From: an uncultured Chloroflexia bacterium
GTDB lineage: Bacteria > Chloroflexota > Limnocylindria > Limnocylindrales > CSP1-4
Reading direction: 5' to 3'
Assembly: GCA_963752475.1 (NCBI GenBank)
Contig: CAVVYR010000006.1
Span: 576,001 to 640,000 of the forward strand
Length of the DNA: 64,000 nt
Shown here: one piece after another, positions 1-64,000 of the stretch
Position numbering within the stretch: position 1 is the stretch's first letter
Layout: each line of letters begins with the position of its first letter
Made by a program: the position numbers and the translations under genes
Notes under the pieces: model-generated
What the model was told of the DNA's origin: nothing
Seen by the model: the letters and a program-made list of their open reading frames with translations, nothing else
The model's database searches: none

Positions 1-357
1 GGTCCGTTGCCACACGACGATGACTCGCTCGTGGCCACGGCTCGTCTGCTGCGTCGTGCCCTGCCCCGTCTGCACCCCAGCTTCAGCTTCGAGGAGCACC
101 TCGCAGCGCGGCTGGCCGCCGCTCGCCGCATGGATCTGGCGCCGGCCACCGCCGCGATGGCCGCCCCCGCGCCCATCAGGCCGGACATCGAGATCGAGCC
201 GCCGGTGGACACTGTCGATGCCGCGGCCAGCGAGCGTCGCCGCCGCCATCTCGTCGCCGGTGGAGCGATCGCTTCGGGTGTCTCCCTGGCGCTGCCCATC
301 GCCGGTGCGGCCATCGTGGCCTGGCGGCGCTCCCGCTCGTCGGGAGGGCTGTTCTAG
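1..357 (+). CDS. hypothetical protein with C-terminal hydrophobic anchor (5' partial)
   Basis: Frame open from base 1. Hydrophobic segment LVAGGAIASGVSLALPIAGAAIVAW followed by RRSR. Stop TAG overlaps the accD GTG start. Confidence 0.6.
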   Translation, partial: GPLPHDDDSLVATARLLRRALPRLHPSFSFEEHLAARLAAARRMDLAPATAAMAAPAPIRPDIEIEPPVDTVDAAASERRRRHLVAGGAIASGVSLALPIAGAAIVAWRRSRSSGGLF

Positions 358-1265
358 TGCCCATCCAGTGGCCCTTCCGTCCCCGCCCCGATTCGTCCCG
401 CTCCGATCTCTGGACCAAGTGCCCCAGCTGCGACGAGATGATCTACAACAAACAGCTGGAGCAGAACCAGCGCGTCTGCCCTCGGTGCGGCCACCACTTC
501 CGTCTGCGCGTGGACATGCGCCTTAGCATCCTGCTCGACCACGACAGCTTCGAGGAACAGGATCGCGGGCTCGAGTCGCTCGATCCGTTGGGCTTCGTCG
601 ACCTCAAGGCCTACCCCGAGCGCGTGGCCCAGCAGCAGGAGAAGACCGGCATCCGCGATGCCGCTGTCTGGGGCTACGGCACCATCGATGGCCAGCGCGT
701 CTCGATCGCGGCCATGGACTTCGCCTATATGGGCGGCTCGATGGGTTCGGTCGTGGGCGAGAAGATCACCCGTGCCGCGGAGGCCGCCAGCGAAGAGCGC
801 ATCCCCTACATCGCCATCAGCACCTCCGGTGGCGCACGCATGCAGGAGGGCACGCTGGCGCTGATGCAGCTGGTCAAGACCTGCGCCGCGGTGGAGCGAC
901 TGGCCCGGGCGGGTGTGCCCTACATCAGCATCCTCAGCGATCCCACCACCGGTGGCGTCTTCGCTTCGTTCTCCGCGCTCGGTGACGTCAACATCGCCGA
1001 GCCGAACGCGCTCATCGGCTTCGCCGGCGCTCGCGTCGCGGCCGGTACCACCGGCGATGAACTGCCCGAGGGATTCCAGCGCTCGGAGTTCCTGTTCAAG
1101 CACGGTTTCGTGGACCTCGTGGTGGAGCGAGGTGAGCTGCGGGCGGAGGTCTCGCGCCTGCTCGGCTACCTACAGCCGCGTGTCGAACGACACCACGACG
1201 GCAACGGTGGCGCTGCCGGGGCGGACGAACGCGCCGGCGCAGATGCGGAGGCCATCCGTGGTTGA
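357..1265 (+). CDS. accD: acetyl-CoA carboxylase carboxyltransferase beta subunit
   Basis: LWTKCPSC...CPRCGHH zinc finger, MGGSMGSVVGEK, SGGARMQEG, DPTTGGV, GFAGARV, FQRSEFL. Confidence 0.97.
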   Translation: MPIQWPFRPRPDSSRSDLWTKCPSCDEMIYNKQLEQNQRVCPRCGHHFRLRVDMRLSILLDHDSFEEQDRGLESLDPLGFVDLKAYPERVAQQQEKTGIRDAAVWGYGTIDGQRVSIAAMDFAYMGGSMGSVVGEKITRAAEAASEERIPYIAISTSGGARMQEGTLALMQLVKTCAAVERLARAGVPYISILSDPTTGGVFASFSALGDVNIAEPNALIGFAGARVAAGTTGDELPEGFQRSEFLFKHGFVDLVVERGELRAEVSRLLGYLQPRVERHHDGNGGAAGADERAGADAEAIRG

Positions 1266-2343
1266 GTCGGACATGCAGGAGGTCGCCCCCGTGGCTGCCG
1301 AGGCTGCGCTGAATGGCGACGTGCCGGCCATCGACGACGAGGCCTTGCGTGATGCTGTCTGGGCGCGCGTGCAGATGGCCCGCAACGTCCAGCGACCCCA
1401 CACGCTCGAGCTGGTGCAGAGCATGGCCACCGACGTCGTCGAGCTGCATGGCGATCGCCGCTTTGGCGACGACCCCGCGCTCGTCGGCGGCTTCGCGACC
1501 ATCGGCAGCCATCGCGTCGTGTTCATGGGCCACCAGAAGGGCAACGAGGTGGAGGAGAACATCCGCCGCAACTTCGGTATGCCTCATCCCGAGGGCTATC
1601 GCAAGGCCGGTCGCCTGCTGAAGCTGGCAGAGCGGCTGGGTCTGCCCGTGGTCACTTTCGTCGACACCCCTGGTGCCGCACCCGACGCGCCATCGGAGGA
1701 ACGCGGCCAGGCGGAGGCCATCGCCCGCAACATCGCCGACATGACCTCGTTGCGTACGCCCATCGTGACCGTCATCACCGGTGAGGGCGGTTCGGGCGGC
1801 GCACTGGCCATCGCCGTCGGCGACGTCGTGCTCGCACTCGAGAACGCGATCTACTCGGTCATCAGCCCCGAAGGCTGCGCCAGCATCCTGTGGCGCACCG
1901 CCGACATGGCCAAGCAGGCCGCTGTGGCCATGCGCCTGACCGCCCGTGAGCAGCAGGCCCTGGGCGTCATCGACACCGTCATCGGTGAGCCCGGTGAGGG
2001 TGCACATGATGATCCAGAGGAGACCGCGCGACGCCTGGGTGAGGCCATCGAGGCCCAGCTGGAGGCGCTCGTCCACCACGATCTGGATCTGCTCGTGCGG
2101 GCGCGCTACACGCGCTACCGCGACTACGGCGCGTTCACCACCAAGGACCTGCCAGTGCGAGAGCGCCGAGAGCGTCAGAATTGGGTCGACCGGCTGCGCG
2201 CGCTCCTGGACTCCGGACAGAGCGTCGTCGGCGTGGGCGAGGGCCAGCGCCTGGCGCCCGAGGCGGTCGACGACGATGATGAGGAACGTGAGACCGAGGT
2301 CGATGGGCATGCCCACCTCGGGGACGATGGGAGTGATAAGTGA
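1258..2343 (+). CDS. accA: acetyl-CoA carboxylase carboxyltransferase alpha subunit
   Basis: ELHGDRRFGDD, GHQKG, RNFGMPHPEGYRKA, DTPGA, EERGQAEAIA, GEGGSGGALA, YSVISPEGCASILW. Start is GTG 1258 or ATG 1273. Confidence 0.96.
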   Translation: MVESDMQEVAPVAAEAALNGDVPAIDDEALRDAVWARVQMARNVQRPHTLELVQSMATDVVELHGDRRFGDDPALVGGFATIGSHRVVFMGHQKGNEVEENIRRNFGMPHPEGYRKAGRLLKLAERLGLPVVTFVDTPGAAPDAPSEERGQAEAIARNIADMTSLRTPIVTVITGEGGSGGALAIAVGDVVLALENAIYSVISPEGCASILWRTADMAKQAAVAMRLTAREQQALGVIDTVIGEPGEGAHDDPEETARRLGEAIEAQLEALVHHDLDLLVRARYTRYRDYGAFTTKDLPVRERRERQNWVDRLRALLDSGQSVVGVGEGQRLAPEAVDDDDEERETEVDGHAHLGDDGSDK

Positions 2344-2843
2344 CCCACGAGACTGCCGGGCGACCGCCGGCGACCGACGCCGACGAGCCGGGGGTGAGCC
2401 TCGAAGGGCTGACCGAGGAGGTGGTGCCCGCGCTCATCGCCCGCCTGCGGGCCAGCCGCCTGGGTGAGCTCGAGGTCAGCACCGGTGGTTGGCGCGTTCG
2501 TCTTCGGCGCGATCCCAGGGCGGGGGCTCACGCGGCCGCGAAGGCCACCTCCGCGCCCGATGGCGCGAACCCGGAGGCTGCCAACGGCAGCGTCGCCCGC
2601 TCCAACGCGGTGGGCTACTTCACACCCGGCCGCGATCTCGTGGTTGGCGCGTCGGTCCAGACCGGCGACCTGCTCGGCAGCATCGATGTACTCGGGATCG
2701 CACAGGAGGTGAGCGCCCCCGACGACGGCATCATCGCCAGCGTCATGGTGGAGGACGGCCAGGCCGTCGAGTTCGGCCAGGTGCTTGCGGAGATCGATCC
2801 GCTCGAGCCCGCTGACGACGGTGCGGAGGACCTGGCCCGATGA
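2340..2843 (+). CDS. biotin carboxyl carrier protein-like paralog lacking the biotinylated lysine
   Basis: BCCP-type N-terminus (LGELEVSTGGWRVRLRR) and biotinyl/lipoyl-fold C-terminus (VQTGDLLGSI...VEDGQAVEFGQVL), but IDVLGIAQEV replaces IEAMKLxNEI. Confidence 0.85.
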   Translation: MTHETAGRPPATDADEPGVSLEGLTEEVVPALIARLRASRLGELEVSTGGWRVRLRRDPRAGAHAAAKATSAPDGANPEAANGSVARSNAVGYFTPGRDLVVGASVQTGDLLGSIDVLGIAQEVSAPDDGIIASVMVEDGQAVEFGQVLAEIDPLEPADDGAEDLAR

Positions 2844-4225
2844 TCGAGCGCGTGCTGATCGCCAACCGAGGCGAGATCGCCGTCCGCATCCTGCGTGCCT
2901 GCCGCAGCATGGGTATCGAGGCCGTCGTGGCCCACAGCGAGGCGGACTCCGACTCGCGTGCGGTGCGCATGGCCGATGAGTCCATCTGCATCGGTCCGGC
3001 CGAATCCGCTCGCTCCTATCTCAACGCGGCGGCCGTCATCAGCGCGGCCCTCGTCAGCGGCTGCGATGCCATCCACCCGGGCTACGGCTTCCTCAGCGAG
3101 GACGACGGCTTCGCGGAGATGACGCGCGCCCATGACCTCATCTTCATCGGCCCCTCGCCGGAGGTGCTGGAGAAGTTCGCCAGCAAGGCCGGCACTCGGG
3201 AGCTGCTCGCCGCCCAGGGCCTGCCCATGGTGCCGGGCTCTGCGGGCATGCTCCGCGACGATGCGCATGCCCTCGAGGAAGCGGAGCGTGTGGGCTACCC
3301 GCTGCTCATCAAGCCCAGCGCTGGTGGCGGTGGCAAGGGCATGCGCATGGTGCGGACCCCGCGCGAGCTGCAGCAGGCGCTGACGGTCTGCCGCTCGGAG
3401 GCGCGCGCCGCCTTCGGTGACGACTCGCTCTATCTCGAGAAGTGGCTGGAGAAGACGCGGCACGTCGAGGTCCAGGTGCTCATCGACAAGCACGGCAACG
3501 GCGTGCACATCGGTGAGCGCGACTGCTCGGTCCAGCGTCGCCACCAGAAGATCGTGGAGGAGTCACCCACCCTGGCGCTCGATGACGCCGGACGTACGCG
3601 GTTGGCCGAGTCGGCCGTGAAGGCGGCCGTGGCCGCCGGCTACGAGAACGCCGGCACCCTCGAGTTCCTCGTCGACGCCGAGGGCGACTACTACTTCATC
3701 GAGATCAACGCGCGCATCCAGGTCGAGCATCCGGTGACCGAGATGCGCAGCGGCATCGACATCGTGGCCGAACAGATCCGGCTGGCCGCGGGCGAGGAGC
3801 TGGGCTATGGCCAGGACGACGTGCGTCTGCGTGGCCACGCCATCGAGTTCCGCATCAACGCCGAGGACGTGAAACAGGACTTCCGTCCCCAGGCCGGGCT
3901 CGTCGAACACTACGTGCCGCCCGGTGGTGCCGGCATCCGCATGGAGACCCATCTCTACAGCGGCTACGAGGTCCCGCCGTATTACGATTCGCTCCTCGGC
4001 AAGCTCATCGTCTGGGGTCCCGATCGCGAGGCCGCCGTGGCGCGCTCGCGCGTCGCCCTGCAGGAGCTGATCGTCGAGGGTATCGAGACCAACATCCCCT
4101 TACATCGGGCCCTTCTGCAGGACGAAACGTTCCTGTCGGGCGGCTTCGACACCAACCTGCTTGACCGCAAGGGCGCGGCGGCCTTCCTCGCCGCCGTCGA
4201 GCCCGAGCAAGGAGCCCGACCATGA
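2840..4225 (+). CDS. accC: acetyl-CoA carboxylase biotin carboxylase subunit
   Basis: VLIANRGEIAVRI, HPGYGFLSE, GGGGKGMR, ERDCSVQRRHQK, FIEINARIQVEHPVTE, YYDSLLGKLI. Confidence 0.97.
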   Translation: MIERVLIANRGEIAVRILRACRSMGIEAVVAHSEADSDSRAVRMADESICIGPAESARSYLNAAAVISAALVSGCDAIHPGYGFLSEDDGFAEMTRAHDLIFIGPSPEVLEKFASKAGTRELLAAQGLPMVPGSAGMLRDDAHALEEAERVGYPLLIKPSAGGGGKGMRMVRTPRELQQALTVCRSEARAAFGDDSLYLEKWLEKTRHVEVQVLIDKHGNGVHIGERDCSVQRRHQKIVEESPTLALDDAGRTRLAESAVKAAVAAGYENAGTLEFLVDAEGDYYFIEINARIQVEHPVTEMRSGIDIVAEQIRLAAGEELGYGQDDVRLRGHAIEFRINAEDVKQDFRPQAGLVEHYVPPGGAGIRMETHLYSGYEVPPYYDSLLGKLIVWGPDREAAVARSRVALQELIVEGIETNIPLHRALLQDETFLSGGFDTNLLDRKGAAAFLAAVEPEQGARP

Positions 4226-4695
4226 CCGACGGCGTGGAGAAGCCCGCCATCGTGCTGACCGCCACGGAGATCATGAAGGTCATCCCGCATCGCTGGCCCA
4301 TCCTGCTCGTCGACCGTATCGTCGAGCTGGACGAGGAGAAGGGCTACATCAAGGGGCAGAAGGGCGTGACCGCGAGCGAGTGGTTCTTCGGGGGCCACTT
4401 CCCGGAGATGCCCGTGATGCCCGGTGTCCTCCAGGTCGAGGCGCTGGCCCAGACGCTGGGCGTATACGTCGGACAGCTGGACGCCTACCAGGGCCAGATC
4501 GGGCTCTTCGCCGGCATCGACGGCTGCCGCTTCCGCCGCGTCGTACAACCCGGTGACACGCTCGACCTCGAGATCACCATCACCAAGCTCGGCCGCCGCA
4601 TGGCCAAGGCCCACGCCGTCGCCTCGGTCGATGGCGAGGTCGCCTGCGAGACCGACATCTCCGCCATCATCGCCCCTGAAGGAGCCCTCCGATGA
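4222..4695 (+). CDS. fabZ: 3-hydroxyacyl-ACP dehydratase
   Basis: IPHRWPILLVDRI, FFGGHFP, PVMPGVLQVEALAQ, FRRVVQPGD. Confidence 0.95.
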   Translation: MTDGVEKPAIVLTATEIMKVIPHRWPILLVDRIVELDEEKGYIKGQKGVTASEWFFGGHFPEMPVMPGVLQVEALAQTLGVYVGQLDAYQGQIGLFAGIDGCRFRRVVQPGDTLDLEITITKLGRRMAKAHAVASVDGEVACETDISAIIAPEGALR

Positions 4696-5438
4696 GCCTG
4701 CGCCTTGCGCTCGTCTCCGACATCCACGGCAACCTCGCCGCACTGGAAGCCGCCCTCGCGGAGATCGAGAAGGCCGCGCCCGATCGCATCCTCCTCCTCG
4801 GCGACTTTGTCCAGAACGGACCCAAACCGGCAGAGGTCATCGACGTGGTCCAGGCGCTCGAGGCGGCCGGTGCCTACGTCATCGCGGGCAACACCGACAT
4901 CGCCGTCGCCGATGGCGACTACACCGCCGCCTTCCCCTGGCTCGACGACGTTCCGACCGCTCATCGTGCCGTGGCCGAGTGGACTCGCGAGCAGCTCAGC
5001 GACGACCAGCTCGAGTACCTGCGGCGCTTGCCGGCCGAGCGGCGGGTGGCGCTCGGGGATGAATTCGTGCTGGGCACTCACGGTTCGCCCGGTAGCCAGA
5101 CGCTGGGCCTGCCGGCCGACCTGGACCCGGCCATCGCCGTGCAGCGCGTGACCCGCACCGACGCGCGCGTCATCGCCTGCGGCCACACCCACCTTGCCGA
5201 CGTGCGTGACTTCGGGCGCAAGCTCATCGTCAACCCCGGCTCGTGTGGCTACGCCTTCGACGGCACGCCTGATGCCTGTTGGGGCCTGGTCACCCTCGAG
5301 GAGGGGGAAGAGCCCAGTGCGGAGCTGTTCCGGGCCACCTACGACCCCAACCCCACCGCCGAGCTGGTGGCCGATCGCGGTCTGGCCGGCGACGTCTACC
5401 GTGCAGCCACCATCCGAACCGGGAGATTCGTCCGATGA
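4692..5438 (+). CDS. calcineurin-like metallophosphoesterase
   Basis: SDIHGN, LGDFV, GNTD, HGSP, GHTH, NPGS motifs; translationally coupled to fabZ and fabF. Confidence 0.9.
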   Translation: MSLRLALVSDIHGNLAALEAALAEIEKAAPDRILLLGDFVQNGPKPAEVIDVVQALEAAGAYVIAGNTDIAVADGDYTAAFPWLDDVPTAHRAVAEWTREQLSDDQLEYLRRLPAERRVALGDEFVLGTHGSPGSQTLGLPADLDPAIAVQRVTRTDARVIACGHTHLADVRDFGRKLIVNPGSCGYAFDGTPDACWGLVTLEEGEEPSAELFRATYDPNPTAELVADRGLAGDVYRAATIRTGRFVR

Positions 5439-6700
5439 CCTTCGTCGCCGGAGGGCGCCGCGTGGTCGTGACCGGCCTCGGCGCCGTGACCGCCCTTGGG
5501 AACGACGTGCCCACGTACTGGCGGCGCCTCGTGGCGGGCGAGTCTGGCATCGGTGCGATCACGCTCTTCGACGCCTCTGCCATGACCAGCCGGATCGCGG
5601 GCGAGTGCTCGGAGTTCGATCCCTCGACCGTGCTCGACCGCAAGGAGATCCGACGCACCGACCGCACCACGCAGATGGCCCTCGTGTCCATCCGCGAGGC
5701 CTTCGAGGACGCCGGCCTGCCCGAGCGCCTGGAAGGGGAGGAAGCCGAGGCCACCGGCATCCTCATGGGTTCCGGCCTCGGCGGCACCATCACGCTCATC
5801 GATCAGATCGCGACGACGCGTATCGAGGGGCCTGGCAAGGTCAGTCCCTTCTTCATCCCCATGGCTATCGCCAACATGCCCGCCGGTGTCGCCGGCATCA
5901 AGTTCGGGGCCCAGGGACCCAACTACTCGACCACCAGCGCCTGCGCTTCGTCCGGGCACGCCATCGGTGAGGCCTACGAGACCATCAAGAGAGGCGACGC
6001 CGACATGATGGTGGCCGGTGGCTGCGAGGCTCCGGTGGCCGACGCGACCGTGGCCGGCTTCGCGCGCATGAAGGCACTCTCGACGCGCAACGACGACCCG
6101 CCGGCCGCGAGCCGGCCCTTCGACGCCGATCGCGACGGCTTCGTCGTGGCCGAGGGCTCGGCCGCGCTCATCCTCGAGGATCTCGACCGTGCACAGCGTC
6201 GCGGCGCTCGCATCTACGCAGAGGTCAAGGGCTATGCCGCGACCGCTGACGCCTATCACATCACCACGCCGACCCCGGGAGGCGTGGGTGCCGTGCGCGC
6301 CGCACGTCGCGCCTTGCACAAGGCCGGGCTCGAGCCGGGCGACATCGATCTCGTGAGCGCGCACGCGACCGCCACCGGCGAGGGCGACCCCACCGAGCTC
6401 ATGGGCATCAATACGCTCGTAGGCGAGCACGCGCCGGAGGTCAGCGTGACCGCCACCAAGTCGTCCATCGGCCACACCCTCGGTGCTGCCGGTGCGGTCG
6501 CCGCCGTGGCCGTGGTCAAGGCCCTCGAGGAGGGGGTCGTGCCACCCACGCTCAACCTGCACCAGCCCGACGAGAACGCCGGTGAGCTCGACCTCACCCC
6601 CCTGACGTCGCGTGAGCGCGAGATGAAGGTGGCCCTCGTCAACTCGTTCGGCTTCGGCGGCCAGAACTCTGCCGTCATCGTCGAGCGATGGGAGGGCTGA
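5435..6700 (+). CDS. fabF: beta-ketoacyl-ACP synthase II
   Basis: RRVVVTGLG, TSACASSGHAIG (Cys), AHATAT (His), KSSIGHTLGAAG (His), NSFGFGGQN. Confidence 0.95.
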   Translation: MTFVAGGRRVVVTGLGAVTALGNDVPTYWRRLVAGESGIGAITLFDASAMTSRIAGECSEFDPSTVLDRKEIRRTDRTTQMALVSIREAFEDAGLPERLEGEEAEATGILMGSGLGGTITLIDQIATTRIEGPGKVSPFFIPMAIANMPAGVAGIKFGAQGPNYSTTSACASSGHAIGEAYETIKRGDADMMVAGGCEAPVADATVAGFARMKALSTRNDDPPAASRPFDADRDGFVVAEGSAALILEDLDRAQRRGARIYAEVKGYAATADAYHITTPTPGGVGAVRAARRALHKAGLEPGDIDLVSAHATATGEGDPTELMGINTLVGEHAPEVSVTATKSSIGHTLGAAGAVAAVAVVKALEEGVVPPTLNLHQPDENAGELDLTPLTSREREMKVALVNSFGFGGQNSAVIVERWEG

Positions 6701-7173
6701 TGGCCGATCGCGAAGAGATCAACGACCTCGTCGCCCTGGTCGACCGTCTCGAGGGGCTGCTCGAGCGCTCGGGCCTGGCCGAACTCGAGGTCGCGCATGA
6801 AGGCACGACCATCGTGTTGCGCACCCCGGCAGCCGTGGCCCCGGCCGTGGCTGCTGCCGCTCCGGCCGCCGAAGCCGTCACGCCCGATCACATCACCGAA
6901 CCCATCATCGAAGAGCCGGCCCAGCCCCGTGGCGCCCACGCCATCACTGCTCCGCTCACAGGGGTCTACTACCGCTCGCCGTCGCCCGGCGCCGAGCCCT
7001 ACGTACGCGAGGGGACAGAGGTCATCGCCGGCCAGGTCATCGGCCTCATCGAAGCCATGAAGCTGTTCAACGAGATCAAGAGCGACGTCACCGGCACCGT
7101 CCGCCACATCGCCGCTGGCGACGGCGACCTGGTCAAGGCCAGGCAGACGCTCATCGAGGTCGACCCCGCATGA
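6700..7173 (+). CDS. accB: acetyl-CoA carboxylase biotin carboxyl carrier protein
   Basis: Ala/Pro linker, APLTGVYYRSPSPGA, intact IEAMKLFNEI biotinylation motif. Confidence 0.95.
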   Translation: MADREEINDLVALVDRLEGLLERSGLAELEVAHEGTTIVLRTPAAVAPAVAAAAPAAEAVTPDHITEPIIEEPAQPRGAHAITAPLTGVYYRSPSPGAEPYVREGTEVIAGQVIGLIEAMKLFNEIKSDVTGTVRHIAAGDGDLVKARQTLIEVDPA

Positions 7174-8378
7174 GTGGACCCGGCGCCGTTCCCGCGGGCC
7201 CGCCCCGCAGCGTCCGCATCAGCGGCTGGGGCTCGTACGTGCCGCAGCGCGTGCTCTCCAACGCCGACCTCGAGCGCATCGTCGATACCAGCGACGAGTG
7301 GATCCGTACGCGTACCGGCATCAGCGAACGACGCGTCGCCGCGCCGCACGAGACGACGGCCACGCTCGGAGCCATCGCGGCCAAGCGCGCCATCGCCGTG
7401 GCCGGCCTGGAGCCGGACGACATCGACGTCATCGTCGTGGCCACGCTTACGCCGGACTACCCCATGCCCTCGACGGCGGCACTGGTGAAGGAGGCCATCG
7501 GCAACCGCACCGCCGCCGCCTTCGACATCGGCGCCGCCTGCTCGGGCTTCGTCTTCGGCTACGCAACCGCCAATTCGTACGTGCGCAGCGGCATGGCCAA
7601 GCACGTGCTCGTGGTGGGCGCGGAGCTGCTGACGCGCTTCCTGGATTTCGACGACCGCGGCACCTGCATCCTCTTCGGTGACGGGGCCGGCGCGGTCGTG
7701 CTTTCCGCCTCCGAAGAGGATGGTGGTGGCATGTCCGGCCTGGAGATGACCACCGATCCGGACGGTGCCTACATGATCTGGCTGCCCTCGGGCGGGTCCA
7801 AGAGCCCATCGAGCACGGAGACGACCAAGCGCGGGGAGCACTACATCCGCATGGAAGGTCGCGAGACCTATCGCTACGCCACCCGAACCCTGGCGGCCTC
7901 GGCACTGTCGGCGGTCGAGAAGGCCGGTTGGACGGCTGGCGAGATCGACCTCGTCATCCCGCACCAGGCCAACGTGCGCATCATCGAGGCGGTGGCCAAG
8001 GGTCTCAAGCTGCCCATGGATCGATTCTTCGTCAACATCGACAAGTACGGCAACACCTCCGCGGCTTCGGTCGGCATCGCACTTGACGAGGCCGTCGCCC
8101 AGGGTCGCGTCAAGCCCGGCGACAAGATCGTCTTCGTGGCCTTCGGTGCCGGCTTCACCTCCGGCGCCATCGCGCTGGAGTGGACGGCGGACCCCGCCGA
8201 TGCCGCCCGAGCCACGAACGTCGAGCCCGTGGCCAGCGTCCGAGCCCCACTCGACTGGGCCTCGGTCGATCCCATTCCGCCGCGACTGGCGGCCGTGCTC
8301 AACGACCCTACCGGACCGCCGGTCCCGCTCGACGACGTCGTGCCCGGAGAGCCGGCGCGCGCCCATACCGAGGAGTAG
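7170..8378 (+). CDS. fabH: beta-ketoacyl-ACP synthase III with C-terminal extension
   Basis: DTSDEWIRTRTGI, AACSGF, ILFGDGAGA, PHQANVRII, YGNTSAAS, AFGAGFT. Confidence 0.95.
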   Translation: MSGPGAVPAGPPRSVRISGWGSYVPQRVLSNADLERIVDTSDEWIRTRTGISERRVAAPHETTATLGAIAAKRAIAVAGLEPDDIDVIVVATLTPDYPMPSTAALVKEAIGNRTAAAFDIGAACSGFVFGYATANSYVRSGMAKHVLVVGAELLTRFLDFDDRGTCILFGDGAGAVVLSASEEDGGGMSGLEMTTDPDGAYMIWLPSGGSKSPSSTETTKRGEHYIRMEGRETYRYATRTLAASALSAVEKAGWTAGEIDLVIPHQANVRIIEAVAKGLKLPMDRFFVNIDKYGNTSAASVGIALDEAVAQGRVKPGDKIVFVAFGAGFTSGAIALEWTADPADAARATNVEPVASVRAPLDWASVDPIPPRLAAVLNDPTGPPVPLDDVVPGEPARAHTEE

Positions 8379-8382
8379 TCCC

Positions 8383-9132
8383 ATGATCGACATGTCCGGC
8401 AAGAGCGCGGTCATCACCGGTGGCGCGCGCGGGATCGGCCGTGCCATCGCCCTTCGTCTCGCCGAGCAGGGTGCCGACATCGCCTTCAGCTATCGCGGCA
8501 ACGCCGAGGCCGCACAGCGGACCGTAGCGGACATCGAGGCCCTCGGTCGCAAGGCGCTCGCGGTGCAGGCGGACGTGGTCCAGCCCGAGTCGGCCAAGGC
8601 CCTCGTCGACGCCGCCCTCTCCGAGTTGGGCAAGATCGACATCCTCGTCAACAACGCGGGCATCACGCGCGACGACCTCATCATGCGCATGAAGCCCGAG
8701 GACTGGAACGACGTCATCGACACCAACCTGTCGGGCACGTTCTGGACCATCAAGGCCGCGACCCGGCCGATGATGAAGGCCCGCGGGGGTCGTATCATCA
8801 ACATCACCAGCGTCAGCGGCCAGGCCGGGCAGATCGGGCAGACCAACTACTCCTCGGCCAAGGCCGGCCTCATCGGCCTGACCAAGGCCACCGCCAGAGA
8901 GCTGGGTTCGCGCAACATCACCTGCAACGCCGTCGCGCCGGGCTTCGTCCTCACCGACCTCACGGGCGACCTGCCGGAGGACCTGCTCGAGGAGGCCAAG
9001 GCTCGTACGCCGCTCGGCCGCTTCACGAGCCTGGAAGATGTCTCGGCCGCGGTGGCCTTCCTGGCTTCGGACGAAGCCGCCTTCATCACCGGGCAGGTGC
9101 TGGCCGTCGATGGCGGCCTCGTGATGATGTAG
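8383..9132 (+). CDS. fabG: 3-oxoacyl-ACP reductase
   Basis: TGGARGIG, LVNNAGITRD, NYSSAK (YxxxK), NAVAPGF, ITGQVLAVDGG; GAGGAG RBS upstream. Confidence 0.95.
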   Translation: MIDMSGKSAVITGGARGIGRAIALRLAEQGADIAFSYRGNAEAAQRTVADIEALGRKALAVQADVVQPESAKALVDAALSELGKIDILVNNAGITRDDLIMRMKPEDWNDVIDTNLSGTFWTIKAATRPMMKARGGRIINITSVSGQAGQIGQTNYSSAKAGLIGLTKATARELGSRNITCNAVAPGFVLTDLTGDLPEDLLEEAKARTPLGRFTSLEDVSAAVAFLASDEAAFITGQVLAVDGGLVMM

Positions 9133-9156
9133 CGAAGACGGGGTAGGGTTACCCCG

Positions 9157-10248
9157 ATGAGACGAACCCCACCAGCGCGCATCGTCGCTGTGCTGCTGGC
9201 GATCTCGGTCCTCTTCGGGGCGACCCCCGCGACCGCCCTGTCGCCGGGCCTCGTACCGGCTGAGGAGGGCCTGCGCATCGCCATCGATTCGATGCGTCAG
9301 CTCGCCACCGATACGCGCTACAACCACGACAAGAAGAAGACCACCCGGCCCAGGAAGGGCCTGCCTATCGATCTGGGCAAGGACGGCCGCCTCACGGTCC
9401 TGCTCGTCGGCAGCGACTGGCGCAAGAACGCACCGGGTGAGCGACTTGACGTGATCATGGTCGCGACCATCGACCCCAAGACGGGCACGGCCGCAGTCGT
9501 GAGCATCCCGCGCGACATGGCCGGCATCCCACTCGCGGGCGGCGGCAACAGCGGCAGCATGCGCGTGAACTCCATCTACTACATCCGCTATCGCGATCCA
9601 TCGCTGGGCCACAAGGCCATCGACCGCAAGGCCATGAGGAAGTTCCAGAAGGACATCGCGACGTTCCTCGGTACCGAGATCGACTACTGGGCCATGACCC
9701 GGTTCGCGACCTTCTCCAACCTGGTCAACTCGCTCGGTGGCATCCGCATCGATATCAAGGAAGAGGTCCGCGACTCGTCCTACCACCACAAGAACTCACG
9801 CGGCGTGTACTTCCCGGTGAAGGACGGCTACAAGCTCAAGGGCGATCCTGCCTGCAAGCCCTACCCCAAGAAGTGTCGGAGCGCCCTGGTCTATGCCCGC
9901 TCGCGCAAGGGCACGCAGGGGACCGAGTACAACAGTGACTGGAAGCGCGCCGAGCGGCAGCAGGAGATGGTCCGCGCGGCGGTCAAGAACATCATCGATG
10001 ACGGCGCCGGCATCGAGCTGGTGGGCCGGCTGCTGAGGGTGCGCGACAAGATCGACACCAACATCCCCAAGACCGTCGAGGCTGCCGGTCAGCTGTATGC
10101 CATGTTCGAGGACATGAAGCTGCGCCGGACGCACATGAAGGTCCTGGCACCGGCGACGTGGGGCTATCTGGCAGCCGACGGCTCGGTGCGCCCCAACACC
10201 GCCCGCATCCGCCAGCTCGTGGACAAGCAGTTCTACAAGGTGCGCTAG
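9157..10248 (+). CDS. LytR-CpsA-Psr (LCP) family cell-envelope protein
   Basis: Signal peptide; VLLVGSDWR, RLDVIMV, VSIPRDM, LVNSLGGI, ALVYARSR, SDWKRAERQQ. Confidence 0.88.
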   Translation: MRRTPPARIVAVLLAISVLFGATPATALSPGLVPAEEGLRIAIDSMRQLATDTRYNHDKKKTTRPRKGLPIDLGKDGRLTVLLVGSDWRKNAPGERLDVIMVATIDPKTGTAAVVSIPRDMAGIPLAGGGNSGSMRVNSIYYIRYRDPSLGHKAIDRKAMRKFQKDIATFLGTEIDYWAMTRFATFSNLVNSLGGIRIDIKEEVRDSSYHHKNSRGVYFPVKDGYKLKGDPACKPYPKKCRSALVYARSRKGTQGTEYNSDWKRAERQQEMVRAAVKNIIDDGAGIELVGRLLRVRDKIDTNIPKTVEAAGQLYAMFEDMKLRRTHMKVLAPATWGYLAADGSVRPNTARIRQLVDKQFYKVR

Positions 10249-10423
10249 AGCAACAAGACGGCGACGGTCGGAACAGCGCTCGGACGAGGCCGCTCAGCAG
10301 GCGGCAATCAGGATGAGGTTGTCCAATCTCAGCCTTGGTGGGCACACGTACCCTGTAGAGGACCGGAAGAGGTCCGGTCCCTCCGATGGTCAGAGATGAC
10401 GACCGGTCCAAGGGATGTGGGGC

Positions 10424-10987
10424 ATGGACCAAGACCTCGTGGTGCGAGCGCAACAGGGGGACCAGCGAGCGTTCGAGTCGCTGACCGTTGTCCACCATGC
10501 GCGCTTGTTCCGGGTCGCCAACTGTCTTCTGCGTGACCGTGGTCTTGCGGAGGACGCGACCCAACAGGCGTTCCTCGAGATATGGCAGGACCTGCGTCGC
10601 CTGCGCGACCCATCGAAGTTCGCGGGCTGGTCCTACCGACTCCTCGTCCGTGCCTGCTACGCGGAGGGCAGGCGTCAGCCAGCCTGGGTGTCCAGCGCGG
10701 GAGTACCGGCAGCACAGGAACCGAGGGCTACAGACGACTATGACGCGGTCCTCGATCGTGACGCACTCGAACGTGGCTTCGCTCGATTGCCGATGGACCA
10801 CCGAGCAGTGCTCGTTCTTCGCTACCTGCTCGATATGACCCCGGCGGAGGTCGCTGGGACGCTGGGCATCTCTCGATGGAACGTCTACGCCCGCCTGCGG
10901 CGGGCCGAGGATGCCATGCGGGCGGCACTCAGCGCCGATGCCCGGGCGACGACCACGTCACGGGTCCGCGAGGAGGCTTTGAGATGA
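10424..10987 (+). CDS. ECF-family RNA polymerase sigma factor
   Basis: LVVRAQQGDQRAF, AEDATQQAF (region 2), WSYRL, LPMDHRAVLVLRY...EVAGTLGIS (region 4). Confidence 0.92.
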   Translation: MDQDLVVRAQQGDQRAFESLTVVHHARLFRVANCLLRDRGLAEDATQQAFLEIWQDLRRLRDPSKFAGWSYRLLVRACYAEGRRQPAWVSSAGVPAAQEPRATDDYDAVLDRDALERGFARLPMDHRAVLVLRYLLDMTPAEVAGTLGISRWNVYARLRRAEDAMRAALSADARATTTSRVREEALR

Positions 10988-13473
10988 AGCAGCAGCCGAT
11001 GGGACCCATCCTCGGGCCGTGGTTCAGGGGCATGGACACGACACCGCCCGATGCGCGGGAGTGCGCCCGAGAGGTGATGGCGAGCCTGCCCGAGGTCCAA
11101 CAGCGTGGTCGCTGGTGGCCGCCGGAGGCATTCGACCGTCCTGCTTCCATCCCCGCCACAGATGGGCCTCAGCACGCAAGGGGGTTCACGGTGTTCTCCG
11201 TAGTCAAGTTCATCGCCGCGACCGCCATCGTGGCGCTGTTCGGCGGCTTCCTGCTCGCGGGCATCCTCTCCACCCAGCCAAGCGACGAGCCGACCCCGGC
11301 GGCGGTGACCGAGTCTCCCTCGCCGATGACGACCGAGGAGTTGCTCACGGGCATGGTGACCGAGGAAGTCGAGCCGGGTGTCTACCGGGTCATCAATGAC
11401 GGGGTGCGCGACCTCTCGTATCCGCTTGGTGGCTGGGGCTACTCCGGCTTCATGGTGGACGTCACCCCGGACGGTCGCGTCTGGATGTCGGTCGATGAGG
11501 GCGACCACGGCCTGTTCCGCCTCGGCGAGGCACCAGTATTCGAGGACCCCTGGGACCAACTTCGCTCGCGAGAGGTCGCCCCTGATGGCTCGTTCTGGGC
11601 CATCGGCGATGACACGGACGGCCGTAGCGGCATCTTCTCGTTCGATGGCGAGAGATGGACTGAGCGGGCGACCACGACCGACCACTTGTCCGCGTTGGCC
11701 GTCGGACCCGACGGCACGGTCTGGGTGTTGGCGATAGACGGGGACAACGACGGGACCGTCCTCCTGCGGCTCGAAGACGACGGCTCTCTCACGACCATCG
11801 AGGACTGGGCCGATGTCTACGACGGTGGCGCGAACTGGCTCCAACTGGCAGTGTCACCCGACGGCGACGTATGGCTCGTCGGGGGGGCTACCCAGGGGTC
11901 CGAACTGCTGTTGCGCTTCGATGGCGAGGGATGGGAAGCCATCGCAGGTCCCGAGGGATGGCGCCCCGGCATATTGGGCCGGTACATCGACGTCGATGCG
12001 GACGGCACGCTGTGGGTGAAGGCCAACGCTGCGGTCGGACTCGCCCGCTTCGATGACCCGGGCTGGACCATGTCCACGCAGGCCGACGGCGTCGAGCCGT
12101 GGAGTGAAGCGAGCTACTTCGACACGGACCTGCTCAACGTCGCCGCCGACGGCAGCCTCTGGCTCCTCAGCAGCCCGACCGGCCCGCTCGGTCAGGGCTG
12201 CGGCGGCGTGTCGCATTACGACGGCACGACGTGGACCTCGTATCTGGTGGAGACCTGCATGCACGACTTCGCCATCGCTCCCGACGGCAGCGTCTGGCTG
12301 GGGGCCGATGACATGGCCAGTCCGCTCCACCTCTACGTCATCAGCCCCGAGGCCGTGGCGGCCAGCGAAGCCGAGGTCAACGGGCCACCTTCGGGAGAGG
12401 AGCCGCCCGACTCCGAGGAGGCACCCACGACGACCGAGGAGTTGCTCTCTGGCATGGCCACGGACGAAGTCGAGCCGGGGGTTCTGCGGGTCGTCAACGA
12501 CGGCGTGCGGGACCTCTCGTATCCGCTCGGCGGCTGGGACATCACCGGCTTCCTGGTGGACGTCACCCCGGACGGCAGCGTCTGGATGTCGGTCGATGAG
12601 GGCGACCACGGCCTGTTCCGCCTCGGCGAGGACCCGGTGTTCGAGGACGTCACGGTCTGGCCTTTGCACCGAGAGGTCGCACCCGACGGCTCGCTCTGGG
12701 GCATCGGCGATACCCCGGACGACCGGACCGGCATCTTCTCGTTCGATGGCGAGGGATGGACGCAGCGAGCGACCACGACCAGTGACCCCAGTGCATTGGC
12801 CGTCGGACCTGACGGCACGGTCTGGGCGGCCTCAGAGACCGCGCTCCTCCGGCTCGAAGACGACGGTTCTCTCACGACCTTCGACTGGTCCGATGTCTAC
12901 GGTGGCGACGCACGCTGGCTCGAACTGGCGGTGACGTCCGACGGCGATGTGTGGCTCGTCGGCACGCGCAGCGGTAGCCCCTCCGGGGGCGAACTGCTGT
13001 TGCGCTTCGATGGCGAGGGATGGGAAGCCATTCCGGGTCCCATCCCGGGTCCGGAGGGATGGGTCCCGGGCCGGGGCCGGGGCCTCCTCGAGGCAGGTGC
13101 GGATGGCACGCTGTGGGTGAAGGCCAGCCACACGAGCGTCGCCCGCTTCGATGACCCGGGCTGGACGACGTTCACGGAGGCCGACGGCGTCCAGCCGTGG
13201 GGCGTACCGGACGACATCTTCACGAACGTGCTCGAGGTCGCCCCCGACGGCAGCCTCTGGCTGATCGGCCTCCAGACCGACGAACCAGAGGACTGCTGCG
13301 GCGTGTCGCACTACGACGGCACGACGTGGACCCCCTATCTGGTTGGGTCCCTGGTCCACGACTTCGCGGTCGCTCCTGACGGCAGCCTCTGGCTGGGGGC
13401 CCACGACATCCTTGGGAGCAAGACGCTCCACGCCTACGTCATCACCCCAGAGGCCGTGGCGGCCATCGAGTAG
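10984..13473 (+). CDS. single-pass membrane protein with two tandem beta-propeller domains (putative anti-sigma/sensor)
   Basis: ATG overlaps the sigma stop. Short N-terminal domain, then TM (FIAATAIVALFGGFLLAGIL), then repeated (V/I)APDG(S/T)(V/L)W blades, duplicated internally. Confidence 0.8.
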   Translation: MKQQPMGPILGPWFRGMDTTPPDARECAREVMASLPEVQQRGRWWPPEAFDRPASIPATDGPQHARGFTVFSVVKFIAATAIVALFGGFLLAGILSTQPSDEPTPAAVTESPSPMTTEELLTGMVTEEVEPGVYRVINDGVRDLSYPLGGWGYSGFMVDVTPDGRVWMSVDEGDHGLFRLGEAPVFEDPWDQLRSREVAPDGSFWAIGDDTDGRSGIFSFDGERWTERATTTDHLSALAVGPDGTVWVLAIDGDNDGTVLLRLEDDGSLTTIEDWADVYDGGANWLQLAVSPDGDVWLVGGATQGSELLLRFDGEGWEAIAGPEGWRPGILGRYIDVDADGTLWVKANAAVGLARFDDPGWTMSTQADGVEPWSEASYFDTDLLNVAADGSLWLLSSPTGPLGQGCGGVSHYDGTTWTSYLVETCMHDFAIAPDGSVWLGADDMASPLHLYVISPEAVAASEAEVNGPPSGEEPPDSEEAPTTTEELLSGMATDEVEPGVLRVVNDGVRDLSYPLGGWDITGFLVDVTPDGSVWMSVDEGDHGLFRLGEDPVFEDVTVWPLHREVAPDGSLWGIGDTPDDRTGIFSFDGEGWTQRATTTSDPSALAVGPDGTVWAASETALLRLEDDGSLTTFDWSDVYGGDARWLELAVTSDGDVWLVGTRSGSPSGGELLLRFDGEGWEAIPGPIPGPEGWVPGRGRGLLEAGADGTLWVKASHTSVARFDDPGWTTFTEADGVQPWGVPDDIFTNVLEVAPDGSLWLIGLQTDEPEDCCGVSHYDGTTWTPYLVGSLVHDFAVAPDGSLWLGAHDILGSKTLHAYVITPEAVAAIE
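11329..13464 (+). repeat. intragenic direct duplication, two ~1035-bp units (11329-12363 and 12430-13464)
   Basis: Both units start ACGACCGAGGAGTTGCTC and end GAGGCCGTGGCGGCC. Long identical stretches, e.g. GTCTGGATGTCGGTCGATGAGGGCGACCACGGCCTGTTCCGCCTCGGCGAGG. Confidence 0.92.
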
Positions 13474-13613
13474 CGAAGGGGGTACATGTGTTCATGGACA
13501 CCGGCGGGACGATGGCGGGTAGCGCGAGGCTGCGACACACGGCCCACCACCATGGCCGCCTTGGACCGCGCCGAGCCACTGGAGGATCCGGCCCACGCAC
13601 AAAGGGGACCCTC

Positions 13614-14417
13614 ATGCGTACGACGCGAACGTCGCTGCTCGTCGCTGCCATCACAAGCGGCCTACTGACAGGCTCGCTTGTCGGGGTCGCGGCGCAGGAC
13701 GAGACAGACGCCCTGCGACTCCTCACCGAAGAGGTGGAACCCGGCGTCGAGCGCATCATCAGCGATGGCGTCGGCCACGACCTCGACGAGACCCACCCCG
13801 ATAACCGCCTTGACACCGACGGCATCGCCGTCGCGCCCGATGGGACCGTGTGGCTCACGACCACGAACCACGGCGACGACAACACCTACCCCAGCAGTGC
13901 GTTCATCTGGGCTCTCGGCCAGCCGGGTGGATACACCCACGAGCATGGGCTGCCCGTCGACACGCCCATTCCCGACCTCGTCACCTTGGCTGACGGCACG
14001 CTGCTCGCCGTCGGGTACCACGGGGTTTCCCGCCTCGCCGGCGACCGGTTCGTGCCCGACGACTGGTTCGTGCTGTACGCGGAAGATGCCCGATTGTTCC
14101 CGGAACTTCAGGTCGCGGGACCGGAAGGCGAAGGCTCGCGCATCCTCGAGGTGCCCGACCGAGGGATAGTGAGCGTGGGCGACTACTCCTGCTGGCGCGG
14201 GAGCGGACCCACCGGCTGGGGCGTCGGTGCGGCTGGCGTCACCTGTGCGGAGGCTGGGGAGGACGGCTCGACGCCGGGGGTACCGACCACGTACCTCGCG
14301 CGTACCTCCATCTACCAGATAGCCGCAGCGCCGGACGGATCGGTGTGGGCCGTGGGTGACTACGACTTCGGCCCCGGTGGTCTGTACCGCATCATGCCCG
14401 AGTCGCCTACCCAGTAG
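13614..14417 (+). CDS. secreted protein homologous to the upstream propeller domains
   Basis: AAGGGG RBS; signal peptide MRTTRTSLLVAA...VAA; LLTEEVEPGVERIISDGVGHDL matches MVTEEVEPGVYRVINDGVRDL; APDGTVW and APDGSVW blades. Confidence 0.8.
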   Translation: MRTTRTSLLVAAITSGLLTGSLVGVAAQDETDALRLLTEEVEPGVERIISDGVGHDLDETHPDNRLDTDGIAVAPDGTVWLTTTNHGDDNTYPSSAFIWALGQPGGYTHEHGLPVDTPIPDLVTLADGTLLAVGYHGVSRLAGDRFVPDDWFVLYAEDARLFPELQVAGPEGEGSRILEVPDRGIVSVGDYSCWRGSGPTGWGVGAAGVTCAEAGEDGSTPGVPTTYLARTSIYQIAAAPDGSVWAVGDYDFGPGGLYRIMPESPTQ

Positions 14418-14483
14418 ATCATCGCGCCGCCTCGGCTGGCGGCGGCTTGCTGACCGCGCGACAGTGTGGGGTAGCGTGACGCC

Positions 14484-14900
14484 ATGTGGAGACTGCGGAT
14501 GTGGCTGCCGGCGGCGGTCGTCTCGGCGCTGCCCTTCGGCACGCGGCCACAACCGTCGCCGAGGAGGATGACACCCAAGTCGGGCGTGACACACCATTCA
14601 CCGGGACGCGGATAGGTCTGGTGCCCGACACGACCGACGAGGAGTGGTCGGTCGAAGATGCAGTCGGGCATGCCCGGGTCTACAGGCTGGAAGAGCAGGT
14701 CGAGTGGAGCGACCCGCGTTTGCCGACAACCAAGCAGACGTACTGAACTTCGACATGCACGACATCGGCGAGTTCCGGGAGCTGCCGATGACCGGCACGA
14801 TCCTGCTTGAGGGTCCGAACGGCTTCTGGAGTGGTGAAACGACGGCCTTCTGCGATGCGGACGGCGACTGCCATGGGATGAACGTCGCACACGTCCATCC
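14484..14900 (+). pseudogene. frameshifted, truncated secreted protein
   Basis: TAGCGT -10 then ATG 14484 encodes signal-like MWRLRMWLPAAVVSAL. Continues in a second frame (AATTVAEED...VEWSDPRLPTTKQT) and a third (VLNFDMHDIGE...LLEGPNGFWSGE), then is cut by the GGDEF gene. Confidence 0.55.
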
Positions 14901-14920
14901 GGCTGTGCCATCCTCGCGGG

Positions 14921-16204
14921 GTGAGCGCCGCCAACTCGACCTCAAATCAGGAGCCGGGACCGCCGGACCTGGAGATCGCCCCCGAGTCCGTCGCCGATGC
15001 CCAGCTCGTCCGACGCCTGCAGCTGACGCGCCGAGTTCTGGCCGGCACACTGCTGGTCCTTGGACTGGTCACCGCTTGGTATCTCCACGACGACGGCGTG
15101 GGGTTCCCGGACATCGTCCTCGCCGTCGCCCTCGTGACGCTGGTGCTGGGCTTGTACGTCCGCCACGACACCACGCAGCAGTTGATGCGCAACCGCCTCG
15201 AGCGTGAGGCCAGCATCCGACGCATCGTCACCGGGCTCTCGCGCTCGGTGTCTGCCGACTCCGTCGTCGATACCGTCATCACCGACTTGCGTTCGGCCAC
15301 CGATGCCGACCATGTGGTCGTGGCCAGAGTCCAGCCCAACGACGAGGTCGAGGTCACGCTCGTGGCCGCCCATGCCGATGCGCCCCCTTCCAAGACCGTG
15401 CTGCGGCCCGAGATCGATCGGGTCAGCGATGTCCCGCCCGACGATGAGGAGGAGGCCGAGCCCGTCCGGACCGACACGGTCGACGAGGCCGCGGCAGCTG
15501 CCGAGGAGATCGCCCGACGGGTGCGCTCCGAGTACGGACTGCCGCAGACGATGGCCACGCCCCTGGTGGCCGATCGCCGTTTCCTGGGCGCGTTGCTGCT
15601 CGCGCGTCGCGGCAAGGAGGCCTGGAGCGACGGTGACATCCGGCTGCTGAACTGGGCCGCCAACGAGGTCGCCACGGCCTTCGCCCGCACCTATGCGCTC
15701 GAGGCCGCGGAGCGTGGCGCGAAGATCGACGTGCTCACGCGGCTGCCCAACCGACGCTACTTCGACGAGGCGCTCGCCATCGAGAGCCCGCGCCGTCGAG
15801 CCAACGACAGCATCGGCATCCTGATGATCGACATCGACCACTTCAAGCTCATCAACGACCGCTTCGGGCACAGCACCGGCGACCAGGTCCTGCGCGGCGT
15901 GGCCGGAGCCATCACCGGCGCCGTCCGTGACGAGGACACGCCGGCCCGCTACGGCGGCGAGGAGTTCGCGGTGCTGCTGCGACGCACCGAGGAGGAGCAG
16001 GCGGTCGAGGTCGCCGAGCGCATCCGCCGCGCCGTGGTCAAGCTGCATCCGGCCTCCCTCGGCATCACCGAGCCGGTGACGGTCTCCGTCGGTGTAGCCG
16101 TGGCGGGCCCGGGCGGCCTGCCGGTGACGAAGCTCGTCGAGCGCGCGGACGGCGCCCTCTACCGCGCCAAGCGTCAAGGTCGCGATCGCGTCGTCACGGC
16201 TTAG
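14921..16204 (+). CDS. membrane-anchored GAF-GGDEF diguanylate cyclase
   Basis: Two TM helices, GAF-like domain, DVLTRLPNRR, DIDHFKLINDRFGH, RDED I-site, RYGGEEF, ADGALYRAK. Confidence 0.93.
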   Translation: MSAANSTSNQEPGPPDLEIAPESVADAQLVRRLQLTRRVLAGTLLVLGLVTAWYLHDDGVGFPDIVLAVALVTLVLGLYVRHDTTQQLMRNRLEREASIRRIVTGLSRSVSADSVVDTVITDLRSATDADHVVVARVQPNDEVEVTLVAAHADAPPSKTVLRPEIDRVSDVPPDDEEEAEPVRTDTVDEAAAAAEEIARRVRSEYGLPQTMATPLVADRRFLGALLLARRGKEAWSDGDIRLLNWAANEVATAFARTYALEAAERGAKIDVLTRLPNRRYFDEALAIESPRRRANDSIGILMIDIDHFKLINDRFGHSTGDQVLRGVAGAITGAVRDEDTPARYGGEEFAVLLRRTEEEQAVEVAERIRRAVVKLHPASLGITEPVTVSVGVAVAGPGGLPVTKLVERADGALYRAKRQGRDRVVTA

Positions 16205-16207
16205 CGG

Positions 16208-18049
16208 ATGCCGCGCGAACGCACCGGACCCCTCGAGCCGACCGACCCCGCTGCGACGCTGACGAACGCCCGCATCTCGGCCGTGCTCGTCGAGATCGCC
16301 GATCTGTTGGAGGTCAAGGGCGCGTCGTCATTCAAGGTCGGCGCGTACCGGCGAGCCGCGGACTCGGTCGCACGTTCGAGTGTCGACGTGGCAGCGGCCT
16401 ATCGCGAGGGTGACCCGCCCAGGTTGCGCGGTGTCGGCGGCAGCATCGGTGAGCGCATCGAGGAGCTGACAACGACCGGGCAGCTGGCGTACCACGAAGC
16501 ACTCCGTGCGGAGGTCCCCCCGACCCTCCTCGAGATGCTGGCCATCCCCGGGGTCGGGCCCAAGACCGCCGGCGAGGTCTGGCGCACGCTCGGGATCGCC
16601 ACGCTGCCGGAGCTTGAGCGAGCGGCTCGCGACGGTCGGCTGCGCGAAGTGCGCGGGGTCAGCGCCAAGACCGAGCAGCACATCATCGATGGCATCGAGG
16701 AGCTCGAGAAGCGCCCGCCGCGCCGCATGCGCATCGACGAGGCCCATGCCCTCGCCGATCGGGTCGTGGCCTTGGTCGCGGAGCTGCCGGGCGTAGAGGC
16801 GGCCGTAGCCGCGGGGTCGGTGCGGCGCTGGCGTGAGACCGTCGGCGACCTCGATATCCTCGTCGAGACCGAGGACCCGGGCGCCGTGCTCGAGGCCCTG
16901 CGAGCCCTGCCCGTGGTCGAGGAGGTCGAGACCGGTGTCCGAGGTGGGGTCGATCGCTCGACGGTCCGGCTCACGGACGGCCCGCAGCTCGACATCATGG
17001 CCATGCCACCAGGCGCCACCGGCAGCTACCTGGTCCACTTCACCGGATCGGCCCAACACAACGTGGCGCTGCGCCATCGCGCCCGCGAGCGTGGCTGGTC
17101 GCTGTCGGAGCGGGGGCTCGCACCGCTCGACGACGAGTCGGCCGATGCCATGTCGTTCGCGACCGAGTCCGACCTCTACGCCTTCCTCGAGCTGGCCGAG
17201 ATCCCGCCGGAGCTGCGCGAAGGCCGAGGTGAGGTCGAGGCTGCCGAGGCGGGCGAGCTGCCTCGTCTCATCGAACGCGCCGATCTGCGGGGTGATTGCC
17301 ACAGCCACTCCCATTGGTCTGACGGGCGCGAGCCGCTCGAGGTCATGGTCGAGTCGGCGCGGGCGGCCGGTCGCGAGTATCAGGTGCTGACCGATCACTC
17401 GCAGAGCCTCGGCGTTGCCAACGGGCTGACGCCGGCGCGCGTCGAGGCGCAGCGGCGGGTCGTCGGCGAACTGAACGAGCGCTTCGCTGCCGAGGCCGCG
17501 GCAGGGGAGGTGCCCGACAGCGCGGACCCGGGCTTCCGGCTGCTCCACGGCACCGAGCTGGAGATCACGACCGACGGCAGGCTCGACTACTCCGATGCGC
17601 TGTTGGCGGCGTACGACGTGGTCGTGGCCTCGGTGCATGTCGGTCGGCGCCAGCCACGAGAGCAGCTGACGGCACGCTATGAAGCGGCCATGCGCAGCCC
17701 GCACGTCGACATCATCAGCCACCCATCGGGGCGGAAGATCGGCGTACGGCCGGACCTCGACCTCGACTGGGAGGCCTTCTACCGAACCGCGGCGGAGACG
17801 GGCACGCTGCTGGAGATCAACGGCAGTCCGGCGCGGCTCGACCTCGATGAGTCCCGCATCCGTGCCGCGATCGAGGCCGGCTGTCGCTTCGTCATCGACA
17901 GCGATGCCCACGAGCGCGCCGACTGGGCCCACCTCGACTGGGGCGTTGCCATCGCTCGCCGCGGCTGGGTCACGAAGGAGCTCGTGGCCAACACGCTGCC
18001 GCGCGACGAGTTCATGGCGCTCATGCGCGAGAAGCCCCACCGGTTCTAG
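16208..18049 (+). CDS. polX: DNA polymerase X / PHP 3'-5' exonuclease
   Basis: HhH motifs, AGSVRRWRETVGDLDIL, QLDIM, HFTGSAQHN, IPPELRE; PHP motifs DCHSHS, TDHS, SVH, SHP, DSDAH. Confidence 0.93.
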   Translation: MPRERTGPLEPTDPAATLTNARISAVLVEIADLLEVKGASSFKVGAYRRAADSVARSSVDVAAAYREGDPPRLRGVGGSIGERIEELTTTGQLAYHEALRAEVPPTLLEMLAIPGVGPKTAGEVWRTLGIATLPELERAARDGRLREVRGVSAKTEQHIIDGIEELEKRPPRRMRIDEAHALADRVVALVAELPGVEAAVAAGSVRRWRETVGDLDILVETEDPGAVLEALRALPVVEEVETGVRGGVDRSTVRLTDGPQLDIMAMPPGATGSYLVHFTGSAQHNVALRHRARERGWSLSERGLAPLDDESADAMSFATESDLYAFLELAEIPPELREGRGEVEAAEAGELPRLIERADLRGDCHSHSHWSDGREPLEVMVESARAAGREYQVLTDHSQSLGVANGLTPARVEAQRRVVGELNERFAAEAAAGEVPDSADPGFRLLHGTELEITTDGRLDYSDALLAAYDVVVASVHVGRRQPREQLTARYEAAMRSPHVDIISHPSGRKIGVRPDLDLDWEAFYRTAAETGTLLEINGSPARLDLDESRIRAAIEAGCRFVIDSDAHERADWAHLDWGVAIARRGWVTKELVANTLPRDEFMALMREKPHRF

Positions 18050-18259
18050 TCAGCCGCTACCCACCGGAAGGGTCACCGGGCGAAGCAGCAGTCCGTGCTC
18101 CGCCAATCGACCCACGCCGAGGGTGAAACGACGAACGCTCCGCCGTTCTATCCGCCCCACGGGTGAGGCCGCGGAGTGCGAACGTATATCGGGACGCTGC
18201 TCCGTCGAGTGACCCGTCGGCAGGGTAGCCGCGCGCCGGTTCGCTGCTACGCTCGGCCG

Positions 18260-18661
18260 ATGGAGGTGACGTATCAGTGGCGGGGGCGCTTCGAGGATGA
18301 CGAGCTGAACCGGTTGCACGCAGAGGCCTTCGGGCATGACCTCTTCGATGACCACTGGGTCGAGCAGGTCGAGCGGTGGAGCCTGGGCTGGGTCGTCGCC
18401 CGAGACGAGAAGGGCCTCGTGGGGTTCGTCAATGTGCCTTGGGACGGAGCCTTCCATGCGTTCGTGATCGACCCGATGGTCGCGAGCAGAGCAGCCCGAC
18501 AGAGCATCGGCACGCGGCTCATCGAGCGCGCGACAGCCGAGGCGCGTGCTGCCGGATGCGAGTGGTTGCACGTCGACTTCGACGGAGAGCTGTCGTCGTT
18601 CTACCTGGAGTCGTGTGGCTTCACGCCCACGAAGGCTGGTCTCATCGACCTGCGTTCCTGA
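18260..18661 (+). CDS. GNAT family N-acetyltransferase
   Basis: LVGFVNVPWDG, ARQSIGTRLIERA (acetyl-CoA motif A), WLHVDF, FYLESCGF. Confidence 0.88.
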   Translation: MEVTYQWRGRFEDDELNRLHAEAFGHDLFDDHWVEQVERWSLGWVVARDEKGLVGFVNVPWDGAFHAFVIDPMVASRAARQSIGTRLIERATAEARAAGCEWLHVDFDGELSSFYLESCGFTPTKAGLIDLRS

Positions 18662-18802
18662 GCCGCGAGCCCTCCGACGACGGGCGTTCGAGGGGAGGGA
18701 TGGTACGATTCGCGTTCGCCAGTCGGTGGTGTACGGCCCTGCCCGGCACCCACCGACCGCCGCGGATCGCGCGGCCCCAGACCCCACGCCCCTGAGGAAC
18801 GA

Positions 18803-19744
18803 ATGAGCTTCGACCCGTTGACCGAGAACGACCCCACGGCACAGGCCCCGGCCCCGGCTGCCGCTTCGAGCGCCATCACCGCCAGCCGCCTGAAGCGACA
18901 GCTGGTCGATCAGGCCATCGATGCTGCCCGCAACGCCGACTGGGCCGGCGCCGTCGAGGTCAACGAGAGGATCCTCGAGAGCGGTCCCGACAGCGCTGCC
19001 GAAAACCGCACCGCCAAGGCCTACTGGGAGTTGGGTGAGCTCGGCAAGGCCCGTGAGCACTACCAGTCGGCGCTGGCCATCGACCCCACCAACCGCATCG
19101 CCGACCGCAATATCCATCGCCTGCGCATGCTCATGGTCGACGCCGGCTCGAAGACCGTTCCGGCCATGGAGGGCAGCAAGGCGCCCGTCGGCATCTTCGT
19201 GGAGGAGACCGGCAAGACCGGCTTCGCCCACCTCGTCGATCTCGCCAGTCCCAGCGACCTGGCACAGGTCAACCCCGGTGACTTCGTCGAGCTCAGCCCT
19301 TCCGGCCCACGCGTCGTGGCCAAGTCCAACGGCGTCAAGATCGGCGTCGTGGAGCCGCGCGTGGCGGCTCGCCTGCTGCGCCTGATGGCCGACGGCAACA
19401 AGTACGCTGCCGGTGTCACCAGCCTCGGCGACAAGGACGTCCGCATCATCATCCGCGAGACCTACCAGGACCCGTCCAACTACGGCATGGTCAGCTTCCC
19501 CACGGCGGCCAAGGTCTCCGACCTCCGTCCCTACACCAAGGGCACGCTGGTGCGCGAAGACGAGGCGCTCGAGGAAGAGCTGGAGTTCGACGAGGAGCCC
19601 GAGTCCCTCGAGGATGTCGGCTCGGTCCTGTCGGCCCAGACCCAGGCCGAGGAAGGCTTCCAGATCGAGGGCGAGGGTGAGCCGGATACCGACGACGGCG
19701 ACGATGGCGACGACGACATCTCTCAGGCCGGCGAGGACGCCTGA
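18803..19744 (+). CDS. TPR-repeat protein with central beta domain and acidic tail
   Basis: GAGG RBS; TPR-like NRTAKAYWELGELGKAREHYQSALAIDPTN; FVEETGKT; Asp/Glu-rich C-terminus. Confidence 0.85.
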   Translation: MSFDPLTENDPTAQAPAPAAASSAITASRLKRQLVDQAIDAARNADWAGAVEVNERILESGPDSAAENRTAKAYWELGELGKAREHYQSALAIDPTNRIADRNIHRLRMLMVDAGSKTVPAMEGSKAPVGIFVEETGKTGFAHLVDLASPSDLAQVNPGDFVELSPSGPRVVAKSNGVKIGVVEPRVAARLLRLMADGNKYAAGVTSLGDKDVRIIIRETYQDPSNYGMVSFPTAAKVSDLRPYTKGTLVREDEALEEELEFDEEPESLEDVGSVLSAQTQAEEGFQIEGEGEPDTDDGDDGDDDISQAGEDA

Positions 19745-19859
19745 ACCTCCCGCCCCTGACTCCTCACGGGGCGCACTCCGACCCTGACTTCTGGCGTGCG
19801 CGGCACGCCGAACCGCCCGCTGCCGGTTCCGTCTTGCGCGGATAGACTCAGGACCGACG

Positions 19860-22541
19860 ATGGCGGACCCGAAGAAGCCCTCCAAGACCACCGGCCGTGG
19901 GCCGCGCCTGCCCGCACTGGAGCGGCTGTCGCCCGTGCCCGACATGGCGCTGGTCGAGGCCGAGATCGCTGCGCGTACCAAGGCCGGTGACGTGGTGCTC
20001 GAACTGCACGGCCGAGGCGGCTGGATCACTCGTGGCGCCATCGACGCGTTGCGCCGCTCGTTCACCATCGAGACCACGGCGCTGACCCGGCTGGTCGCTG
20101 AGATCCTCTTGCGCCCGCCGGACCTGCGTCACTTCGACGCAGCGGTGTCAGGCATCGCCGTCGATGCTCGCGGTATGGAGGGCGGCCTGCGTGCCGCGAT
20201 CGAAGCCAGCTACGCCTCTCGCTGCCCCGGCTGTGGCAACACCGTCACCGTCAGCGAGTTCGTGTGGAAGGCTGACGCCGAGGATCCGTCGCGCCGCAGC
20301 TTCAAGTGCTCGCGCTGTCGTGATAATCGGGCAGAGAGGCGGCCCATAGCGGTCGATCCCGATGACCTCTACCGCGCGCGCTCGGTCGATGCCGCCGCGG
20401 CTCGCGACTTCCTGCGCGGACGCTTCCCAGCGCCGGTGCCGGATCACCCCCTGCCCGACGAGCTGGTAGACCTCTATCCACCGCGTGCACAGGTCGCGCT
20501 CGCGGCCATCCTCGAGCGCATCGAGACCGAGCTGCGGTCGCCGTCGGTACAGGCTGCCCTCCGCCTGGCGCTCGTGCACATGGCGCTCTCGATCAGTCGC
20601 CTCAACGGCTACCCCGGCCGCGTGGCCTCGGTCCGCATCAGCGGCGGCCACGTTCGCGGCTCCAACTCCCGCCAGTGGCGGGAGCGCAACGTGTGGATGG
20701 CGTTCGAGGAGGGCGTCAAGGTGGTGCGCGCCTTCGTCCAGGCTATCGACGGGGGCGGCAGCCGCAACCCCGCGCGGGTGGGGCCGGACCTGGCAGCCCT
20801 GCTCGATGGCTCGGCCAACGTCGCTCTGCGCTTCGGCCTGCCACATGGCCGGGAGACCTTCGGGCCGCCGCCGCGACCGGGCACGGAGCCTGGGGCCCGA
20901 CCGCGCGTGCGCCCCGGCGTGAAGCTCGTGCTGAGCCAGCCGCCCATCCACTGGTCGCCCGACACGCTGGCCTACGCCTACCTCGCCTCATCGCTTGCCA
21001 TCGGCCCCGAGGGTGCCGCGACCCTGCCGCTCGCGAGCGTCTTCGGTGCCTCTGTGAAGGCCGAGTGGGCTCGTGACGCGGCCACCCTCCAACGCGCGCT
21101 CTCCGCCGTACAGCCGGTGTTGCTGCCCAACGCCCAGACCGTGATGTTGCTCGAGCGTGCCAGCCCGGAGGCGCTCGTGGCCACGGTCATCGGTGGTGTG
21201 GGTGCGGGCATGCGTGTCGACGATGCCGTGTTGGGGCTCAGCGAGGCCGGTCTCGAGGGCACGGTCCAGTTCGCCCTGCCCAAGGGCGACAGCAGTGGCC
21301 GGGATGTGGCCATCCAGTCCTCATCCGACCCGTCGGGCCCCTTCCAGATCTCGGCCGTCGAGAGCGCCATCGCGGACATCGCCGTGGCCGTCATGCAGCT
21401 GCGCGGGGAGCCGACCCGCTTCGAGCGCATCCTCACCGAGGTGCTTCTGGGCCTGGACCACCTGGGCCACCTGCGCCGGCTCGTGGGCACGCCGCGGTCG
21501 GTCGAACCAGAGGAGGAACCCGAGCGCGAGCCGGGCTACTTCGGCCTCGTCAGCGAGACGTCCCAGGGCGGCGCGCCGTCCGACGACGCCGACAGCGATA
21601 CCGACGAGCCCGTGCAGCAGGACATCGACTGGGAGGACCGGGGACCCGCGAGCGACCCCGTCAAGCTCACGCTGGACATCATCCGCCGCGAACTGCACAA
21701 GCCTGACCATCCACGCCTCGCAGAGATCGATGACGACCTCTGGTGGCTGCGCGAGCCGCGAGACCTCGCCGCCGCCAAGCAGTCGCTGTCGGAACGCCTG
21801 GAGTGGAGCATCTTCAGCCTCCTCAGCACCAGCGGAGGCATCACACGCGCGGCCTTCGATGACCGGGTCGGCCGCCTGTTCCGCGGCCCCGAGACCGTCG
21901 ATCCGGAGCTGGTACAGACGATCCTCGAGAGCTACCGATCGGCGGAGCCGTCCGAGGATGGGCTCATCCGCACCGACGAGGCGCTGCAGACGCGCTACGC
22001 CGAGCACGGCGAGATCGTGGGGCTGCTCACCGACTTCGCTCATCGCGCCGGCATGCGGGCCTGGATCACCGAGCGGGAGCAGCGTCGCCGCTATGGCTCG
22101 GTTCGGCTCGGTGACCTGCTCAGCGATCCCGAACAACGGGTCTACCTGCCGCTCGTGGCGCCCGGCCCTCAGGAGGTCCTCGAGGAGCTCGACTGCATCT
22201 GGTACGTGCGCGGAAAGGGCGCTTTCCTGATCGATGTCGAGTGGCAGGCCGCCCTCGATGAGGCCATCCTCAAACGCGGCCCCCGGATCGACACCACGGA
22301 CAACGTGGTCCGCTTCCTGGTCATCCCCGATGAGCGCACAGAGCTGCTCCGCCTGCGGCTCGACCGATCCCCGGTGCTGCGCCGGAGGATGGATACCGAC
22401 AACTGGCATATCCTCAAGTGGAGCCATGTGCGCCGCCTGCGGGCGAGTCCCCGCGCCGATCTCTCGGTCCTGAGCCCCCTGTTGGGGCTCGATCCCGAGG
22501 TCGAGCGCGACGAAGACCAGATTCCCATGTTCGAGGCCTGA
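19860..22541 (+). CDS. Zn-ribbon DNA methyltransferase-like protein with degenerate motifs and C-terminal nuclease-like domain
   Basis: GDVVLELHGRGG at the motif I position, CPGC...CSRC ribbon, ERNVWMAFE, VKLVLSQPP at the motif IV position, LDCIWY...FLIDVEW. Confidence 0.65.
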   Translation: MADPKKPSKTTGRGPRLPALERLSPVPDMALVEAEIAARTKAGDVVLELHGRGGWITRGAIDALRRSFTIETTALTRLVAEILLRPPDLRHFDAAVSGIAVDARGMEGGLRAAIEASYASRCPGCGNTVTVSEFVWKADAEDPSRRSFKCSRCRDNRAERRPIAVDPDDLYRARSVDAAAARDFLRGRFPAPVPDHPLPDELVDLYPPRAQVALAAILERIETELRSPSVQAALRLALVHMALSISRLNGYPGRVASVRISGGHVRGSNSRQWRERNVWMAFEEGVKVVRAFVQAIDGGGSRNPARVGPDLAALLDGSANVALRFGLPHGRETFGPPPRPGTEPGARPRVRPGVKLVLSQPPIHWSPDTLAYAYLASSLAIGPEGAATLPLASVFGASVKAEWARDAATLQRALSAVQPVLLPNAQTVMLLERASPEALVATVIGGVGAGMRVDDAVLGLSEAGLEGTVQFALPKGDSSGRDVAIQSSSDPSGPFQISAVESAIADIAVAVMQLRGEPTRFERILTEVLLGLDHLGHLRRLVGTPRSVEPEEEPEREPGYFGLVSETSQGGAPSDDADSDTDEPVQQDIDWEDRGPASDPVKLTLDIIRRELHKPDHPRLAEIDDDLWWLREPRDLAAAKQSLSERLEWSIFSLLSTSGGITRAAFDDRVGRLFRGPETVDPELVQTILESYRSAEPSEDGLIRTDEALQTRYAEHGEIVGLLTDFAHRAGMRAWITEREQRRRYGSVRLGDLLSDPEQRVYLPLVAPGPQEVLEELDCIWYVRGKGAFLIDVEWQAALDEAILKRGPRIDTTDNVVRFLVIPDERTELLRLRLDRSPVLRRRMDTDNWHILKWSHVRRLRASPRADLSVLSPLLGLDPEVERDEDQIPMFEA

Positions 22542-22579
22542 CCCCCCAGCCTCGTCTGCCACCGTTTCGGAGCAACCTC

Positions 22580-24265
22580 GTGTCCATCGACCAGTCCGCT
22601 GTCACGCCCGTCCACGCCTTCGCCGATCGTGCTTGGGAGCAGTTCCTCGAGCTGAACCCAGTGATGGCCACGGTCCAGGGCGACGACCGTTGGGACGACC
22701 AGCTGGATGACCCCGGTCCGGATGGCCGTGCCGCCACGCTCGCGGTGCTCGATGGCTGGGAAGCCGAGATGGACGGCTTCGCCGGTCTCGAGCTGTCGGT
22801 CGAGGACCAGGTCACGCTGGGCACCATCGAGTTCGTCATCCGCCGCATCCGCGAGGGCCATGCGCTGCGGCTGTGGCACTTCGAAGCCATGGATGCCCTC
22901 GACGGGCCACAGGCGTTCGTCGCCGACCTGGCGCGGCTGCAGCGTGGCGACGACCCCCAGAAGATGCGAAAGCTGCTCGCGCGGCTGGAGGCGTACCCGG
23001 CCTGGATGGCCGCCCATCGGGCCAACCTGGCCGAGGGCGTGGAGGTCGGACGCACGGCGGCCCCGGCCGTGGTCGAACGTTGCCTGACCCAGACGCAACG
23101 ACTCGTCGAGACACCCGCCGATCAGCACCCCATCGTGCTCGTCCACGCCGATGTCGAGGACGAGGCGCGCGCCGCGCTCGTGGCGGCCGTCGAGTCGCAC
23201 GTCCTGCCCGCCCTGCGCGCCTGGCTGGAGATGCTCGAGGACTACGCGCCGCACGTCCGCTCGGGCGACGGTATCGGGCACCTCGCCGACGGCGACGAGC
23301 TCTATCGCCACTACATCCGATCGTGGACCACCGTCGTCGAGGACCCCGAGGCCGTCCATGATTACGGGCTGGAGCGGCTCGAGGATATCGACCGCCAGGA
23401 GACGGAGATCGCTGAACGACTCGGCTTCGAGGACGTGGGCGCGCTGCGAGCTCACCTCGAGACCGCACCTGAGAACCACGTCACCGATCCGGCCGAGATG
23501 GTGGTGCTGGCCAAGGAGTTGGTGGCCCGCGCCGAGGCGGAGGCGCCTCGCTGGTTCGGTCGCCTGCCCCGTGAGGGGTGCGAGGTCCTCGCCGTCGAGC
23601 CCCATGCCGAGCAGGAATCGCCGCCCGCGTTCTACATGATGCCCAGCGCCGACGGTAGCCGGAAGGGCATGTACTTCATCAACACGTATGATCCGGCCTC
23701 GCGGCATCTGCACCGCATGGCCGGCATCGCCTTCCACGAGGCGGTCCCTGGCCACCATTTCCAGCTCGCGATCGAGCAGGAGCTCGAGGGACTGCCGGAC
23801 TTCCGTCTTTTCGGGGCACGCATGGCTGCTGGCTCGTTCATCGAAGGCTGGGGCCTCTACACCGAGGAGCTGGCCCACGAGATGGGGCTCTACCGCACGC
23901 CGATCGAGCGTTTCGGGGCCCTCGAACTCGATGCCTGGCGGGCTGCTCGTCTCGTCGTCGACACCGGCATCCACGCGTTCGGCTGGACCCGGCAGCAGTC
24001 CATCGACGTGCTCGTGGAGCGGGCGGGCCTGAGCCAGCTGGAGGCCGAGACGGAGACCGACCGCTACATCGGCTGGCCCGGCCAGGCGCTCACGTACTAC
24101 ATCGGCAAGCGCGAGATCCTCAGCCTGCGAGCCCTGCTCGAGGAACGAGACGGCGATCGCTTCGACCACCGTGCGTTCCATGACCAGGTCATCGGCCACG
24201 GCTCCCTGCCCCTGACCGTGCTGCGCGAGCAGCTGCCCGGGTGGGTCGTGCCCAAGGCCGGCTGA
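22580..24265 (+). CDS. DUF885 family putative metallopeptidase (paralog 1)
   Basis: GGAG RBS then GTG; HEAVPGHHFQ, EGWGLYTE, WRAARLVVDTGIH, ETDRYIGWPGQA, GSLPL. Confidence 0.9.
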   Translation: MSIDQSAVTPVHAFADRAWEQFLELNPVMATVQGDDRWDDQLDDPGPDGRAATLAVLDGWEAEMDGFAGLELSVEDQVTLGTIEFVIRRIREGHALRLWHFEAMDALDGPQAFVADLARLQRGDDPQKMRKLLARLEAYPAWMAAHRANLAEGVEVGRTAAPAVVERCLTQTQRLVETPADQHPIVLVHADVEDEARAALVAAVESHVLPALRAWLEMLEDYAPHVRSGDGIGHLADGDELYRHYIRSWTTVVEDPEAVHDYGLERLEDIDRQETEIAERLGFEDVGALRAHLETAPENHVTDPAEMVVLAKELVARAEAEAPRWFGRLPREGCEVLAVEPHAEQESPPAFYMMPSADGSRKGMYFINTYDPASRHLHRMAGIAFHEAVPGHHFQLAIEQELEGLPDFRLFGARMAAGSFIEGWGLYTEELAHEMGLYRTPIERFGALELDAWRAARLVVDTGIHAFGWTRQQSIDVLVERAGLSQLEAETETDRYIGWPGQALTYYIGKREILSLRALLEERDGDRFDHRAFHDQVIGHGSLPLTVLREQLPGWVVPKAG

Positions 24266-24309
24266 GCTGCCGACGGACAACCAGACAATTCACAAGAGGG
24301 GAGCACCAC

Positions 24310-25980
24310 TTGACTAGGACGCCCGTCTATCGGTTCGCCGACGAAGCCTGGACGCAGTACCTGGAGCAGAACCCGATGTGGGCCACCGTCCAGGGCATCG
24401 AGGCCTGGGATGACCGACTCGACGACCCGTCGGCTGCCGGACGCGAGGCCTCGATGGCGCTCGTCGAGCGCTGGGCCGTCCGGGTCGATGAGCTCTCGGC
24501 CGCTGAGCTGTCGGTGGAGGATACGGTCACGCTCGGCCTGATGCGGGCGGTGATCTCCCGCTTCCGTGGCGCACACGAGCTGCGCCTGTGGGAACTGGAG
24601 GCGCTGGACCAGATCGGCGGACCCCAGTCGCTGGTGGGTGAGTTGGCCCGGTTCTGCCGGACCGACACGCCCGAGCGGTTCGACAACCTGCTCAAGCGGC
24701 TGGCCGCCTACCCCGAATGGATGGCCGCGCATCGAGCCAACGTGGAAGAGGGTCTGGCCTCAGGGCGCACGGCGCCGGCCGCGGTCGTCGCGCGCTGCAT
24801 CGAGCAGACGCGGGAGCTGGCCAAGACGCCGCCTGCGGACTCGCCGCTGATGACGGCCAACGCCGATCTGTCCGAGGAGCAGGCGGCGCAGCTGTTGGCC
24901 TCGATCGAGGCCAACGTACAACCGGCCCTGGCCGACTGGCTCGAGCTGCTCGAGTCGTATGCGGAGCACGTGCGTGCCGGCGACGGCGTCTGTCACCTGC
25001 CCGATGGTGAGGCGGTCTATGGCCACGCCATCCGCAGCTACACCAACCTCGACGAGGACCCCCAGGCCATCCACGACTACGGCCTCGCGCGACTCGACGA
25101 GATCGAGGCGGCCGAGGCCTCGATCGCCCGCGAGCTGGGCCAGGAGAGCGTGGCCGCGCTGCGCGTCTTCCTCGACAGCGACCCGGCGAACCACGCCGAC
25201 ACCCCCGAGGAGATGGTGGCCCTGGCCCGGCAGTGGATCGAGCGCGCCGAGGTCGAGGCACCCAAGTGGTTCGGCAACCCACCCGAGGAGCGCTGCGAGG
25301 TGCAGGCTGTCGAGGCCCATGCCGAGAAGAGTGCCCCGGCCGGGTTCTACTACCCGCCGGCGGACGACGGCAGTCGTCCCGGCCTGTACTTCCTCAACAC
25401 CTACGACCCCTCGTCCCGACCGCTGCACCAGGTCGTGCCCATGACCTACCACGAAGCGGTCCCGGGTCACCACTTCCAGCTCACCACCGAGCGACACCTC
25501 GACGACCTGCCGGCCTTCCGCGTCCATGGCGCGCTGCTCGCGTGTGGCGCGTACGTGGAGGGCTGGGCCCTCTACTCGGAGCGACTGGCGGCCGAGATGG
25601 GGCTCTATCGCACGCCGCTCGAGCGCTTCGGCGCCTGGGAGTCGGAGGCGCATCGGGCGGCGCGGCTGGTGGTCGACACCGGCATGCACGCATTCGGCTG
25701 GACCCGGCAGCAGTCCATCGACGTGCTCAAGGAGCGCGCGGGCCTCTCACAGTTGGAGGCCGAGATCGAGACCGACCGCTACCTCGCCTGGCCGGGACAG
25801 GCGCTGAGCTACATGATGGGTCAGCGCGAGATCATGAACCTGCGAGCCGGGCTCGAGGAGCGCGACGGCGATCGCTTCGACCACCAGGCCTTCCACGATG
25901 AGGTCATCGGCCACGGCTCGCTGCCGCTCGACGTGTTGCGTGAGCACCTTCCGGGATGGGTACCACCCAAGGCCGGCTGA
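24310..25980 (+). CDS. DUF885 family putative metallopeptidase (paralog 2)
   Basis: GGGGAG RBS then TTG; HEAVPGHHFQ, EGWALYSE, RAARLVVDTGMH, ETDRYLAWPGQA. Confidence 0.9.
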   Translation: MTRTPVYRFADEAWTQYLEQNPMWATVQGIEAWDDRLDDPSAAGREASMALVERWAVRVDELSAAELSVEDTVTLGLMRAVISRFRGAHELRLWELEALDQIGGPQSLVGELARFCRTDTPERFDNLLKRLAAYPEWMAAHRANVEEGLASGRTAPAAVVARCIEQTRELAKTPPADSPLMTANADLSEEQAAQLLASIEANVQPALADWLELLESYAEHVRAGDGVCHLPDGEAVYGHAIRSYTNLDEDPQAIHDYGLARLDEIEAAEASIARELGQESVAALRVFLDSDPANHADTPEEMVALARQWIERAEVEAPKWFGNPPEERCEVQAVEAHAEKSAPAGFYYPPADDGSRPGLYFLNTYDPSSRPLHQVVPMTYHEAVPGHHFQLTTERHLDDLPAFRVHGALLACGAYVEGWALYSERLAAEMGLYRTPLERFGAWESEAHRAARLVVDTGMHAFGWTRQQSIDVLKERAGLSQLEAEIETDRYLAWPGQALSYMMGQREIMNLRAGLEERDGDRFDHQAFHDEVIGHGSLPLDVLREHLPGWVPPKAG

Positions 25981-26064
25981 CAGCCCGACCCGATCCGCGG
26001 CCATCGGGGCCGCTGCACTCCCGCCCACCGGGCATCAGCCGGACGAGGAGGACGACCTCGCCCC

Positions 26065-26611
26065 GTGCTCATCATCCTCGCGCTCGGTCGTGCAATCGTC
26101 GGTCGACGCCTCGGGCGGCAGGGAGGCCGGTGGCCTGCAGTACACCTCCCAGCAGCTCGGCTCATCCGTGGGCGTGGAGCTCGTCGGTGCCGTCGTCACC
26201 GCGGGCCTGGCCGCCGGCTTCGTGTCCATCGTCAGCGACGACGAGCGCATCCCCACCCAGGTCGTGGCGGCCGTCACGATCGAGATGAGCGACGGTGCGG
26301 AGATGGTCGCAGCCGACGAACTGGCAGTCGCGTTGGAGGACACGGATCTGGACCAGGAGATCCAGGCCGCGCTGGTGGAGGACTACCAGAAGGCCCAGCT
26401 CCAGGCGCTGCGCACCGGCTTGGTCGTCTCCGCCATCGTCGCGTTCGTGGCCTTGATGTACACGCGCGAGCTGCCATCCCGGCGGCCGGAGCCCGGGCAG
26501 CCTCCGGTGGCGGAGGATGACCAGTCAGTCGAGTCGGCCGATGCTCACGCCGCTGCCGACCGCGCGGAGGCTTCCAGGGCGGAGGAGGGGGCCGAGCCGA
26601 ACGGGCTCTGA
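26065..26611 (+). pseudogene. MFS (DHA2-type) transporter remnant with large internal deletion
   Basis: Short hydrophobic VLIILAL joined out of frame to a C-terminal MFS-like segment VVQSSVDASGGREAGGLQYTSQQLGSSVGV...AQLQALRTGLVVSAIVAFVAL. Confidence 0.65.
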
Positions 26612-26642
26612 CCGAGGCGTCAGGTTCGGCACTGGCCTAGCG

Positions 26643-27118
26643 TCAGCCCTCGCGACGATCTCGGAGCGCGAGGGTGCGGAGGCCTGCGAGCTCGTTGCTC
26701 GAGATCGTCACGAACCGATGCGGCATGTCGCTCTCGCCTTCGACGAGCATGCGCAGCAGGAAGGCATCGCCCTGGTCGACGATCAGCACGTGCGAGCCCC
26801 CGGCACGGACGATGTAGCGCCCAAGCAGCCGGAAGGCCTCCTCGTTGCGGTTGGCCCGGTGTCGCGTGCCGCGGTGTCCGCTCCCCATGGAGGACGCCTC
26901 GGCGACTCCAGCGTCGCTGAAGTGCGTCTCGATGACCCGGTAGCGGCGGTCGGTGCCCGCCTCGAGGATGTCGCCTTCGTAGCGCAAGGCCGTGACCCCG
27001 AAGCCAGACGACAGCTCCACCACCATCACGTCGCTGAGGGTGCCCTCGTCGAAGACCAGGCCGAGCGAGCGCAGCGCTTGTTCGTAGTCTCGCCTCGGCT
27101 TCCCCCTTCGCTGCTCAC
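26643..27118 (-). CDS. hypothetical protein with internal two-fold repeat; apparent frameshift near start
   Basis: DYEQALRSLGLVFD...VMVVELSSGF resembles RNEEAFRLLGRYIV...VLIVDQGDAF. The coupled GTG at 27118 is out of frame across a G5 run. Confidence 0.6.
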
Positions 27119-28392
27119 GCCGCCCCCAGTTCGTCGAGCGCCTCGCCCAGCCGTTCGATCTCCTCGGGCGTGTTGTAGTGGCCGAGGCTGGCGCGCACGG
27201 TGCCGCCGGTCTCCGAGAGCCCCAGCGCCTTGTGCAGCTCATAGGCGTAGTGGTCGCCGTTGCGCACGTAGATGCCGCGCTCGCCGAGCGTTCGCGCCAC
27301 GTCTACGGGTCTGTGGCCGGCGAGCGTGAAGGCCACCGTCGGGCAGCGCTCCGAACCGCGGGCAGGATCGGTGATGCCGTACACGGTGATGCCCTTGACC
27401 GCGCTCACGCGTTCCAGCAGTTGCCGCCCCAGGCTCGACTCGTAGCGCCGGATGGCCGAGAGCGCCGCCAGCAGGCGTGAGCGGCGGAACTCGTCGTCGT
27501 GCCCCGGCAGTCCGGGAGCGCCGCCCTGGGTGATGCCGACCTTCTCGAGGTAGCGCATCGTGCCTCCCAGCCCGGCTAGTAGCTCGAAGGGCTTGGTGCC
27601 GGTCTCGAAGCGGCCGGGGATGGCCTCGCCCGCGGGGCGTACATGGAACGGCGGCAGCGACTCCAGCAACGCCCGACGGCCCCAGAGCACGCCCAGGTGC
27701 GGCCCGTAGAACTTGTACGGCGAGCACACGAGGTAGTCGGCGCCAAGGGCCTCGACGTCGGTCGCGAGATGCGGCACCGCGGCCACGGCGTCGACGAAGA
27801 GCTGCGCATCGACGGATCGCGCCAGATTGGCGATCTGCGGGACGGGGTTGATGGTGCCGGTGCCGTTGGACACGAGGCCCACCGCCACGAGCTTCGTCCG
27901 TGGACCGACCACCTGCTCGAGCTCGTCCAGGTCAAGGGTCTGATCATCGGGCCGGAGGCCCACCCAGCGCACCGCCAGACCGTGAGCTTCGGCGACGGCC
28001 AGCCAGGGCGCGACGTTCGCGTCGTGGTCGCCACGCGTGACCACGATCTCGTCGCCCGGCTGCATCGAGGCCCCGATGGCACGGCTGATGGCGAAGACGA
28101 TGGTGGTCATGTTGGGACCGAAGCTGATCTCATCGGGATCGGTCGCGCCGAGCAGGTCGGCCGTGGCTCGTCGTACCTCGGCCACGAGCTCGTCGGTCTC
28201 GATGCTGGGTGCGTTGGGCACGCCATGGTTGGCGTTGCTCGCGAGGTAGTAGTCGTTGATGGAGCGCAGGCAGGTGTCCACGACCTGCGTGCCGGCGGCA
28301 TTGTCGAGCCACACGGCGGGCCGGTCGTCCGGGCCCGGGCGGCGCAGGGCAGGGAAGCGGTAGCGGACGGAGTCGATATCCCAGTCGGTCAT
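27115..28392 (-). CDS. cysteine desulfurase-like class V PLP enzyme
   Basis: WLDNAAGTQV, DHDANVAPW, SNGTGTIN, VDAV, CSPYKFYGPHLG (PLP Lys), FETGT, VRASLGHYN. Confidence 0.9.
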   Translation of the reverse strand: MTDWDIDSVRYRFPALRRPGPDDRPAVWLDNAAGTQVVDTCLRSINDYYLASNANHGVPNAPSIETDELVAEVRRATADLLGATDPDEISFGPNMTTIVFAISRAIGASMQPGDEIVVTRGDHDANVAPWLAVAEAHGLAVRWVGLRPDDQTLDLDELEQVVGPRTKLVAVGLVSNGTGTINPVPQIANLARSVDAQLFVDAVAAVPHLATDVEALGADYLVCSPYKFYGPHLGVLWGRRALLESLPPFHVRPAGEAIPGRFETGTKPFELLAGLGGTMRYLEKVGITQGGAPGLPGHDDEFRRSRLLAALSAIRRYESSLGRQLLERVSAVKGITVYGITDPARGSERCPTVAFTLAGHRPVDVARTLGERGIYVRNGDHYAYELHKALGLSETGGTVRASLGHYNTPEEIERLGEALDELGAA

Positions 28393-28581
28393 GGCCCGAG
28401 TGTAGAGCGCCGCGCGGTCGTTCTCCGGACGCTGGCTGTGTTCGGCACCACGCTCATCACACGACGTGTCTGATACGTACGTGGCAGGGACGCGCCCATG
28501 GCCGGCACGGCACCACACCGCTAGGGCGCAGCGCTCGTTGCATCGGTCGAAGCCGTCGCGTCTGCCCGGAAGCCAGTCAGG

Positions 28582-30387
28582 CTAGCGCTGCGTCCCCTCT
28601 TCGGTCTCATCGGCAGGGCTATCGGCCTCGAGCTCGAGCGCCTCCCTCGCCTCCAGTGCCTCGTCGGCCCCATCGTTGCTCGAAGCCCGCTGCGCATCCG
28701 TCGCTGCCCAGGCCTCGCGAAGGGCATCGACGGCGATCCGTTCGGAGGGGTACATGCCGGTGGGGCCAAGGCGCTCGACGAGGTCGACCTTGCGCATGCG
28801 GTCGCGCACGTTGCCCTTGGCATGGACGATCACCAGCTGCGATCCGCGCGACTCCAGCGTGCCAGCCAGCTCGTACAGGGCATCAGAGGTCGTCACGTCC
28901 AGCTCGTTCGTGGCCTCGATATCGAGCAGCACCGCTCGAGGCATCTTCTCCATGCCATCGACGGTCCGGGTCACGAGGTCGGTTACGGCCGTCGAGTTGA
29001 AGTAGTACAGCGGGGTGTCGAGACGGAGGATGAGCATGTCCTCGAGCTCCTCGGCCTCCGGGTTGCGCTCGACGTCGACGAACCGGGCCAAGGGCTCAGG
29101 TTGTCGTCCGAGCCTGGCGACCGCCGGCTTGCTGGCCGAGTAGAGCAGGATCACGACCGAGACGAGGGCCGCGATGAGCAGGCCGAAGAGGACGTCGGTG
29201 ATGAGCACGCCGAAGGTGGCGATGGCCGCGACCAGCGCATCAGTGCGGCGCCAGGCGATGTAGCGCTGCCACTCCCGGATGTCGACGAGGTTGATGACCG
29301 CGGTGATGATGACCGCCGCCAGGATGACCTGGGGCAGGTCCTCGAACATCCAGGCCAGCAGGACGATGGTGAGCAACATGCCACCGGCGGTGACCAGCGA
29401 GGACAACTGCGTCCTGTTGCCGGCCGCCTCGCCCGTAGCCATCGAGCTCACGCTGTTGTCGACGGCGAAGCCACCCATGGCGCCGCTCGCGAGGTTGCTC
29501 CCGCCGAGTGCGATGAGTTCCTGGTCGGCATCGATGTGATAGCGGTGGCGGTTGGCGAAGGCGCGACCGGCCGCGAGCGACTCGCCCAGCGCCAGGAACA
29601 TCACGCCTGCCGCGCCAGTGGCCAGGTAGGCGATGTCGCTGAGACCGACCTCGGGGATCGACGGCGCCGACAGGCCGGCGGTGATCTCGCCCACGACCGC
29701 GAGCCCGTCGCTCTCGAGGTCGAGGCCGGCCGAGACCAACGTGGCGCCGGCGACGGCGATGAGCGGGCCGGGGATGCGCCGGTCGATCCGACGCAAGCCG
29801 ATGATCAGGACCATGGCCACGACACCGATGACGAGCCCCGGTACGTACGTATCGGGCAACCCTTCGAGGAAGCTCACGACCTGGTCGAAGAAGTTGCCGT
29901 CGCCGCCTTCGATCCCGAAGAGCTTGGGCAACTGGCCGATGGCGATGGTCATGGCCAGACCGACGATGAAGCCGGTGATCACGGGCTTGGCCAGGAACTC
30001 GGCCAGGAAGCCGAGGCGAAGCACGCCCGCCGCCACGAGCATGGCGCCCACGAGGATGGCCAACATCGCGGTCATGGCGATGTAGGTGGCCGTGTCGCCA
30101 CCTGCTGCCGGCGCCACCACGGACGCTGACATGACGGCCATCGTCGAGCTGGTCGTGACCTTAGCGTGCCGACTCGTGCCGAGGATGGCGTACGCGGTCA
30201 AACCGGCCGTGGCCGTGACCAGACCGACGCTCGCCGGCACGCCGGCGAGCTCGGCATAGGCCAGCGCCACCGGCACCATCACGGCCCAGGACGTGATCCC
30301 CGAGACGACGTCCTTGCCCAGGAGCTCACGGGGGTAGGCGGGCAGCCACTGCGTGATGGGCACGTAGCGATGGAGGACGGACTTCAC
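28582..30387 (-). CDS. SulP family anion transporter with STAS domain
   Basis: VPVALAYAELAG, EFLAKPVITGF, QLPKLFG, DQELIALG; C-terminal LRLDTPLYYFN STAS domain. Confidence 0.92.
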   Translation of the reverse strand: MKSVLHRYVPITQWLPAYPRELLGKDVVSGITSWAVMVPVALAYAELAGVPASVGLVTATAGLTAYAILGTSRHAKVTTSSTMAVMSASVVAPAAGGDTATYIAMTAMLAILVGAMLVAAGVLRLGFLAEFLAKPVITGFIVGLAMTIAIGQLPKLFGIEGGDGNFFDQVVSFLEGLPDTYVPGLVIGVVAMVLIIGLRRIDRRIPGPLIAVAGATLVSAGLDLESDGLAVVGEITAGLSAPSIPEVGLSDIAYLATGAAGVMFLALGESLAAGRAFANRHRYHIDADQELIALGGSNLASGAMGGFAVDNSVSSMATGEAAGNRTQLSSLVTAGGMLLTIVLLAWMFEDLPQVILAAVIITAVINLVDIREWQRYIAWRRTDALVAAIATFGVLITDVLFGLLIAALVSVVILLYSASKPAVARLGRQPEPLARFVDVERNPEAEELEDMLILRLDTPLYYFNSTAVTDLVTRTVDGMEKMPRAVLLDIEATNELDVTTSDALYELAGTLESRGSQLVIVHAKGNVRDRMRKVDLVERLGPTGMYPSERIAVDALREAWAATDAQRASSNDGADEALEAREALELEADSPADETEEGTQR

Positions 30388-30529
30388 CCTTTGATGGTAT
30401 CGGTCGCCGTCGGGTGGCTGCCGCCCGCCCCTGCCGAGAGGCCTCGTTGGCATTCATCCACCTTGCGTTGTGCTGCCGCCATTCAGCCGATCGCTGTTTC
30501 GTCTTGCGCTGCCGGGCGTTTGGTCCCCG

Positions 30530-30683
30530 CCACCGCGACCGCGGCCCGGCCGCGGAGGCTGCTGCGCCCGCAGATGCCGGCGGCGACATGATGGCGCAGC
30601 TCAACCAGCTGGCCCAACTGCACAGCGCCGGCGTACTCGACGACGCTGAGTTCGCCGCCGCCAAGGCCAAGCTGCTTTCGTAG
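30530..30683 (+). pseudogene. SHOCT-domain C-terminal remnant
   Basis: AAAPADAGGDMMAQLNQLAQLHSAGVLDDAEFAAAKAKLLS with no credible N-terminus. Confidence 0.6.
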
Positions 30684-30720
30684 TCCGCTTGCCTGGCCAC
30701 GGTCAGGTCATCGAAGATAG

Positions 30721-30750
30721 AGCCGCCGGGCGCTTCGCCCGGTGGCTTTT
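30721..30750 (+). terminator. Rho-independent terminator
   Basis: AGCCGCCGGGCG-CTT-CGCCCGGTGGCT hairpin running into a T4 tract. Confidence 0.75.
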
Positions 30751-30774
30751 CGTGTCGGGTCGAGAGGGGAGCGG

Positions 30775-31707
30775 ATGGCAGACATCGACCAGCCCATCGA
30801 CGGGGTCGACTGGGGCAGACAGCAGGACAACGCTGAGGTCCTGCTGTCGCCGGCCTGGGAGGTCTTCATCCTGGGCGTCTCGATCCTAAGCGTGCTCAAC
30901 CTGCTGCTGGTCGGCCTTGTCCGGAGCCCGGATATCGACCAGGTCTTCGTCATCATGGACTCGCTCCTGACGCTGGTCTTCCTGCTCGACCTCTTGCGAC
31001 GCCTCGTCGTAGCGCAGGACCGCCGTCGATACCTGACGAAGGGCTACGGCTGGGTCGATGTCATCGCTGTCTTCCCGGTCCTCCGCATCCTGCGGGTGCT
31101 GCGCATCGTGCGCATGATCCGCGTCATGCGGCGCCTGGGTGGCCCTCTCCAGGCCTTCAAGGCGTTCTTCTCCAATCGCGCAGCCGGCGGTCTGCTGTCC
31201 GTCCTGCTGGTGGCCATCCTCGTGCTCGAGTTCGGCTCGCTGGCCATCCTCTCGGTCGAGCGGGGCCAACCCGAGTCCAACATCCACACCGCCTCGGACG
31301 CGGCCTGGTACCTGCTGGTGACGATGTCGACCGTGGGCTACGGCGACCACTACCCGGTCACCGATGCGGGCCGCATCATCGGCTCGCTCATCATCGTCGT
31401 GGGCGTGGGCGTCTTCGGCACGCTGACCGGCTTCCTGGCCAATGCCTTCCTGGCACCGCGGGAGGCCGTGGCCGCCGTCGAGGCGCCAGCTGGTGAGCGA
31501 CGCCCCTTCGGCGATGACGTTGCTGAGGATGACGAGGAGTCGAGCGAGCAGCCTTCATACCAATCGGACGATGACGCCGCTTGCGCGAGGCGAGTAGCAT
31601 CGCCACACGCAGCGGAGGGAGATCATGATCCTGCTCGGGTGTCTGTTGGCCTTCAGTATCGCGGTCGCGCCACGAGTGGTGCTGGTGCTGGCCTGGATCT
31701 TTGGTGA
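30775..31707 (+). CDS. 6-TM voltage-gated-type potassium channel
   Basis: S4 LRILRVLRIVRMIRVMRR, pore WYLLVTMSTVGYGDHYP. The 3' end reads 83 nt into the next gene. Confidence 0.88.
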   Translation: MADIDQPIDGVDWGRQQDNAEVLLSPAWEVFILGVSILSVLNLLLVGLVRSPDIDQVFVIMDSLLTLVFLLDLLRRLVVAQDRRRYLTKGYGWVDVIAVFPVLRILRVLRIVRMIRVMRRLGGPLQAFKAFFSNRAAGGLLSVLLVAILVLEFGSLAILSVERGQPESNIHTASDAAWYLLVTMSTVGYGDHYPVTDAGRIIGSLIIVVGVGVFGTLTGFLANAFLAPREAVAAVEAPAGERRPFGDDVAEDDEESSEQPSYQSDDDAACARRVASPHAAEGDHDPARVSVGLQYRGRATSGAGAGLDLW

Positions 31708-32107
31708 CTACTGGGACCTCGTATGGGGCGGTGACTGGGTGATGCCTCTGCTGGGCATCCTCTTCCTGCCCTTCACGACCATCATGTACATGCTGGTGTG
31801 GACGCCGACCATCGGCGGCGGCAACGGCGTCGAGGGTTGGGACTGGATGTGGATCCTGCTGGGCCTGATCCTGGATCTGTCCAAGTGGGCCGGCCTCTGG
31901 GGCAACCGCAACCAGGCGACCGAAACGGCACAGCGCTACTACCCGTCCAGCGCTCCCCGCTATGGCAGCACTGGCGGTACCGGTGCGGCCATCTCCTCCG
32001 GCCAGCTTCCGCCCAGCACCTCGCCCACGGCCGACGACAGCGGGACCGACCCCATGGGCGCGAATACGCCGCCAGAGATCCCAGGCGACGACAAGCCGGG
32101 CGGTTGA
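31625..32107 (+). CDS. small Trp-rich membrane protein
   Basis: GGAGGGAG RBS; three hydrophobic helices ([36 protein letters not shown]). Confidence 0.75.
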
Positions 32108-32235
32108 CCGCGCCGGCTCAGCCGGCACCATGGCTCACACCGGACGCGCGGCCTCACGCGAGGTCGCGCGTTCGCCTATCCTGCGGCCGTCGATGCCGCG
32201 TCCCCCGTGAGCACGACGAGTGGAGGAGGAGCCAC

Positions 32236-34215
<1,980 letters not shown>

Positions 34216-34266
34216 CCTCGGTCCCAGCCGAGACGTCGTCCGGCGTCGGCAGGGACAGGAGGCCTG

Positions 34267-34694
34267 ATGGGCTCGATGGGGCTGGAGCGTACGTTCGCGG
34301 TCATCACCGGCGCGGTGCTGGTGCTCCTCGGCGTGGCCGGCTCGCTGGGCAACCCCATCGTCGGTGGTCCCGAGGACACTGGTCTGATCGTCACCGGCTT
34401 CGGTCACGATCTGGTCCACCTCGTCAGCGGTGCGCTCTTCCTGCACGTCGGACTGGCGCTCAACGGGCGTAATCGGGCCTATGGCCTCGTTGGGCTGGGG
34501 CTCTTCTACCTCGCTACCGGCGTGCTCAGCTTCCTGAGCTCGGACCTGCTCGGGGTCTACGACGAACCTACCTCCGGTCTCGACCAGATCGGCCACGTGC
34601 TGTTGGGCCTGGCCGCCTTCGTCATCGGCTGGATGGGGCGCGGCGTCGAGCGACGCGTCTACGGCCGGGCCGTCTCGGGGCCTGCTCGCGAGCA

Positions 34695-34698
<4 letters not shown>
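34267..34698 (+). CDS. DUF4383-like four-TM membrane protein
   Basis: Four hydrophobic helices with HDLVHL and GHVLLG histidines. Confidence 0.7.
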
Positions 34699-35714
<1,016 letters not shown>

Positions 35715-35807
35715 GGGCTCGCGGTGACGAAGTCGCCGGGTATCCTGAGTCACGCGTGTCGTGCCCCGCGGGAGTGCTGCCGGGCTGTGCGCCGCAGGAG
35801 GTCAGCG

Positions 35808-36506
35808 ATGACGATGTCCGGAGCGCCCAAGAGCGATGACCCCGGGCTGGAACAGGAGGGCATCTGGGAGGAGCCGCAGGACGCGCGCTCCGACGCATCG
35901 CGTGAACGCGACGCTGATGCGCCGGACACGAGGGCCGGCGGCCTCACCAGCCGGCTGACCTCGACCGCCCTCACACCCGGCCCCGACGGCCTCGTCTACG
36001 CCGACGTGCCCAACCGCATCATCGCGCTGATCATCGACATCATCGTGCTCGTGGTCATCGGCGTCGTCCTGGCCTGGCTCTTCGGTGGCCTCGTGACCGA
36101 GCCGGGAGCCATCGACTCGGCCGGCGGAGAGCTCGACATCGTGGCCTTCATCATCGTGCTCGTGCTGCAGCTGGGCGTGAGCTTTGCCTACTTCGCCGGT
36201 GCCTGGACCCTGCTCGGCACGACGGTCGGCATGCGCTTGCTGGGGATGCGCATCGGCGACGAGGACGACGGCAGTCGCATCAGCTGGCAGCGCTCACTGG
36301 TGCGCTGGCTCCTGCTTGGCATCCCGGCGCTGCTCTCATCGCTGGCGGTCTACGTGCCCAACTTCGTGGGTCTGATCCTGTGGGCGCTGGGTGTGGCCTG
36401 GCTCGTCTTGCTGCTCTACACCATGGCTCAGAGTCCGACCAAGCAAGGCCTGCACGACCGCTACGCCCACACGATCCTGATCAAGGCTCGGCGTCGCGCA
36501 CTCTAG
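35808..36506 (+). CDS. RDD family membrane protein
   Basis: YADVPNRIIALIID, TVGMRLLGMRI, KQGLHDRYAHT; AGGAGG RBS. Confidence 0.88.
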   Translation: MTMSGAPKSDDPGLEQEGIWEEPQDARSDASRERDADAPDTRAGGLTSRLTSTALTPGPDGLVYADVPNRIIALIIDIIVLVVIGVVLAWLFGGLVTEPGAIDSAGGELDIVAFIIVLVLQLGVSFAYFAGAWTLLGTTVGMRLLGMRIGDEDDGSRISWQRSLVRWLLLGIPALLSSLAVYVPNFVGLILWALGVAWLVLLLYTMAQSPTKQGLHDRYAHTILIKARRRAL

Positions 36507-36522
36507 CTTCGCCCAAGGCTGG

Positions 36523-36632
36523 TTCTCCACGGTCTATCCACACTGAGCGCAGATCGGTGGATATCGCCGTTCGCGAAACCCGTGACTTCGTGGACAAGTC
36601 GATTGACCTTGGTGGGGCCTGCTCGGCATAGT
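36523..36632 (+). promoter_or_regulatory. DnaA-box-like cluster plus sigma70-type promoter
   Basis: TTCTCCACG 36523, CTATCCACA 36534, reverse ATATCCACC 36556, reverse TTGTCCACG 36589; TTGACC 36603 and CATAGT 36627 with an 18-nt spacer. Confidence 0.55.
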
Positions 36633-36637
36633 AGGTC

Positions 36638-36805
36638 TTGCCCGGAGGGGCCAGACACGGGGCCAGGGACGCGGCGATCACATCAACGCGAACCGGCCAG
36701 GTCAGGACAGCTGAGATCGCATCAAGGCCGTCCGGCATCCGAAGGTCGCTGCGATCACATCAAGGCGGCATGAGGAACGTGAAGGTCGCTCCGGGCGCTT
36801 CCATG
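36638..36805 (+). ncRNA. candidate small RNA with three hairpins carrying near-identical GMGAUCRCAUCAA loops
   Basis: Closing stem 36640-36652 with 36784-36796. Loops at 36674-86, 36713-25 and 36751-63, each on a different-sequence stem. Own promoter upstream; separate TACCCT -10 for punA downstream. Confidence 0.65.
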
Positions 36806-36854
36806 TGTCCGACGCGGTCTACCCTTGTGCGACCAGCAGCAGGAGCCGACCGCG

Positions 36855-37700
36855 ATGCCCGACCAGATCGTCCCCTTCAGCCAGAGACTCGACGAGCTGG
36901 AGGCGCATGTCCGCCAAGCCTCACCGCTGGTCCCGTCGCTGGGCATGGTCCTCGGCTCGGGACTGGGCGGACTGGCCGATGAGATCATGGACGCGGTCGA
37001 GATCCCCTTCGAGGAGATGCCAGGGTGGCCGGCGCCGTCCGTCGCAGGCCATAGCGGTCGCCTCATCCTCGGCTCCCTTCGCGGCCTGCCCGTAGCCTGC
37101 CTGCGCGGGCGCCTGCATATGTATGAGGGCCTATCCGAGCGGCTGGTCGTGGAGCCGGCGCTGCTCATGGGCCGCCTGGGAGCGCCCATCCTGTTGCTGA
37201 CCAACGCCTCGGGTGGCGTGAACCCGGCCTTCGGTGCCGGCACACTCATGGTCATGCGCGACCACATCAACCTCACCGGTCGAAACCCGCTGATGGGGCC
37301 CAACGACGACGCACTCGGCCCGCGCTTCCCCGACATGTCCGCGGTATGGGATGCCGAGTTGCGCGATCGTCTCCACGCTGCCGGCAGGGCAACGGACGTG
37401 GCCCTGGCCGAAGGCGTCTACCTCGGGCTCACCGGCCCCACCTACGAAACGCCTTCCGAGGTCCGCATGGTCCGAGGTCTGGGAGCCGATGCTGTGGGCA
37501 TGTCGACGGTGATGGAGGCGATGGCCGCGAATTGGGCCGGGATCCGCGTATGCGGTGTCTCACTCGTGACCAACCCCGGCGCCGGCCTCTCACCTACGCC
37601 GCTCACGCATGCGGAGGTCGTGGAGGCAGCCGATGAGGCGGGGCCGCGTCTGGCGCGCGTCATCGGGCGCTTCGCGGAGGACCTGCGCGACGCCCGCTGA
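36855..37700 (+). CDS. punA: purine-nucleoside phosphorylase
   Basis: VLGSGLG, VAGHSGRL, GRLHMYEG, TNASGG, DHINLTG, GPTYETPSE, DAVGMSTV, SLVTN. Confidence 0.95.
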   Translation: MPDQIVPFSQRLDELEAHVRQASPLVPSLGMVLGSGLGGLADEIMDAVEIPFEEMPGWPAPSVAGHSGRLILGSLRGLPVACLRGRLHMYEGLSERLVVEPALLMGRLGAPILLLTNASGGVNPAFGAGTLMVMRDHINLTGRNPLMGPNDDALGPRFPDMSAVWDAELRDRLHAAGRATDVALAEGVYLGLTGPTYETPSEVRMVRGLGADAVGMSTVMEAMAANWAGIRVCGVSLVTNPGAGLSPTPLTHAEVVEAADEAGPRLARVIGRFAEDLRDAR

Positions 37701-37712
37701 GCCGACGAGCGA

Positions 37713-38582
37713 CTAGACCGTGGGGAGGTCTCGACCGGCCTTCTTGGCCGCGGCCTTCTTCTCTGCCCAGGCGCCGAGGACGTTGTCCTTGTGGGGACGG
37801 ATGGGACAGTGCTCGTCGCGGTTCCGGTCCTCATCGCAGTAGCCCATGGGCACGCATTTCGGTGCCAGGAACGAGCCCAGGAACGGGCTCACCCTGAAGA
37901 CCTCGTGGCGGATGAGCTGGAACAGCCGGCGGATCTCCCATTGGGCCATGACGCAAAGTCGCAGGCCGGACATGTGGATGAGCGCGCGCAGGTTCGTCGT
38001 CATGACCAGGTTCGTACGCGTGGCGTTGGGCATCACGAAGCGCGCGTCCTCGCCGGGGATGCCGGCGTCGAGCATGTCTTCGTAGAACCGCAGCGAGCCC
38101 GCCATCTGCTCCTCGAAGCGATCACGGACCTCCTCGTCGGCATCGGTGATGGAGCCCGGCACCATGTAGCTGGGCTCCTTGTACTTGACGTAGCGCTGCG
38201 ACTGCTGGTCGAAGGCCAGGCCGGCGCGATGGCGCACGAGCTGATGGCTGAGCGTTCTCGTCACGCCGCTGATGGCGAAGGTGAAGACGATGTGCTCGAT
38301 CGTGGAGCCGTGGCCGGAGTCGATGACACGACGCACGAGATCCTGCTGCTTCTCGGGTGCGATGCGGCCGTTGGTAGCGCGCTCGAAGATGTCCTGTGGT
38401 TCCAGCTCGCTGTAGCACGTGCGACAGGCGGTGTAGATCAGTGGGACGTAGTAGTCCTCCACGATCTCGCGCGTGGGAAAGATGAGCGAAGCGCGCATGC
38501 CCAGGTCGCGGTTGGCCGGGCTCGGCGGCGTGCGGCTGCGCGGAGCGATCGTGTCCTCGGGCGGCGTGGGGGAGTCAGTCAC
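37713..38582 (-). CDS. thyX: FAD-dependent thymidylate synthase
   Basis: GHGSTIEH, SHQLVRHRAGLAFDQQSQRY, EDARFVMPN, NLRAL, RLC..AQWEIR. Confidence 0.93.
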   Translation of the reverse strand: MTDSPTPPEDTIAPRSRTPPSPANRDLGMRASLIFPTREIVEDYYVPLIYTACRTCYSELEPQDIFERATNGRIAPEKQQDLVRRVIDSGHGSTIEHIVFTFAISGVTRTLSHQLVRHRAGLAFDQQSQRYVKYKEPSYMVPGSITDADEEVRDRFEEQMAGSLRFYEDMLDAGIPGEDARFVMPNATRTNLVMTTNLRALIHMSGLRLCVMAQWEIRRLFQLIRHEVFRVSPFLGSFLAPKCVPMGYCDEDRNRDEHCPIRPHKDNVLGAWAEKKAAAKKAGRDLPTV

Positions 38583-38672
38583 CGCGCGAGTGTAGTCGGC
38601 TCCGGCGACCATCGCACGCGGTCCGTGCTAGCGTCGGTATCCACGACACGACATCGAACCCGAGGTAGTCCC

Positions 38673-39239
38673 ATGGTCCTGCGCAGCCTCTTCGGCGGCG
38701 GCAACAAGCAGTCACAGCAGCCCGAGGCGGTGCCGGCCGCCACGCCCAGCCAGTCCGACACCGAGTCGATCCGTCGGATCGCAGGCGAGCTCGATGCGCT
38801 GCCGCTCGACGAGCGTCGCTACATCGCTGCCTTCGCCTATGTGCTGGCGCGGGCAGCGCACGCTGACTTGGAGATCTCCCGCACGGAGCTCGACTACATG
38901 GAGAAGGCCGTCATCGATGTGGGCAAGATCCGCAGCGCCCAGGCCGTGCTGGTGGTCGAGATGGCCCGCAACATGGCCGAGCTCTATGGCGCTACCGACG
39001 ACTACGTGGTCACGCGTTCGTTCACCGAGAACTCCACGCGGGAGCAGCGCGAGACCCTGCTGCGCACCGCCTTCGCGGTCGGAGCCGCGGACGACACCAT
39101 CACCGCTGCCGAGAGCGCCGAGCTGAACCAGATCGGCAAGGAGCTGGGCTTCCGCTCAGACGAGATCGACTCTATCCGGAATGAGTTCCGCGACCAGCTC
39201 GCAGCCATCCAGGCGATGCGCCGCGCACGAGGCGTGTAG
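38673..39239 (+). CDS. TerB-like (tellurite resistance) family protein
   Basis: LARAAHADLEISRTE and FAVGAADDTITAAESAELNQIGKELG TerB-type repeats. Confidence 0.8.
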   Translation: MVLRSLFGGGNKQSQQPEAVPAATPSQSDTESIRRIAGELDALPLDERRYIAAFAYVLARAAHADLEISRTELDYMEKAVIDVGKIRSAQAVLVVEMARNMAELYGATDDYVVTRSFTENSTREQRETLLRTAFAVGAADDTITAAESAELNQIGKELGFRSDEIDSIRNEFRDQLAAIQAMRRARGV

Positions 39240-39283
39240 GCGCCCCCGCGACCGCACTCGGCCGCCGAACCGCGGCGGCATAA

Positions 39284-41503
<2,220 letters not shown>

Positions 41504-41546
41504 GTTCGATCTCCCCCGGGCCGATGCGCGTGGCATGATGGCCGAG

Positions 41547-42632
41547 ATGGACGCTGAGCAGCCCAGACGTCGTCGAAGCGGTCGAGGCCCTCGGAGCGTG
41601 CGGGTGTATCGCCGTGCGCGACGATGGGCTCGCTTCCGCGAGTCGCTCGTCGAGCTTGGACCCAACTCACGCCAGGTCACGCTGTCGGACGGACGGCTGC
41701 TGGGCTTCGATGACTTCGGCGACCCGGATGGAGTGCCGGTGCTCTTCTTCCACGGGTTCGGCTCCTCGCGCGTCGTGCGCCATCCGGACGATGACATCGC
41801 GGCCGAGCTGGGCACGCGCGTCATCGCTGTCGACCGTCCTGGCATCGGCATCTCGACACGCCAGCCCGGGCGGCGCGTCACCGACTTCCCACGCGATATC
41901 GCCGAACTGCTGGATATCCTGCGCATCGAGCGCTGTGCGGTCGTGGCCTGGTCCGGCGGCGGCCCGTATGCGCTCGCCTGCGCCTGGCAGATGCCCGATC
42001 GCTTCGACGTCATCGGGCTCATCAGTGCACCCGCGCCACTCTCGGGCGTGCCCGGGTCCACGGGCTACACCTGGCCACGGCACCGGGCCATGTCACGCAC
42101 CGCCGACCATGCTCCCTGGGTCATCGCGTTGGCCATGTGGAACTGGTCCCGGCAGCAACGGTCGGATCCACACAAACAGCTCGATGAGGCCGTCAGCGGC
42201 ATGGTCGAAGCGGACCGCGAGATCCTCGGCGACCCGGCGCTCCGTGCGGTGATGATCGCCAACGCCACGGAGATGTACCGGCAGGGGACCGGTGGCATCT
42301 ACGACGAGGCGCTGTGCCTGGCGCGCCCCTTCGGCTTCCCCATCGGCGGCGTGACCGTACCGGTGCGTATCTGGCACGGATCGCTGGACAAGGTCGTGCC
42401 CGTGGGCATGGGCAAGTACCTCGAGCGCAACATCAGCGACGCCGTGGCCACGTTCTATCCCCACGAGGGGCATCACTTCGTCTACGAGCGATGGCGCGAG
42501 ATCCTCGGCGTCATCGTGGCCGAGACGCGAGGACGCTCCCGTGACGCACGGGAGCGTAAGGTCGAGGCGGCCCGGGCTCAGCTCCCGGCCGCGGAGCGAT
42601 ACCAGCCAGCCCCGGATCGCGTCCAGGGCTGA
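41547..42632 (+). CDS. alpha/beta hydrolase
   Basis: LSDGRLLG, FFHGFGSS, DRPGIG, AWSGGG nucleophile, WHGSLD, EGHHF; start is 41535 or 41547. Confidence 0.88.
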   Translation: MDAEQPRRRRSGRGPRSVRVYRRARRWARFRESLVELGPNSRQVTLSDGRLLGFDDFGDPDGVPVLFFHGFGSSRVVRHPDDDIAAELGTRVIAVDRPGIGISTRQPGRRVTDFPRDIAELLDILRIERCAVVAWSGGGPYALACAWQMPDRFDVIGLISAPAPLSGVPGSTGYTWPRHRAMSRTADHAPWVIALAMWNWSRQQRSDPHKQLDEAVSGMVEADREILGDPALRAVMIANATEMYRQGTGGIYDEALCLARPFGFPIGGVTVPVRIWHGSLDKVVPVGMGKYLERNISDAVATFYPHEGHHFVYERWREILGVIVAETRGRSRDARERKVEAARAQLPAAERYQPAPDRVQG

Positions 42633-42641
42633 CCCGAAGCG

Positions 42642-43820
42642 CTAGAGGCGCTTCTCGATGCTGCCACCGCGACCCTTTGGCACGATGGTGTAGTAGGTCT
42701 TGTTGAAGAAGAGCTTGCCGATGTGCCAGAGCCGGCTGGGCTTGGGCGGCTTGGGTGGGTTGTCGTAGTCGAAGCGCAGGAGCGTGCCCTTGCCGTCGCC
42801 GACCTCGAAGAAGCACATGACCTTGCCGGTGTAGATGCTGTCCTTGGGATGGGGCGTGCGGTTCTGGATGCGGGCCGAGACGCGCTCGGCGATCACTGGT
42901 GCCTCGAAGTGGGCCGTCGAGCCGGCCTTCGATAGCGGCAGGTCGGTGGCGTCACCGAGTGCCCACATGTGCTCGCGCCCACCGACGTTGAGCGTCTTGT
43001 GGTCGGTCGGCAGCCAGCCGCCGGGCTCGGGTGCGATACCGCTATCCATCAGCACCTGGGCACCCTTGTGCGGTGGCACCAGCACGAGCAGGTCGTACTC
43101 GAGCTCCTCGCCCTCGAGGCTCAGGACCATCTTGCGCTCGCGATCGATGGCCTCGACGTTGAAGAACGTATGCAGCTCGATGCCCTTGCTCTCGAGCTCG
43201 GGCGTGGCCATCTCGCTCACGGACTCGATGGTGAAGGCACGGGCGATGGGGCTGCAGTAGTGCAGCTCGCTCTTCTCGCGTAGACCGCGGTCACGGAGCT
43301 CGGCCTCGATGAGGAAGGCCACCTCGAGTGGCGCCGGCGGGCACTTGTAGGGCATCGAGGCGATGCCCACCACGATCTTGCCGCCGGTGAAGCTGTCGAG
43401 CGCCTGACGCAGTCGCGCGGCGGCTTCCTCGCTGTAGAAGTGATGGGCCTCGTCCTCGAAGTGCTCGATGGCCTCGGGCAGGATGCGTGAGCCAGTGCTC
43501 AGGATGAGCTCGTCGTAGTCGAGCTTCGTTCCATCGGTCAGCTCGACCGTGCTCGCCTCCTCATCGATCCTGGTGACCTCGCCGATGACGAGGTCGACGC
43601 GCTTGTCCAGGAGCTGTCGCTCGGGCTTGCGCAAGGACTTGGGGTCCTCGTTGCCCATGGCGATGTACATGAAGCCGGGCTGGTAGACGTGCTCACCCTT
43701 CTCGTCGACGACCGTGACCTTGGCCTCGCCGGCGTCGATCTGCTTCTTGATCTTGCGGCTGATGAGGTTGGCGACGAGCGTGCCGCCGACGCCGCCGCCT
43801 AGGACGAGGACGTTCTGCAT
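42642..43820 (-). CDS. sqr: sulfide:quinone oxidoreductase (type III-like FAD oxidoreductase)
   Basis: VLGGGVGG, HVYQPG, YKCPPAPLE, ALGDAT, SKAGSTAH, YTGKVMCF; AGGAG RBS; adjacent TusA/DsrE genes. Confidence 0.85.
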   Translation of the reverse strand: MQNVLVLGGGVGGTLVANLISRKIKKQIDAGEAKVTVVDEKGEHVYQPGFMYIAMGNEDPKSLRKPERQLLDKRVDLVIGEVTRIDEEASTVELTDGTKLDYDELILSTGSRILPEAIEHFEDEAHHFYSEEAAARLRQALDSFTGGKIVVGIASMPYKCPPAPLEVAFLIEAELRDRGLREKSELHYCSPIARAFTIESVSEMATPELESKGIELHTFFNVEAIDRERKMVLSLEGEELEYDLLVLVPPHKGAQVLMDSGIAPEPGGWLPTDHKTLNVGGREHMWALGDATDLPLSKAGSTAHFEAPVIAERVSARIQNRTPHPKDSIYTGKVMCFFEVGDGKGTLLRFDYDNPPKPPKPSRLWHIGKLFFNKTYYTIVPKGRGGSIEKRL

Positions 43821-43844
43821 GTCAGTCACTCCTGGATATGGGGA

Positions 43845-44093
43845 CTACTTGAGCTTCTCGACGACGATCTCATCGTAGCCCTCGTGATCGAAGACTCCGA
43901 CGAGCCGGTGGCCGGCCTTGTCGACCCAGGCAGGGATGTCGGTCTTGGAGCCGTTGTCGGTCGAGATGACGGCAAGGACATCACCGACCTGGCCCTCACG
44001 GATGCCACGGATGAGCTCCATCAGGGGGCCGGGGCAGAAGCTGCCGCGAGCATCGATGGTCTTGGTCGGGTTGGTTTCGAGTTCGAGGGTCAT
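43845..44093 (-). CDS. tusA: TusA family sulfurtransferase
   Basis: IDARGSFCPGPL, STDNGSKTDIPAW. Confidence 0.9.
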   Translation of the reverse strand: MTLELETNPTKTIDARGSFCPGPLMELIRGIREGQVGDVLAVISTDNGSKTDIPAWVDKAGHRLVGVFDHEGYDEIVVEKLK

Positions 44094-44154
44094 GGGTGCT
44101 TCTCCTGGAGGATTCGCACGGGACCGGGGGGAAGGCCCCGTGCGCGATCGGGGG

Positions 44155-44742
44155 CTAGATGAAAAGGGAGCCAGTATGGTCTTCGGTCATCATCTCGAGG
44201 ACGGTGGCGGCGCCCACGGGCTCGCCGAGGCCGTCGATCATGTCCTCGCGCTTGAGGCCGAACATGTCCATCGTCATCTGGCAGGGCAGGAACTCGACGC
44301 CCATCAGCTGACAGGCTTCCAGCAGCTCCTGCGGGGAGGCGACGTTGTACTGCTCGCTGAGCTTGCCGATCATCCACGGACCCATGCCCATGAAGTTCAT
44401 CTTCGACATCTTCATGTGGCTGATGCCCGGGCGCTGCATGAACGAGAGCATCTTCTGCATCGTGCCCTCACCGGTGATGCGCTTGGAGTCCTTGACGAAG
44501 GGGAGGAGGCCCCAGAAGGTCAGGAACACCTGCGCCTTGTAGCCACTGGCGGCCGCGACGCTACTCATGATGAGGGTCGGCAGGACCTTGTCGAACTCAC
44601 CGCTCCAGTTGATGATCACCAACTGACGCTGCGAGCCGGGTACGCTGCTCTCGGGCTGTGCGGCGACCGCGATGGCCTCGGTCAGCTGGGCTTCGGCGCC
44701 CTCATCGGTGGCGGCCTCCGGGGCCGCGGTCTCGGTAGTCAT
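44155..44742 (-). CDS. DsrE/DsrF/DrsH-like (DsrE2-type) sulfur relay protein
   Basis: WSGEFDK, FLTFWGL, MSKMNFMGMG, LPCQMTMDMFG. Confidence 0.88.
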   Translation of the reverse strand: MTTETAAPEAATDEGAEAQLTEAIAVAAQPESSVPGSQRQLVIINWSGEFDKVLPTLIMSSVAAASGYKAQVFLTFWGLLPFVKDSKRITGEGTMQKMLSFMQRPGISHMKMSKMNFMGMGPWMIGKLSEQYNVASPQELLEACQLMGVEFLPCQMTMDMFGLKREDMIDGLGEPVGAATVLEMMTEDHTGSLFI

Positions 44743-44771
44743 GGGTGTCCCTTTCCCTGCGTGCTCGCCGC

Positions 44772-45002
44772 TTAGGCGCGCTTGATGACGAAGCGGTAGA
44801 CGCCGTCGGCCTCGGTCTGCTCGAGGATGGCGTTGCCGGTGGAGCGGGTCCATGCGGCGAAGTCCTTGACCGACCCGGGGTCGGTGGCGAGGACCTCGAT
44901 GAGCTCGCCGGCCGGGACCGTCTTCACCGCCTGCGCGGTCTTGACGATCGGCATCGGGCAGGACAGGCCTTTGGCATCGACGGTGGTATGGACGTCACTC
45001 AT
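44772..45002 (-). CDS. tusA: TusA family sulfurtransferase
   Basis: VDAKGLSCPMPIVKT, ATDPGSVKDFAAW. Confidence 0.92.
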   Translation of the reverse strand: MSDVHTTVDAKGLSCPMPIVKTAQAVKTVPAGELIEVLATDPGSVKDFAAWTRSTGNAILEQTEADGVYRFVIKRA

Positions 45003-45052
45003 GACGGGCTCCTTGGTGTGTCGTGTCAGCGTTGTGTGAAGAGGATCGCGGG

Positions 45053-45469
45053 TTAGATGAAGAGGATCTGGCCGTCGCCCACGGCGATATAGAAGGCGGT
45101 CACGCCCTCGGTGCCATCGACCAGTTCGTCGAGGTCGTCCTCGGTGATCTTGAGCACGTCCATCGAGAGCGAGCAGGCCTGCACCTCGACGTTCCCGAGC
45201 TCCTTGGCCATGGCCAGGGTCTCGTACCAGGGGGCCTGGCCCTCCGCTTGGAGCGCATCGACCGCGGCCTTCCCCTCAACGCCGGCTTCGGCGGCGAGGC
45301 CATGGTCGTTCTTGATGCGGTCCGCGCGGAAGGCGTCCAGGCCCCAGTACTGGAGGAAGATATGGACGGGTCGACCGAGTGCCGCAGCGCCCGAGGCCAT
45401 CACGGCCGCGGCGTTGAGCTTGTCATCGGTGCCGCTGAAGAGCACGATCGCGAGGGGCTTGTCATCCAT
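45053..45469 (-). CDS. DsrE-family protein
   Basis: LFSGTDDKL, FLQYWGL, VQACSLSMDVL, C-terminal LFI. Confidence 0.85.
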   Translation of the reverse strand: MDDKPLAIVLFSGTDDKLNAAAVMASGAAALGRPVHIFLQYWGLDAFRADRIKNDHGLAAEAGVEGKAAVDALQAEGQAPWYETLAMAKELGNVEVQACSLSMDVLKITEDDLDELVDGTEGVTAFYIAVGDGQILFI

Positions 45470-45483
45470 CGTTCGTCGGTTCC

Positions 45484-45822
45484 TTATGTGGTCGCTGGTT
45501 CGGGCTTCTCGATGGCCGCGGACAGCTGGGCCAGGCGGGCGAGGCGACGGCGCATGACGTCAGCCATCGTGTCGCAGGCTCCGATGACGCCTTCGTCGGT
45601 CAGGCGGTAGAGCGAGCCTCGGCCGTCGCGGACAGCCTCGACCAGGCCGGCCGAGCGCATGACCGCGAGGTGCTTCGAGGCGTTCGGCTGGCTGATGCCG
45701 ATAGCCTCGGCCAATCGGCCGACCTCGCGCGGCTCCTCGTCGAGGAGATGCAGGATCGCGATGCGTGCCGGGTGGCTCAGCGTGCGGCAGATCTCCGCCT
45801 GGAGCTCGTAGATCGGGTCCAT
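45484..45822 (-). CDS. ArsR/SmtB family repressor with two cysteines
   Basis: EICRTLSHPARIAIL, ISQPNASKHLAVMRSAGLV, RDGRGSLYRL, GACDTM. Confidence 0.9.
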   Translation of the reverse strand: MDPIYELQAEICRTLSHPARIAILHLLDEEPREVGRLAEAIGISQPNASKHLAVMRSAGLVEAVRDGRGSLYRLTDEGVIGACDTMADVMRRRLARLAQLSAAIEKPEPATT

Positions 45823-45839
45823 GTCCACATCATCCACAT

Positions 45840-45855
45840 ATGCCCACATGCGCAT
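45840..45855. promoter_or_regulatory. candidate ArsR operator ATGC-N8-GCAT
   Basis: Inverted repeat immediately upstream of the GATGAT -10 of the leaderless arsR. Confidence 0.45.
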
Positions 45856-46006
45856 GAGTGCCGAAGGGCACGATGGCTTGGGCCGTTCTTCTACATGGTT
45901 GGAACAGGTACCGAGCGGAGGGCGGTATCCGGTTCGGGCGTCGCGCTCGGAGAACGGTATCGCGAAGGCGGTCCGGATCAACGAGGCCGCGACCGCGGCC
46001 CGAGTC

Positions 46007-46759
46007 TCAGGCGGAGGCGTCGGCCCCATCGACCGGCGCGGGGGTCGGGGCCCCGGGCCCGTCGCTCGCCTCGGGCGCGCGGGTCGGCTCAGGCGGGACG
46101 TACTCCCCAGGTGTGATGCGAATGGTCTCCACGAGCTCCGAGGCGGCGTCGAGGAAGCCACCGAACGGCACGCCAGGGAAGGCCTCGATGGCGATGACGA
46201 TGACGTCGCCGTCCACATCGAGGATGAGGAAGCGCGACTGCTGGTTGGCCATCTGGAGGAACTCGCCGCCGTCGGTCACGGGGATGGCCCAGATGAGCAC
46301 GTAGGGGAGGTTGCATTCGGCATACGTCGGAACGCCGATGTCGAGCGACAGGCCGCTGAAGCCATCGACATCGATGACGTCGGGCACGCCCGGGTTGAGG
46401 TACGGGTTGCCCGCGAGGATCTCAGCCAGACGGCTGACCGAGGGCTCGACGATGGTCATCGAACTGGGGTCGCACGAGTCAAGGAAGGCCTCGCCGTCGA
46501 AGCGGGTGAAGCTGAGCACGCTGCCCGGCGCACCGATGTACTCGAGTGTGAAGATGGGACCGTTACCCGAGGGCCCGACGATCCACATGTCGTCGGCTTC
46601 GAACTCGATGATGGGGCCCACGAAGTCGCTGCTGTAGCGTCCCGACTCGAGGATCGCGCCGGCCTCAGGCAGCTCGTCGGCGAGCGTGTCCTGGCCGAAG
46701 GTGGCCGCTGGCAGCATGAGAAGGCCGGCAGCGACAGCCAGGAGCGAGGTGCGTCGCAT
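46007..46759 (-). CDS. secreted acidic hypothetical protein
   Basis: Signal peptide MRRTSLLAVAAGLLMLPAATFG; two Cys; Pro-rich tail. Confidence 0.75.
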   Translation of the reverse strand: MRRTSLLAVAAGLLMLPAATFGQDTLADELPEAGAILESGRYSSDFVGPIIEFEADDMWIVGPSGNGPIFTLEYIGAPGSVLSFTRFDGEAFLDSCDPSSMTIVEPSVSRLAEILAGNPYLNPGVPDVIDVDGFSGLSLDIGVPTYAECNLPYVLIWAIPVTDGGEFLQMANQQSRFLILDVDGDVIVIAIEAFPGVPFGGFLDAASELVETIRITPGEYVPPEPTRAPEASDGPGAPTPAPVDGADASA

Positions 46760-46769
46760 CGTCGATGCT

Positions 46770-47564
46770 CTAGCCGGCGCTCTCGGCGGCGGCCACGATG
46801 GCAGCGTTGAGGTCATCCCAGGTGGGTGCGACGAGGAGCTCGCCATTGACCACGACGCTGGGCGTGCTACTCACGCCGTAGCTGGTCCCCAGCTCTTGTG
46901 ACTCGGTCACGGCCTCGCGCAGGGACTCGTCGTCGAGTAGTTCACGGAAGGCCTCGCGGTCGAGGCCCACGGACTCGGCGATGTCCACGTACCAGTCCCG
47001 GGTGAAGAGCCCGTCTTCGGCGTTGTGGTAGAGCACGTGGTGGTAGTCCCAGAAGGCCTCGTCGAGCTCGTCAGCGGCACGCATGGCCACCGCGGCATCG
47101 AAGGAATCCTCGCCGAAGATGATGTAGTCGTGGTACCTCAGCGAGGCCGTGCCGTCGGTCACGTGCTCGGCGATGATGAGCGGCTCCACGCGCTCGGTGA
47201 ACGTCTGGCAGTGCGGGCACTGGACGTCCTCGAAGATCTCGACCGAGACGCTGGGCGTGGCGCCATCGGCCACGAGCGTCAGCCCATCCCGCAGCTCTTC
47301 GGCAGGCGCCGGCGTGTCGGGCTCTTCGATGGCCGCGGTCTCGCTGCCCCCGAGCGCTCCGCTCATGACCAGCAGGACGGCCACGAGCACGATACCGATG
47401 GAGATCGCAGCCACGCTCACGATCGCCATCGAGGGACCAGAGCTGCCGCTGGCGGTGGCGGTGGCAGCGCTGGTCTTGCCGCTCTTGCGGGCGGAACGCT
47501 CGGCGGCTCGACGCTGCTTGCGCGTCATGTTGCCGTCGGAGGACTGCTTGTCGTTCGAGCTCAT
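46770..47564 (-). CDS. DsbA/BdbD-like membrane-anchored thiol-disulfide oxidoreductase
   Basis: Basic N-terminus, one TM, FEDVQCPHC, FWDYHHVLY, GVSSTPSVVVNG. Confidence 0.9.
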   Translation of the reverse strand: MSSNDKQSSDGNMTRKQRRAAERSARKSGKTSAATATASGSSGPSMAIVSVAAISIGIVLVAVLLVMSGALGGSETAAIEEPDTPAPAEELRDGLTLVADGATPSVSVEIFEDVQCPHCQTFTERVEPLIIAEHVTDGTASLRYHDYIIFGEDSFDAAVAMRAADELDEAFWDYHHVLYHNAEDGLFTRDWYVDIAESVGLDREAFRELLDDESLREAVTESQELGTSYGVSSTPSVVVNGELLVAPTWDDLNAAIVAAAESAG

Positions 47565-47682
47565 CGAGGGATCACCTTGCGGGGGTTCGGCCAGGAGGCC
47601 TCAGGATACGGCCGAGCGCAGGATGACGCAGAAGTGAGAGTGAAGCACTGTGTGATGGCACAGCCTGACGGCTGCGGGTCGG

Positions 47683-48117
47683 TCAGCCAGCCGCGTGTCG
47701 GTCAGGCGCTAGCACGCGTCTGGCCACGACCACGTCAGCGTGGGCGTTGGCCGCGACGTGAGCGGTCACGCTGTCCATCCAGGAGTGTCCATTACGTCCA
47801 GGGCGGTTGCCGCCGACGACGATGGTGTCGTAGCCGCGTTCGTCGGCCAGGCGCTCGATCGTCTGGGCCGGGTCTCCGGCGGGCTCGATGAGGCCGGCCT
47901 CGATGCCGAGGCGGCGCAGGACGGTCCGCGCCTCCACGAGCTCACGGGCATGCTCGACCGCCGGTTCCTTGACTCCAGCCTCGACGGCCCCGAATCCCTC
48001 GGGTACGACGCTCACGACGTCCACACGACCATCGAACGTGGTCGCCAGACGGGCGGCCATCTCGAGCGCGCGTTGCCCGGCCTCCTGTCCGTCATAGGCC
48101 ACCAGGATCTTCTTCAT
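47683..48117 (-). CDS. universal stress protein
   Basis: MKKILVAYDG, GDPAQTI, DTIVVG, SVTAHVAANAHADVVV; GGGAGG RBS. Confidence 0.9.
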   Translation of the reverse strand: MKKILVAYDGQEAGQRALEMAARLATTFDGRVDVVSVVPEGFGAVEAGVKEPAVEHARELVEARTVLRRLGIEAGLIEPAGDPAQTIERLADERGYDTIVVGGNRPGRNGHSWMDSVTAHVAANAHADVVVARRVLAPDRHAAG

Positions 48118-48232
48118 CCGGCCGTCCCTCCCAGGCGCTCGCGCGGTCATCGCGGATCGGTGTCCCGTCGATCTGCCCGCCATGGTCCTGCCGGGAGGTC
48201 ATGACGGACAGGTCCGATCCGTCACCAGCGTG

Positions 48233-48246
48233 GGGCCGAAGGTCCC
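48233..48246. promoter_or_regulatory. DosR/DevR-box-like palindrome
   Basis: GGGCC-GAAG-GTCCC versus core GGGAC-N4-GTCCC; upstream of usp. Confidence 0.55.
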
Positions 48247-48474
48247 GTTCAGCGAAGAGCCCGGAGACGAGATCACGGCGTCCCGGTCGGACCGAGACGC
48301 CGCGTCGGGCAGCAAGAGGAGGTGGCACTCGCCCGCTCCCCCCGATGGGTTGCCCCATCGCGGGCGAGCACCTTCCGTAGGTGGACGACCGGTCAAGGAG
48401 TCATCCACGAACGAACGAGATGATCGTCTCGTTCGTGATCGGAGTTGGCGATGGCCGGATGGCACATGTCGCCC

Positions 48475-48488
48475 GGGCCGATCGGCCC
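48475..48488. promoter_or_regulatory. DosR/DevR-box-like palindrome
   Basis: GGGCC-GATC-GGCCC upstream of rrf2. Confidence 0.45.
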
Positions 48489-48592
48489 ACGGCTTGTGCC
48501 AGCACATAGGTATGCGAATCGGTGCATGCGGCACCTCCGGGTATGACGTTCGGACTTCCGCAACAGGGCCTTGCCGTGCGAAACTACGAGCA

Positions 48593-49045
48593 ATGAGGTT
48601 GGAATTGACGCATCGCGGCTCCTACGCCATCCGGGCCGTGCTCACGCTGGCGCGTGCGGACAAGGGCGAAGTCGTCCCTGCTCGGCACATCGCCAAGGAG
48701 ATGGACATCCCCGTTCGGTTCCTGCCGCAGGTACTCGGGGATCTGAACCGTGCTGGCATCGTGGAGGCTCGCCTCGGTCGCGCCGGCGGCTACCGGCTGT
48801 CGAAGCCGGCTTCGGAGATCTCCCTGCTCGACATCATCCAGGCGGCTGAGGGTGACGCGCGCCGGCAGACGTGCGTCCTCTCGGGCAAGCCCTGCGACGG
48901 CAACGACCCGTGCGATGTCCACGACATGTTCTTCGAGGCCCAGGAGGCTATCCTCCAGCGGCTCGACGGCGTGTCCGTGGCAGACGTCGTGGCCGACAGC
49001 ACCAAGTCGCCTGTGCCCGTTCACGGAGCGGAAGCGAACGCCTGA
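48593..49045 (+). CDS. Rrf2 family Fe-S transcriptional regulator
   Basis: LTHRGSYAIRAV, GRAGGYRL, ISLLDII, CVLSGKPCDGNDPCDVH (three Cys plus His). Confidence 0.92.
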   Translation: MRLELTHRGSYAIRAVLTLARADKGEVVPARHIAKEMDIPVRFLPQVLGDLNRAGIVEARLGRAGGYRLSKPASEISLLDIIQAAEGDARRQTCVLSGKPCDGNDPCDVHDMFFEAQEAILQRLDGVSVADVVADSTKSPVPVHGAEANA

Positions 49046-49096
49046 GTCCCGGGAACCGGCCGGCGGGGAACCGGCCGGCGATGGGGGAGCGGAGTC

Positions 49097-49816
49097 CTAG
49101 AAGCTCGACCCCGGCTTGTGCTTGGCCACGTACGCGGCCGCCTGCGCACGCCGCTGGAGGTTCAGCTTGGAGAGGATCGACGAGACGTAGTTCTTGACCG
49201 TCTTGTCCGAGAGGTAGACCTCGGCCGCGATCTCCTTGTTCGTCTTGCCCTCCGCTACCAGCAGCAGGATCTTCTGCTCCTGGGCCGTCAGCTGCGCGAA
49301 CTCGTCGGTGTAGGCGCTGGTGGCGATGCGGCGCACGCGCTCCAGGACCTTCTCGGTCACTGCCGGATCGAGCAGTGACTCGCCTCGGCCCACGGCCTCG
49401 AGGGCGTTGACGAGATCGCGCGCACGCACCTGCTTGAGCAGATAGCCGCTGGCACCCGCGACGATGGCCGAGAGCACGGCTTCCTCGTCGGGGTAGCTGG
49501 TGAGCATGACCACGCGCACATCGGGGTACTCGGCGCGGATGTCGCGGCAGGCCTCGATGCCCGACCCGTCCGGCAGCCGCACGTCCATGATCACGAGGTC
49601 CGGCGCGAAGCGCTCGACGGCGCTGAGGGCTTCCTCGACCGTGCCTGCCTCAGCCACGACCTGGAAGGCATCGCGGCGGTTGAGCAACGCCGCCAGACCC
49701 TGCCGCACGACCTCGTGGTCGTCGACCACGAGCAGGCGCAGCTTCTTGGCCGGAGCGGCCTTGTCATCCGCGCCCGGGCTCTTGGGGATGCCCTGGGACT
49801 CGGTCGGGTCGGTCAT
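49097..49816 (-). CDS. NarL/DevR(DosR)-like response regulator
   Basis: VVDDHEVVRQG, MDVRLPDGSG, GASGYLLK, LTAQE...EGKTNKEIA...KTVKNYVSSILSKL. Confidence 0.93.
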   Translation of the reverse strand: MTDPTESQGIPKSPGADDKAAPAKKLRLLVVDDHEVVRQGLAALLNRRDAFQVVAEAGTVEEALSAVERFAPDLVIMDVRLPDGSGIEACRDIRAEYPDVRVVMLTSYPDEEAVLSAIVAGASGYLLKQVRARDLVNALEAVGRGESLLDPAVTEKVLERVRRIATSAYTDEFAQLTAQEQKILLLVAEGKTNKEIAAEVYLSDKTVKNYVSSILSKLNLQRRAQAAAYVAKHKPGSSF

Positions 49817-51063
49817 TGGCTGGACTCCTTGACTCGGCCGCGCTCTCCCCGCGGCATCTCGAAGACGACCCGGGTACCGTCGTCGTCGCTGTGGATCGTG
49901 AGCGAGCCGCCAAGTGAGTCGGCTCGGGCGTGCATGTTGGTGAGGCCGTGGTGGCCAGGACGCTGTCCTTCGCCGGTATCGAAGCCGCGACCGTCGTCGA
50001 TGATAGACAGCCGCAGCCATTCGCGACGGTCCTCGACATTGACCACCACCTTGGAAGCCTCCGCGTGGCGGGCCACGTTGCTCATCGCTTCACGCGTGAG
50101 CTGCACCAGCTGGAGGGTCTCGTCCGGATCGAGTGGCACGTCCGGATCGCTCGACAGCTCGACTTCGATGAGCGTGCTGCGCTCGAACTCGTCGGTCAGG
50201 GCAGCCAGGCCCGAGAGCAGGTCGACGGCCGTGCGGGCGTCAGGGTCAAGGCCCATGATGAAGTCGCGGATCTCCTGGATGGTGCCGTGGATCTGGTCGA
50301 TGGCATGGTCGATGCGCTCGGCCGCCTGGTCGCGATCGCTGGCCATCAGCTCTTCGGTGTCCTCGAGGGCGAGGCTGACCGCGTAGAGCGATTGGATGGA
50401 GCCGTCGTGCAGGTCCTGCGCGATCCGCTCGCGCTCCTGCAGCACCGCCAGCTGGCGCAGCTCCTCGTGCATGCGTGCGTTGTGGATGGCCAGGCCGGCG
50501 TGGCGGGCGAAGGACTCGACCAGGCGCTCGTCGTCCTCGCTGAAGGGCTGATCATCGAGGCGGTCGCTGAGATAGAGGTTGCCGATGGCCCGGCCCTCGA
50601 CCTTGACCGGCACGCTCAGGAGCGTCGTCATCGGTGGATGTTCGGCCGGGAAGCCGGCGCTGCGTGGATCGGCTGCGATGTCGTCACTGCGGACGGTGTC
50701 GTTGTCGCGAAGGCTGATACCCAGCAGCCCCTTGCCCCGAGGTGGATGAGCAACGGCTGCGCGGCGCTGCTCGCTCAGGCCGCTGGTGATGAATCGCTCC
50801 ATCGAGCCGTGGTCGTCGGGGATCCCCAGCGCCGCGTAGCGGGTGCCGACGAGCGGGCGCACGCTGTCGACGATGATCTGCAGCACGCGCTCGAGGCCCA
50901 GTTCCTGCGAGATGGCCACGGTGGCCGCGTCAAGCGCCTCGAGGCGGCGGCGGGCCTCGTTGGCCGCGGCGGCCCAGTCCTCGGCCTCTCGGATCGCTGC
51001 GGCAAACTGTTCTGTGGTCGGGGTGTCCCCGGCGCTGCTCGCGGTGGCAGTAGCTCGTTCCAT
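49813..51063 (-). CDS. GAF-domain histidine kinase (DevS/DosT-like)
   Basis: GAF with GFPAEHPPM, GNLYL, ERERIAQDLHDG (HisKA_3), EAMSNVARHA, DDGRGF, GLTNM. Confidence 0.92.
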   Translation of the reverse strand: MERATATASSAGDTPTTEQFAAAIREAEDWAAAANEARRRLEALDAATVAISQELGLERVLQIIVDSVRPLVGTRYAALGIPDDHGSMERFITSGLSEQRRAAVAHPPRGKGLLGISLRDNDTVRSDDIAADPRSAGFPAEHPPMTTLLSVPVKVEGRAIGNLYLSDRLDDQPFSEDDERLVESFARHAGLAIHNARMHEELRQLAVLQERERIAQDLHDGSIQSLYAVSLALEDTEELMASDRDQAAERIDHAIDQIHGTIQEIRDFIMGLDPDARTAVDLLSGLAALTDEFERSTLIEVELSSDPDVPLDPDETLQLVQLTREAMSNVARHAEASKVVVNVEDRREWLRLSIIDDGRGFDTGEGQRPGHHGLTNMHARADSLGGSLTIHSDDDGTRVVFEMPRGERGRVKESSQ

Positions 51064-51086
51064 CAGGCCCAATCTACCAGTCTGAC

Positions 51087-51122
51087 GTGACCAATGGCCC
51101 CCTCCGCGTGTCCTGACGGCCC
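51087..51122. promoter_or_regulatory. tandem DosR-box-like sites between divergent kinase and multicopper oxidase genes
   Basis: GTGAC-CAAT-GGCCC (51087) and TGTCC-TGAC-GGCCC (51109), 22 bp apart. Confidence 0.45.
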
Positions 51123-51157
51123 TGAAATCGCTCAGCGACCCGGTTACTCTTTCCGCC

Positions 51158-52489
51158 ATGGACGCGAAGGCTCAATCCCCCCTGTCCGACGAAGTCAACC
51201 CCACCGAAGACGCGATCGATGGTGCCATCGCGTCAGTGGCCGCCGAGGAGGCGGCGGCCGACCCCGACCGGATGGTGCCGGTCTCGCTCGGTGTAACCAG
51301 CCGGCGCGGCTTCCTGCGCGGTGCGCTCGCCGTGGCCGGCGGTACCGCGGCAGCAGCGGCCCTCGCGGCCTGCGCGCCGGCCAGCGGTAGCGCCTGGTCC
51401 TATGCACCGCTACGCACCCTGACGGCCGCAGCCGAGGGCAGTGAGAGCGCTCCGGCGGAGGGCGAGGGCGAGGCCGCGACAGAGACGACCGAACCCATGA
51501 CCGAGGAGCAGGCAGGATCCAGCGAGCCGATGCCCGCGGGCTGGACGGAGCACGACATGGCCGCGCGCGAGAAGGTGCGCCGTTTCGTGGGCAACCTGTC
51601 CGCCACGTTGGGCATGGCCGAGATCATCGGCGAGCCGGAGTACGACCCGGAGTTCACGACCGTCGATCATGGCAACCAGCCGCTCGAGCCGACCATCGAT
51701 GGAGACTGGAAGCAGTTCGACCTGACGGTCGACCAGATGGACTGGCAGATCGACGCCATGAAGGAGCCGGTCAAGGCACTCGGCTACAACGCCATGTGGC
51801 CCGGTCCGGCGCTGCGCGTGACCGAGGGTGACAAGGTCCGTATCAACGTCACCAACAACCTCGACGAGACCACCGGCGTGCACATGCACGGCATCGAGTT
51901 CGACAACTGGTACATGGACGGCATCCCGTTCCTGACCCAGTCGCCGATCATCCCGGGTGACACGTTCAGCTACGAATTCGTGGCCACGCCACACGGCTCA
52001 CACATGTACCACTCCCACCACAACGCTACCGACCAAGTCGGTCGCGGCCTGCTGGGCGCGCTCATCGTCGACCCCAAGGACGCCGCCGAGCGGTACGACC
52101 AGAAGTACGGCGTGACGCAGGAGTACATCTTCATCCACAACGATTCGCTGGGTGGTTTCACCATCAATGGCAAGGGCTTCCCGGCCACCGTGCCGATCAT
52201 CGCCAAGAAGGGCGAGCGCGTGCTCATCCGCTACCAGAACGAGGGCGTGATGATGCACCCGTGGCATACGCATGGCTTCCGCCAGCATGTGGTCGCTCGC
52301 GACGGTGCCCAACTGGGCAGCGCCAGCTTCTATTGCGACACACTTGGCGTGAACCCGGGAGAGCGCTTCGACACCATCGTCGAGTGCGATCGCGTGGGTG
52401 TGTGGGCGCTCCACTGCCACATCCTTCCGCACGTCGAAGGCCTCGATGGAATGTTCGGCATGGTCACGGCGCTCGTCGTCACCGAATAG
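51158..52489 (+). CDS. Tat-exported lipoprotein, two-domain multicopper oxidase
   Basis: TSRRGFL Tat motif, LAAC lipobox; HMHG, MYHSHH, HPWHTHG, HCHILPH...M copper motifs. Confidence 0.9.
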   Translation: MDAKAQSPLSDEVNPTEDAIDGAIASVAAEEAAADPDRMVPVSLGVTSRRGFLRGALAVAGGTAAAAALAACAPASGSAWSYAPLRTLTAAAEGSESAPAEGEGEAATETTEPMTEEQAGSSEPMPAGWTEHDMAAREKVRRFVGNLSATLGMAEIIGEPEYDPEFTTVDHGNQPLEPTIDGDWKQFDLTVDQMDWQIDAMKEPVKALGYNAMWPGPALRVTEGDKVRINVTNNLDETTGVHMHGIEFDNWYMDGIPFLTQSPIIPGDTFSYEFVATPHGSHMYHSHHNATDQVGRGLLGALIVDPKDAAERYDQKYGVTQEYIFIHNDSLGGFTINGKGFPATVPIIAKKGERVLIRYQNEGVMMHPWHTHGFRQHVVARDGAQLGSASFYCDTLGVNPGERFDTIVECDRVGVWALHCHILPHVEGLDGMFGMVTALVVTE

Positions 52490-52578
52490 GCAGGCGGCCC
52501 TCGCAGGGCAGGCCTGTGTGACCCCAGAAAGGGTCCATGCGTCCCTACGCGTAACCCTCGGTGGGGCCCGAGGCTCAT

Positions 52579-53031
52579 ATGACGATGCGTCCGATCCGTA
52601 CGATCCTGCTTGCCACCGACCTCACCGCGGCTTCGCGGGAGGCGACCGACCGTGCCATCGACTTGGCTGCCCGACTCGAGGCGCGTCTGCTGATCGTGAA
52701 CGTGCTCGAGAAGCGTCGTCTCTCTGGTGGCGGCTCGCATGAGCGTGTGGACCAGGCCCGAAGCGAGCGTGAGTCCCTGCTGGTCAAGGTCGTGCGCGGA
52801 GCGCGAGATGCCGGTGTCACCGCCGAGTTCCTGGTGTGGGATGGTGAACCTGGCGACTCCATCGCCGCCGCCGCGGAGGCCGAGCATGCCGATCTGGTGG
52901 TGGTCGGGACGCGTGGCCGCAGCGGTGCGGAGCGGATGTTCCTCGGCTCGGTCTCCGATCATGTGGTGCGGCATGCCGAGTGTCCGGTGCTCGTGGTGCG
53001 ACCGTCGAAGCGACCCGCCGAGGTCGCCTGA
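52579..53031 (+). CDS. universal stress protein
   Basis: ILLATDL, GEPGDSI, DLVVVGTRGRSG..RMFLGSVSDHVVRHAECPVLVVR. Confidence 0.94.
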   Translation: MTMRPIRTILLATDLTAASREATDRAIDLAARLEARLLIVNVLEKRRLSGGGSHERVDQARSERESLLVKVVRGARDAGVTAEFLVWDGEPGDSIAAAAEAEHADLVVVGTRGRSGAERMFLGSVSDHVVRHAECPVLVVRPSKRPAEVA

Positions 53032-53094
53032 GGGTCCCTCGGAACGGGCCCTGGCTCACAGACGGATCCAGCTGAGGAGCGCTAGCGTGTGCCC

Positions 53095-54000
53095 ATGCGT
53101 GCGCTGACCGTGGCCCTGGCCCTGCTGCTCGCGACCGTGCCCGTGTCGGCCGCGGACGAGGCCGGGTCGACGGGCGAGCTCGATGTCGTCCTGGACTCGA
53201 CCCAGCACTGGGTCGGCACGAATGACGTCCTTCTGAGCGTCTACGACGCCACCACCGGGGAGTCGCTCGCCGATGCCGCCAGCCCGCTCCGGCTGCGGTT
53301 CACCGCACCGGGCGGCGGGGTCATCAACAGTCAGCCGGCGATCGAGAAGTACGCGACCTACGGGCGTCGCCTCTACCGGGCGCGTGTCACGTTCGAGGAG
53401 CTCGGTGACTGGTCGGTCGCGGTGGAAGCGACCATCGAAGGGGAGGAGTACCACGGTGATGGGCGTCTGGAGGTGTGGCCGGACATGGGCACGCCCGCCC
53501 TCGATGCGCTCGTGCCCGGTGGAGACACCCCGACGATGCGTGATGCCCATAGCCTCATGCACCACATCAGTTCCGACCCCGAGCCATTGACCGCGTTCTA
53601 CACCTGGACGCTCGACGACGCCCTCGCGCAGCATCAGCCGACGGTGTTCGTGCTTGATTCCTACGCCTTCCGCCCCAACGCTGCCTGCGGTGGTGCGCTG
53701 GGCATCCTTCACGAGGTCTTCATCGACTACCCCGGTCTGACCGTCATCCACGCCGAGCCATGGCATATGGCCATGGGACGCGACGGACACATGCTCGAGC
53801 TCGACCCGCCCGGGGGGCCGGCCGTGCTCACCGACTACGCCGAGGCCTGGGGTATCGAGGAGCCGCCGTGGGTCTTCGTCATCGACCGGGACGGGCGCCT
53901 GCAAGCGAAGTTCACCGGCATCATCGGTAGCGACGAATTGCGGGCGGCGATCACCTCGGTGACGCCCTGGCGCCCGGTGGGCGGTGGAGGCTCGACCTAG
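53095..54000 (+). CDS. secreted protein with C-terminal thioredoxin-like domain
   Basis: Signal peptide; beta-rich N-domain; AACGG, IHAEPW, WGIEEPPWVFVIDRDG. Confidence 0.7.
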   Translation: MRALTVALALLLATVPVSAADEAGSTGELDVVLDSTQHWVGTNDVLLSVYDATTGESLADAASPLRLRFTAPGGGVINSQPAIEKYATYGRRLYRARVTFEELGDWSVAVEATIEGEEYHGDGRLEVWPDMGTPALDALVPGGDTPTMRDAHSLMHHISSDPEPLTAFYTWTLDDALAQHQPTVFVLDSYAFRPNAACGGALGILHEVFIDYPGLTVIHAEPWHMAMGRDGHMLELDPPGGPAVLTDYAEAWGIEEPPWVFVIDRDGRLQAKFTGIIGSDELRAAITSVTPWRPVGGGGST

Positions 54001-55277
54001 GGGCTCTCGCCCGGTTCCACCCGCAGCTCCGCCTCTGCTTCCGCGATGCGGACCACGATGCCGTCGCGCAACTGGTCCAATCCGGCGTTGACGGCCTTGG
54101 CCGCGGTGCCGATGGTGGTCAGCTTCATCTTGAGCCCGCGCACCGCGTCGAGCTCGGCCCGGACTCGCTCGAGGGCCTCGTGGACCGCGTCCGCATCGAC
54201 GTCACCCTCGGTGTCACGAGTAACGGCCATGGCCAGTAGGCGAGCCAGGCGCACGGCGGCATCGAGCGTCGCGGGCTCGGGGTCGTCAGGGTCGATGGCG
54301 CAGTAGACGTCACCCATGCGCACATCGAAGGGCGCGATCCCGGCGGGTGCGTGTGCGGTGCTGAAGACCACGAGCCCGACGGCGGCATCGCGGTTGCGCT
54401 TGGCCTCCGAGATCTCGTCGCGCATGGCGCGACCGCTGATGGCACGGTCCTTGGCCTCGACCACGATGCGCACCGCGGAGCCCCGCGTGGTGGCCGGATC
54501 GACCGTCAGGACGAAATCACCCTTCTTGGAGCGCAGGATGTTGCCAGCCTCGTCCGAGGTGCGCTCGACGAGGTGGTCCGTGCCACGGACCGTATCCGAG
54601 AGCATGCCCTCGAGCAGGTCCTCGAAGTCGGCACCCTTCGCGGCTGACCTGGAGCGCTCGTCGGCACGTGCCGTGGCCGCCGCCTCGATGGCCGCGAGGC
54701 GCTCGTTGAGGGCCTCGAAGCCCTTGCTTACCTCGCTGCGGAACTGGTGCAGCGGCGAGCCCATGCGCGTGGGGTCGAGCAACTGCGCCAGGCGCGAAGC
54801 GTCGCCGTCGAAGTAGTTGCCCAGTAGTACGCGCATACGGCCGATGGCCGAGTCGCGCCGCTCTTCATCGAAGAGCTCGCGGGTGAACGAGCGCAGCTGT
54901 CCACGGTCGCCTAGGAAGGTCTCCAGGGTGCGCGGCAGGCGTCCGTCGCCATCGGCGAAGTTCTGGCGCAGGACCTCGTCGACCTGGGCCGCGACGCGTT
55001 CGTTGAGCGTCGCCGTCTGGCGCACCATGGACTCGAACTCACGGCGCACGACATCGACGTCGAGCGAGGCGCCGGCGTCCTGCAGGGCCAGCAGCCCGAT
55101 GCGCAGCGCCCGCACGATGAGCTCCGGGCGGTCGTCGGCCGGACGGTCCGCCACGAACGTGGCCAGGCCCTGGTCGGCGAGGCTGAGCGACTCGATGGTG
55201 ATGTGCTCGCCACTGACCGAGACGTGGCTGCGGCTGACGGGAACGTCAGCGAGCGAGACGATGTTCGTGGCTTCCAT
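53997..55277 (-). CDS. coiled-coil PD-(D/E)XK protein (RmuC-like)
   Basis: Helical/coiled N-terminus, KGADFE, KKGDFV...IVVEAKD nuclease-like motif. Confidence 0.7.
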   Translation of the reverse strand: MEATNIVSLADVPVSRSHVSVSGEHITIESLSLADQGLATFVADRPADDRPELIVRALRIGLLALQDAGASLDVDVVRREFESMVRQTATLNERVAAQVDEVLRQNFADGDGRLPRTLETFLGDRGQLRSFTRELFDEERRDSAIGRMRVLLGNYFDGDASRLAQLLDPTRMGSPLHQFRSEVSKGFEALNERLAAIEAAATARADERSRSAAKGADFEDLLEGMLSDTVRGTDHLVERTSDEAGNILRSKKGDFVLTVDPATTRGSAVRIVVEAKDRAISGRAMRDEISEAKRNRDAAVGLVVFSTAHAPAGIAPFDVRMGDVYCAIDPDDPEPATLDAAVRLARLLAMAVTRDTEGDVDADAVHEALERVRAELDAVRGLKMKLTTIGTAAKAVNAGLDQLRDGIVVRIAEAEAELRVEPGESP

Positions 55278-55339
55278 GCCCCCACCGTGTCGACCGTCTG
55301 TGCCAGCTTGCGTGTCACGCGCTCGACTACCCTGTTCCG

Positions 55340-55870
55340 ATGCGCATCCTCATCGCCCACGGCGCCTCCGGCGGGGCCGCCTCCATGCAGCGCCACGTCG
55401 ACGGACTCGAGCAGCGCGGTATCAGGGCCACCGCCATCGACCTGCCGCTGCGCAAGGCGGAGAAGGCCGTGCCGGTCTATCGGGAGCACGTCGATGCGGC
55501 CGCCGAGCCACCGGGCGGGCTGGTCATCAGCGGGCAGTCGTACGGCGGCCGAGTGGCCAGCCTGCTGGCGGCCGACTCGGAGCCCTCGTGTGCCGCGCTC
55601 GTCTGCTTCAGCTATCCGCTCCATCGGCCCGGCCATCCCGACTGGGACGTCCGCAGCAGCCACTGGCCTGACATCGACGTGCCGGTGCTTCTGCTCTCGG
55701 GTGAGTCGGATCCCTTCGCCAAGCTCGACCTGCTCCGGCGCGCGATCGGAGAGCGCCTGCCGACCGCGCGGCTCATCACGTACCCCAAGGTGGGTCACAG
55801 CCTCAAGCCGGTGCTCGATGACGTGCTGGACCAGGCCGCCGCCTTCGTCGGGGAGCTCGAGGCGGCCTAG
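55340..55870 (+). CDS. small alpha/beta hydrolase
   Basis: IAHGASG, GQSYGGR, SYPLHRPG, SGESDPF, VGHSL. Confidence 0.88.
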   Translation: MRILIAHGASGGAASMQRHVDGLEQRGIRATAIDLPLRKAEKAVPVYREHVDAAAEPPGGLVISGQSYGGRVASLLAADSEPSCAALVCFSYPLHRPGHPDWDVRSSHWPDIDVPVLLLSGESDPFAKLDLLRRAIGERLPTARLITYPKVGHSLKPVLDDVLDQAAAFVGELEAA

Positions 55871-56670
55871 TTCGAACCTCGCGGGATCGATCGCTGCGAG
55901 CGTGACGGCACCGTCAGCGAGCCGCCGTTGGGCAGCACGCGTACGGTCGTGTCCGGTGCCATCCGTCGCACGAGCTGTGCGAACTGGTGGGGCGGGTCGA
56001 TCCGCGTCGACGGACGCATCCAGCTCAAGCCCACCGGATGGAGTGTGCCCCAGTGGATGGGCACGGCGATCCGTGGCTTGATGACCGCGGTGGCACGAGC
56101 CGCTCCCATGGGGTCGAGGTGTTCGTGCGGCTTGGCCGTCGGGCCCCAGCCCCATACCGGTAGCAGGGCCAGGTCAAGTCCGATGTCGAACTCGGCCATG
56201 GCGTCGAAGAAGGCGGTGTCACCGGCGAAGTAGACCGACTGTGAGCCGCGGATGATGAAGCCAAGGCAGAGGTCGGTGCCACCGACCGGCGGGCCGAAGC
56301 CCTTGTGCTCGGCATGGACGGCCTCGATGCGCACGCCGTCGATGGTCTTGGCATCGCCGGGCTCGAGTTCCGTGACGTCACGGAAGCCGTGCGACTCGAA
56401 CTCGGTGGCCATGCCGGTGCGGGCGATGAGCGGCACGTCGAAGCCCATCAGCTTGAGCGAGCCGTAGTCGAGATGATCCCAGTGTGAGTGCGAGATGAGT
56501 ACCGCATCGATGTCCGCATAGAGCTCGGGCGCCGGCGGGCCCGACGTGCGCGTGAGCGGGCCCACGCGCTCGCGCAAGATGGGGTCGGTGAGGACGCGCA
56601 CGCCGTCGATCTCGATGAGGATGGTGGCGTGGCCGAGGAAGGTCACGCGTGCGTTGCTCTTGTCGCTCAC
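55867..56670 (-). CDS. metallo-beta-lactamase fold hydrolase
   Basis: [32 protein letters not shown]. Confidence 0.9.
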
Positions 56671-56721
56671 GGGCCAAGTATCACCGAACGGCCGCGGTGG
56701 CATGAGCGGTACCATCGCAAC

Positions 56722-57831
56722 ATGGTCACGACTGAGACGATTCGCAGCGCACCCAAGGTGCTGCTGCACGATCATCTCGACGGCGGGCTGCGTCCAGCGT
56801 CCGTCATCGAGCTGGCCCACGAGACCGGCTACACCGGTCTCCCCACCGAGGACCCTGAGGAGCTCAGGGTCTGGTTCCGCTCAGGCGCGGACCGTGGTTC
56901 GCTGGAGCTCTATCTGGAGGGTTTCACCCACACCGTGGGCGTGATGCAGACGCCCGACACGATCGCTCGTGTGGCGTCGGAGTGTGCCCAGGACCTGGCC
57001 GCGGACGGCATCGTCTATGCCGAGGTCCGCTACGCGCCCGAGCTCTCCACCCAGGGTGGCCTGACCCTCGACGAGGTCATGAAGGCCTGGCTATCCGGCT
57101 TCGAGGGCGGCATGCGAGAGGCCGAAGCCGCTGGCAACCCGATCGTCATCCGGGCCATCGTCACGGCCATGCGTCAGTTCGCGCGCTCGGTGGAGATCGC
57201 CGAGCTCTCGGTCCGCTTCCGCGATCAGGGCGTGGTCGGCTTCGACATCGCCGGGCCCGAGGATGGCTTCCCGCCCAGTCGACACCTGGATGCCTTCCAG
57301 CTCATCCACCGCGAGAACTTCCACATCACCATCCACGCCGGCGAGGCCTTCGGGCTGCCCTCGATCTGGGAGGCGCTGCAGTGGTGTGGCGCCGAGCGCC
57401 TGGGTCACGGGGTGCGCATCGTGGACGACATCACGGTCACGCCTGACGGCGATATCAGCATGGGCCGGCTCGCGCAGTTCGTGCGCGACAACCGCATCCC
57501 GCTCGAGCTGTGCCCGACGTCCAACGTGCACACGGGCGCCGTCGATTCGATCGCGGACCATCCGATCGACCTGCTGCGACGACTGCGCTATCGCGTCACC
57601 GTCAACACCGACAACCGACTCATGAGCGATGTCACGCTGAGCGATGAGTTCGCGGCGCTCAGTGAGGCCTTCGACATCGGTCTTGACGAGATCCAGTGGC
57701 TCTCGACGAACGCGATGAAGTCCTCCTTCCTGGCCTTCGACGAGCGCTTGCGTCTGATCAACGGCGTCATCAAGCCGGGGTACGAGCGATTGAAGGCGGA
57801 TCTGCAGGCTCGCTCACCGCGCCTGGTCTAG
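56722..57831 (+). CDS. add: adenosine deaminase
   Basis: [45 protein letters not shown]. Confidence 0.95.
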
Positions 57832-57977
57832 GCCGCGAGGTCCAGTACGACGGGCTCGTCTGCCCAATCGATGCTGGTGCCGCAGACAGCACAGCTGAAC
57901 GAAGCTTCTGGCTCCTCCGGCAGCGGGAAGGGCAGGTGGGCCGTTTCCTCGCACCAGGGGCAATCGACGACGACCAT
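57828..57977 (-). CDS. 49-aa zinc-ribbon protein ending in LAA
   Basis: GGAGG/GAGG RBS; CPWC...CAVC; C-terminus VVLDLAA. Confidence 0.75.
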
Positions 57978-58059
57978 CCTCGTGTCCTCCGTGGTGGGTA
58001 GCTGCCGCCGACAGTGGAGGACCGCTGTGCCAACTAGCGTGGCACGATGTGCGCCCAGA

Positions 58060-58152
58060 CACGAAGTAGCCCGGCGAGACCACCTCCGCGGCACCCAAGT
58101 GACTGGCGGACCAGCCTCTCCGGTTCCGTTTCGATGACCCCTCCGGGCTGCT
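58060..58152 (-). ncRNA. candidate structured small RNA or leader (long imperfect hairpin)
   Basis: Minus strand AGCCCGG/CCGGGCU, GGGGUCAUC/GGUGGUCUC (G-U pairs only on this strand), apical GGCUGG-UCCG-CCAGUC; promoter immediately upstream. Confidence 0.55.
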
Positions 58153-58156
58153 ATCT

Positions 58157-58266
58157 ACGATAGGGACGCAGTCGGGGCACCACAAGCGGCTTGTCCACGA
58201 ACTCGGAAGATTCCCTCGCGGCTCTTCCACGATCGATCCACATCGTTCGTCCACGATCGATCGACA
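58157..58266 (-). promoter_or_regulatory. sigma70-type promoter plus DnaA-box-like cluster
   Basis: TTGTGG (58185-80), 17-nt spacer, TATCGT (58162-57); plus-strand TTGTCCACG 58191, TCTTCCACG 58223, CGATCCACA 58234, TCGTCCACG 58247. Confidence 0.55.
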
Positions 58267-58314
58267 TCAGTTCGTGATGCACATCCGCGCCATCTGGTCG
58301 ATGATGCCTCGGAC

Positions 58315-59529
58315 ATGTTCCCGCGAAGCATCCCCCGCCTGTTCGCCACCACCGCCCTGGCCGTCGCGCTCGCCGTTCCGGCCATCGCGGCCGACGACAC
58401 CGACGCGCCGACCCTCGATGAGGACCTCATCGCCGAGGTCCTCGAGCTGCTCGAGGAGCGCTACGTCGACGATGACGCCCTGACCACCAAGAACCTCAGC
58501 GTCGGCGCCATCCGCGGCATCGTCGATGCCCTCGGCGACGACGGGCACACCCAGTACCTCACCGAGGAGGAGTACAAGGTCGAGCAGGAGATCCTCGATG
58601 GACGCGTCGCCGGCATCGGGGTGGTCCTCGATCAACGCTCCAGCGCCCCGCTCATCATCTCCGTCGTCGACGGCTCGCCAGCCGATAACGCCGGCGTCCA
58701 GGCCGGTGACATCATCGCCACCGTCGACGGCGTCGAGACGGCCCGGCTGCCGTTGGGAGAGCTCGGCGGCCTGGTGCGCGGAGAGCCCGGCACGCTCGTA
58801 CGCCTGGGCATCGAACGTCCTGGTGGCGCCGAGCTTCTGGACATCGGCATCCTGCGTGCCGACGTCGAGGTCGACCCGGTCGTCTGGGCCATGGCGCCTG
58901 GCTCGGATGTGGCAGTCATCCGCATCGTGCAGTTCTCCGTCGGCTCGGGCCACCAGGTGCGCGAGGCGGTCGAGCAGGCCATCGATGAGGGCACCACCGG
59001 CTTCGTGCTCGACCTGCGCGGCAACCCAGGCGGCCTCGTCAACGAGACGCTCAACGCCATGAGCGCATTCCTCGACGAGGGCGTGGCCTTCCTTGAGCGC
59101 GGACGCGATGAGGACGCCATCGAGGTCAGTGTGGATCCTGGGCGGGCGCTCGACACCGAACTCCCCATCGTCGCGCTCGTGGACTACGGCACCGCCAGCG
59201 CCGGCGAGATCCTGGCCGCGGGCTTGCGCGACAACGGCCGGGCCAGGATCGTGGGTGAGCAGACGTTCGGTACCGGCACCATCCTCAACACCATCCGCCT
59301 CAGCGACCAGTCGGCGCTGCGGCTCGGCGTTCGTGAGTGGCTGACACCGGCGGGGGAGGGCGTCTTCCGCCTCGGTGTGACACCCGACGAGCACGTCTCA
59401 TTGCCGCTGGGTAGCACACGGCTGAGCCCGCCCGACTTCCTGACCCTGACGCCGGTCGACTTCGAGACCAGCGAGGACGTGCCCCTGCGGCACGCCGTCC
59501 GCCTCGCCGAGGCCGGCGCTCGCTCCTAG
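58315..59529 (+). CDS. S41 family C-terminal processing protease with PDZ domain
   Basis: Signal peptide, GIGVVL, GSPADNAGVQAGD, LDLRGNPGG, TASAGE, GEQTFGTG, GVTPD. Confidence 0.9.
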   Translation: MFPRSIPRLFATTALAVALAVPAIAADDTDAPTLDEDLIAEVLELLEERYVDDDALTTKNLSVGAIRGIVDALGDDGHTQYLTEEEYKVEQEILDGRVAGIGVVLDQRSSAPLIISVVDGSPADNAGVQAGDIIATVDGVETARLPLGELGGLVRGEPGTLVRLGIERPGGAELLDIGILRADVEVDPVVWAMAPGSDVAVIRIVQFSVGSGHQVREAVEQAIDEGTTGFVLDLRGNPGGLVNETLNAMSAFLDEGVAFLERGRDEDAIEVSVDPGRALDTELPIVALVDYGTASAGEILAAGLRDNGRARIVGEQTFGTGTILNTIRLSDQSALRLGVREWLTPAGEGVFRLGVTPDEHVSLPLGSTRLSPPDFLTLTPVDFETSEDVPLRHAVRLAEAGARS

Positions 59530-59614
59530 AAGACCACAGCAGACCCAACCGTCCGCCACCGGACCGAACCATCGTCCCGTAGCCCGGCGGACGTCGAGGT
59601 CACAGTCTGGACGC

Positions 59615-60421
59615 GTGCTGTCCGAGTCCCTGCCTGCGCGTCGCCTGATCACGCTCGTGCTCGTCATCGCCTTCGTCGTCGGCGTCATCGGCCTCGCGCC
59701 ACGGCCGGGCGTCGCCGCATCGCCGCCGGGGCGTGACGACCAGCTCCGCTTCATGTGGGCCATGGCCGGCCAGGAGTCGGGCTGGAACTACCTCGCGCGC
59801 AACACCAGCTCAGGGGCGTTCGGCAAGTACCAGATCATGCCCTTCAACTGGCCGGCGTGGGCCGAGAAGTACCTCGGCGACGGCCATGCCGATCAGACGC
59901 CGTACAACCAGGAGAAGGTGGCCTACGGCAAGATCCGCGACCTCTACCTCTGGCTGGGCTCGTGGAAGCGCGTGGCCTACTGGTGGCTGACCGGTAGGAC
60001 CGAGAGGAACGAGAAGAAGTGGTCGAGCTACGCCACCGGCTACGTCAAGAACATCATGAGGCTGCGCAGGAAGGCGCCGCGGAAGGGCTCGGGCATGCCC
60101 CCGAAGACGAGCTCGACCCCCTCGAAGGGTGACTGGCGACGGTCGGCCGAGGCGCAGCCGCTTCGCGTCACGGTCGGCGGCAGGGCCTGGCCGAAGCGCG
60201 GAAAGTTGAAGGACGGCCAGGTGCTGAAGGTGCGCGCTTCCAGGCGCACAGCCGATGGAGTGCGCTGGGTCCGCGTCGTGACCGCCGACGGGCGCTTGGG
60301 TTGGCTCAGGCAGTCACGCACGGTGCCCGCCGCGAAGCCCTCGGCCGCCAGGCGCTGGAACGACGTCAGGGACGAAGGTGCGTCGGTCGGCCGCAAGCAG
60401 GTGCGGCCGAAGCCACGGTAG
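59615..60421 (+). CDS. secreted lysozyme-like/transglycosylase protein with SH3-like C-terminus
   Basis: QESGWNY (catalytic Glu), SSGAFGKYQIMP; C-terminal WVRVVTADGRLGWL. Confidence 0.8.
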   Translation: MLSESLPARRLITLVLVIAFVVGVIGLAPRPGVAASPPGRDDQLRFMWAMAGQESGWNYLARNTSSGAFGKYQIMPFNWPAWAEKYLGDGHADQTPYNQEKVAYGKIRDLYLWLGSWKRVAYWWLTGRTERNEKKWSSYATGYVKNIMRLRRKAPRKGSGMPPKTSSTPSKGDWRRSAEAQPLRVTVGGRAWPKRGKLKDGQVLKVRASRRTADGVRWVRVVTADGRLGWLRQSRTVPAAKPSAARRWNDVRDEGASVGRKQVRPKPR

Positions 60422-60460
60422 AGGTGGTCGGTCGCCCAGTCGTTACGAAGGCCGGGCGGC

Positions 60461-61672
60461 CTACTTGACCTCGATGATCTTGTACATGAACTGCGCTGCC
60501 GGGGTCACCACCACCACCTCGTCCCCCTCGCGGTGGCCGAGCAGCGACTTGCCCACCGGTGAAGCCGAGCTGATCTTGCCAGCCATCGGATCCGACTCGG
60601 CGGAGCCCACGATCTTGAGCTCCTCGCGTTCTCCCTCGATCTCGTAGATGACGGTCGAGCCCATGCTGATCGAGCCGCCGACGGCGGTCTCGATGACCAC
60701 TGCGGTGCGGAGCTTCTGCTCCAGCTCGATGATGCGGCCCTCGAGGAATGACTGCTCGTTGCGCGCGGCCTCGTAGTCCGCGTTCTCACGGAGGTCGCCC
60801 AGCTCGCGGGCGGCCGCAACGCGTGCCACGACCTCTGGTCGTTCGACGGTGGTCAGTCGCACCATCTCTGCCTGCATGGAGGCGAGGCCCTCGGCCGTCA
60901 CCGGTGTCGGGGCATCCTTCCTGGACACCGCTGCGGCCTTGGCAGCAGCCTTGTTGCCGGCGGTCGCCTTGGTCGCCGTCTTGCGTGGACTGCGGGTCGA
61001 ACCCGTGGTCTTGGAGGCGGCCCGTCGCTTGCCCTTGGTGTCGGAGCGCTTGACGTTCGACTTCTTGGTCGGCGTCAGCTCGACCGCCAGCAAGGCATCG
61101 GTCAGGCCGGTGTCGCGCGGTGGGTTGGTGGGGGAGTCGAGGTTGGCCCAGGGCAGCACCGCTGCACCATCGGGCAGGTTCGCCTTGTCCTCGTCGGAGA
61201 CACTGTCGGCGAAGGCTTCGATGAGCACGTCCTCGTACTCCTCGGGTGCGTCGGTCTCTGCCCACCACAGTCGCAGGCTGTTGAGCTCGCGCAGCACCCT
61301 GAGCCAGTGGCCGCCGGGATGTGGTCGGGCGTGGCCGAGCTCGGTGGCATAGAGCGACGCCACGCGGGCACTGAGGCTCTTGGCCGTGCGGCCGACGTAG
61401 ACCAGCTGCTGGTTCGGGATCCAGAAGGTGCGCATCCGCTCGGCGAGGGTGGACTGGGTGGGCCGCTCGCCGTCCATCTTCAACTCGGGTACGCGCTCCA
61501 GCCAGTGGCGGACCTCGTCGATGTCGATGTTGCAGTGCTCGGAGGGCTCCGGCAGCTCGACGGCGAAGATGCCGGGCTTGCGGGAGGTGGGCTTCCCGCC
61601 CCAGCGGGCGGGGCCGTCGACATCGAGGCCGATGGAACGCAGCAGTTCGGCTGCGGAAGGTGCAGGGGACAT
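60461..61672 (-). CDS. greA: transcription elongation factor GreA fused to an N-terminal GIY-YIG-like domain
   Basis: C-terminal ARELGDLRENADYEAAR, ISSASPVGKSLLG; N-terminal PGIFAV...LVYVGRT...LSARV...EEYED...LPWANL. Confidence 0.88.
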   Translation of the reverse strand: MSPAPSAAELLRSIGLDVDGPARWGGKPTSRKPGIFAVELPEPSEHCNIDIDEVRHWLERVPELKMDGERPTQSTLAERMRTFWIPNQQLVYVGRTAKSLSARVASLYATELGHARPHPGGHWLRVLRELNSLRLWWAETDAPEEYEDVLIEAFADSVSDEDKANLPDGAAVLPWANLDSPTNPPRDTGLTDALLAVELTPTKKSNVKRSDTKGKRRAASKTTGSTRSPRKTATKATAGNKAAAKAAAVSRKDAPTPVTAEGLASMQAEMVRLTTVERPEVVARVAAARELGDLRENADYEAARNEQSFLEGRIIELEQKLRTAVVIETAVGGSISMGSTVIYEIEGEREELKIVGSAESDPMAGKISSASPVGKSLLGHREGDEVVVVTPAAQFMYKIIEVK

Positions 61673-61881
61673 GCCCAAAGGGTGACACAAAGCGTGCGGT
61701 CACTCCCTGCGAGGCGGGGTGCCACCTGCCAGAGCGCCGCGACGTCGGAGGCGGTAGCGCGTTCCACCGATCGCCTTGAGCTGGAACGTCGGCCCGTCCA
61801 CCTGCAGGTAAGCCAGGGATAAGTGGTCGGACGCTAGACTGCGGTGCACTTGTCCGTCGCCAGCGAGGATCGTCACCAACG

Positions 61882-64000
61882 ATGAGTTCCCACGGCGGCC
61901 CGGGACGCGATGTGCTCTACCGCGCGGAAGCGGAAGCGCGTTCGGCACGTGTCCAGAAGGTCAACTACGAGCTGGAGCTCGAGTTGCTCGAGGGTCGCGA
62001 GATCTACACCGGCCGCGTCGTCATCACCTTCGCACTCCATCCCAACGATGGTCCGTTGTTCCTGGACTTCTCGGGCGGGGTCCGCTCGGTCCGCGCCAAC
62101 GGCGAGGACATCGAGCCCGATCATCGAGATCACCGGTTGTGGTTCACGCCGGAGCAGCTGCGCATGCACAACCGGTTGGTCATCGAGTACGAGAACGACT
62201 ACAACGCCACCGGCGACGGCGTTCACCATTTCGTCGATCCGGAGGACGGCGCGACCTACGTCTACAGCAACTTCGAGCCGTTCTCGGCGCACCGCCTGTT
62301 CCCGTGCTTCGACCAGCCGGACATCAAGGCCAGCTACAAGCTGACGGTGGCGGCACCGGAGAGCTGGAAGGTCGTGACCGCCGAGGCCGCTCTCGGCACC
62401 AGCCTCCTGCGTGGGGGCCGCCGGCTCCACGAGTTCGATGCAACCAGGCCGTTCTCGACGTACCTGTTCTCGCTCATCGCTGGTCCCTACGTGCAGGTCA
62501 AGGACAGCCACGGCGGCCTGGGGCTGGGCCTGTACGGTCGAACCTCGATGCGCGCCGAGCTCGAGCGCAGCGCGGACGAGATCTTCGAGCTCACCGCGCA
62601 GGGTATGGACTACTACGCGGACCTCTTCGGCAGGCCCTATCCGTTTCGCAAGTACGACCAGCTCTTCGTGCCCGAGTTCAACGCGGGCGCCATGGAGAAC
62701 GTCGGTGCCGTCACCTTCCATGACAGCTTCCTGTTCCGCGATCCACCCACGCATGGGCAGCGATTGACCCGCGGTGAGGTCGTGCTCCACGAGCTGGCGC
62801 ACATGTGGTTCGGGGACCTCGTGACGATGCGCTGGTGGGACGATCTCTGGCTCAACGAGACGTTCGCCACCTACCTGTCCTACCGCGCCTTGGCGGATGC
62901 CACTCGCTTCGATGATGCCTGGCTGGTGTTCAACGGCCAGATGCGTCCGGCGGCCTATCGGCAGGATCAGCTCGCGACCACCCATCCGGTGGCCACCAGC
63001 GTGGACCACACCGACCAGGCCGTGGGCAACTTCGATGCCATCACCTACGAGAAGGGCGCGGCCGTCATCAAGCAGCTCGTCGCGCGTATCGGTGAGGATG
63101 CGTTCCGCAACGGGCTGCACGCCTACATCGACCGCCACGCCTTCGGCAATGCCACCCTGGCTGACTTCCTCGGCGCCCTTGGCGATGCTGCGAGTGAGCC
63201 GCTCGAGGACTGGGCCGCGCTCTGGCTGCAGACGGCTTCGGTCAACGTGATCGGGGCTCACTGGACCGCCGTCGACGGCCGGATCAGCGGGATGTCCCTG
63301 CAGCAGCGAGCGCTCCCGGATCATGAGCTCCTGCGCCCGCACACGACCGAGATCGGCATCGTCAGCCCTGCGGCCGACGACTCGCTCCGGGTCGACAGCA
63401 TCCCCGCGACGATCGACGGGGCCACCGCGGACGTCAGCCAGGCCGTCGGGCGCGGGGAGCCGCTCTTCGTCTTCCCCAACCACCGCGACCACGATTACGC
63501 CCTGTCCGAGCTCGATCCTGTCTCGACCGTGTTCGCACTCGAACGACTACCGGAGCTGCCCGACGCGCTGCTGCGCCAGCAGACCTGGTCGACGCTGTGG
63601 GAGATGGTCCGAGCGACCAGCCTGCGCTCGACCGACTACCTCGAGGCTGTCCGCCGCTGGGCGCCCCGGGAGAGCGACCGCTCCATGGTCGACTCGGTCG
63701 TCAGCCGGGCGGGCGTGGCGCTCCGCCGCTACCTGCCCGCAGACGATCAGGTCGAGGTCGGACGTACTCTGACACGGGCCGCGATCGGGGCCATGCGTAC
63801 CGCCACCGACCCAGACCTGCGGCTGACGTGGGCTCGCACCGCCGCGACGTTCGCGAGCGACCCCGAAGACATCGCCGAGCTGCTCGGCCTGGTGGACGGC
63901 TCCTGGTCGGTCGCCGATGTGGAGGTCGACCAGCTGTTGCGCTGGAGCCTGGCCATCAAGGCCGCAGCCTTCGGCCTCGAAGGAGCGACCGAGCGGGTCC
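61882..64000 (+). CDS. pepN: aminopeptidase N (M1 family), 3' partial
   Basis: In frame from ATG 61882: FPCFDQPDIKA, GAMEN (62686), HELAHMWFGDLVTMRWWDDLWLNE (62788), ITYEKGA; runs off the window end. Confidence 0.94.
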   Translation, partial: MSSHGGPGRDVLYRAEAEARSARVQKVNYELELELLEGREIYTGRVVITFALHPNDGPLFLDFSGGVRSVRANGEDIEPDHRDHRLWFTPEQLRMHNRLVIEYENDYNATGDGVHHFVDPEDGATYVYSNFEPFSAHRLFPCFDQPDIKASYKLTVAAPESWKVVTAEAALGTSLLRGGRRLHEFDATRPFSTYLFSLIAGPYVQVKDSHGGLGLGLYGRTSMRAELERSADEIFELTAQGMDYYADLFGRPYPFRKYDQLFVPEFNAGAMENVGAVTFHDSFLFRDPPTHGQRLTRGEVVLHELAHMWFGDLVTMRWWDDLWLNETFATYLSYRALADATRFDDAWLVFNGQMRPAAYRQDQLATTHPVATSVDHTDQAVGNFDAITYEKGAAVIKQLVARIGEDAFRNGLHAYIDRHAFGNATLADFLGALGDAASEPLEDWAALWLQTASVNVIGAHWTAVDGRISGMSLQQRALPDHELLRPHTTEIGIVSPAADDSLRVDSIPATIDGATADVSQAVGRGEPLFVFPNHRDHDYALSELDPVSTVFALERLPELPDALLRQQTWSTLWEMVRATSLRSTDYLEAVRRWAPRESDRSMVDSVVSRAGVALRRYLPADDQVEVGRTLTRAAIGAMRTATDPDLRLTWARTAATFASDPEDIAELLGLVDGSWSVADVEVDQLLRWSLAIKAAAFGLEGATERV

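Follow-up and report, generated by a model that had tools for sequence, protein, structure and literature searches.

Families of sibling small RNAs that answer to one regulator through a stereotyped promoter include the Rsm/Csr RNAs (GacA/UvrY), the Qrr RNAs (LuxO), and the streptococcal csRNAs (CiaR). Response regulators of the OmpR/PhoB type bind phased direct repeats adjoining the −35 element, and the replication initiator DnaA recognizes a box with the canonical sequence TTATCCACA. Outside oriC, DnaA-regulated promoters and box clusters have been described for dnaA autoregulation, nrdAB, the B. subtilis clusters, and gidAB-parAB of P. aeruginosa (PMC8203912, a review; PMC13438810; PMC4447404; PMC11317965). 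There, several close 9-mers resembling TTATCCACA lie beside a sigma-70 promoter, pairs or arrays are preferred, and some loci are tied to nucleotide-supply genes. These traits recur at two loci, A and B, of the 64,000-nt window (the whole stretch of DNA analyzed), where candidate boxes were recognized by sequence; unlike in those systems, the products here are small structured RNAs, and the array is repeated at every member. As with the Rsm/Csr, Qrr, and csRNA families, there are several paralogous RNAs of 70–280 nt per genome with the same upstream-site architecture and a putative terminator of their own, and the variable number of repeated one-motif hairpin modules, one to three at locus A, recalls the Rsm/Csr sponges. 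However, the RNAs described here have no GGA loops, it is the extreme 5′ terminus of the transcript that closes their terminator stem, their interior differs among paralogues, and the candidate regulator is the replication initiator.

Loci A and B resemble one another far beyond chance, and re-reading of the sequence recovered at both loci all of the strings on which the initial annotation was built. At locus A (+ strand), TTCGTGGACAAGTCGATTGACC starts at 36587, and at locus B (− strand), the motif starts at 58201; GCCCGGAGGGG begins at 36640 and 58148, respectively, so that motif start and stem are 53 nt apart in both cases. A second box in the same orientation lies 33 bp upstream at A (GTGGA at 36557 and 36590) and 32 bp upstream at B. 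The 17-mer TCCACG(G/A)TC(T/G)ATCCACA has exactly two copies in the 4.25-Mb genome, one at each locus; as a correction to the initial annotation, both are on the + strand, so that the 17-mer runs against the direction of transcription at A and along with it at B. A genome-wide search for CGTGGACAAG-N4-TTG likewise returned loci A and B only, and among eight genomic copies of GCCCGGAGGGG, the box-promoter context surrounds just these two. Scanning the genome for the closing stem gave five candidates, of which the three non-coding ones all had upstream boxes and the two coding ones had none. The third non-coding member lies on another contig (G000:C4:34950-35035). Within the genus, locus A was conserved in 19 of 24 genomes and locus B in 14 of 24, with boxes, −35, −10, and RNA start all kept in the alignment, while neither locus was found in the small-genome sister family (0/16 genomes). 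The proposal of two co-designed non-coding RNA genes that share a box-promoter architecture and are conserved in relatives is thus borne out.

At locus A, the distal boxes A1 (TTCTCCACG, 36523–36531) and A2 (CTATCCACA, 36534–36542) lie on the + strand with their TCCAC cores 11 bp apart, inverted relative to the proximal box, and are kept as TT(G/A)TCCACC-N4-GTCCACA in 20 aligned locus-A sequences. Box A3 (ATATCCACC on the − strand, 36556–36564) is followed by the proximal box A4 (TTGTCCACG on the − strand, 36589–36597), which abuts the −35 element and is kept in relatives as TTCGTGGA(C/T)AA(C/G). The sigma-70-type promoter (+, 36603–36632) comprises a −35 of TTGACC (36603–36608), an 18-nt spacer, and a −10 of CATAGT (36627–36632); it was the one site called by a promoter scan, against 0.0 expected in shuffles, and is conserved in the alignment. 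RNA A (+, 157 nt, 36640–36796) is closed by pairing of 36640–36652 with 36784–36796 and continues into a U-rich tail to ~36808. Its fold (−78.8 kcal/mol, z −2.71) contains three hairpin modules with loops GAUCACAUCAA (36676–36686), GAUCGCAUCAA (36715–36725), and again GAUCACAUCAA (36753–36763). RNA A belongs to a class-wide type with one to three covarying hairpins bearing the loop GAGAUCRCAUCAA. Downstream, punA (purine-nucleoside phosphorylase; +, 36855–37700; NCBIfam NF006054, E 2.4e-97; Pfam PNP_UDP_1) starts 58 nt past the closing stem, and relatives have the same gene 3′ of the RNA.

At least RNA A appears to be transcribed. In RNA run X12, a 130-nt metatranscriptome contig with adapters at both ends and a depth of 115 matched 36662–36770 with no mismatches, whereas its flanks were near zero and depth over punA was 0–0.8; this is one assembled contig from one study, and such contigs show neither RNA ends nor strand.

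Locus B is the sole three-box co-oriented architecture in the genome. Its array (−, 58191–58254), situated in a divergent spacer shared with an S41 peptidase gene, comprises four co-oriented boxes with + strand TCCAC cores at 58194 (proximal), 58226, 58237, and 58250, and the proximal box is again TTGTCCACG (58191–58199). Promoter B (−, 58157–58185) has a weak −35 of TTGTGG (58185–58180) and a −10 of TATCGT (58162–58157); it was not called by the consensus promoter scan, and it is conserved in the alignment as CTTGCC...TATCGT. RNA B (−, 80 nt, 58069–58148, tail to ~58057) is a rod-like hairpin closed by GCCCGG/CCGGGC with the invariant apical part CCGGAGAGGCUGGUCCGCCAGUCAC. It folds at −54.7 kcal/mol (z −2.30), has a consensus structure of 27 pairs over 16 sequences, matches covariance model R2 with E 4.4e-17, and represents a genus-level type. 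Between RNA B and a small ORF is a conserved palindrome, GTGCCA-N7-TGGCAC (−, 58027–58045, from the alignment). In half of the sequences it reads GTGACA, which in RNA would place an A-G mismatch, so the palindrome is more likely a DNA site than an RNA structure. The ORF (−, 57828–57977) encodes 49 residues and is Cys-rich (CPWC...CAVC). By eye, most of 16 aligned sequences preserve the peptide while differing at synonymous codon positions, and no Pfam or NCBIfam family reached its cut-off. It ends about where the convergent adenosine deaminase gene add ends (+, 56488–57831; Pfam A_deaminase, E 5.2e-101), and the divergent gene encodes an S41 C-terminal processing peptidase (+, 58315–59529; Pfam Peptidase_S41, E 3e-40; TIGR00225). 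The nucleotide-metabolism neighborhood suggested initially is only partly borne out: punA lies at A and add at B, and the neighbors of other members are hflX and genes for glycosyltransferase, CAAX protease, cyclase, and helicase.

Loci A and B are members of an undescribed, lineage-specific family of short hairpin RNAs in one class of uncultured Chloroflexota; rather than an isolated pair, they belong to a set with one to five members per genome across that class. The pattern GTGGAYAA-N36-48-GCCCGGAGGRG was found in 139 of 301 genomes of the order (one to four copies each), and the reversed-pattern control gave none in any of them. By family, the promoter-plus-start pattern was present in 138 of 258 genomes of the window's own family and in 0 of 42 of the sister family. 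Covariance model R1, built for the A type, matched 111 of 151 genomes of the class, with all 49 genomes of family f1, all 55 of f4, 6 of 38 in f3, 0 of 7 in f2, and 0 of 1 in f5. The RNAs could be sorted by their interiors into types A, A2, A3, B, C, D, E, and F, the promoter and the closing stem being constant. The genes neighboring family members follow no single theme. The third member of the window's genome is one of 30 A2-type RNAs, most of which are followed by the same conserved gene for a membrane protein of unknown family; an Rce1-like gene comes after the F-type RNAs, and at the hflX locus the interior differs among genera while the clamp, as we term the closing stem, is retained. 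Could the shared ends instead be terminal inverted repeats of a MITE or REP element, with the likeness spread by transposition? The 12–13-nt ends are indeed inverted repeats around a variable interior, but this reading is close to refuted: far from a high-copy element, the genome holds three copies in 4.25 Mb, the same syntenic sites are occupied through a genus and beyond, the promoter lies outside the repeat yet is conserved along with it, and GC/GU swaps in the 3′ arm keep pairing in RNA and not in DNA.

In each RNA, the 5′ end GCCCGGAGGGGCC (12–13 nt) pairs with the last 12–13 nt to form the GC-rich clamp, which is followed by a short U-rich tail. All 84 distinct RNAs in a set selected for such 3′ closure had the stem of 12–13 bp, with U at tail position 3 in 75 of them and at position 4 in 67. 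Across these RNAs, clamp pairs persist through GC/GU swaps on the 3′ strand. Compensatory change is also seen at position 1, from G-C to A-U and, in family f4, to U-A. Inside the clamp, 117 distinct hairpin modules had 75.9% of cells paired, compared with 53.1% in shuffles, and two-sided changes in 167 cells, against 81.8 ± 7.8 in shuffles (0 of 500 reached 167); the covariation score was 0.55, versus at most 0.19 in slid controls. A strict terminator scan called a 3′ end at neither A nor B, because there are only two to four U residues and the stem closes an interior of 50–250 nt.

The constant stem joining the two RNA ends, a variable interior with modular parts, and few paralogues (one to five per genome) are also features of the Ro-binding Y RNAs and YrlA, and could mark a scaffold whose terminal stem is bound by one dedicated protein while variable modules recruit partners, the box promoter being incidental. 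The 5′ strand is constrained far beyond pairing needs, as such a scaffold would predict. Where sequences were collected with the search pattern, part of this invariance stems from the pattern itself; the sets free of this bias are the 36 sequences from BLAST-fetched loci and the model-derived sets. We consider such a scaffold very unlikely. The TROVE (Ro) domain PF05731 had no match in the window's genome (88.8% complete), the stem differs in sequence and shape and does not have the bulged helix of Y RNAs, and neither Y_RNA nor any other Rfam family matched: Rfam 15 gave no match over the whole window at gathering score; with E allowed up to 10, locus B gave nothing and locus A only two noise matches, of E 0.42 and 7.5 and on the opposite strand in each case; and 20 loci spanning all types had no match at E up to 0.01.

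Locus A doubles as a punA leader, which raises the possibility that the elements are primarily cis-regulatory, as riboswitch-like or protein-dependent attenuators. The hairpins would then sense a metabolite or bind a regulator, thereby stabilizing or opening the clamp terminator and setting read-through into punA, membrane-protein, CAAX-protease, and similar genes, and the members that have no gene downstream would represent relics. Like guanidine-II (mini-ykkC) and PyrR attenuators, the A-type RNA carries, in the 5′ leader of a nucleotide-salvage gene, conserved-loop hairpins that come before a terminator-like stem. In many genera of the family, punA is the gene downstream of the A-type RNA, and some species leave no space for a separate punA promoter, the ribosome-binding site beginning ~12 nt past the clamp in sequences L017 and L020. 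Together with the genes that follow most A2-type and the F-type RNAs, these positions fit a leader, one loop motif common to two different genes is regulon-like, and terminated leaders are typically abundant in RNA-seq, consistent with the X12 contig. Nevertheless, a primarily cis-acting role seems rather unlikely to us. Many members lack any gene that they could control in cis: in f4, a convergent ORF lies within 300 nt at 11 of 18 loci, and the neighbors verified by Pfam comprise 13 convergent genes versus one co-oriented gene. Most f4 members thus face a convergent gene and would be stand-alone RNA genes. At three A3-type loci at the syntenic site, punA is absent and no co-oriented gene follows. 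Placement in the 5′ UTR of one class of co-oriented genes is consistent in f1, for punA and the membrane-protein gene, but not in f4 or at the A3 loci. One hairpin with a 13-nt loop, in one to three copies, would also be an unusual small-molecule aptamer, no riboswitch in Rfam matched, PyrR (RF00515) had no match in the window's genome at E up to 10, and the variable interior within a constant clamp at the hflX locus argues in the same direction. As a family, the RNAs have a conserved promoter and a putative 3′ end of their own and do not depend on a co-oriented gene downstream; at locus A, the co-oriented punA follows.

Which factor might bind the boxes? Their consensus is TT(A/G)TCCAC(A/G/C), with two to four per promoter, one directly upstream of the −35 and further ones ~3, 4, 5, and 6 helical turns above the proximal site. 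In 60 of 61 family promoters with full flanks, at least one more box lay within 80 bp at phased offsets, and 44 of 61 had a box in the position class −31 to −33; the non-proximal boxes at A and B are CTATCCACA, ATATCCACC, and CGATCCACA. The initial annotation had drawn on Streptomyces DnaA boxes, but the lineage is Limnocylindrales (Chloroflexota) and not Actinobacteria, so that comparison is an analogy only. Within the family itself, 233 TCCAC boxes were counted over the 700 nt that follow dnaA in 30 genomes, 7.8 per locus against ~1.7 expected (2.41 per kb), and these have the same flanks as the family promoters, TT(A/G/T)...(A/C/G)G. The arrays are, by sequence, clustered 9-mers like the origin-region boxes of the lineage, and this match, together with the suggested likeness to DnaA boxes, which holds, makes DnaA control of the family promoters plausible. 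The dnaA-dnaN spacer has only five weak boxes in the window's genome and one in a same-genus genome, so the origin-box comparison rests on other genera. Single strong boxes were also not enriched in non-coding DNA (26 of 91, versus 27% of the genome scored non-coding).

Another TCCAC-binding factor fits the sequences equally well, and that the boxes are bound by an OmpR/PhoB-type response regulator or a lineage-specific regulator serving this RNA family alone is a real possibility, if short of an even chance. The 11-bp spacing and its multiples, the proximal site abutting a weak −35, and a regulon of only three promoters in the window's genome are typical traits of a dedicated activator; the dnaA-dnaN spacer of that genome is itself poor in strong boxes. 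Against this, the proximal site TTGTCCACG agrees with TTATCCACA at seven or eight of nine positions and matches the first boxes 3′ of dnaA, flanks included, across 30 genera of the family, and both site orientations occur at A, which DnaA tolerates and tandem-repeat regulators usually do not. Other four-box clusters in the window's genome lie upstream of genes that, read by eye, are dnaB-like and parA-like.

On balance, we think it probable that the window's genome carries three members of a lineage-specific family of independently transcribed structured RNAs, in which a phased array of DnaA-box-like sites places every member under one common DNA-binding factor, DnaA being the best candidate, and the clamp serves in both termination and end protection. 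DnaA would probably act as an activator, given the site adjoining the −35 and the weak −35 at B. The clamp is most likely an intrinsic terminator, such that the promoter would mainly yield a discrete RNA of 75–280 nt, and its second job would most likely be to protect both RNA ends. The type-specific conserved hairpin loops inside it are probably the part that engages a protein or RNA partner; a search for a loop target or partner found none, the complement of the A loop occurring in coding sequence only. A co-oriented gene lying no more than a few tens of nucleotides past the RNA, such as punA at A, would be transcribed only by read-through, and the element would there act as an attenuating leader as well.

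A bolder reading, which we regard as speculative and on present evidence unlikely, is that DnaA directly drives a dedicated regulon of small RNAs only, with the constant clamp scaffold, at once terminator and protection for the ends, presenting interchangeable loop modules. If this were true, nucleotide-salvage and envelope genes would receive the state of replication initiation as a post-transcriptional broadcast, by attenuation in the case of punA. The clamp would then be a portable chassis, from which new RNA regulators may evolve by swaps of the interior, as at the hflX locus.

Both loci were read directly, and every string that the initial annotation quoted for them was present. At locus A, on the + strand, four boxes (DnaA-box-like TCCAC/GTGGA sites) comprise TTCTCCACG (36523-36531, + strand), CTATCCACA (36534-36542, + strand), and further GTGGA boxes at 36557 and 36590. 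The promoter TTGACC-N18-CATAGT follows at 36603-36632 (+ strand), a promoter scan call with 0.0 expected in shuffles, and the RNA start GCCCGGAGGGG lies at 36640 (+ strand). Locus B, on the - strand, carries four co-oriented boxes (TCCAC on the + strand at 58194, 58226, 58237, and 58250), a - strand promoter with a weak -35 and TATCGT as -10, and again an RNA start GCCCGGAGGGG, from 58148 (- strand). In each case the stem lies 53 nt from the motif start, as had been described. The 17-mer said to be shared is also found at both, with its orientation corrected: it lies on the + strand both times and thus runs opposite to transcript A and in the direction of transcript B. Across the 4.25-Mb assembly (68% G+C), this 17-mer and CGTGGACAAG-N4-TTG each occur only at loci A and B, and two of the eight copies of GCCCGGAGGGG have the box-promoter context, again at these loci. 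TCCAC occurs at 2.41 per kb in the genome, and no more than 16 segments of 100 bp, loci A and B included, contain at least four.

BLAST placed locus A in 19 of 24 same-genus genomes and locus B in 14 of 24, and found neither in 16 genomes of the small-genome sister family. Where relatives have both, they lie ~20 kb apart on one contig. The promoter is conserved: the alignment of relatives retains the boxes, the -35 and -10 elements, and the start GCCCGGAGG(G/A)G, and its spacers vary. Upstream of locus A lie moaA and then an RDD-family gene; punA (NCBIfam NF006054, E 2.4e-97) begins 58 nt downstream, with thyX convergent behind it. Locus B shares its spacer with a divergent gene for an S41 C-terminal processing peptidase. 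Downstream of RNA B, a 49-aa Cys-rich, zinc-ribbon-like ORF (CPWC...CAVC; 57828-57977, - strand) keeps its peptide across the genus with synonymous changes, and its end approximately coincides with that of the convergent adenosine deaminase gene, add; no family reached the cut-off for it in profile searches. Within the ~90 nt between RNA B and this ORF is a conserved palindrome, GTGCCA-N7-TGGCAC (58027-58045, - strand), which reads GTGACA in half of the relatives and has a central UAG; from its sequence, it resembles the operator of a dimeric DNA-binding protein more than it does an RNA hairpin.

Both RNAs are structured. RNA A folds with a closing stem, in which the RNA 5′ end (36640-36652) pairs with the 3′ end (36784-36796) and encloses three hairpins (-78.8 kcal/mol, z -2.71); relatives of this type have one, two, or three such hairpins. 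The 117 distinct A-type hairpin modules gathered across the whole family share a 5-bp stem below a loop G(A/C)GAU(C/U/G)(A/G)C(A/C)UCAA. Covariation supports this stem: 75.9% of cells are paired vs 53.1% in shuffles, both sides change in 167 cells vs 81.8 ± 7.8 shuffled (0 of 500 shuffles equal), and the covariation score is 0.55 vs at most 0.19 for slid partner columns. RNA B forms a rod of 80 nt (-54.7 kcal/mol, z -2.30), and its consensus structure across 16 sequences has 27 pairs; the apical part does not vary, and double-sided covariation is limited to one pair. Common to all types are a closing stem of 12-13 bp and a tail N-Y-U-U-Y-Y-N-U-G. The 3′ strand of the closing stem varies among 84 distinct RNAs (GGUCGCUCCGGGC, GGUUCCUUCGGGC, GGUCUCUCCGGGC, and others), with pairing preserved through GC/GU swaps, and the 5′ strand is nearly fixed in the pattern-derived sets, where the search pattern partly imposes the invariance. 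In sets free of that bias, a compensatory 5′ A with 3′ U was found in one relative (L274) and in a third member within the window's own genome. The closing stem in another family of the class, f4, is (G)UCCCG(G/A)AGG(G/A)GC with GGUUCCUUCGGG(A/G).

We determined the extent of this group at several taxonomic levels. Searching one genome per species with the exact pattern GTGGAYAA-N36-48-GCCCGGAGGRG gave at least 122 loci; among the matches listed, the true ones are mostly in MAGs labeled Chloroflexia, Chloroflexota, or Candidatus Limnocylindrales, and the remainder are chance matches in coding sequence of unrelated bacteria. These labels point to a Limnocylindrales-type group of Chloroflexota as the lineage, rather than an actinobacterium. 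Within the order, 139 of 301 genomes (one unpublished) have the pattern at one to four copies each: f1, the window's own family, has it in 138 of 258 genomes and 26 of 39 genera, and the small-genome sister family, f2, in 0 of 42; the reversed pattern, used as a control, matched no genome of the 301. A covariance model trained on 42 A-type RNAs with a single hairpin matched 111 of 151 genomes of the class (four unpublished), with one to five hits each, distributed as 49/49 in f1, 55/55 in f4, 6/38 in f3, 0/7 in f2, and 0/1 in f5. This model also revealed the third member in the window's genome, an A2-type RNA outside the window on contig C4 (34950-35035, + strand). It reads ACCCGGAGGGGCC...GGUUCCUUCGGGU, with the compensatory A-U at stem position 1, distal boxes at -95 and -84, and a degenerate proximal box; a conserved membrane protein without a Pfam family comes next. 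Scanning the genome for the closing stem gave five candidates; upstream boxes are present at each of the three that are non-coding (A, B, and C4) and at neither of the two in coding sequence. BLAST for RNA B paralogues in this genome returned chance coding matches only. Among the 151 class genomes, a B-type model matched strongly only in this genome, so B is a genus-level variant; four weak matches probably reflect the shared closing stem. The paired-locus observation is real and more general than the window alone could reveal: these loci belong to a class-wide small-RNA family with a constant closing stem and a stereotyped promoter bearing DnaA-box-like sites.

The members could be sorted by their interiors. 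From 131 extracted candidates we kept true ones only, treating as chance and dropping those that had neither a type motif nor a GCCCGGAGGGGC start. Type A (n = 37) has one to three GAUCRCAUCAA hairpins and is mostly upstream of punA. Type A2 (n = 30; CUAACGG...GAUCRCAUCAA...CCCACG) in most cases precedes a single conserved membrane protein that has no Pfam family, and type A3 (n = 13) has two GAUCRCAUCAA hairpins plus GGGAGCAAUCCC, with no co-oriented gene downstream at the three loci checked. Type B (n = 9; CCGGAGAGGCUGGUCCGCCAGUCAC) is followed in the window by the small Cys-rich ORF. The remaining types are C (n = 6), with GGUGCUUGCAUC loops; D (n = 5), ~275 nt long and following hflX; E (n = 2), 82 nt long and ~1.3 kb downstream of D; and F (n = 3), 83-84 nt long; six members were left unclassified. 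The syntenic site downstream of hflX (L167, L170, L171, L173, L296, and L297) holds, by genus, an F (L171 and L173), C (L167), D, or unclassified 84-nt interior, with promoter and closing stem unchanged throughout. At L296 and L297, the D-type loci with long flanks, a GT2 glycosyltransferase gene follows the RNA and the E-type RNA lies ~1.3 kb on.

We then compared the RNAs with known elements. Rfam 15 gave no match at gathering or permissive thresholds. A MITE or REP origin was rejected, given three copies in the window's genome and one to four pattern copies per matching genome of the order. A PyrR-binding site, considered for RNA B because of GGAGAGGCU, was likewise discarded (RF00515 matched nowhere in the genome, and the RNA B hairpin is symmetric), as was a Ro/Y RNA, no TROVE domain having been found in this genome. 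As for tRNA mimicry, GCCCGGA is the acceptor stem of no tRNA. In tRNA-Leu(UAA) (contig C7, 509477-509565), the acceptor stem CCCGGAG/CUCCGGG is identical to the closing-stem core, which is probably chance because the RNAs lack both a CCA end and a T arm. In the full-text literature, matches listed for GCCCGGAGGGG were all eukaryotic, including the human TERT promoter, and four other family motifs had no matches; no such RNAs are described in the portions available to us of the literature that pairs DnaA boxes with small or non-coding RNA or that deals with these taxa.

Transcription of RNA A was seen in RNA-library data. Three RNA-library runs (X10, X12, and X20) share words with the region, and X12, a salt-marsh metatranscriptome, yielded a 130-nt contig with word depth 115 that matches 36662-36770 without a mismatch. 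The contig joins sequencing adapter at 36648 on its upstream side and at 36770 on its downstream side, and bins of this run over punA and the upstream gene have values of 0-0.8. The pattern agrees with an abundant short RNA from within the predicted 36640-36796 transcript, as seen in one contig from one study in which ends and strand are not resolvable. X10 and X20 have no cover over the RNA A bin, being contig data that are uninformative either way.

Family members could be genes in their own right or leaders of the gene that follows. If the RNAs were primarily cis leaders, a reading we consider doubtful, a co-oriented gene should be their regular neighbor, and in f1, punA does follow A-type RNAs in many genera. 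Its ribosome-binding site lies ~12 nt past the stem in two species, so punA must be transcribed by read-through. In f4, a convergent ORF starts within 300 nt at 11 of 18 A-type loci. Of 16 f4 ORFs in a Pfam search, 13 convergent ones are real genes (UPRTase, five; adenylate cyclase, two; PMT_2-type glycosyltransferase, two; and Lhr, glyoxalase, AAA_33, and OLD-TOPRIM), and, among those that are co-oriented, one encodes an ECF-type sigma factor and two candidates had no Pfam match. Three A3 loci keep the moaA-RDD-[RNA]-thyX synteny with punA and any co-oriented gene absent. Many members are thus independent of a downstream gene, and these f4 and A3 loci indicate that an independent small RNA gene is the ancestral and commonest state. 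Stand-alone and leader forms therefore both occur, the leader role at punA being an added or parallel use. Independent small RNAs, doubling as attenuators where a gene follows, is the reading we judge somewhat probable. Such RNAs would terminate at the closing stem, and the loops of the interior may engage a protein or RNA partner. The A-loop complement TTGATG(C/T)GATC occurs eight times, three times at the loci themselves and otherwise in coding sequence, giving no trans-target lead.

We also note that in five f4 genomes (L278, L280, L281, L291, and L292) an A-type RNA is directed toward the 3′ end of upp, a convergent gene for uracil phosphoribosyltransferase. The window offers a parallel, with locus B facing add and locus A, together with punA, facing thyX. 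Judged from gene order, read-through at these upp, add, and thyX loci would be antisense to nucleotide-salvage genes.

Finally, we examined the boxes. Complete flanks were available for 61 family promoters, and 60 of these carry one or more additional boxes no farther than 80 bp from the proximal box. Those in the same orientation sit at -31 to -33 (44 promoters) and -41 to -44 (29) and inverted ones at -53 (13) and -64 (14), offsets that correspond to whole helical turns. The co-oriented three-box layout occurs in the window's genome at locus B only. In dnaA regions fetched from 30 f1 genomes of 30 genera, the 700 nt downstream of dnaA contain 233 TCCAC boxes, or 7.8 per locus vs ~1.7 expected. 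The resemblance to DnaA boxes proposed in the initial annotation holds up here, as the first of these boxes, (C/G)TT(A/G/T)TCCAC(A/C/G)G, have the form of the RNA-promoter boxes, for example, GTTGTCCACCG. This likeness supports a DnaA-box reading and is compatible with another factor too; we regard the two as about evenly matched. If DnaA is the factor, it may act as an activator. Single strong boxes are not enriched in non-coding DNA of the window's genome (26 of 91 vs 27% of the genome), and only clusters are informative.

In that genome, where dnaA lies at C8:422917-424305, the dnaA-dnaN spacer has just five weaker boxes, and that of one congener has one; with the spacer so box-poor in this genus, the origin may lie elsewhere. 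GC skew on contig C8 was too noisy to place it. Non-coding four-box clusters of strong TT(A/G)TCCAC lie at C8:343437-343484, upstream of a gene read by eye as dnaB-like, and at C8:487314-487389; a four-box cluster also lies upstream of a gene read by eye as parA-like. Two copies of a parS-like palindrome, TGTTCCACGTGGAACA (C8:398039-398055 and 398149-398165), are upstream of a gene that by eye resembles parA (...ANQKGGVGKT), with a perfect TTGTCCACA box nearby at C8:398226.

Collectively, these data describe an RNA family that is absent from Rfam 15, has motifs found in no bacterial context among the full-text matches listed, and is nearly universal in two families of a Chloroflexota class that is abundant in soil and sediment and uncultured. 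Should the boxes be sites for DnaA, the family would constitute a replication-initiator regulon of small RNAs, connecting initiation status to RNA-level control; no such family was found described in the portions of the literature available to us. For annotators, it provides a model of one to five RNA genes per genome in the class, and it explains how punA is transcribed in the window's genome. With promoter and closing stem constant and the interior swappable, the family is a natural example of modular RNA evolution.

What the first reader, a model, noticed from the sequence alone, without database searches (positions are those of the whole stretch)
36638..36805. Three-armed RNA presenting nearly the same 13-nt loop three times (sponge-like sRNA)
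Seen: inside a closing helix (36640-52 with 36784-96, plus CACG/CGTG) are three hairpins: GGCC.GG..CGCG/CGCG..CCGGCC, GUC.GGAC.GCU/GGC.GUCCGGC and GUCGCU/GGCGGC. The stems differ in sequence but the loops are GCGAUCACAUCAA, GAGAUCGCAUCAA and GCGAUCACAUCAA, 39 and 38 nt apart. Conserved loops on variable stems indicate selection at the RNA level. Known analogues: CsrB/RsmZ (GGA loops) and cuckoo/6C RNAs, but this loop matches none I recognise. Inference: titrates an RNA-binding protein or pairs with UUGAUGYGAUC targets.
Basis: partly seen in the sequence, partly recalled or inferred. Interest (0 to 1): 0.85.

Follow-up and report, generated by a model that had tools for sequence, protein, structure and literature searches.

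The report
New multi-arm hairpin RNA upstream punA
A real, previously uncatalogued small structured RNA of soil and sediment Chloroflexota sits in front of a purine-salvage gene, here with its conserved hairpin tip triplicated; what it binds is still unknown.

Summary
Window 36640-36796 (+) folds exactly as described: a closing helix holding three hairpins, each with the loop G[C/A]GAUC[A/G]CAUCAA.

- The stems covary.
- No Rfam 15 family matches.
- Contigs from RNA libraries hold just this stretch.

It is the expanded form of a one-hairpin RNA family of about 60-80 nt. I found that family only in two families of the class Limnocylindria: 120 of 151 and 86 of 151 genomes in two samples, and 0 of 137 other Chloroflexota.

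Every member carries the same unit: three or four DnaA-box-like GTGGAYAA sites, a sigma-70-type promoter, the hairpin starting about 7 nt after the -10, then a U-rich tail.

In the window's family it precedes punA (77 of 136 loci) or a GIDE-like membrane protein (42 of 136). In the sister family it mostly stands alone.

My best reading is a small RNA and 5' leader whose arm tips are repeated binding sites for an unidentified factor, probably a protein. The sponge function itself is not shown.

The parts
36523..36530 (-). DnaA-box-like site TTCTCCAC (reverse complement GTGGAGAA), most distal
   Evidence: Read. It is one of the GTGGA/TCCAC cores counted. The DnaA-box consensus is recalled, not taken from a call.
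36535..36542 (-). DnaA-box-like site TATCCACA
   Evidence: It belongs to one of only 3 clusters of three or more GTGGAYA sites in the 4.2-Mb genome.
36557..36564 (+). DnaA-box-like site GTGGATAT
36590..36597 (+). Promoter-proximal DnaA-box-like site GTGGACAA, 5 nt upstream of the -35
   Evidence: A GTGGA[CTG][AG]A site lies at -53 to -46 from the hairpin in 118 of 142 distinct family members.
36603..36632 (+). Sigma-70-type promoter: TTGACC, 18 nt, CATAGT
   Evidence: 9 of 12 matches, 1 site found against 0.1 in shuffles. The position is conserved in all members shown.
36640..36796 (+). The structured RNA: closing helix plus three arms
   Evidence: Fold. Homologs with 1, 2 or 3 arms. Covariation. 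RNA-library contigs cover 36647-36795.
36640..36652 (+). Closing helix, 5' strand GCCCGGAGGGGCC
   Evidence: The pair at alignment columns 6/83 switches G-C to A-U in 12 of 40 distinct sequences.
36661..36698 (+). Arm 1, with loop GCGAUCACAUCAA at 36674-36686
36701..36736 (+). Arm 2, with loop GAGAUCGCAUCAA at 36713-36725
36738..36776 (+). Arm 3, with loop GCGAUCACAUCAA at 36751-36763
36784..36796 (+). Closing helix, 3' strand GGUCGCUCCGGGC
   Evidence: In run X5 the contigs end at 36795, followed by adapter letters.
36797..36808 (+). U-rich tail GCUUCCAUGUGU after the closing helix (terminator-like, weak here)
   Evidence: Across the family the first 10 nt hold a mean of 4.5 T, against 1.35 in control stretches. 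The simple terminator scan finds none in the window but does in a sister-family member.
36813..36854 (+). Predicted Shine-Dalgarno-masking structure: helix CGCGGUC/GACCGCG, in which the conserved UACCCU (36820-25) pairs with the Shine-Dalgarno AGGAG (36841-45)
   Evidence: prediction only, z -1.18. The CUACCC element is conserved in punA leaders of other genera.
36855..37700 (+). punA, purine-nucleoside phosphorylase
   Evidence: Pfam PF01048 at E 5.5e-47. NCBIfam NF006054 at 325.7 bits against a cut-off of 218.

Best explanation
Window 36640-36796 encodes a member of an uncatalogued small structured RNA family of the Chloroflexota class Limnocylindria.

The basic unit:
- It is a hairpin of about 60-80 nt.
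- It has a sequence-conserved 12-13-bp closing helix (CCCGRAGGRGYC with GRYYNCUYCGGG) and a variable middle.
- Its tip is an invariant 13-nt loop, G-M-GAU-NRC-AUC-A-A.
- It is transcribed from a sigma-70-type promoter that starts the RNA at the foot of the helix.
- The promoter is preceded by three or four DnaA-box-like sites.
- The hairpin is followed by a U-rich tail, so the closing helix probably also ends (or, after trimming, bounds) a short stable RNA.

In the window's genus the tip module at the punA locus has been multiplied to two or three arms.

Shown:
- The structure and its covariation.
- The conserved promoter unit.
- The distribution across genomes.
- The gene neighbourhoods.
- Presence of just this stretch in RNA libraries.

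Inferred mechanism:
- Each arm tip is a sequence-specific binding site for one unidentified trans-acting factor, most likely a protein.
- Extra arms raise valency, so the RNA acts as a scaffold or titrator.
- Transcription that runs past the helix yields punA mRNA, whose Shine-Dalgarno sequence is masked by a conserved CUACCC hairpin.
- In this family the RNA would therefore be both a small RNA and a leader.
- The DnaA-like boxes would tie its synthesis to replication status.
For: Structure:
- The fold matches the drawing, with z -3.18 on the plus strand only.
- On 40 distinct one-arm members, 90.5% of cells pair, against 81.1% in shuffles and 29-46% when partners are slid. 14 of 27 pairs show changes on both sides.
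- On 127 distinct arms anchored on the loop without gaps, 90.1% of cells pair, against 16.5-38.9% when slid. The loop-closing pair takes 6 pair types, while the GAU/AUC letters stay fixed.

One unit:
- GTGGA/TCCAC cores number 3.62 on average in -130..-1, against 0.20 in control stretches.
- The proximal box is present in 118 of 142 distinct members.
- The tail is T-rich, 4.5 of 10 against 1.35.
- The promoter is called by the scan.

The arm is a module:
- In the genus, 3 loci have 3 arms, 13 have 2 and 14 have 1, all before punA.

A trans role is needed:
- In sister family f4 the RNA is in 46 of 50 genomes, at 3 copies in 10 of 10.
- Many of those copies are followed by convergent genes or a tRNA.

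A cis link in family f1:
- 77 of 136 loci precede punA and 42 of 136 precede one membrane protein.
- Masking of the Shine-Dalgarno sequence is predicted.

RNA evidence:
- Contigs of three RNA runs (studies P3, P12, P13) cover 36647/48/50 to 36795 or 36770.
- They are flanked by Illumina adapter letters, so inserts of about 120-150 nt were sequenced.

Protein rather than pairing:
- The loop has internal structure.
- Its two central letters vary.
- No target stands out.
Against: - No partner is identified. I found no Hfq, CsrA or Ro/TROVE in the window's own genome, which is 88.8% complete. RRM domains were found in 0 of 151 genomes of the class.
- Contigs cannot prove transcription, strand, true ends or level, and DNA can be present in RNA libraries (caveats printed). 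The three studies may be one campaign.
- The window's tail is only weakly U-rich, and the terminator scan finds nothing there.
- The Shine-Dalgarno-masking fold is weak, at z -1.18.
- The DnaA-box identity rests on likeness to a recalled consensus and to TCCAC sites in this genome's dnaA-dnaN spacer. Binding was not tested.
- The alignments used for one search were fitted to the model.
- Related genomes are not independent of one another.
Confidence: 0.42

Rival explanations
1. It is a cis-acting riboswitch or attenuator. The hairpin tip, or each tip, binds a small molecule, plausibly one related to purines. Binding stabilises or destabilises the closing helix, which doubles as a terminator and so sets read-through into punA or the membrane-protein gene.
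For: - It sits at the very 5' end of the transcript, ahead of one enzyme of purine salvage in 77 of 136 loci.
- A U-rich tail follows the helix.
- The sequence after the helix repeats part of the 5' strand (UUGCCCGG in many genera), so alternative pairings exist.
- A conserved Shine-Dalgarno-masking hairpin lies downstream.
- Many genera add a second conserved domain.
- In the sister family some copies point into the 3' end of a convergent upp gene, which could be antisense control.
Against: - In f4 the neighbours are heterogeneous: tRNA, an ECF sigma factor, an oxidoreductase and convergent membrane proteins.
- The duplicated part is the tip alone. The two conserved parts, helix foot and tip, are separated by a variable stem of about 20 bp, which is unlike a single binding pocket.
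- No similarity to any Rfam riboswitch.
Confidence: 0.2
2. It is a base-pairing small RNA. The loops are seeds that pair with UUGAUGYGAUC-like sites in mRNAs, and three arms allow multiple or stronger pairing.
For: - An exposed, highly conserved 11-13-nt loop.
- Stand-alone genes with their own promoter and tail in f4.
- Several membrane-protein genes downstream begin GUGAUC or AUGAUC, the complement of GAUCAC.
Against: - Only 5 exact complementary sites lie elsewhere in the genome, all in coding-like context and none at a start region.
- The centre of the would-be seed varies between copies (CAC, CGC, UGC, GAC).
- GAU/AUC are predicted to pair within the loop.
- The GUGAUC start is not conserved; several orthologs begin GUGCUU.
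- No Hfq was found.
Confidence: 0.12
3. It works mainly at the DNA level. The locus would be a DnaA-box cluster, comparable to the datA or DARS loci of E. coli. Its short, self-terminating transcription unit would modulate DnaA binding, and the RNA itself would be a by-product.
For: - Three or four DnaA-box-like sites in every member, at 2-3 loci per genome.
- This is one of only 3 such clusters in the window's genome.
- In four one-contig genomes all 8 copies lie within about 30% of genome length from dnaA (genome sizes are rounded).
- The loop contains ATCAA, part of the recalled IHF consensus WATCAA.
Against: - Stem covariation with frequent G-U pairs (19 U-G at the loop-closing pair) fits a folded plus-strand RNA, not duplex DNA.
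- The rest of the recalled IHF consensus (TTR after 4 nt) is absent.
- Box orientation and spacing differ between gene classes.
Confidence: 0.1
4. It is only a protective 5' stem-loop plus terminator, with no specific partner. Alternatively, it is a type III antitoxin-like repeat array.
For: - It lies at the 5' end, has strong GC helices and appears in RNA-library contigs.
- Repeats of 38-39 nt upstream of a gene, separated from it by a terminator-like helix, resemble the ToxI layout (recalled).
Against: - A purely structural element would not keep 11 of 13 loop letters fixed across two families while the stems drift.
- The downstream gene is an equivalog-level punA, not an endoribonuclease.
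- Most members have a single arm.
Confidence: 0.05

Closest known systems
CsrB/RsmZ-type protein-sponge small RNAs
   Same: Several hairpins display the same short loop motif on unrelated stems. The copy number of the motif varies between relatives.
   Different: The loop is G-M-GAUNRCAUC-AA and contains no GGA. I found no CsrA gene in the genome and no Rfam match. Most members have one hairpin only. Here it is also a 5' leader.
Guanidine-II (mini-ykkC) riboswitch (recalled)
   Same: Small hairpins in a 5' leader whose stems vary while the loops are conserved. The function lies in the loops.
   Different: That family has ACGR tetraloops and two hairpins that pair loop to loop. This one has a 13-nt structured loop in 1-3 copies, no known ligand, and stand-alone copies in family f4.
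Type III antitoxin RNAs such as ToxI (recalled)
   Same: The layout: promoter, tandem repeats of about 36-40 nt, a leaky terminator, then a gene.
   Different: The gene is punA or a membrane protein, not an endoribonuclease. The repeats are arms of one folded domain. One arm is the rule.
Protein-binding leader hairpins of nucleotide-metabolism operons, such as PyrR sites (recalled)
   Same: A conserved hairpin loop in the leader of a nucleotide-salvage gene, with a neighbouring terminator-like helix.
   Different: No sequence likeness, no Rfam hit and no candidate binding protein. A DnaA-box-like promoter is part of the conserved unit.

Membership tests
CsrB/RsmZ sponge | GGA (ANGGA) motifs in the hairpin loops | tested here: not met
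   The three loops read GCGAUCACAUCAA, GAGAUCGCAUCAA and GCGAUCACAUCAA. None of the 127 arms has GGA in its loop.
CsrB/RsmZ sponge | A CsrA/RsmA protein encoded in the genome | tested here: not met
   PF02599 was not found in G000, which is 88.8% complete, so absence is not proven.
Any Rfam 15 family (including 6C, cuckoo, CsrB, RsmX/Y/Z, purine and 2'-dG riboswitches) | Covariance-model score at or above the gathering threshold | tested here: not met
   - 0 hits in the whole window.
- Nothing overlaps the element at E up to 10.
- One-arm members and long leaders give only TPP or tRNA hits elsewhere in the locus, or chance miRNA-like scores far below threshold.
Riboswitch | Consistent association with genes of one pathway | tested here: inconclusive
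   In f1, 77 of 136 loci precede punA and 42 of 136 precede one membrane protein. In f4 the neighbours are mixed, many of them convergent.
Riboswitch | Direct binding of a small molecule by the RNA | not testable with these tools
   This needs in-line probing or ITC.
Intrinsic terminator / attenuator | A GC-rich helix followed at once by a U tract | tested here: inconclusive
   - The tail is T-rich across the family, 4.5 of 10 against 1.35.
- The scan finds a terminator-like site in an f4 member.
- It finds none in the window.
Type III toxin-antitoxin | An endoribonuclease toxin gene downstream of the repeats | tested here: not met
   The downstream gene matches NF006054, purine-nucleoside phosphorylase, at 325.7 bits against a cut-off of 218.
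DnaA-regulated promoter | Sites matching the 9-mer DnaA box next to the promoter | tested here: met
   - Sites are TATCCACA, GTGGATAT and GTGGACAA in the window.
- The proximal site is present in 118 of 142 members.
- Similar TCCAC sites lie in this genome's rpmH-dnaA and dnaA-dnaN spacers.
- The consensus is recalled.
DnaA-regulated promoter | DnaA binds the sites and changes transcription | not testable with these tools
   This needs EMSA or footprinting, plus reporter assays.

The most novel reading that the evidence does not exclude
The hairpin is the first riboregulator of a DnaA regulon. DnaA would switch on an abundant small RNA from 2-3 origin-proximal loci per genome. The RNA's repeated tips would capture a dedicated, still unknown RNA-binding protein, or DnaA itself. 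That would couple the state of replication initiation to nucleotide salvage (punA here, upp nearby in the sister family).
Probability: 0.12. Interest if true: 0.85.

Novelty: new variant of a known kind. Interest (0 to 1): 0.62.

Why it matters
Limnocylindria (the former Ellin6529 group) are abundant, mostly uncultured soil and sediment Chloroflexota, and almost no regulatory RNA is described for them. Three full-text searches returned nothing:
- 'purine nucleoside phosphorylase' + riboswitch + Chloroflexi.
- 'DnaA box' + 'small RNA' + Chloroflexi.
- Limnocylindria + 'noncoding RNA'.

This is a well-supported new RNA family with four notable features:
- A clear modular design in which one conserved tip is multiplied one to three times.
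- A promoter that looks DnaA-controlled.
- A link to purine salvage.
- Presence in environmental RNA libraries.

It offers a tractable handle on gene control in this lineage: a short RNA bait and a defined motif. If the DnaA link holds, it would be an example of replication-coupled riboregulation.

Tried and rejected
1. Pairing of the tip loop with the second conserved hairpin of the long punA leaders (GAYGYGAYC). By my reading of the table, 13 of 41 loci put loop A opposite C, with no covariation. The Y instead covaries with the hairpin's own 3' strand (AYCG/CGRU). Rejected.

2. Loop-loop kissing through the GAUC palindrome. Copies with GAUG and GAUU break the palindrome. Rejected as a general feature.

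3. Targets by complementarity in the window's own genome.
- There are 8 exact matches over both strands, and 3 of them are the arms themselves.
- The other 5, and the 171 one-mismatch hits, look like ordinary coding sequence.
- The reversed-pattern control (0 exact, 9 with one mismatch) differs in composition and is a poor control.
- No lead came from this.

4. GACCACATCAA inside punA (37260-37270). It encodes the RDHIN motif and has no local structure, z +0.75. A coding coincidence.

5. Known RNA chaperones and partners. Hfq, CsrA and TROVE were not found in G000. RRM was found in 0 of 151 genomes of the class.

6. Co-distribution with the GIDE-like protein.
- The protein: f1 33/44, f2 6/6, f3 0/49, f4 40/50.
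- The RNA: f1 38/44, f2 0/6, f3 1/49, f4 46/50.
- The two are not strictly linked. The query finds relatives only.

7. Clustering of upstream neighbour ORFs. Stop-to-stop frames in GC-rich DNA gave only synteny noise.

8. Read laying. No contig covered 36400-36637, and there was only thin, patchy cover over punA. No listed contig bridges the hairpin and punA.

9. Habitat. I make no claim about it.

11. Supplements of papers were not consulted, and no paper was read.

Full report
**Observation**

The sequence at 36638-36805 is as described.
- The minus strand does not fold better than chance (z -0.67).
- The structure has a closing helix (36640-52 with 36784-96) and an inner CACG/CGUG helix.
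- Its three arms are 36661-98, 36701-36 and 36738-76. Their 13-nt loops lie at 36674-86, 36713-25 and 36751-63.
- The 11-mer GATCRCATCAA occurs exactly three times, 39 and 38 nt apart. With one mismatch allowed there are 7 hits against 1.63 expected, and 0 of 100 shuffles reach 7.

**Setting in the window**

- Upstream lie moaA (34695-35714) and an RDD-family gene (35724-36506).
- Downstream, ATG 36855 opens a purine-nucleoside phosphorylase: PF01048, and NF006054 at 325.7 bits against a cut-off of 218.
- A convergent thyX follows.
- A sigma-70-type promoter, TTGACC-18-CATAGT at 36603-36632, is the only one the scan finds in 36300-37100. It would start the transcript at the foot of the closing helix.
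- The element is therefore at least the 5' leader of punA.
- The rest of the leader is predicted to mask the Shine-Dalgarno sequence AGGAG (36841-45) with a conserved UACCCU (36820-25), inside a helix 36813-19/36848-54. This is prediction only, z -1.18.

**Relatives**

- BLAST of the element finds it in 29 of 36 other genomes of the genus and in 0 of 24 genomes of a small-genome sister family.
- All 30 loci lie before punA and keep the closing helix and the loops. 3 loci have three arms, 13 have two and 14 have one.
- A covariance model of the one-arm form (R1) hits 120 of 151 genomes of the family, in 40 of 49 genera, usually twice per genome.
- The window's own genome has a second, one-arm copy at G000:C4:34950-35025.
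The 80 listed records are almost all titled Chloroflexota, Chloroflexia or Candidatus Limnocylindrales/Limnocylindria MAGs.
- In a sample of the class, a refined model finds the RNA in f1 38/44, a second family f4 46/50, f2 0/6, f3 1/49 and f5 0/1.
- In a sample of the phylum it appears in f1 2/3 and f4 10/10, with exactly 3 copies each in f4, and in 0 of 137 other genomes.
- These are samples, and many genomes are incomplete. I write 'not found', not 'absent'.

**Evidence that it is an RNA structure**

- On 44 one-arm members (40 distinct), 90.5% of pair cells are standard pairs, against 81.1 +/- 0.7% after shuffling and 29-46% with partners slid.
- In that set, 14 of 27 pairs change on both sides, and the closing helix switches G-C to A-U in 12 sequences. 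That alignment was fitted to the model.
- I therefore also cut 127 distinct arms as gap-free 29-mers anchored on the loop. There, 90.1% of cells pair against 16.5-38.9% when slid, and the loop-closing pair takes six pair types.
- Meanwhile G9, G11, A12, U13, C16, U18 and C19 of the loop region never change.
- Frequent U-G pairs fit only the plus strand.
- No Rfam 15 family reaches threshold, or even E 10, on the element. This holds for the three-arm form, the one-arm forms and the long leaders.

**Evidence for an RNA product**

- Contigs from three metatranscriptome runs (coded X5, X17, X18, from three coded studies) cover 36647/36648/36650 through 36795 or 36770.
- They are directly flanked by Illumina adapter letters, so library inserts of roughly 120-150 nt with those ends were sequenced.
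- One contig shows a 48-nt skip that removes an arm, as in two-arm relatives.
- Contigs cannot show strand, true ends or level, and DNA can contaminate RNA libraries. This is a hint at a discrete short species bounded by the closing helix, not proof.

**The conserved unit**

- In 142 members with distinct upstream sequence, the 130 nt before the hairpin hold 3.62 GTGGA/TCCAC cores on average, against 0.20 in control stretches.
- A GTGGA[CTG][AG]A site sits at -53 to -46 in 118 of 142, a few bases before the -35.
- The 10 nt after the helix hold 4.5 T against 1.35. In f4 the tail reads like a terminator, CAUUUUUGUG.
- GTGGAYAA is the reverse complement of TTRTCCAC, the core of the DnaA box (consensus recalled).
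- This genome's rpmH-dnaA and dnaA-dnaN spacers carry TCCAC sites of the same kind, and the latter also a GAT-repeat tract.
- Only three clusters of three or more GTGGAYA sites exist in the 4.2-Mb genome, and this is one.

**Neighbourhoods**

- Of 136 loci from f1 and the collection scan, 77 precede punA and 42 precede one membrane protein. That protein has no Pfam or NCBIfam family. Similar Atlas clusters carry GIDE (PF12483) on about 20% of their members, which is a lead only.
- Of the remaining 17 loci, 10 gave singleton ORFs and 7 gave none.
- In most f1 genera the punA leader is much longer. It adds a second conserved domain and the Shine-Dalgarno-masking hairpin. The window's genus lacks that domain and instead multiplies the arm.
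- In f4 the three copies per genome sit next to varied genes: a tRNA, an ECF sigma factor, and an oxidoreductase.
- Others there sit tail to tail with convergent genes, one of which ends in a motif I recognise (recalled) as uracil phosphoribosyltransferase.
- A purely cis role cannot explain f4, and a purely trans role ignores the tight f1 synteny.

**Mechanism**

I take the arm tip to be a sequence-specific binding module.
- The tip is a mini-helix GAU/AUC capped by a variable N-R-C triloop and flanked by G-M and A-A.
- It is invariant where a structural element would drift.
- It is duplicated independently of the helix foot.
- Its centre varies where a pairing seed should not.
- A protein partner is therefore the best guess, and more arms mean more sites.
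- The closing helix plus U-rich tail would end or bound the short RNA. Read-through would give punA mRNA under a second, translational lock.
- DnaA-like boxes would set the RNA's synthesis.

None of the binding steps is shown. The usual partners (Hfq, CsrA, Ro, RRM) were not found.

The rivals are a riboswitch, a pairing small RNA, a DNA-level DnaA locus, and a plain stabiliser or type III antitoxin. They are weighed in their own sections.

**Verdict**

This is a real RNA family that is new to Rfam, and its modular expansion here is unusual. Confidence that it is a genuine conserved structured RNA is above 0.9. Confidence in the proposed mechanism is about 0.4.

Noticed in passing
window 36523-36597: Four DnaA-box-like sites (TTCTCCAC, TATCCACA, GTGGATAT, GTGGACAA) lie just upstream of the RNA's promoter. 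The same arrangement is conserved in front of every family member. Orientation of the distal sites differs between the punA class and the membrane-protein class.
   Followed up: partly
G000:C4:34950-35025 (locus L033 1501-1576, +): The same genome holds a second, one-arm copy of the RNA. It lies before a 241-aa membrane protein with no Pfam or NCBIfam family. Similar Atlas clusters carry GIDE on about 20% of their members.
   Followed up: partly
e.g. L057 1190-1500 (-); L043, L051, L097 and about 40 other loci: - In most genera of the family the punA leader has a further conserved domain.
- It contains an inner hairpin whose stem covaries (AUCG/CGAU against ACCG/CGGU) and whose loop GCAUCCCGGUGU is invariant.
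- It is closed by GCUUCGUUGCCCG with CGGGCGAUCGAAGC, and a Shine-Dalgarno-masking hairpin follows.
- No Rfam match.
- This may be a separate new leader or riboswitch candidate.
   Followed up: partly
window 37260-37270: GACCACATCAA, one letter off the loop motif, lies inside punA and is conserved in relatives. It encodes the RDHIN motif and has no local structure. Probably coincidence.
   Followed up: yes
G000:C8:424306-424855 (locus L184): The dnaA-dnaN spacer has TCCAC sites and a tract GATGATGATGAGATGAGAAGAT that looks like DnaA-trio repeats. It is a likely oriC.
   Followed up: no
G000:C8:487315-487395 and G000:C31:20475-20510: These are the only two other clusters of three or more GTGGAYA sites in the genome. 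What they control was not examined.
   Followed up: no
L033 140-245 (-), also L035, L053, L054, L062: TPP riboswitches (RF00059, 69-73 bits) lie about 1.3 kb from the membrane-protein copies of the RNA. This is probably synteny only.
   Followed up: no
G081, G087, G197, G267 (one-contig genomes): All 8 copies of the RNA lie within roughly 30% of genome length from dnaA. Genome sizes are rounded and relatives are not independent, so this is only a weak tendency towards the origin.
   Followed up: partly
window 37713-39239: thyX (minus strand, 37713-38612, PF02511) is overlapped on the plus strand by a long ORF, 37791-39239. The TerB domain of that ORF lies only in its last third, so the true TerB gene probably starts after thyX.
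   Followed up: no
L238, L240 (family f4): In the sister family one RNA copy sits tail to tail with a gene whose product ends YIVPGLGDAGDRQFGT. I recognise this (recalled) as uracil phosphoribosyltransferase. The gene ends 23-186 nt beyond the hairpin. It is another nucleotide-salvage neighbour.
   Followed up: no
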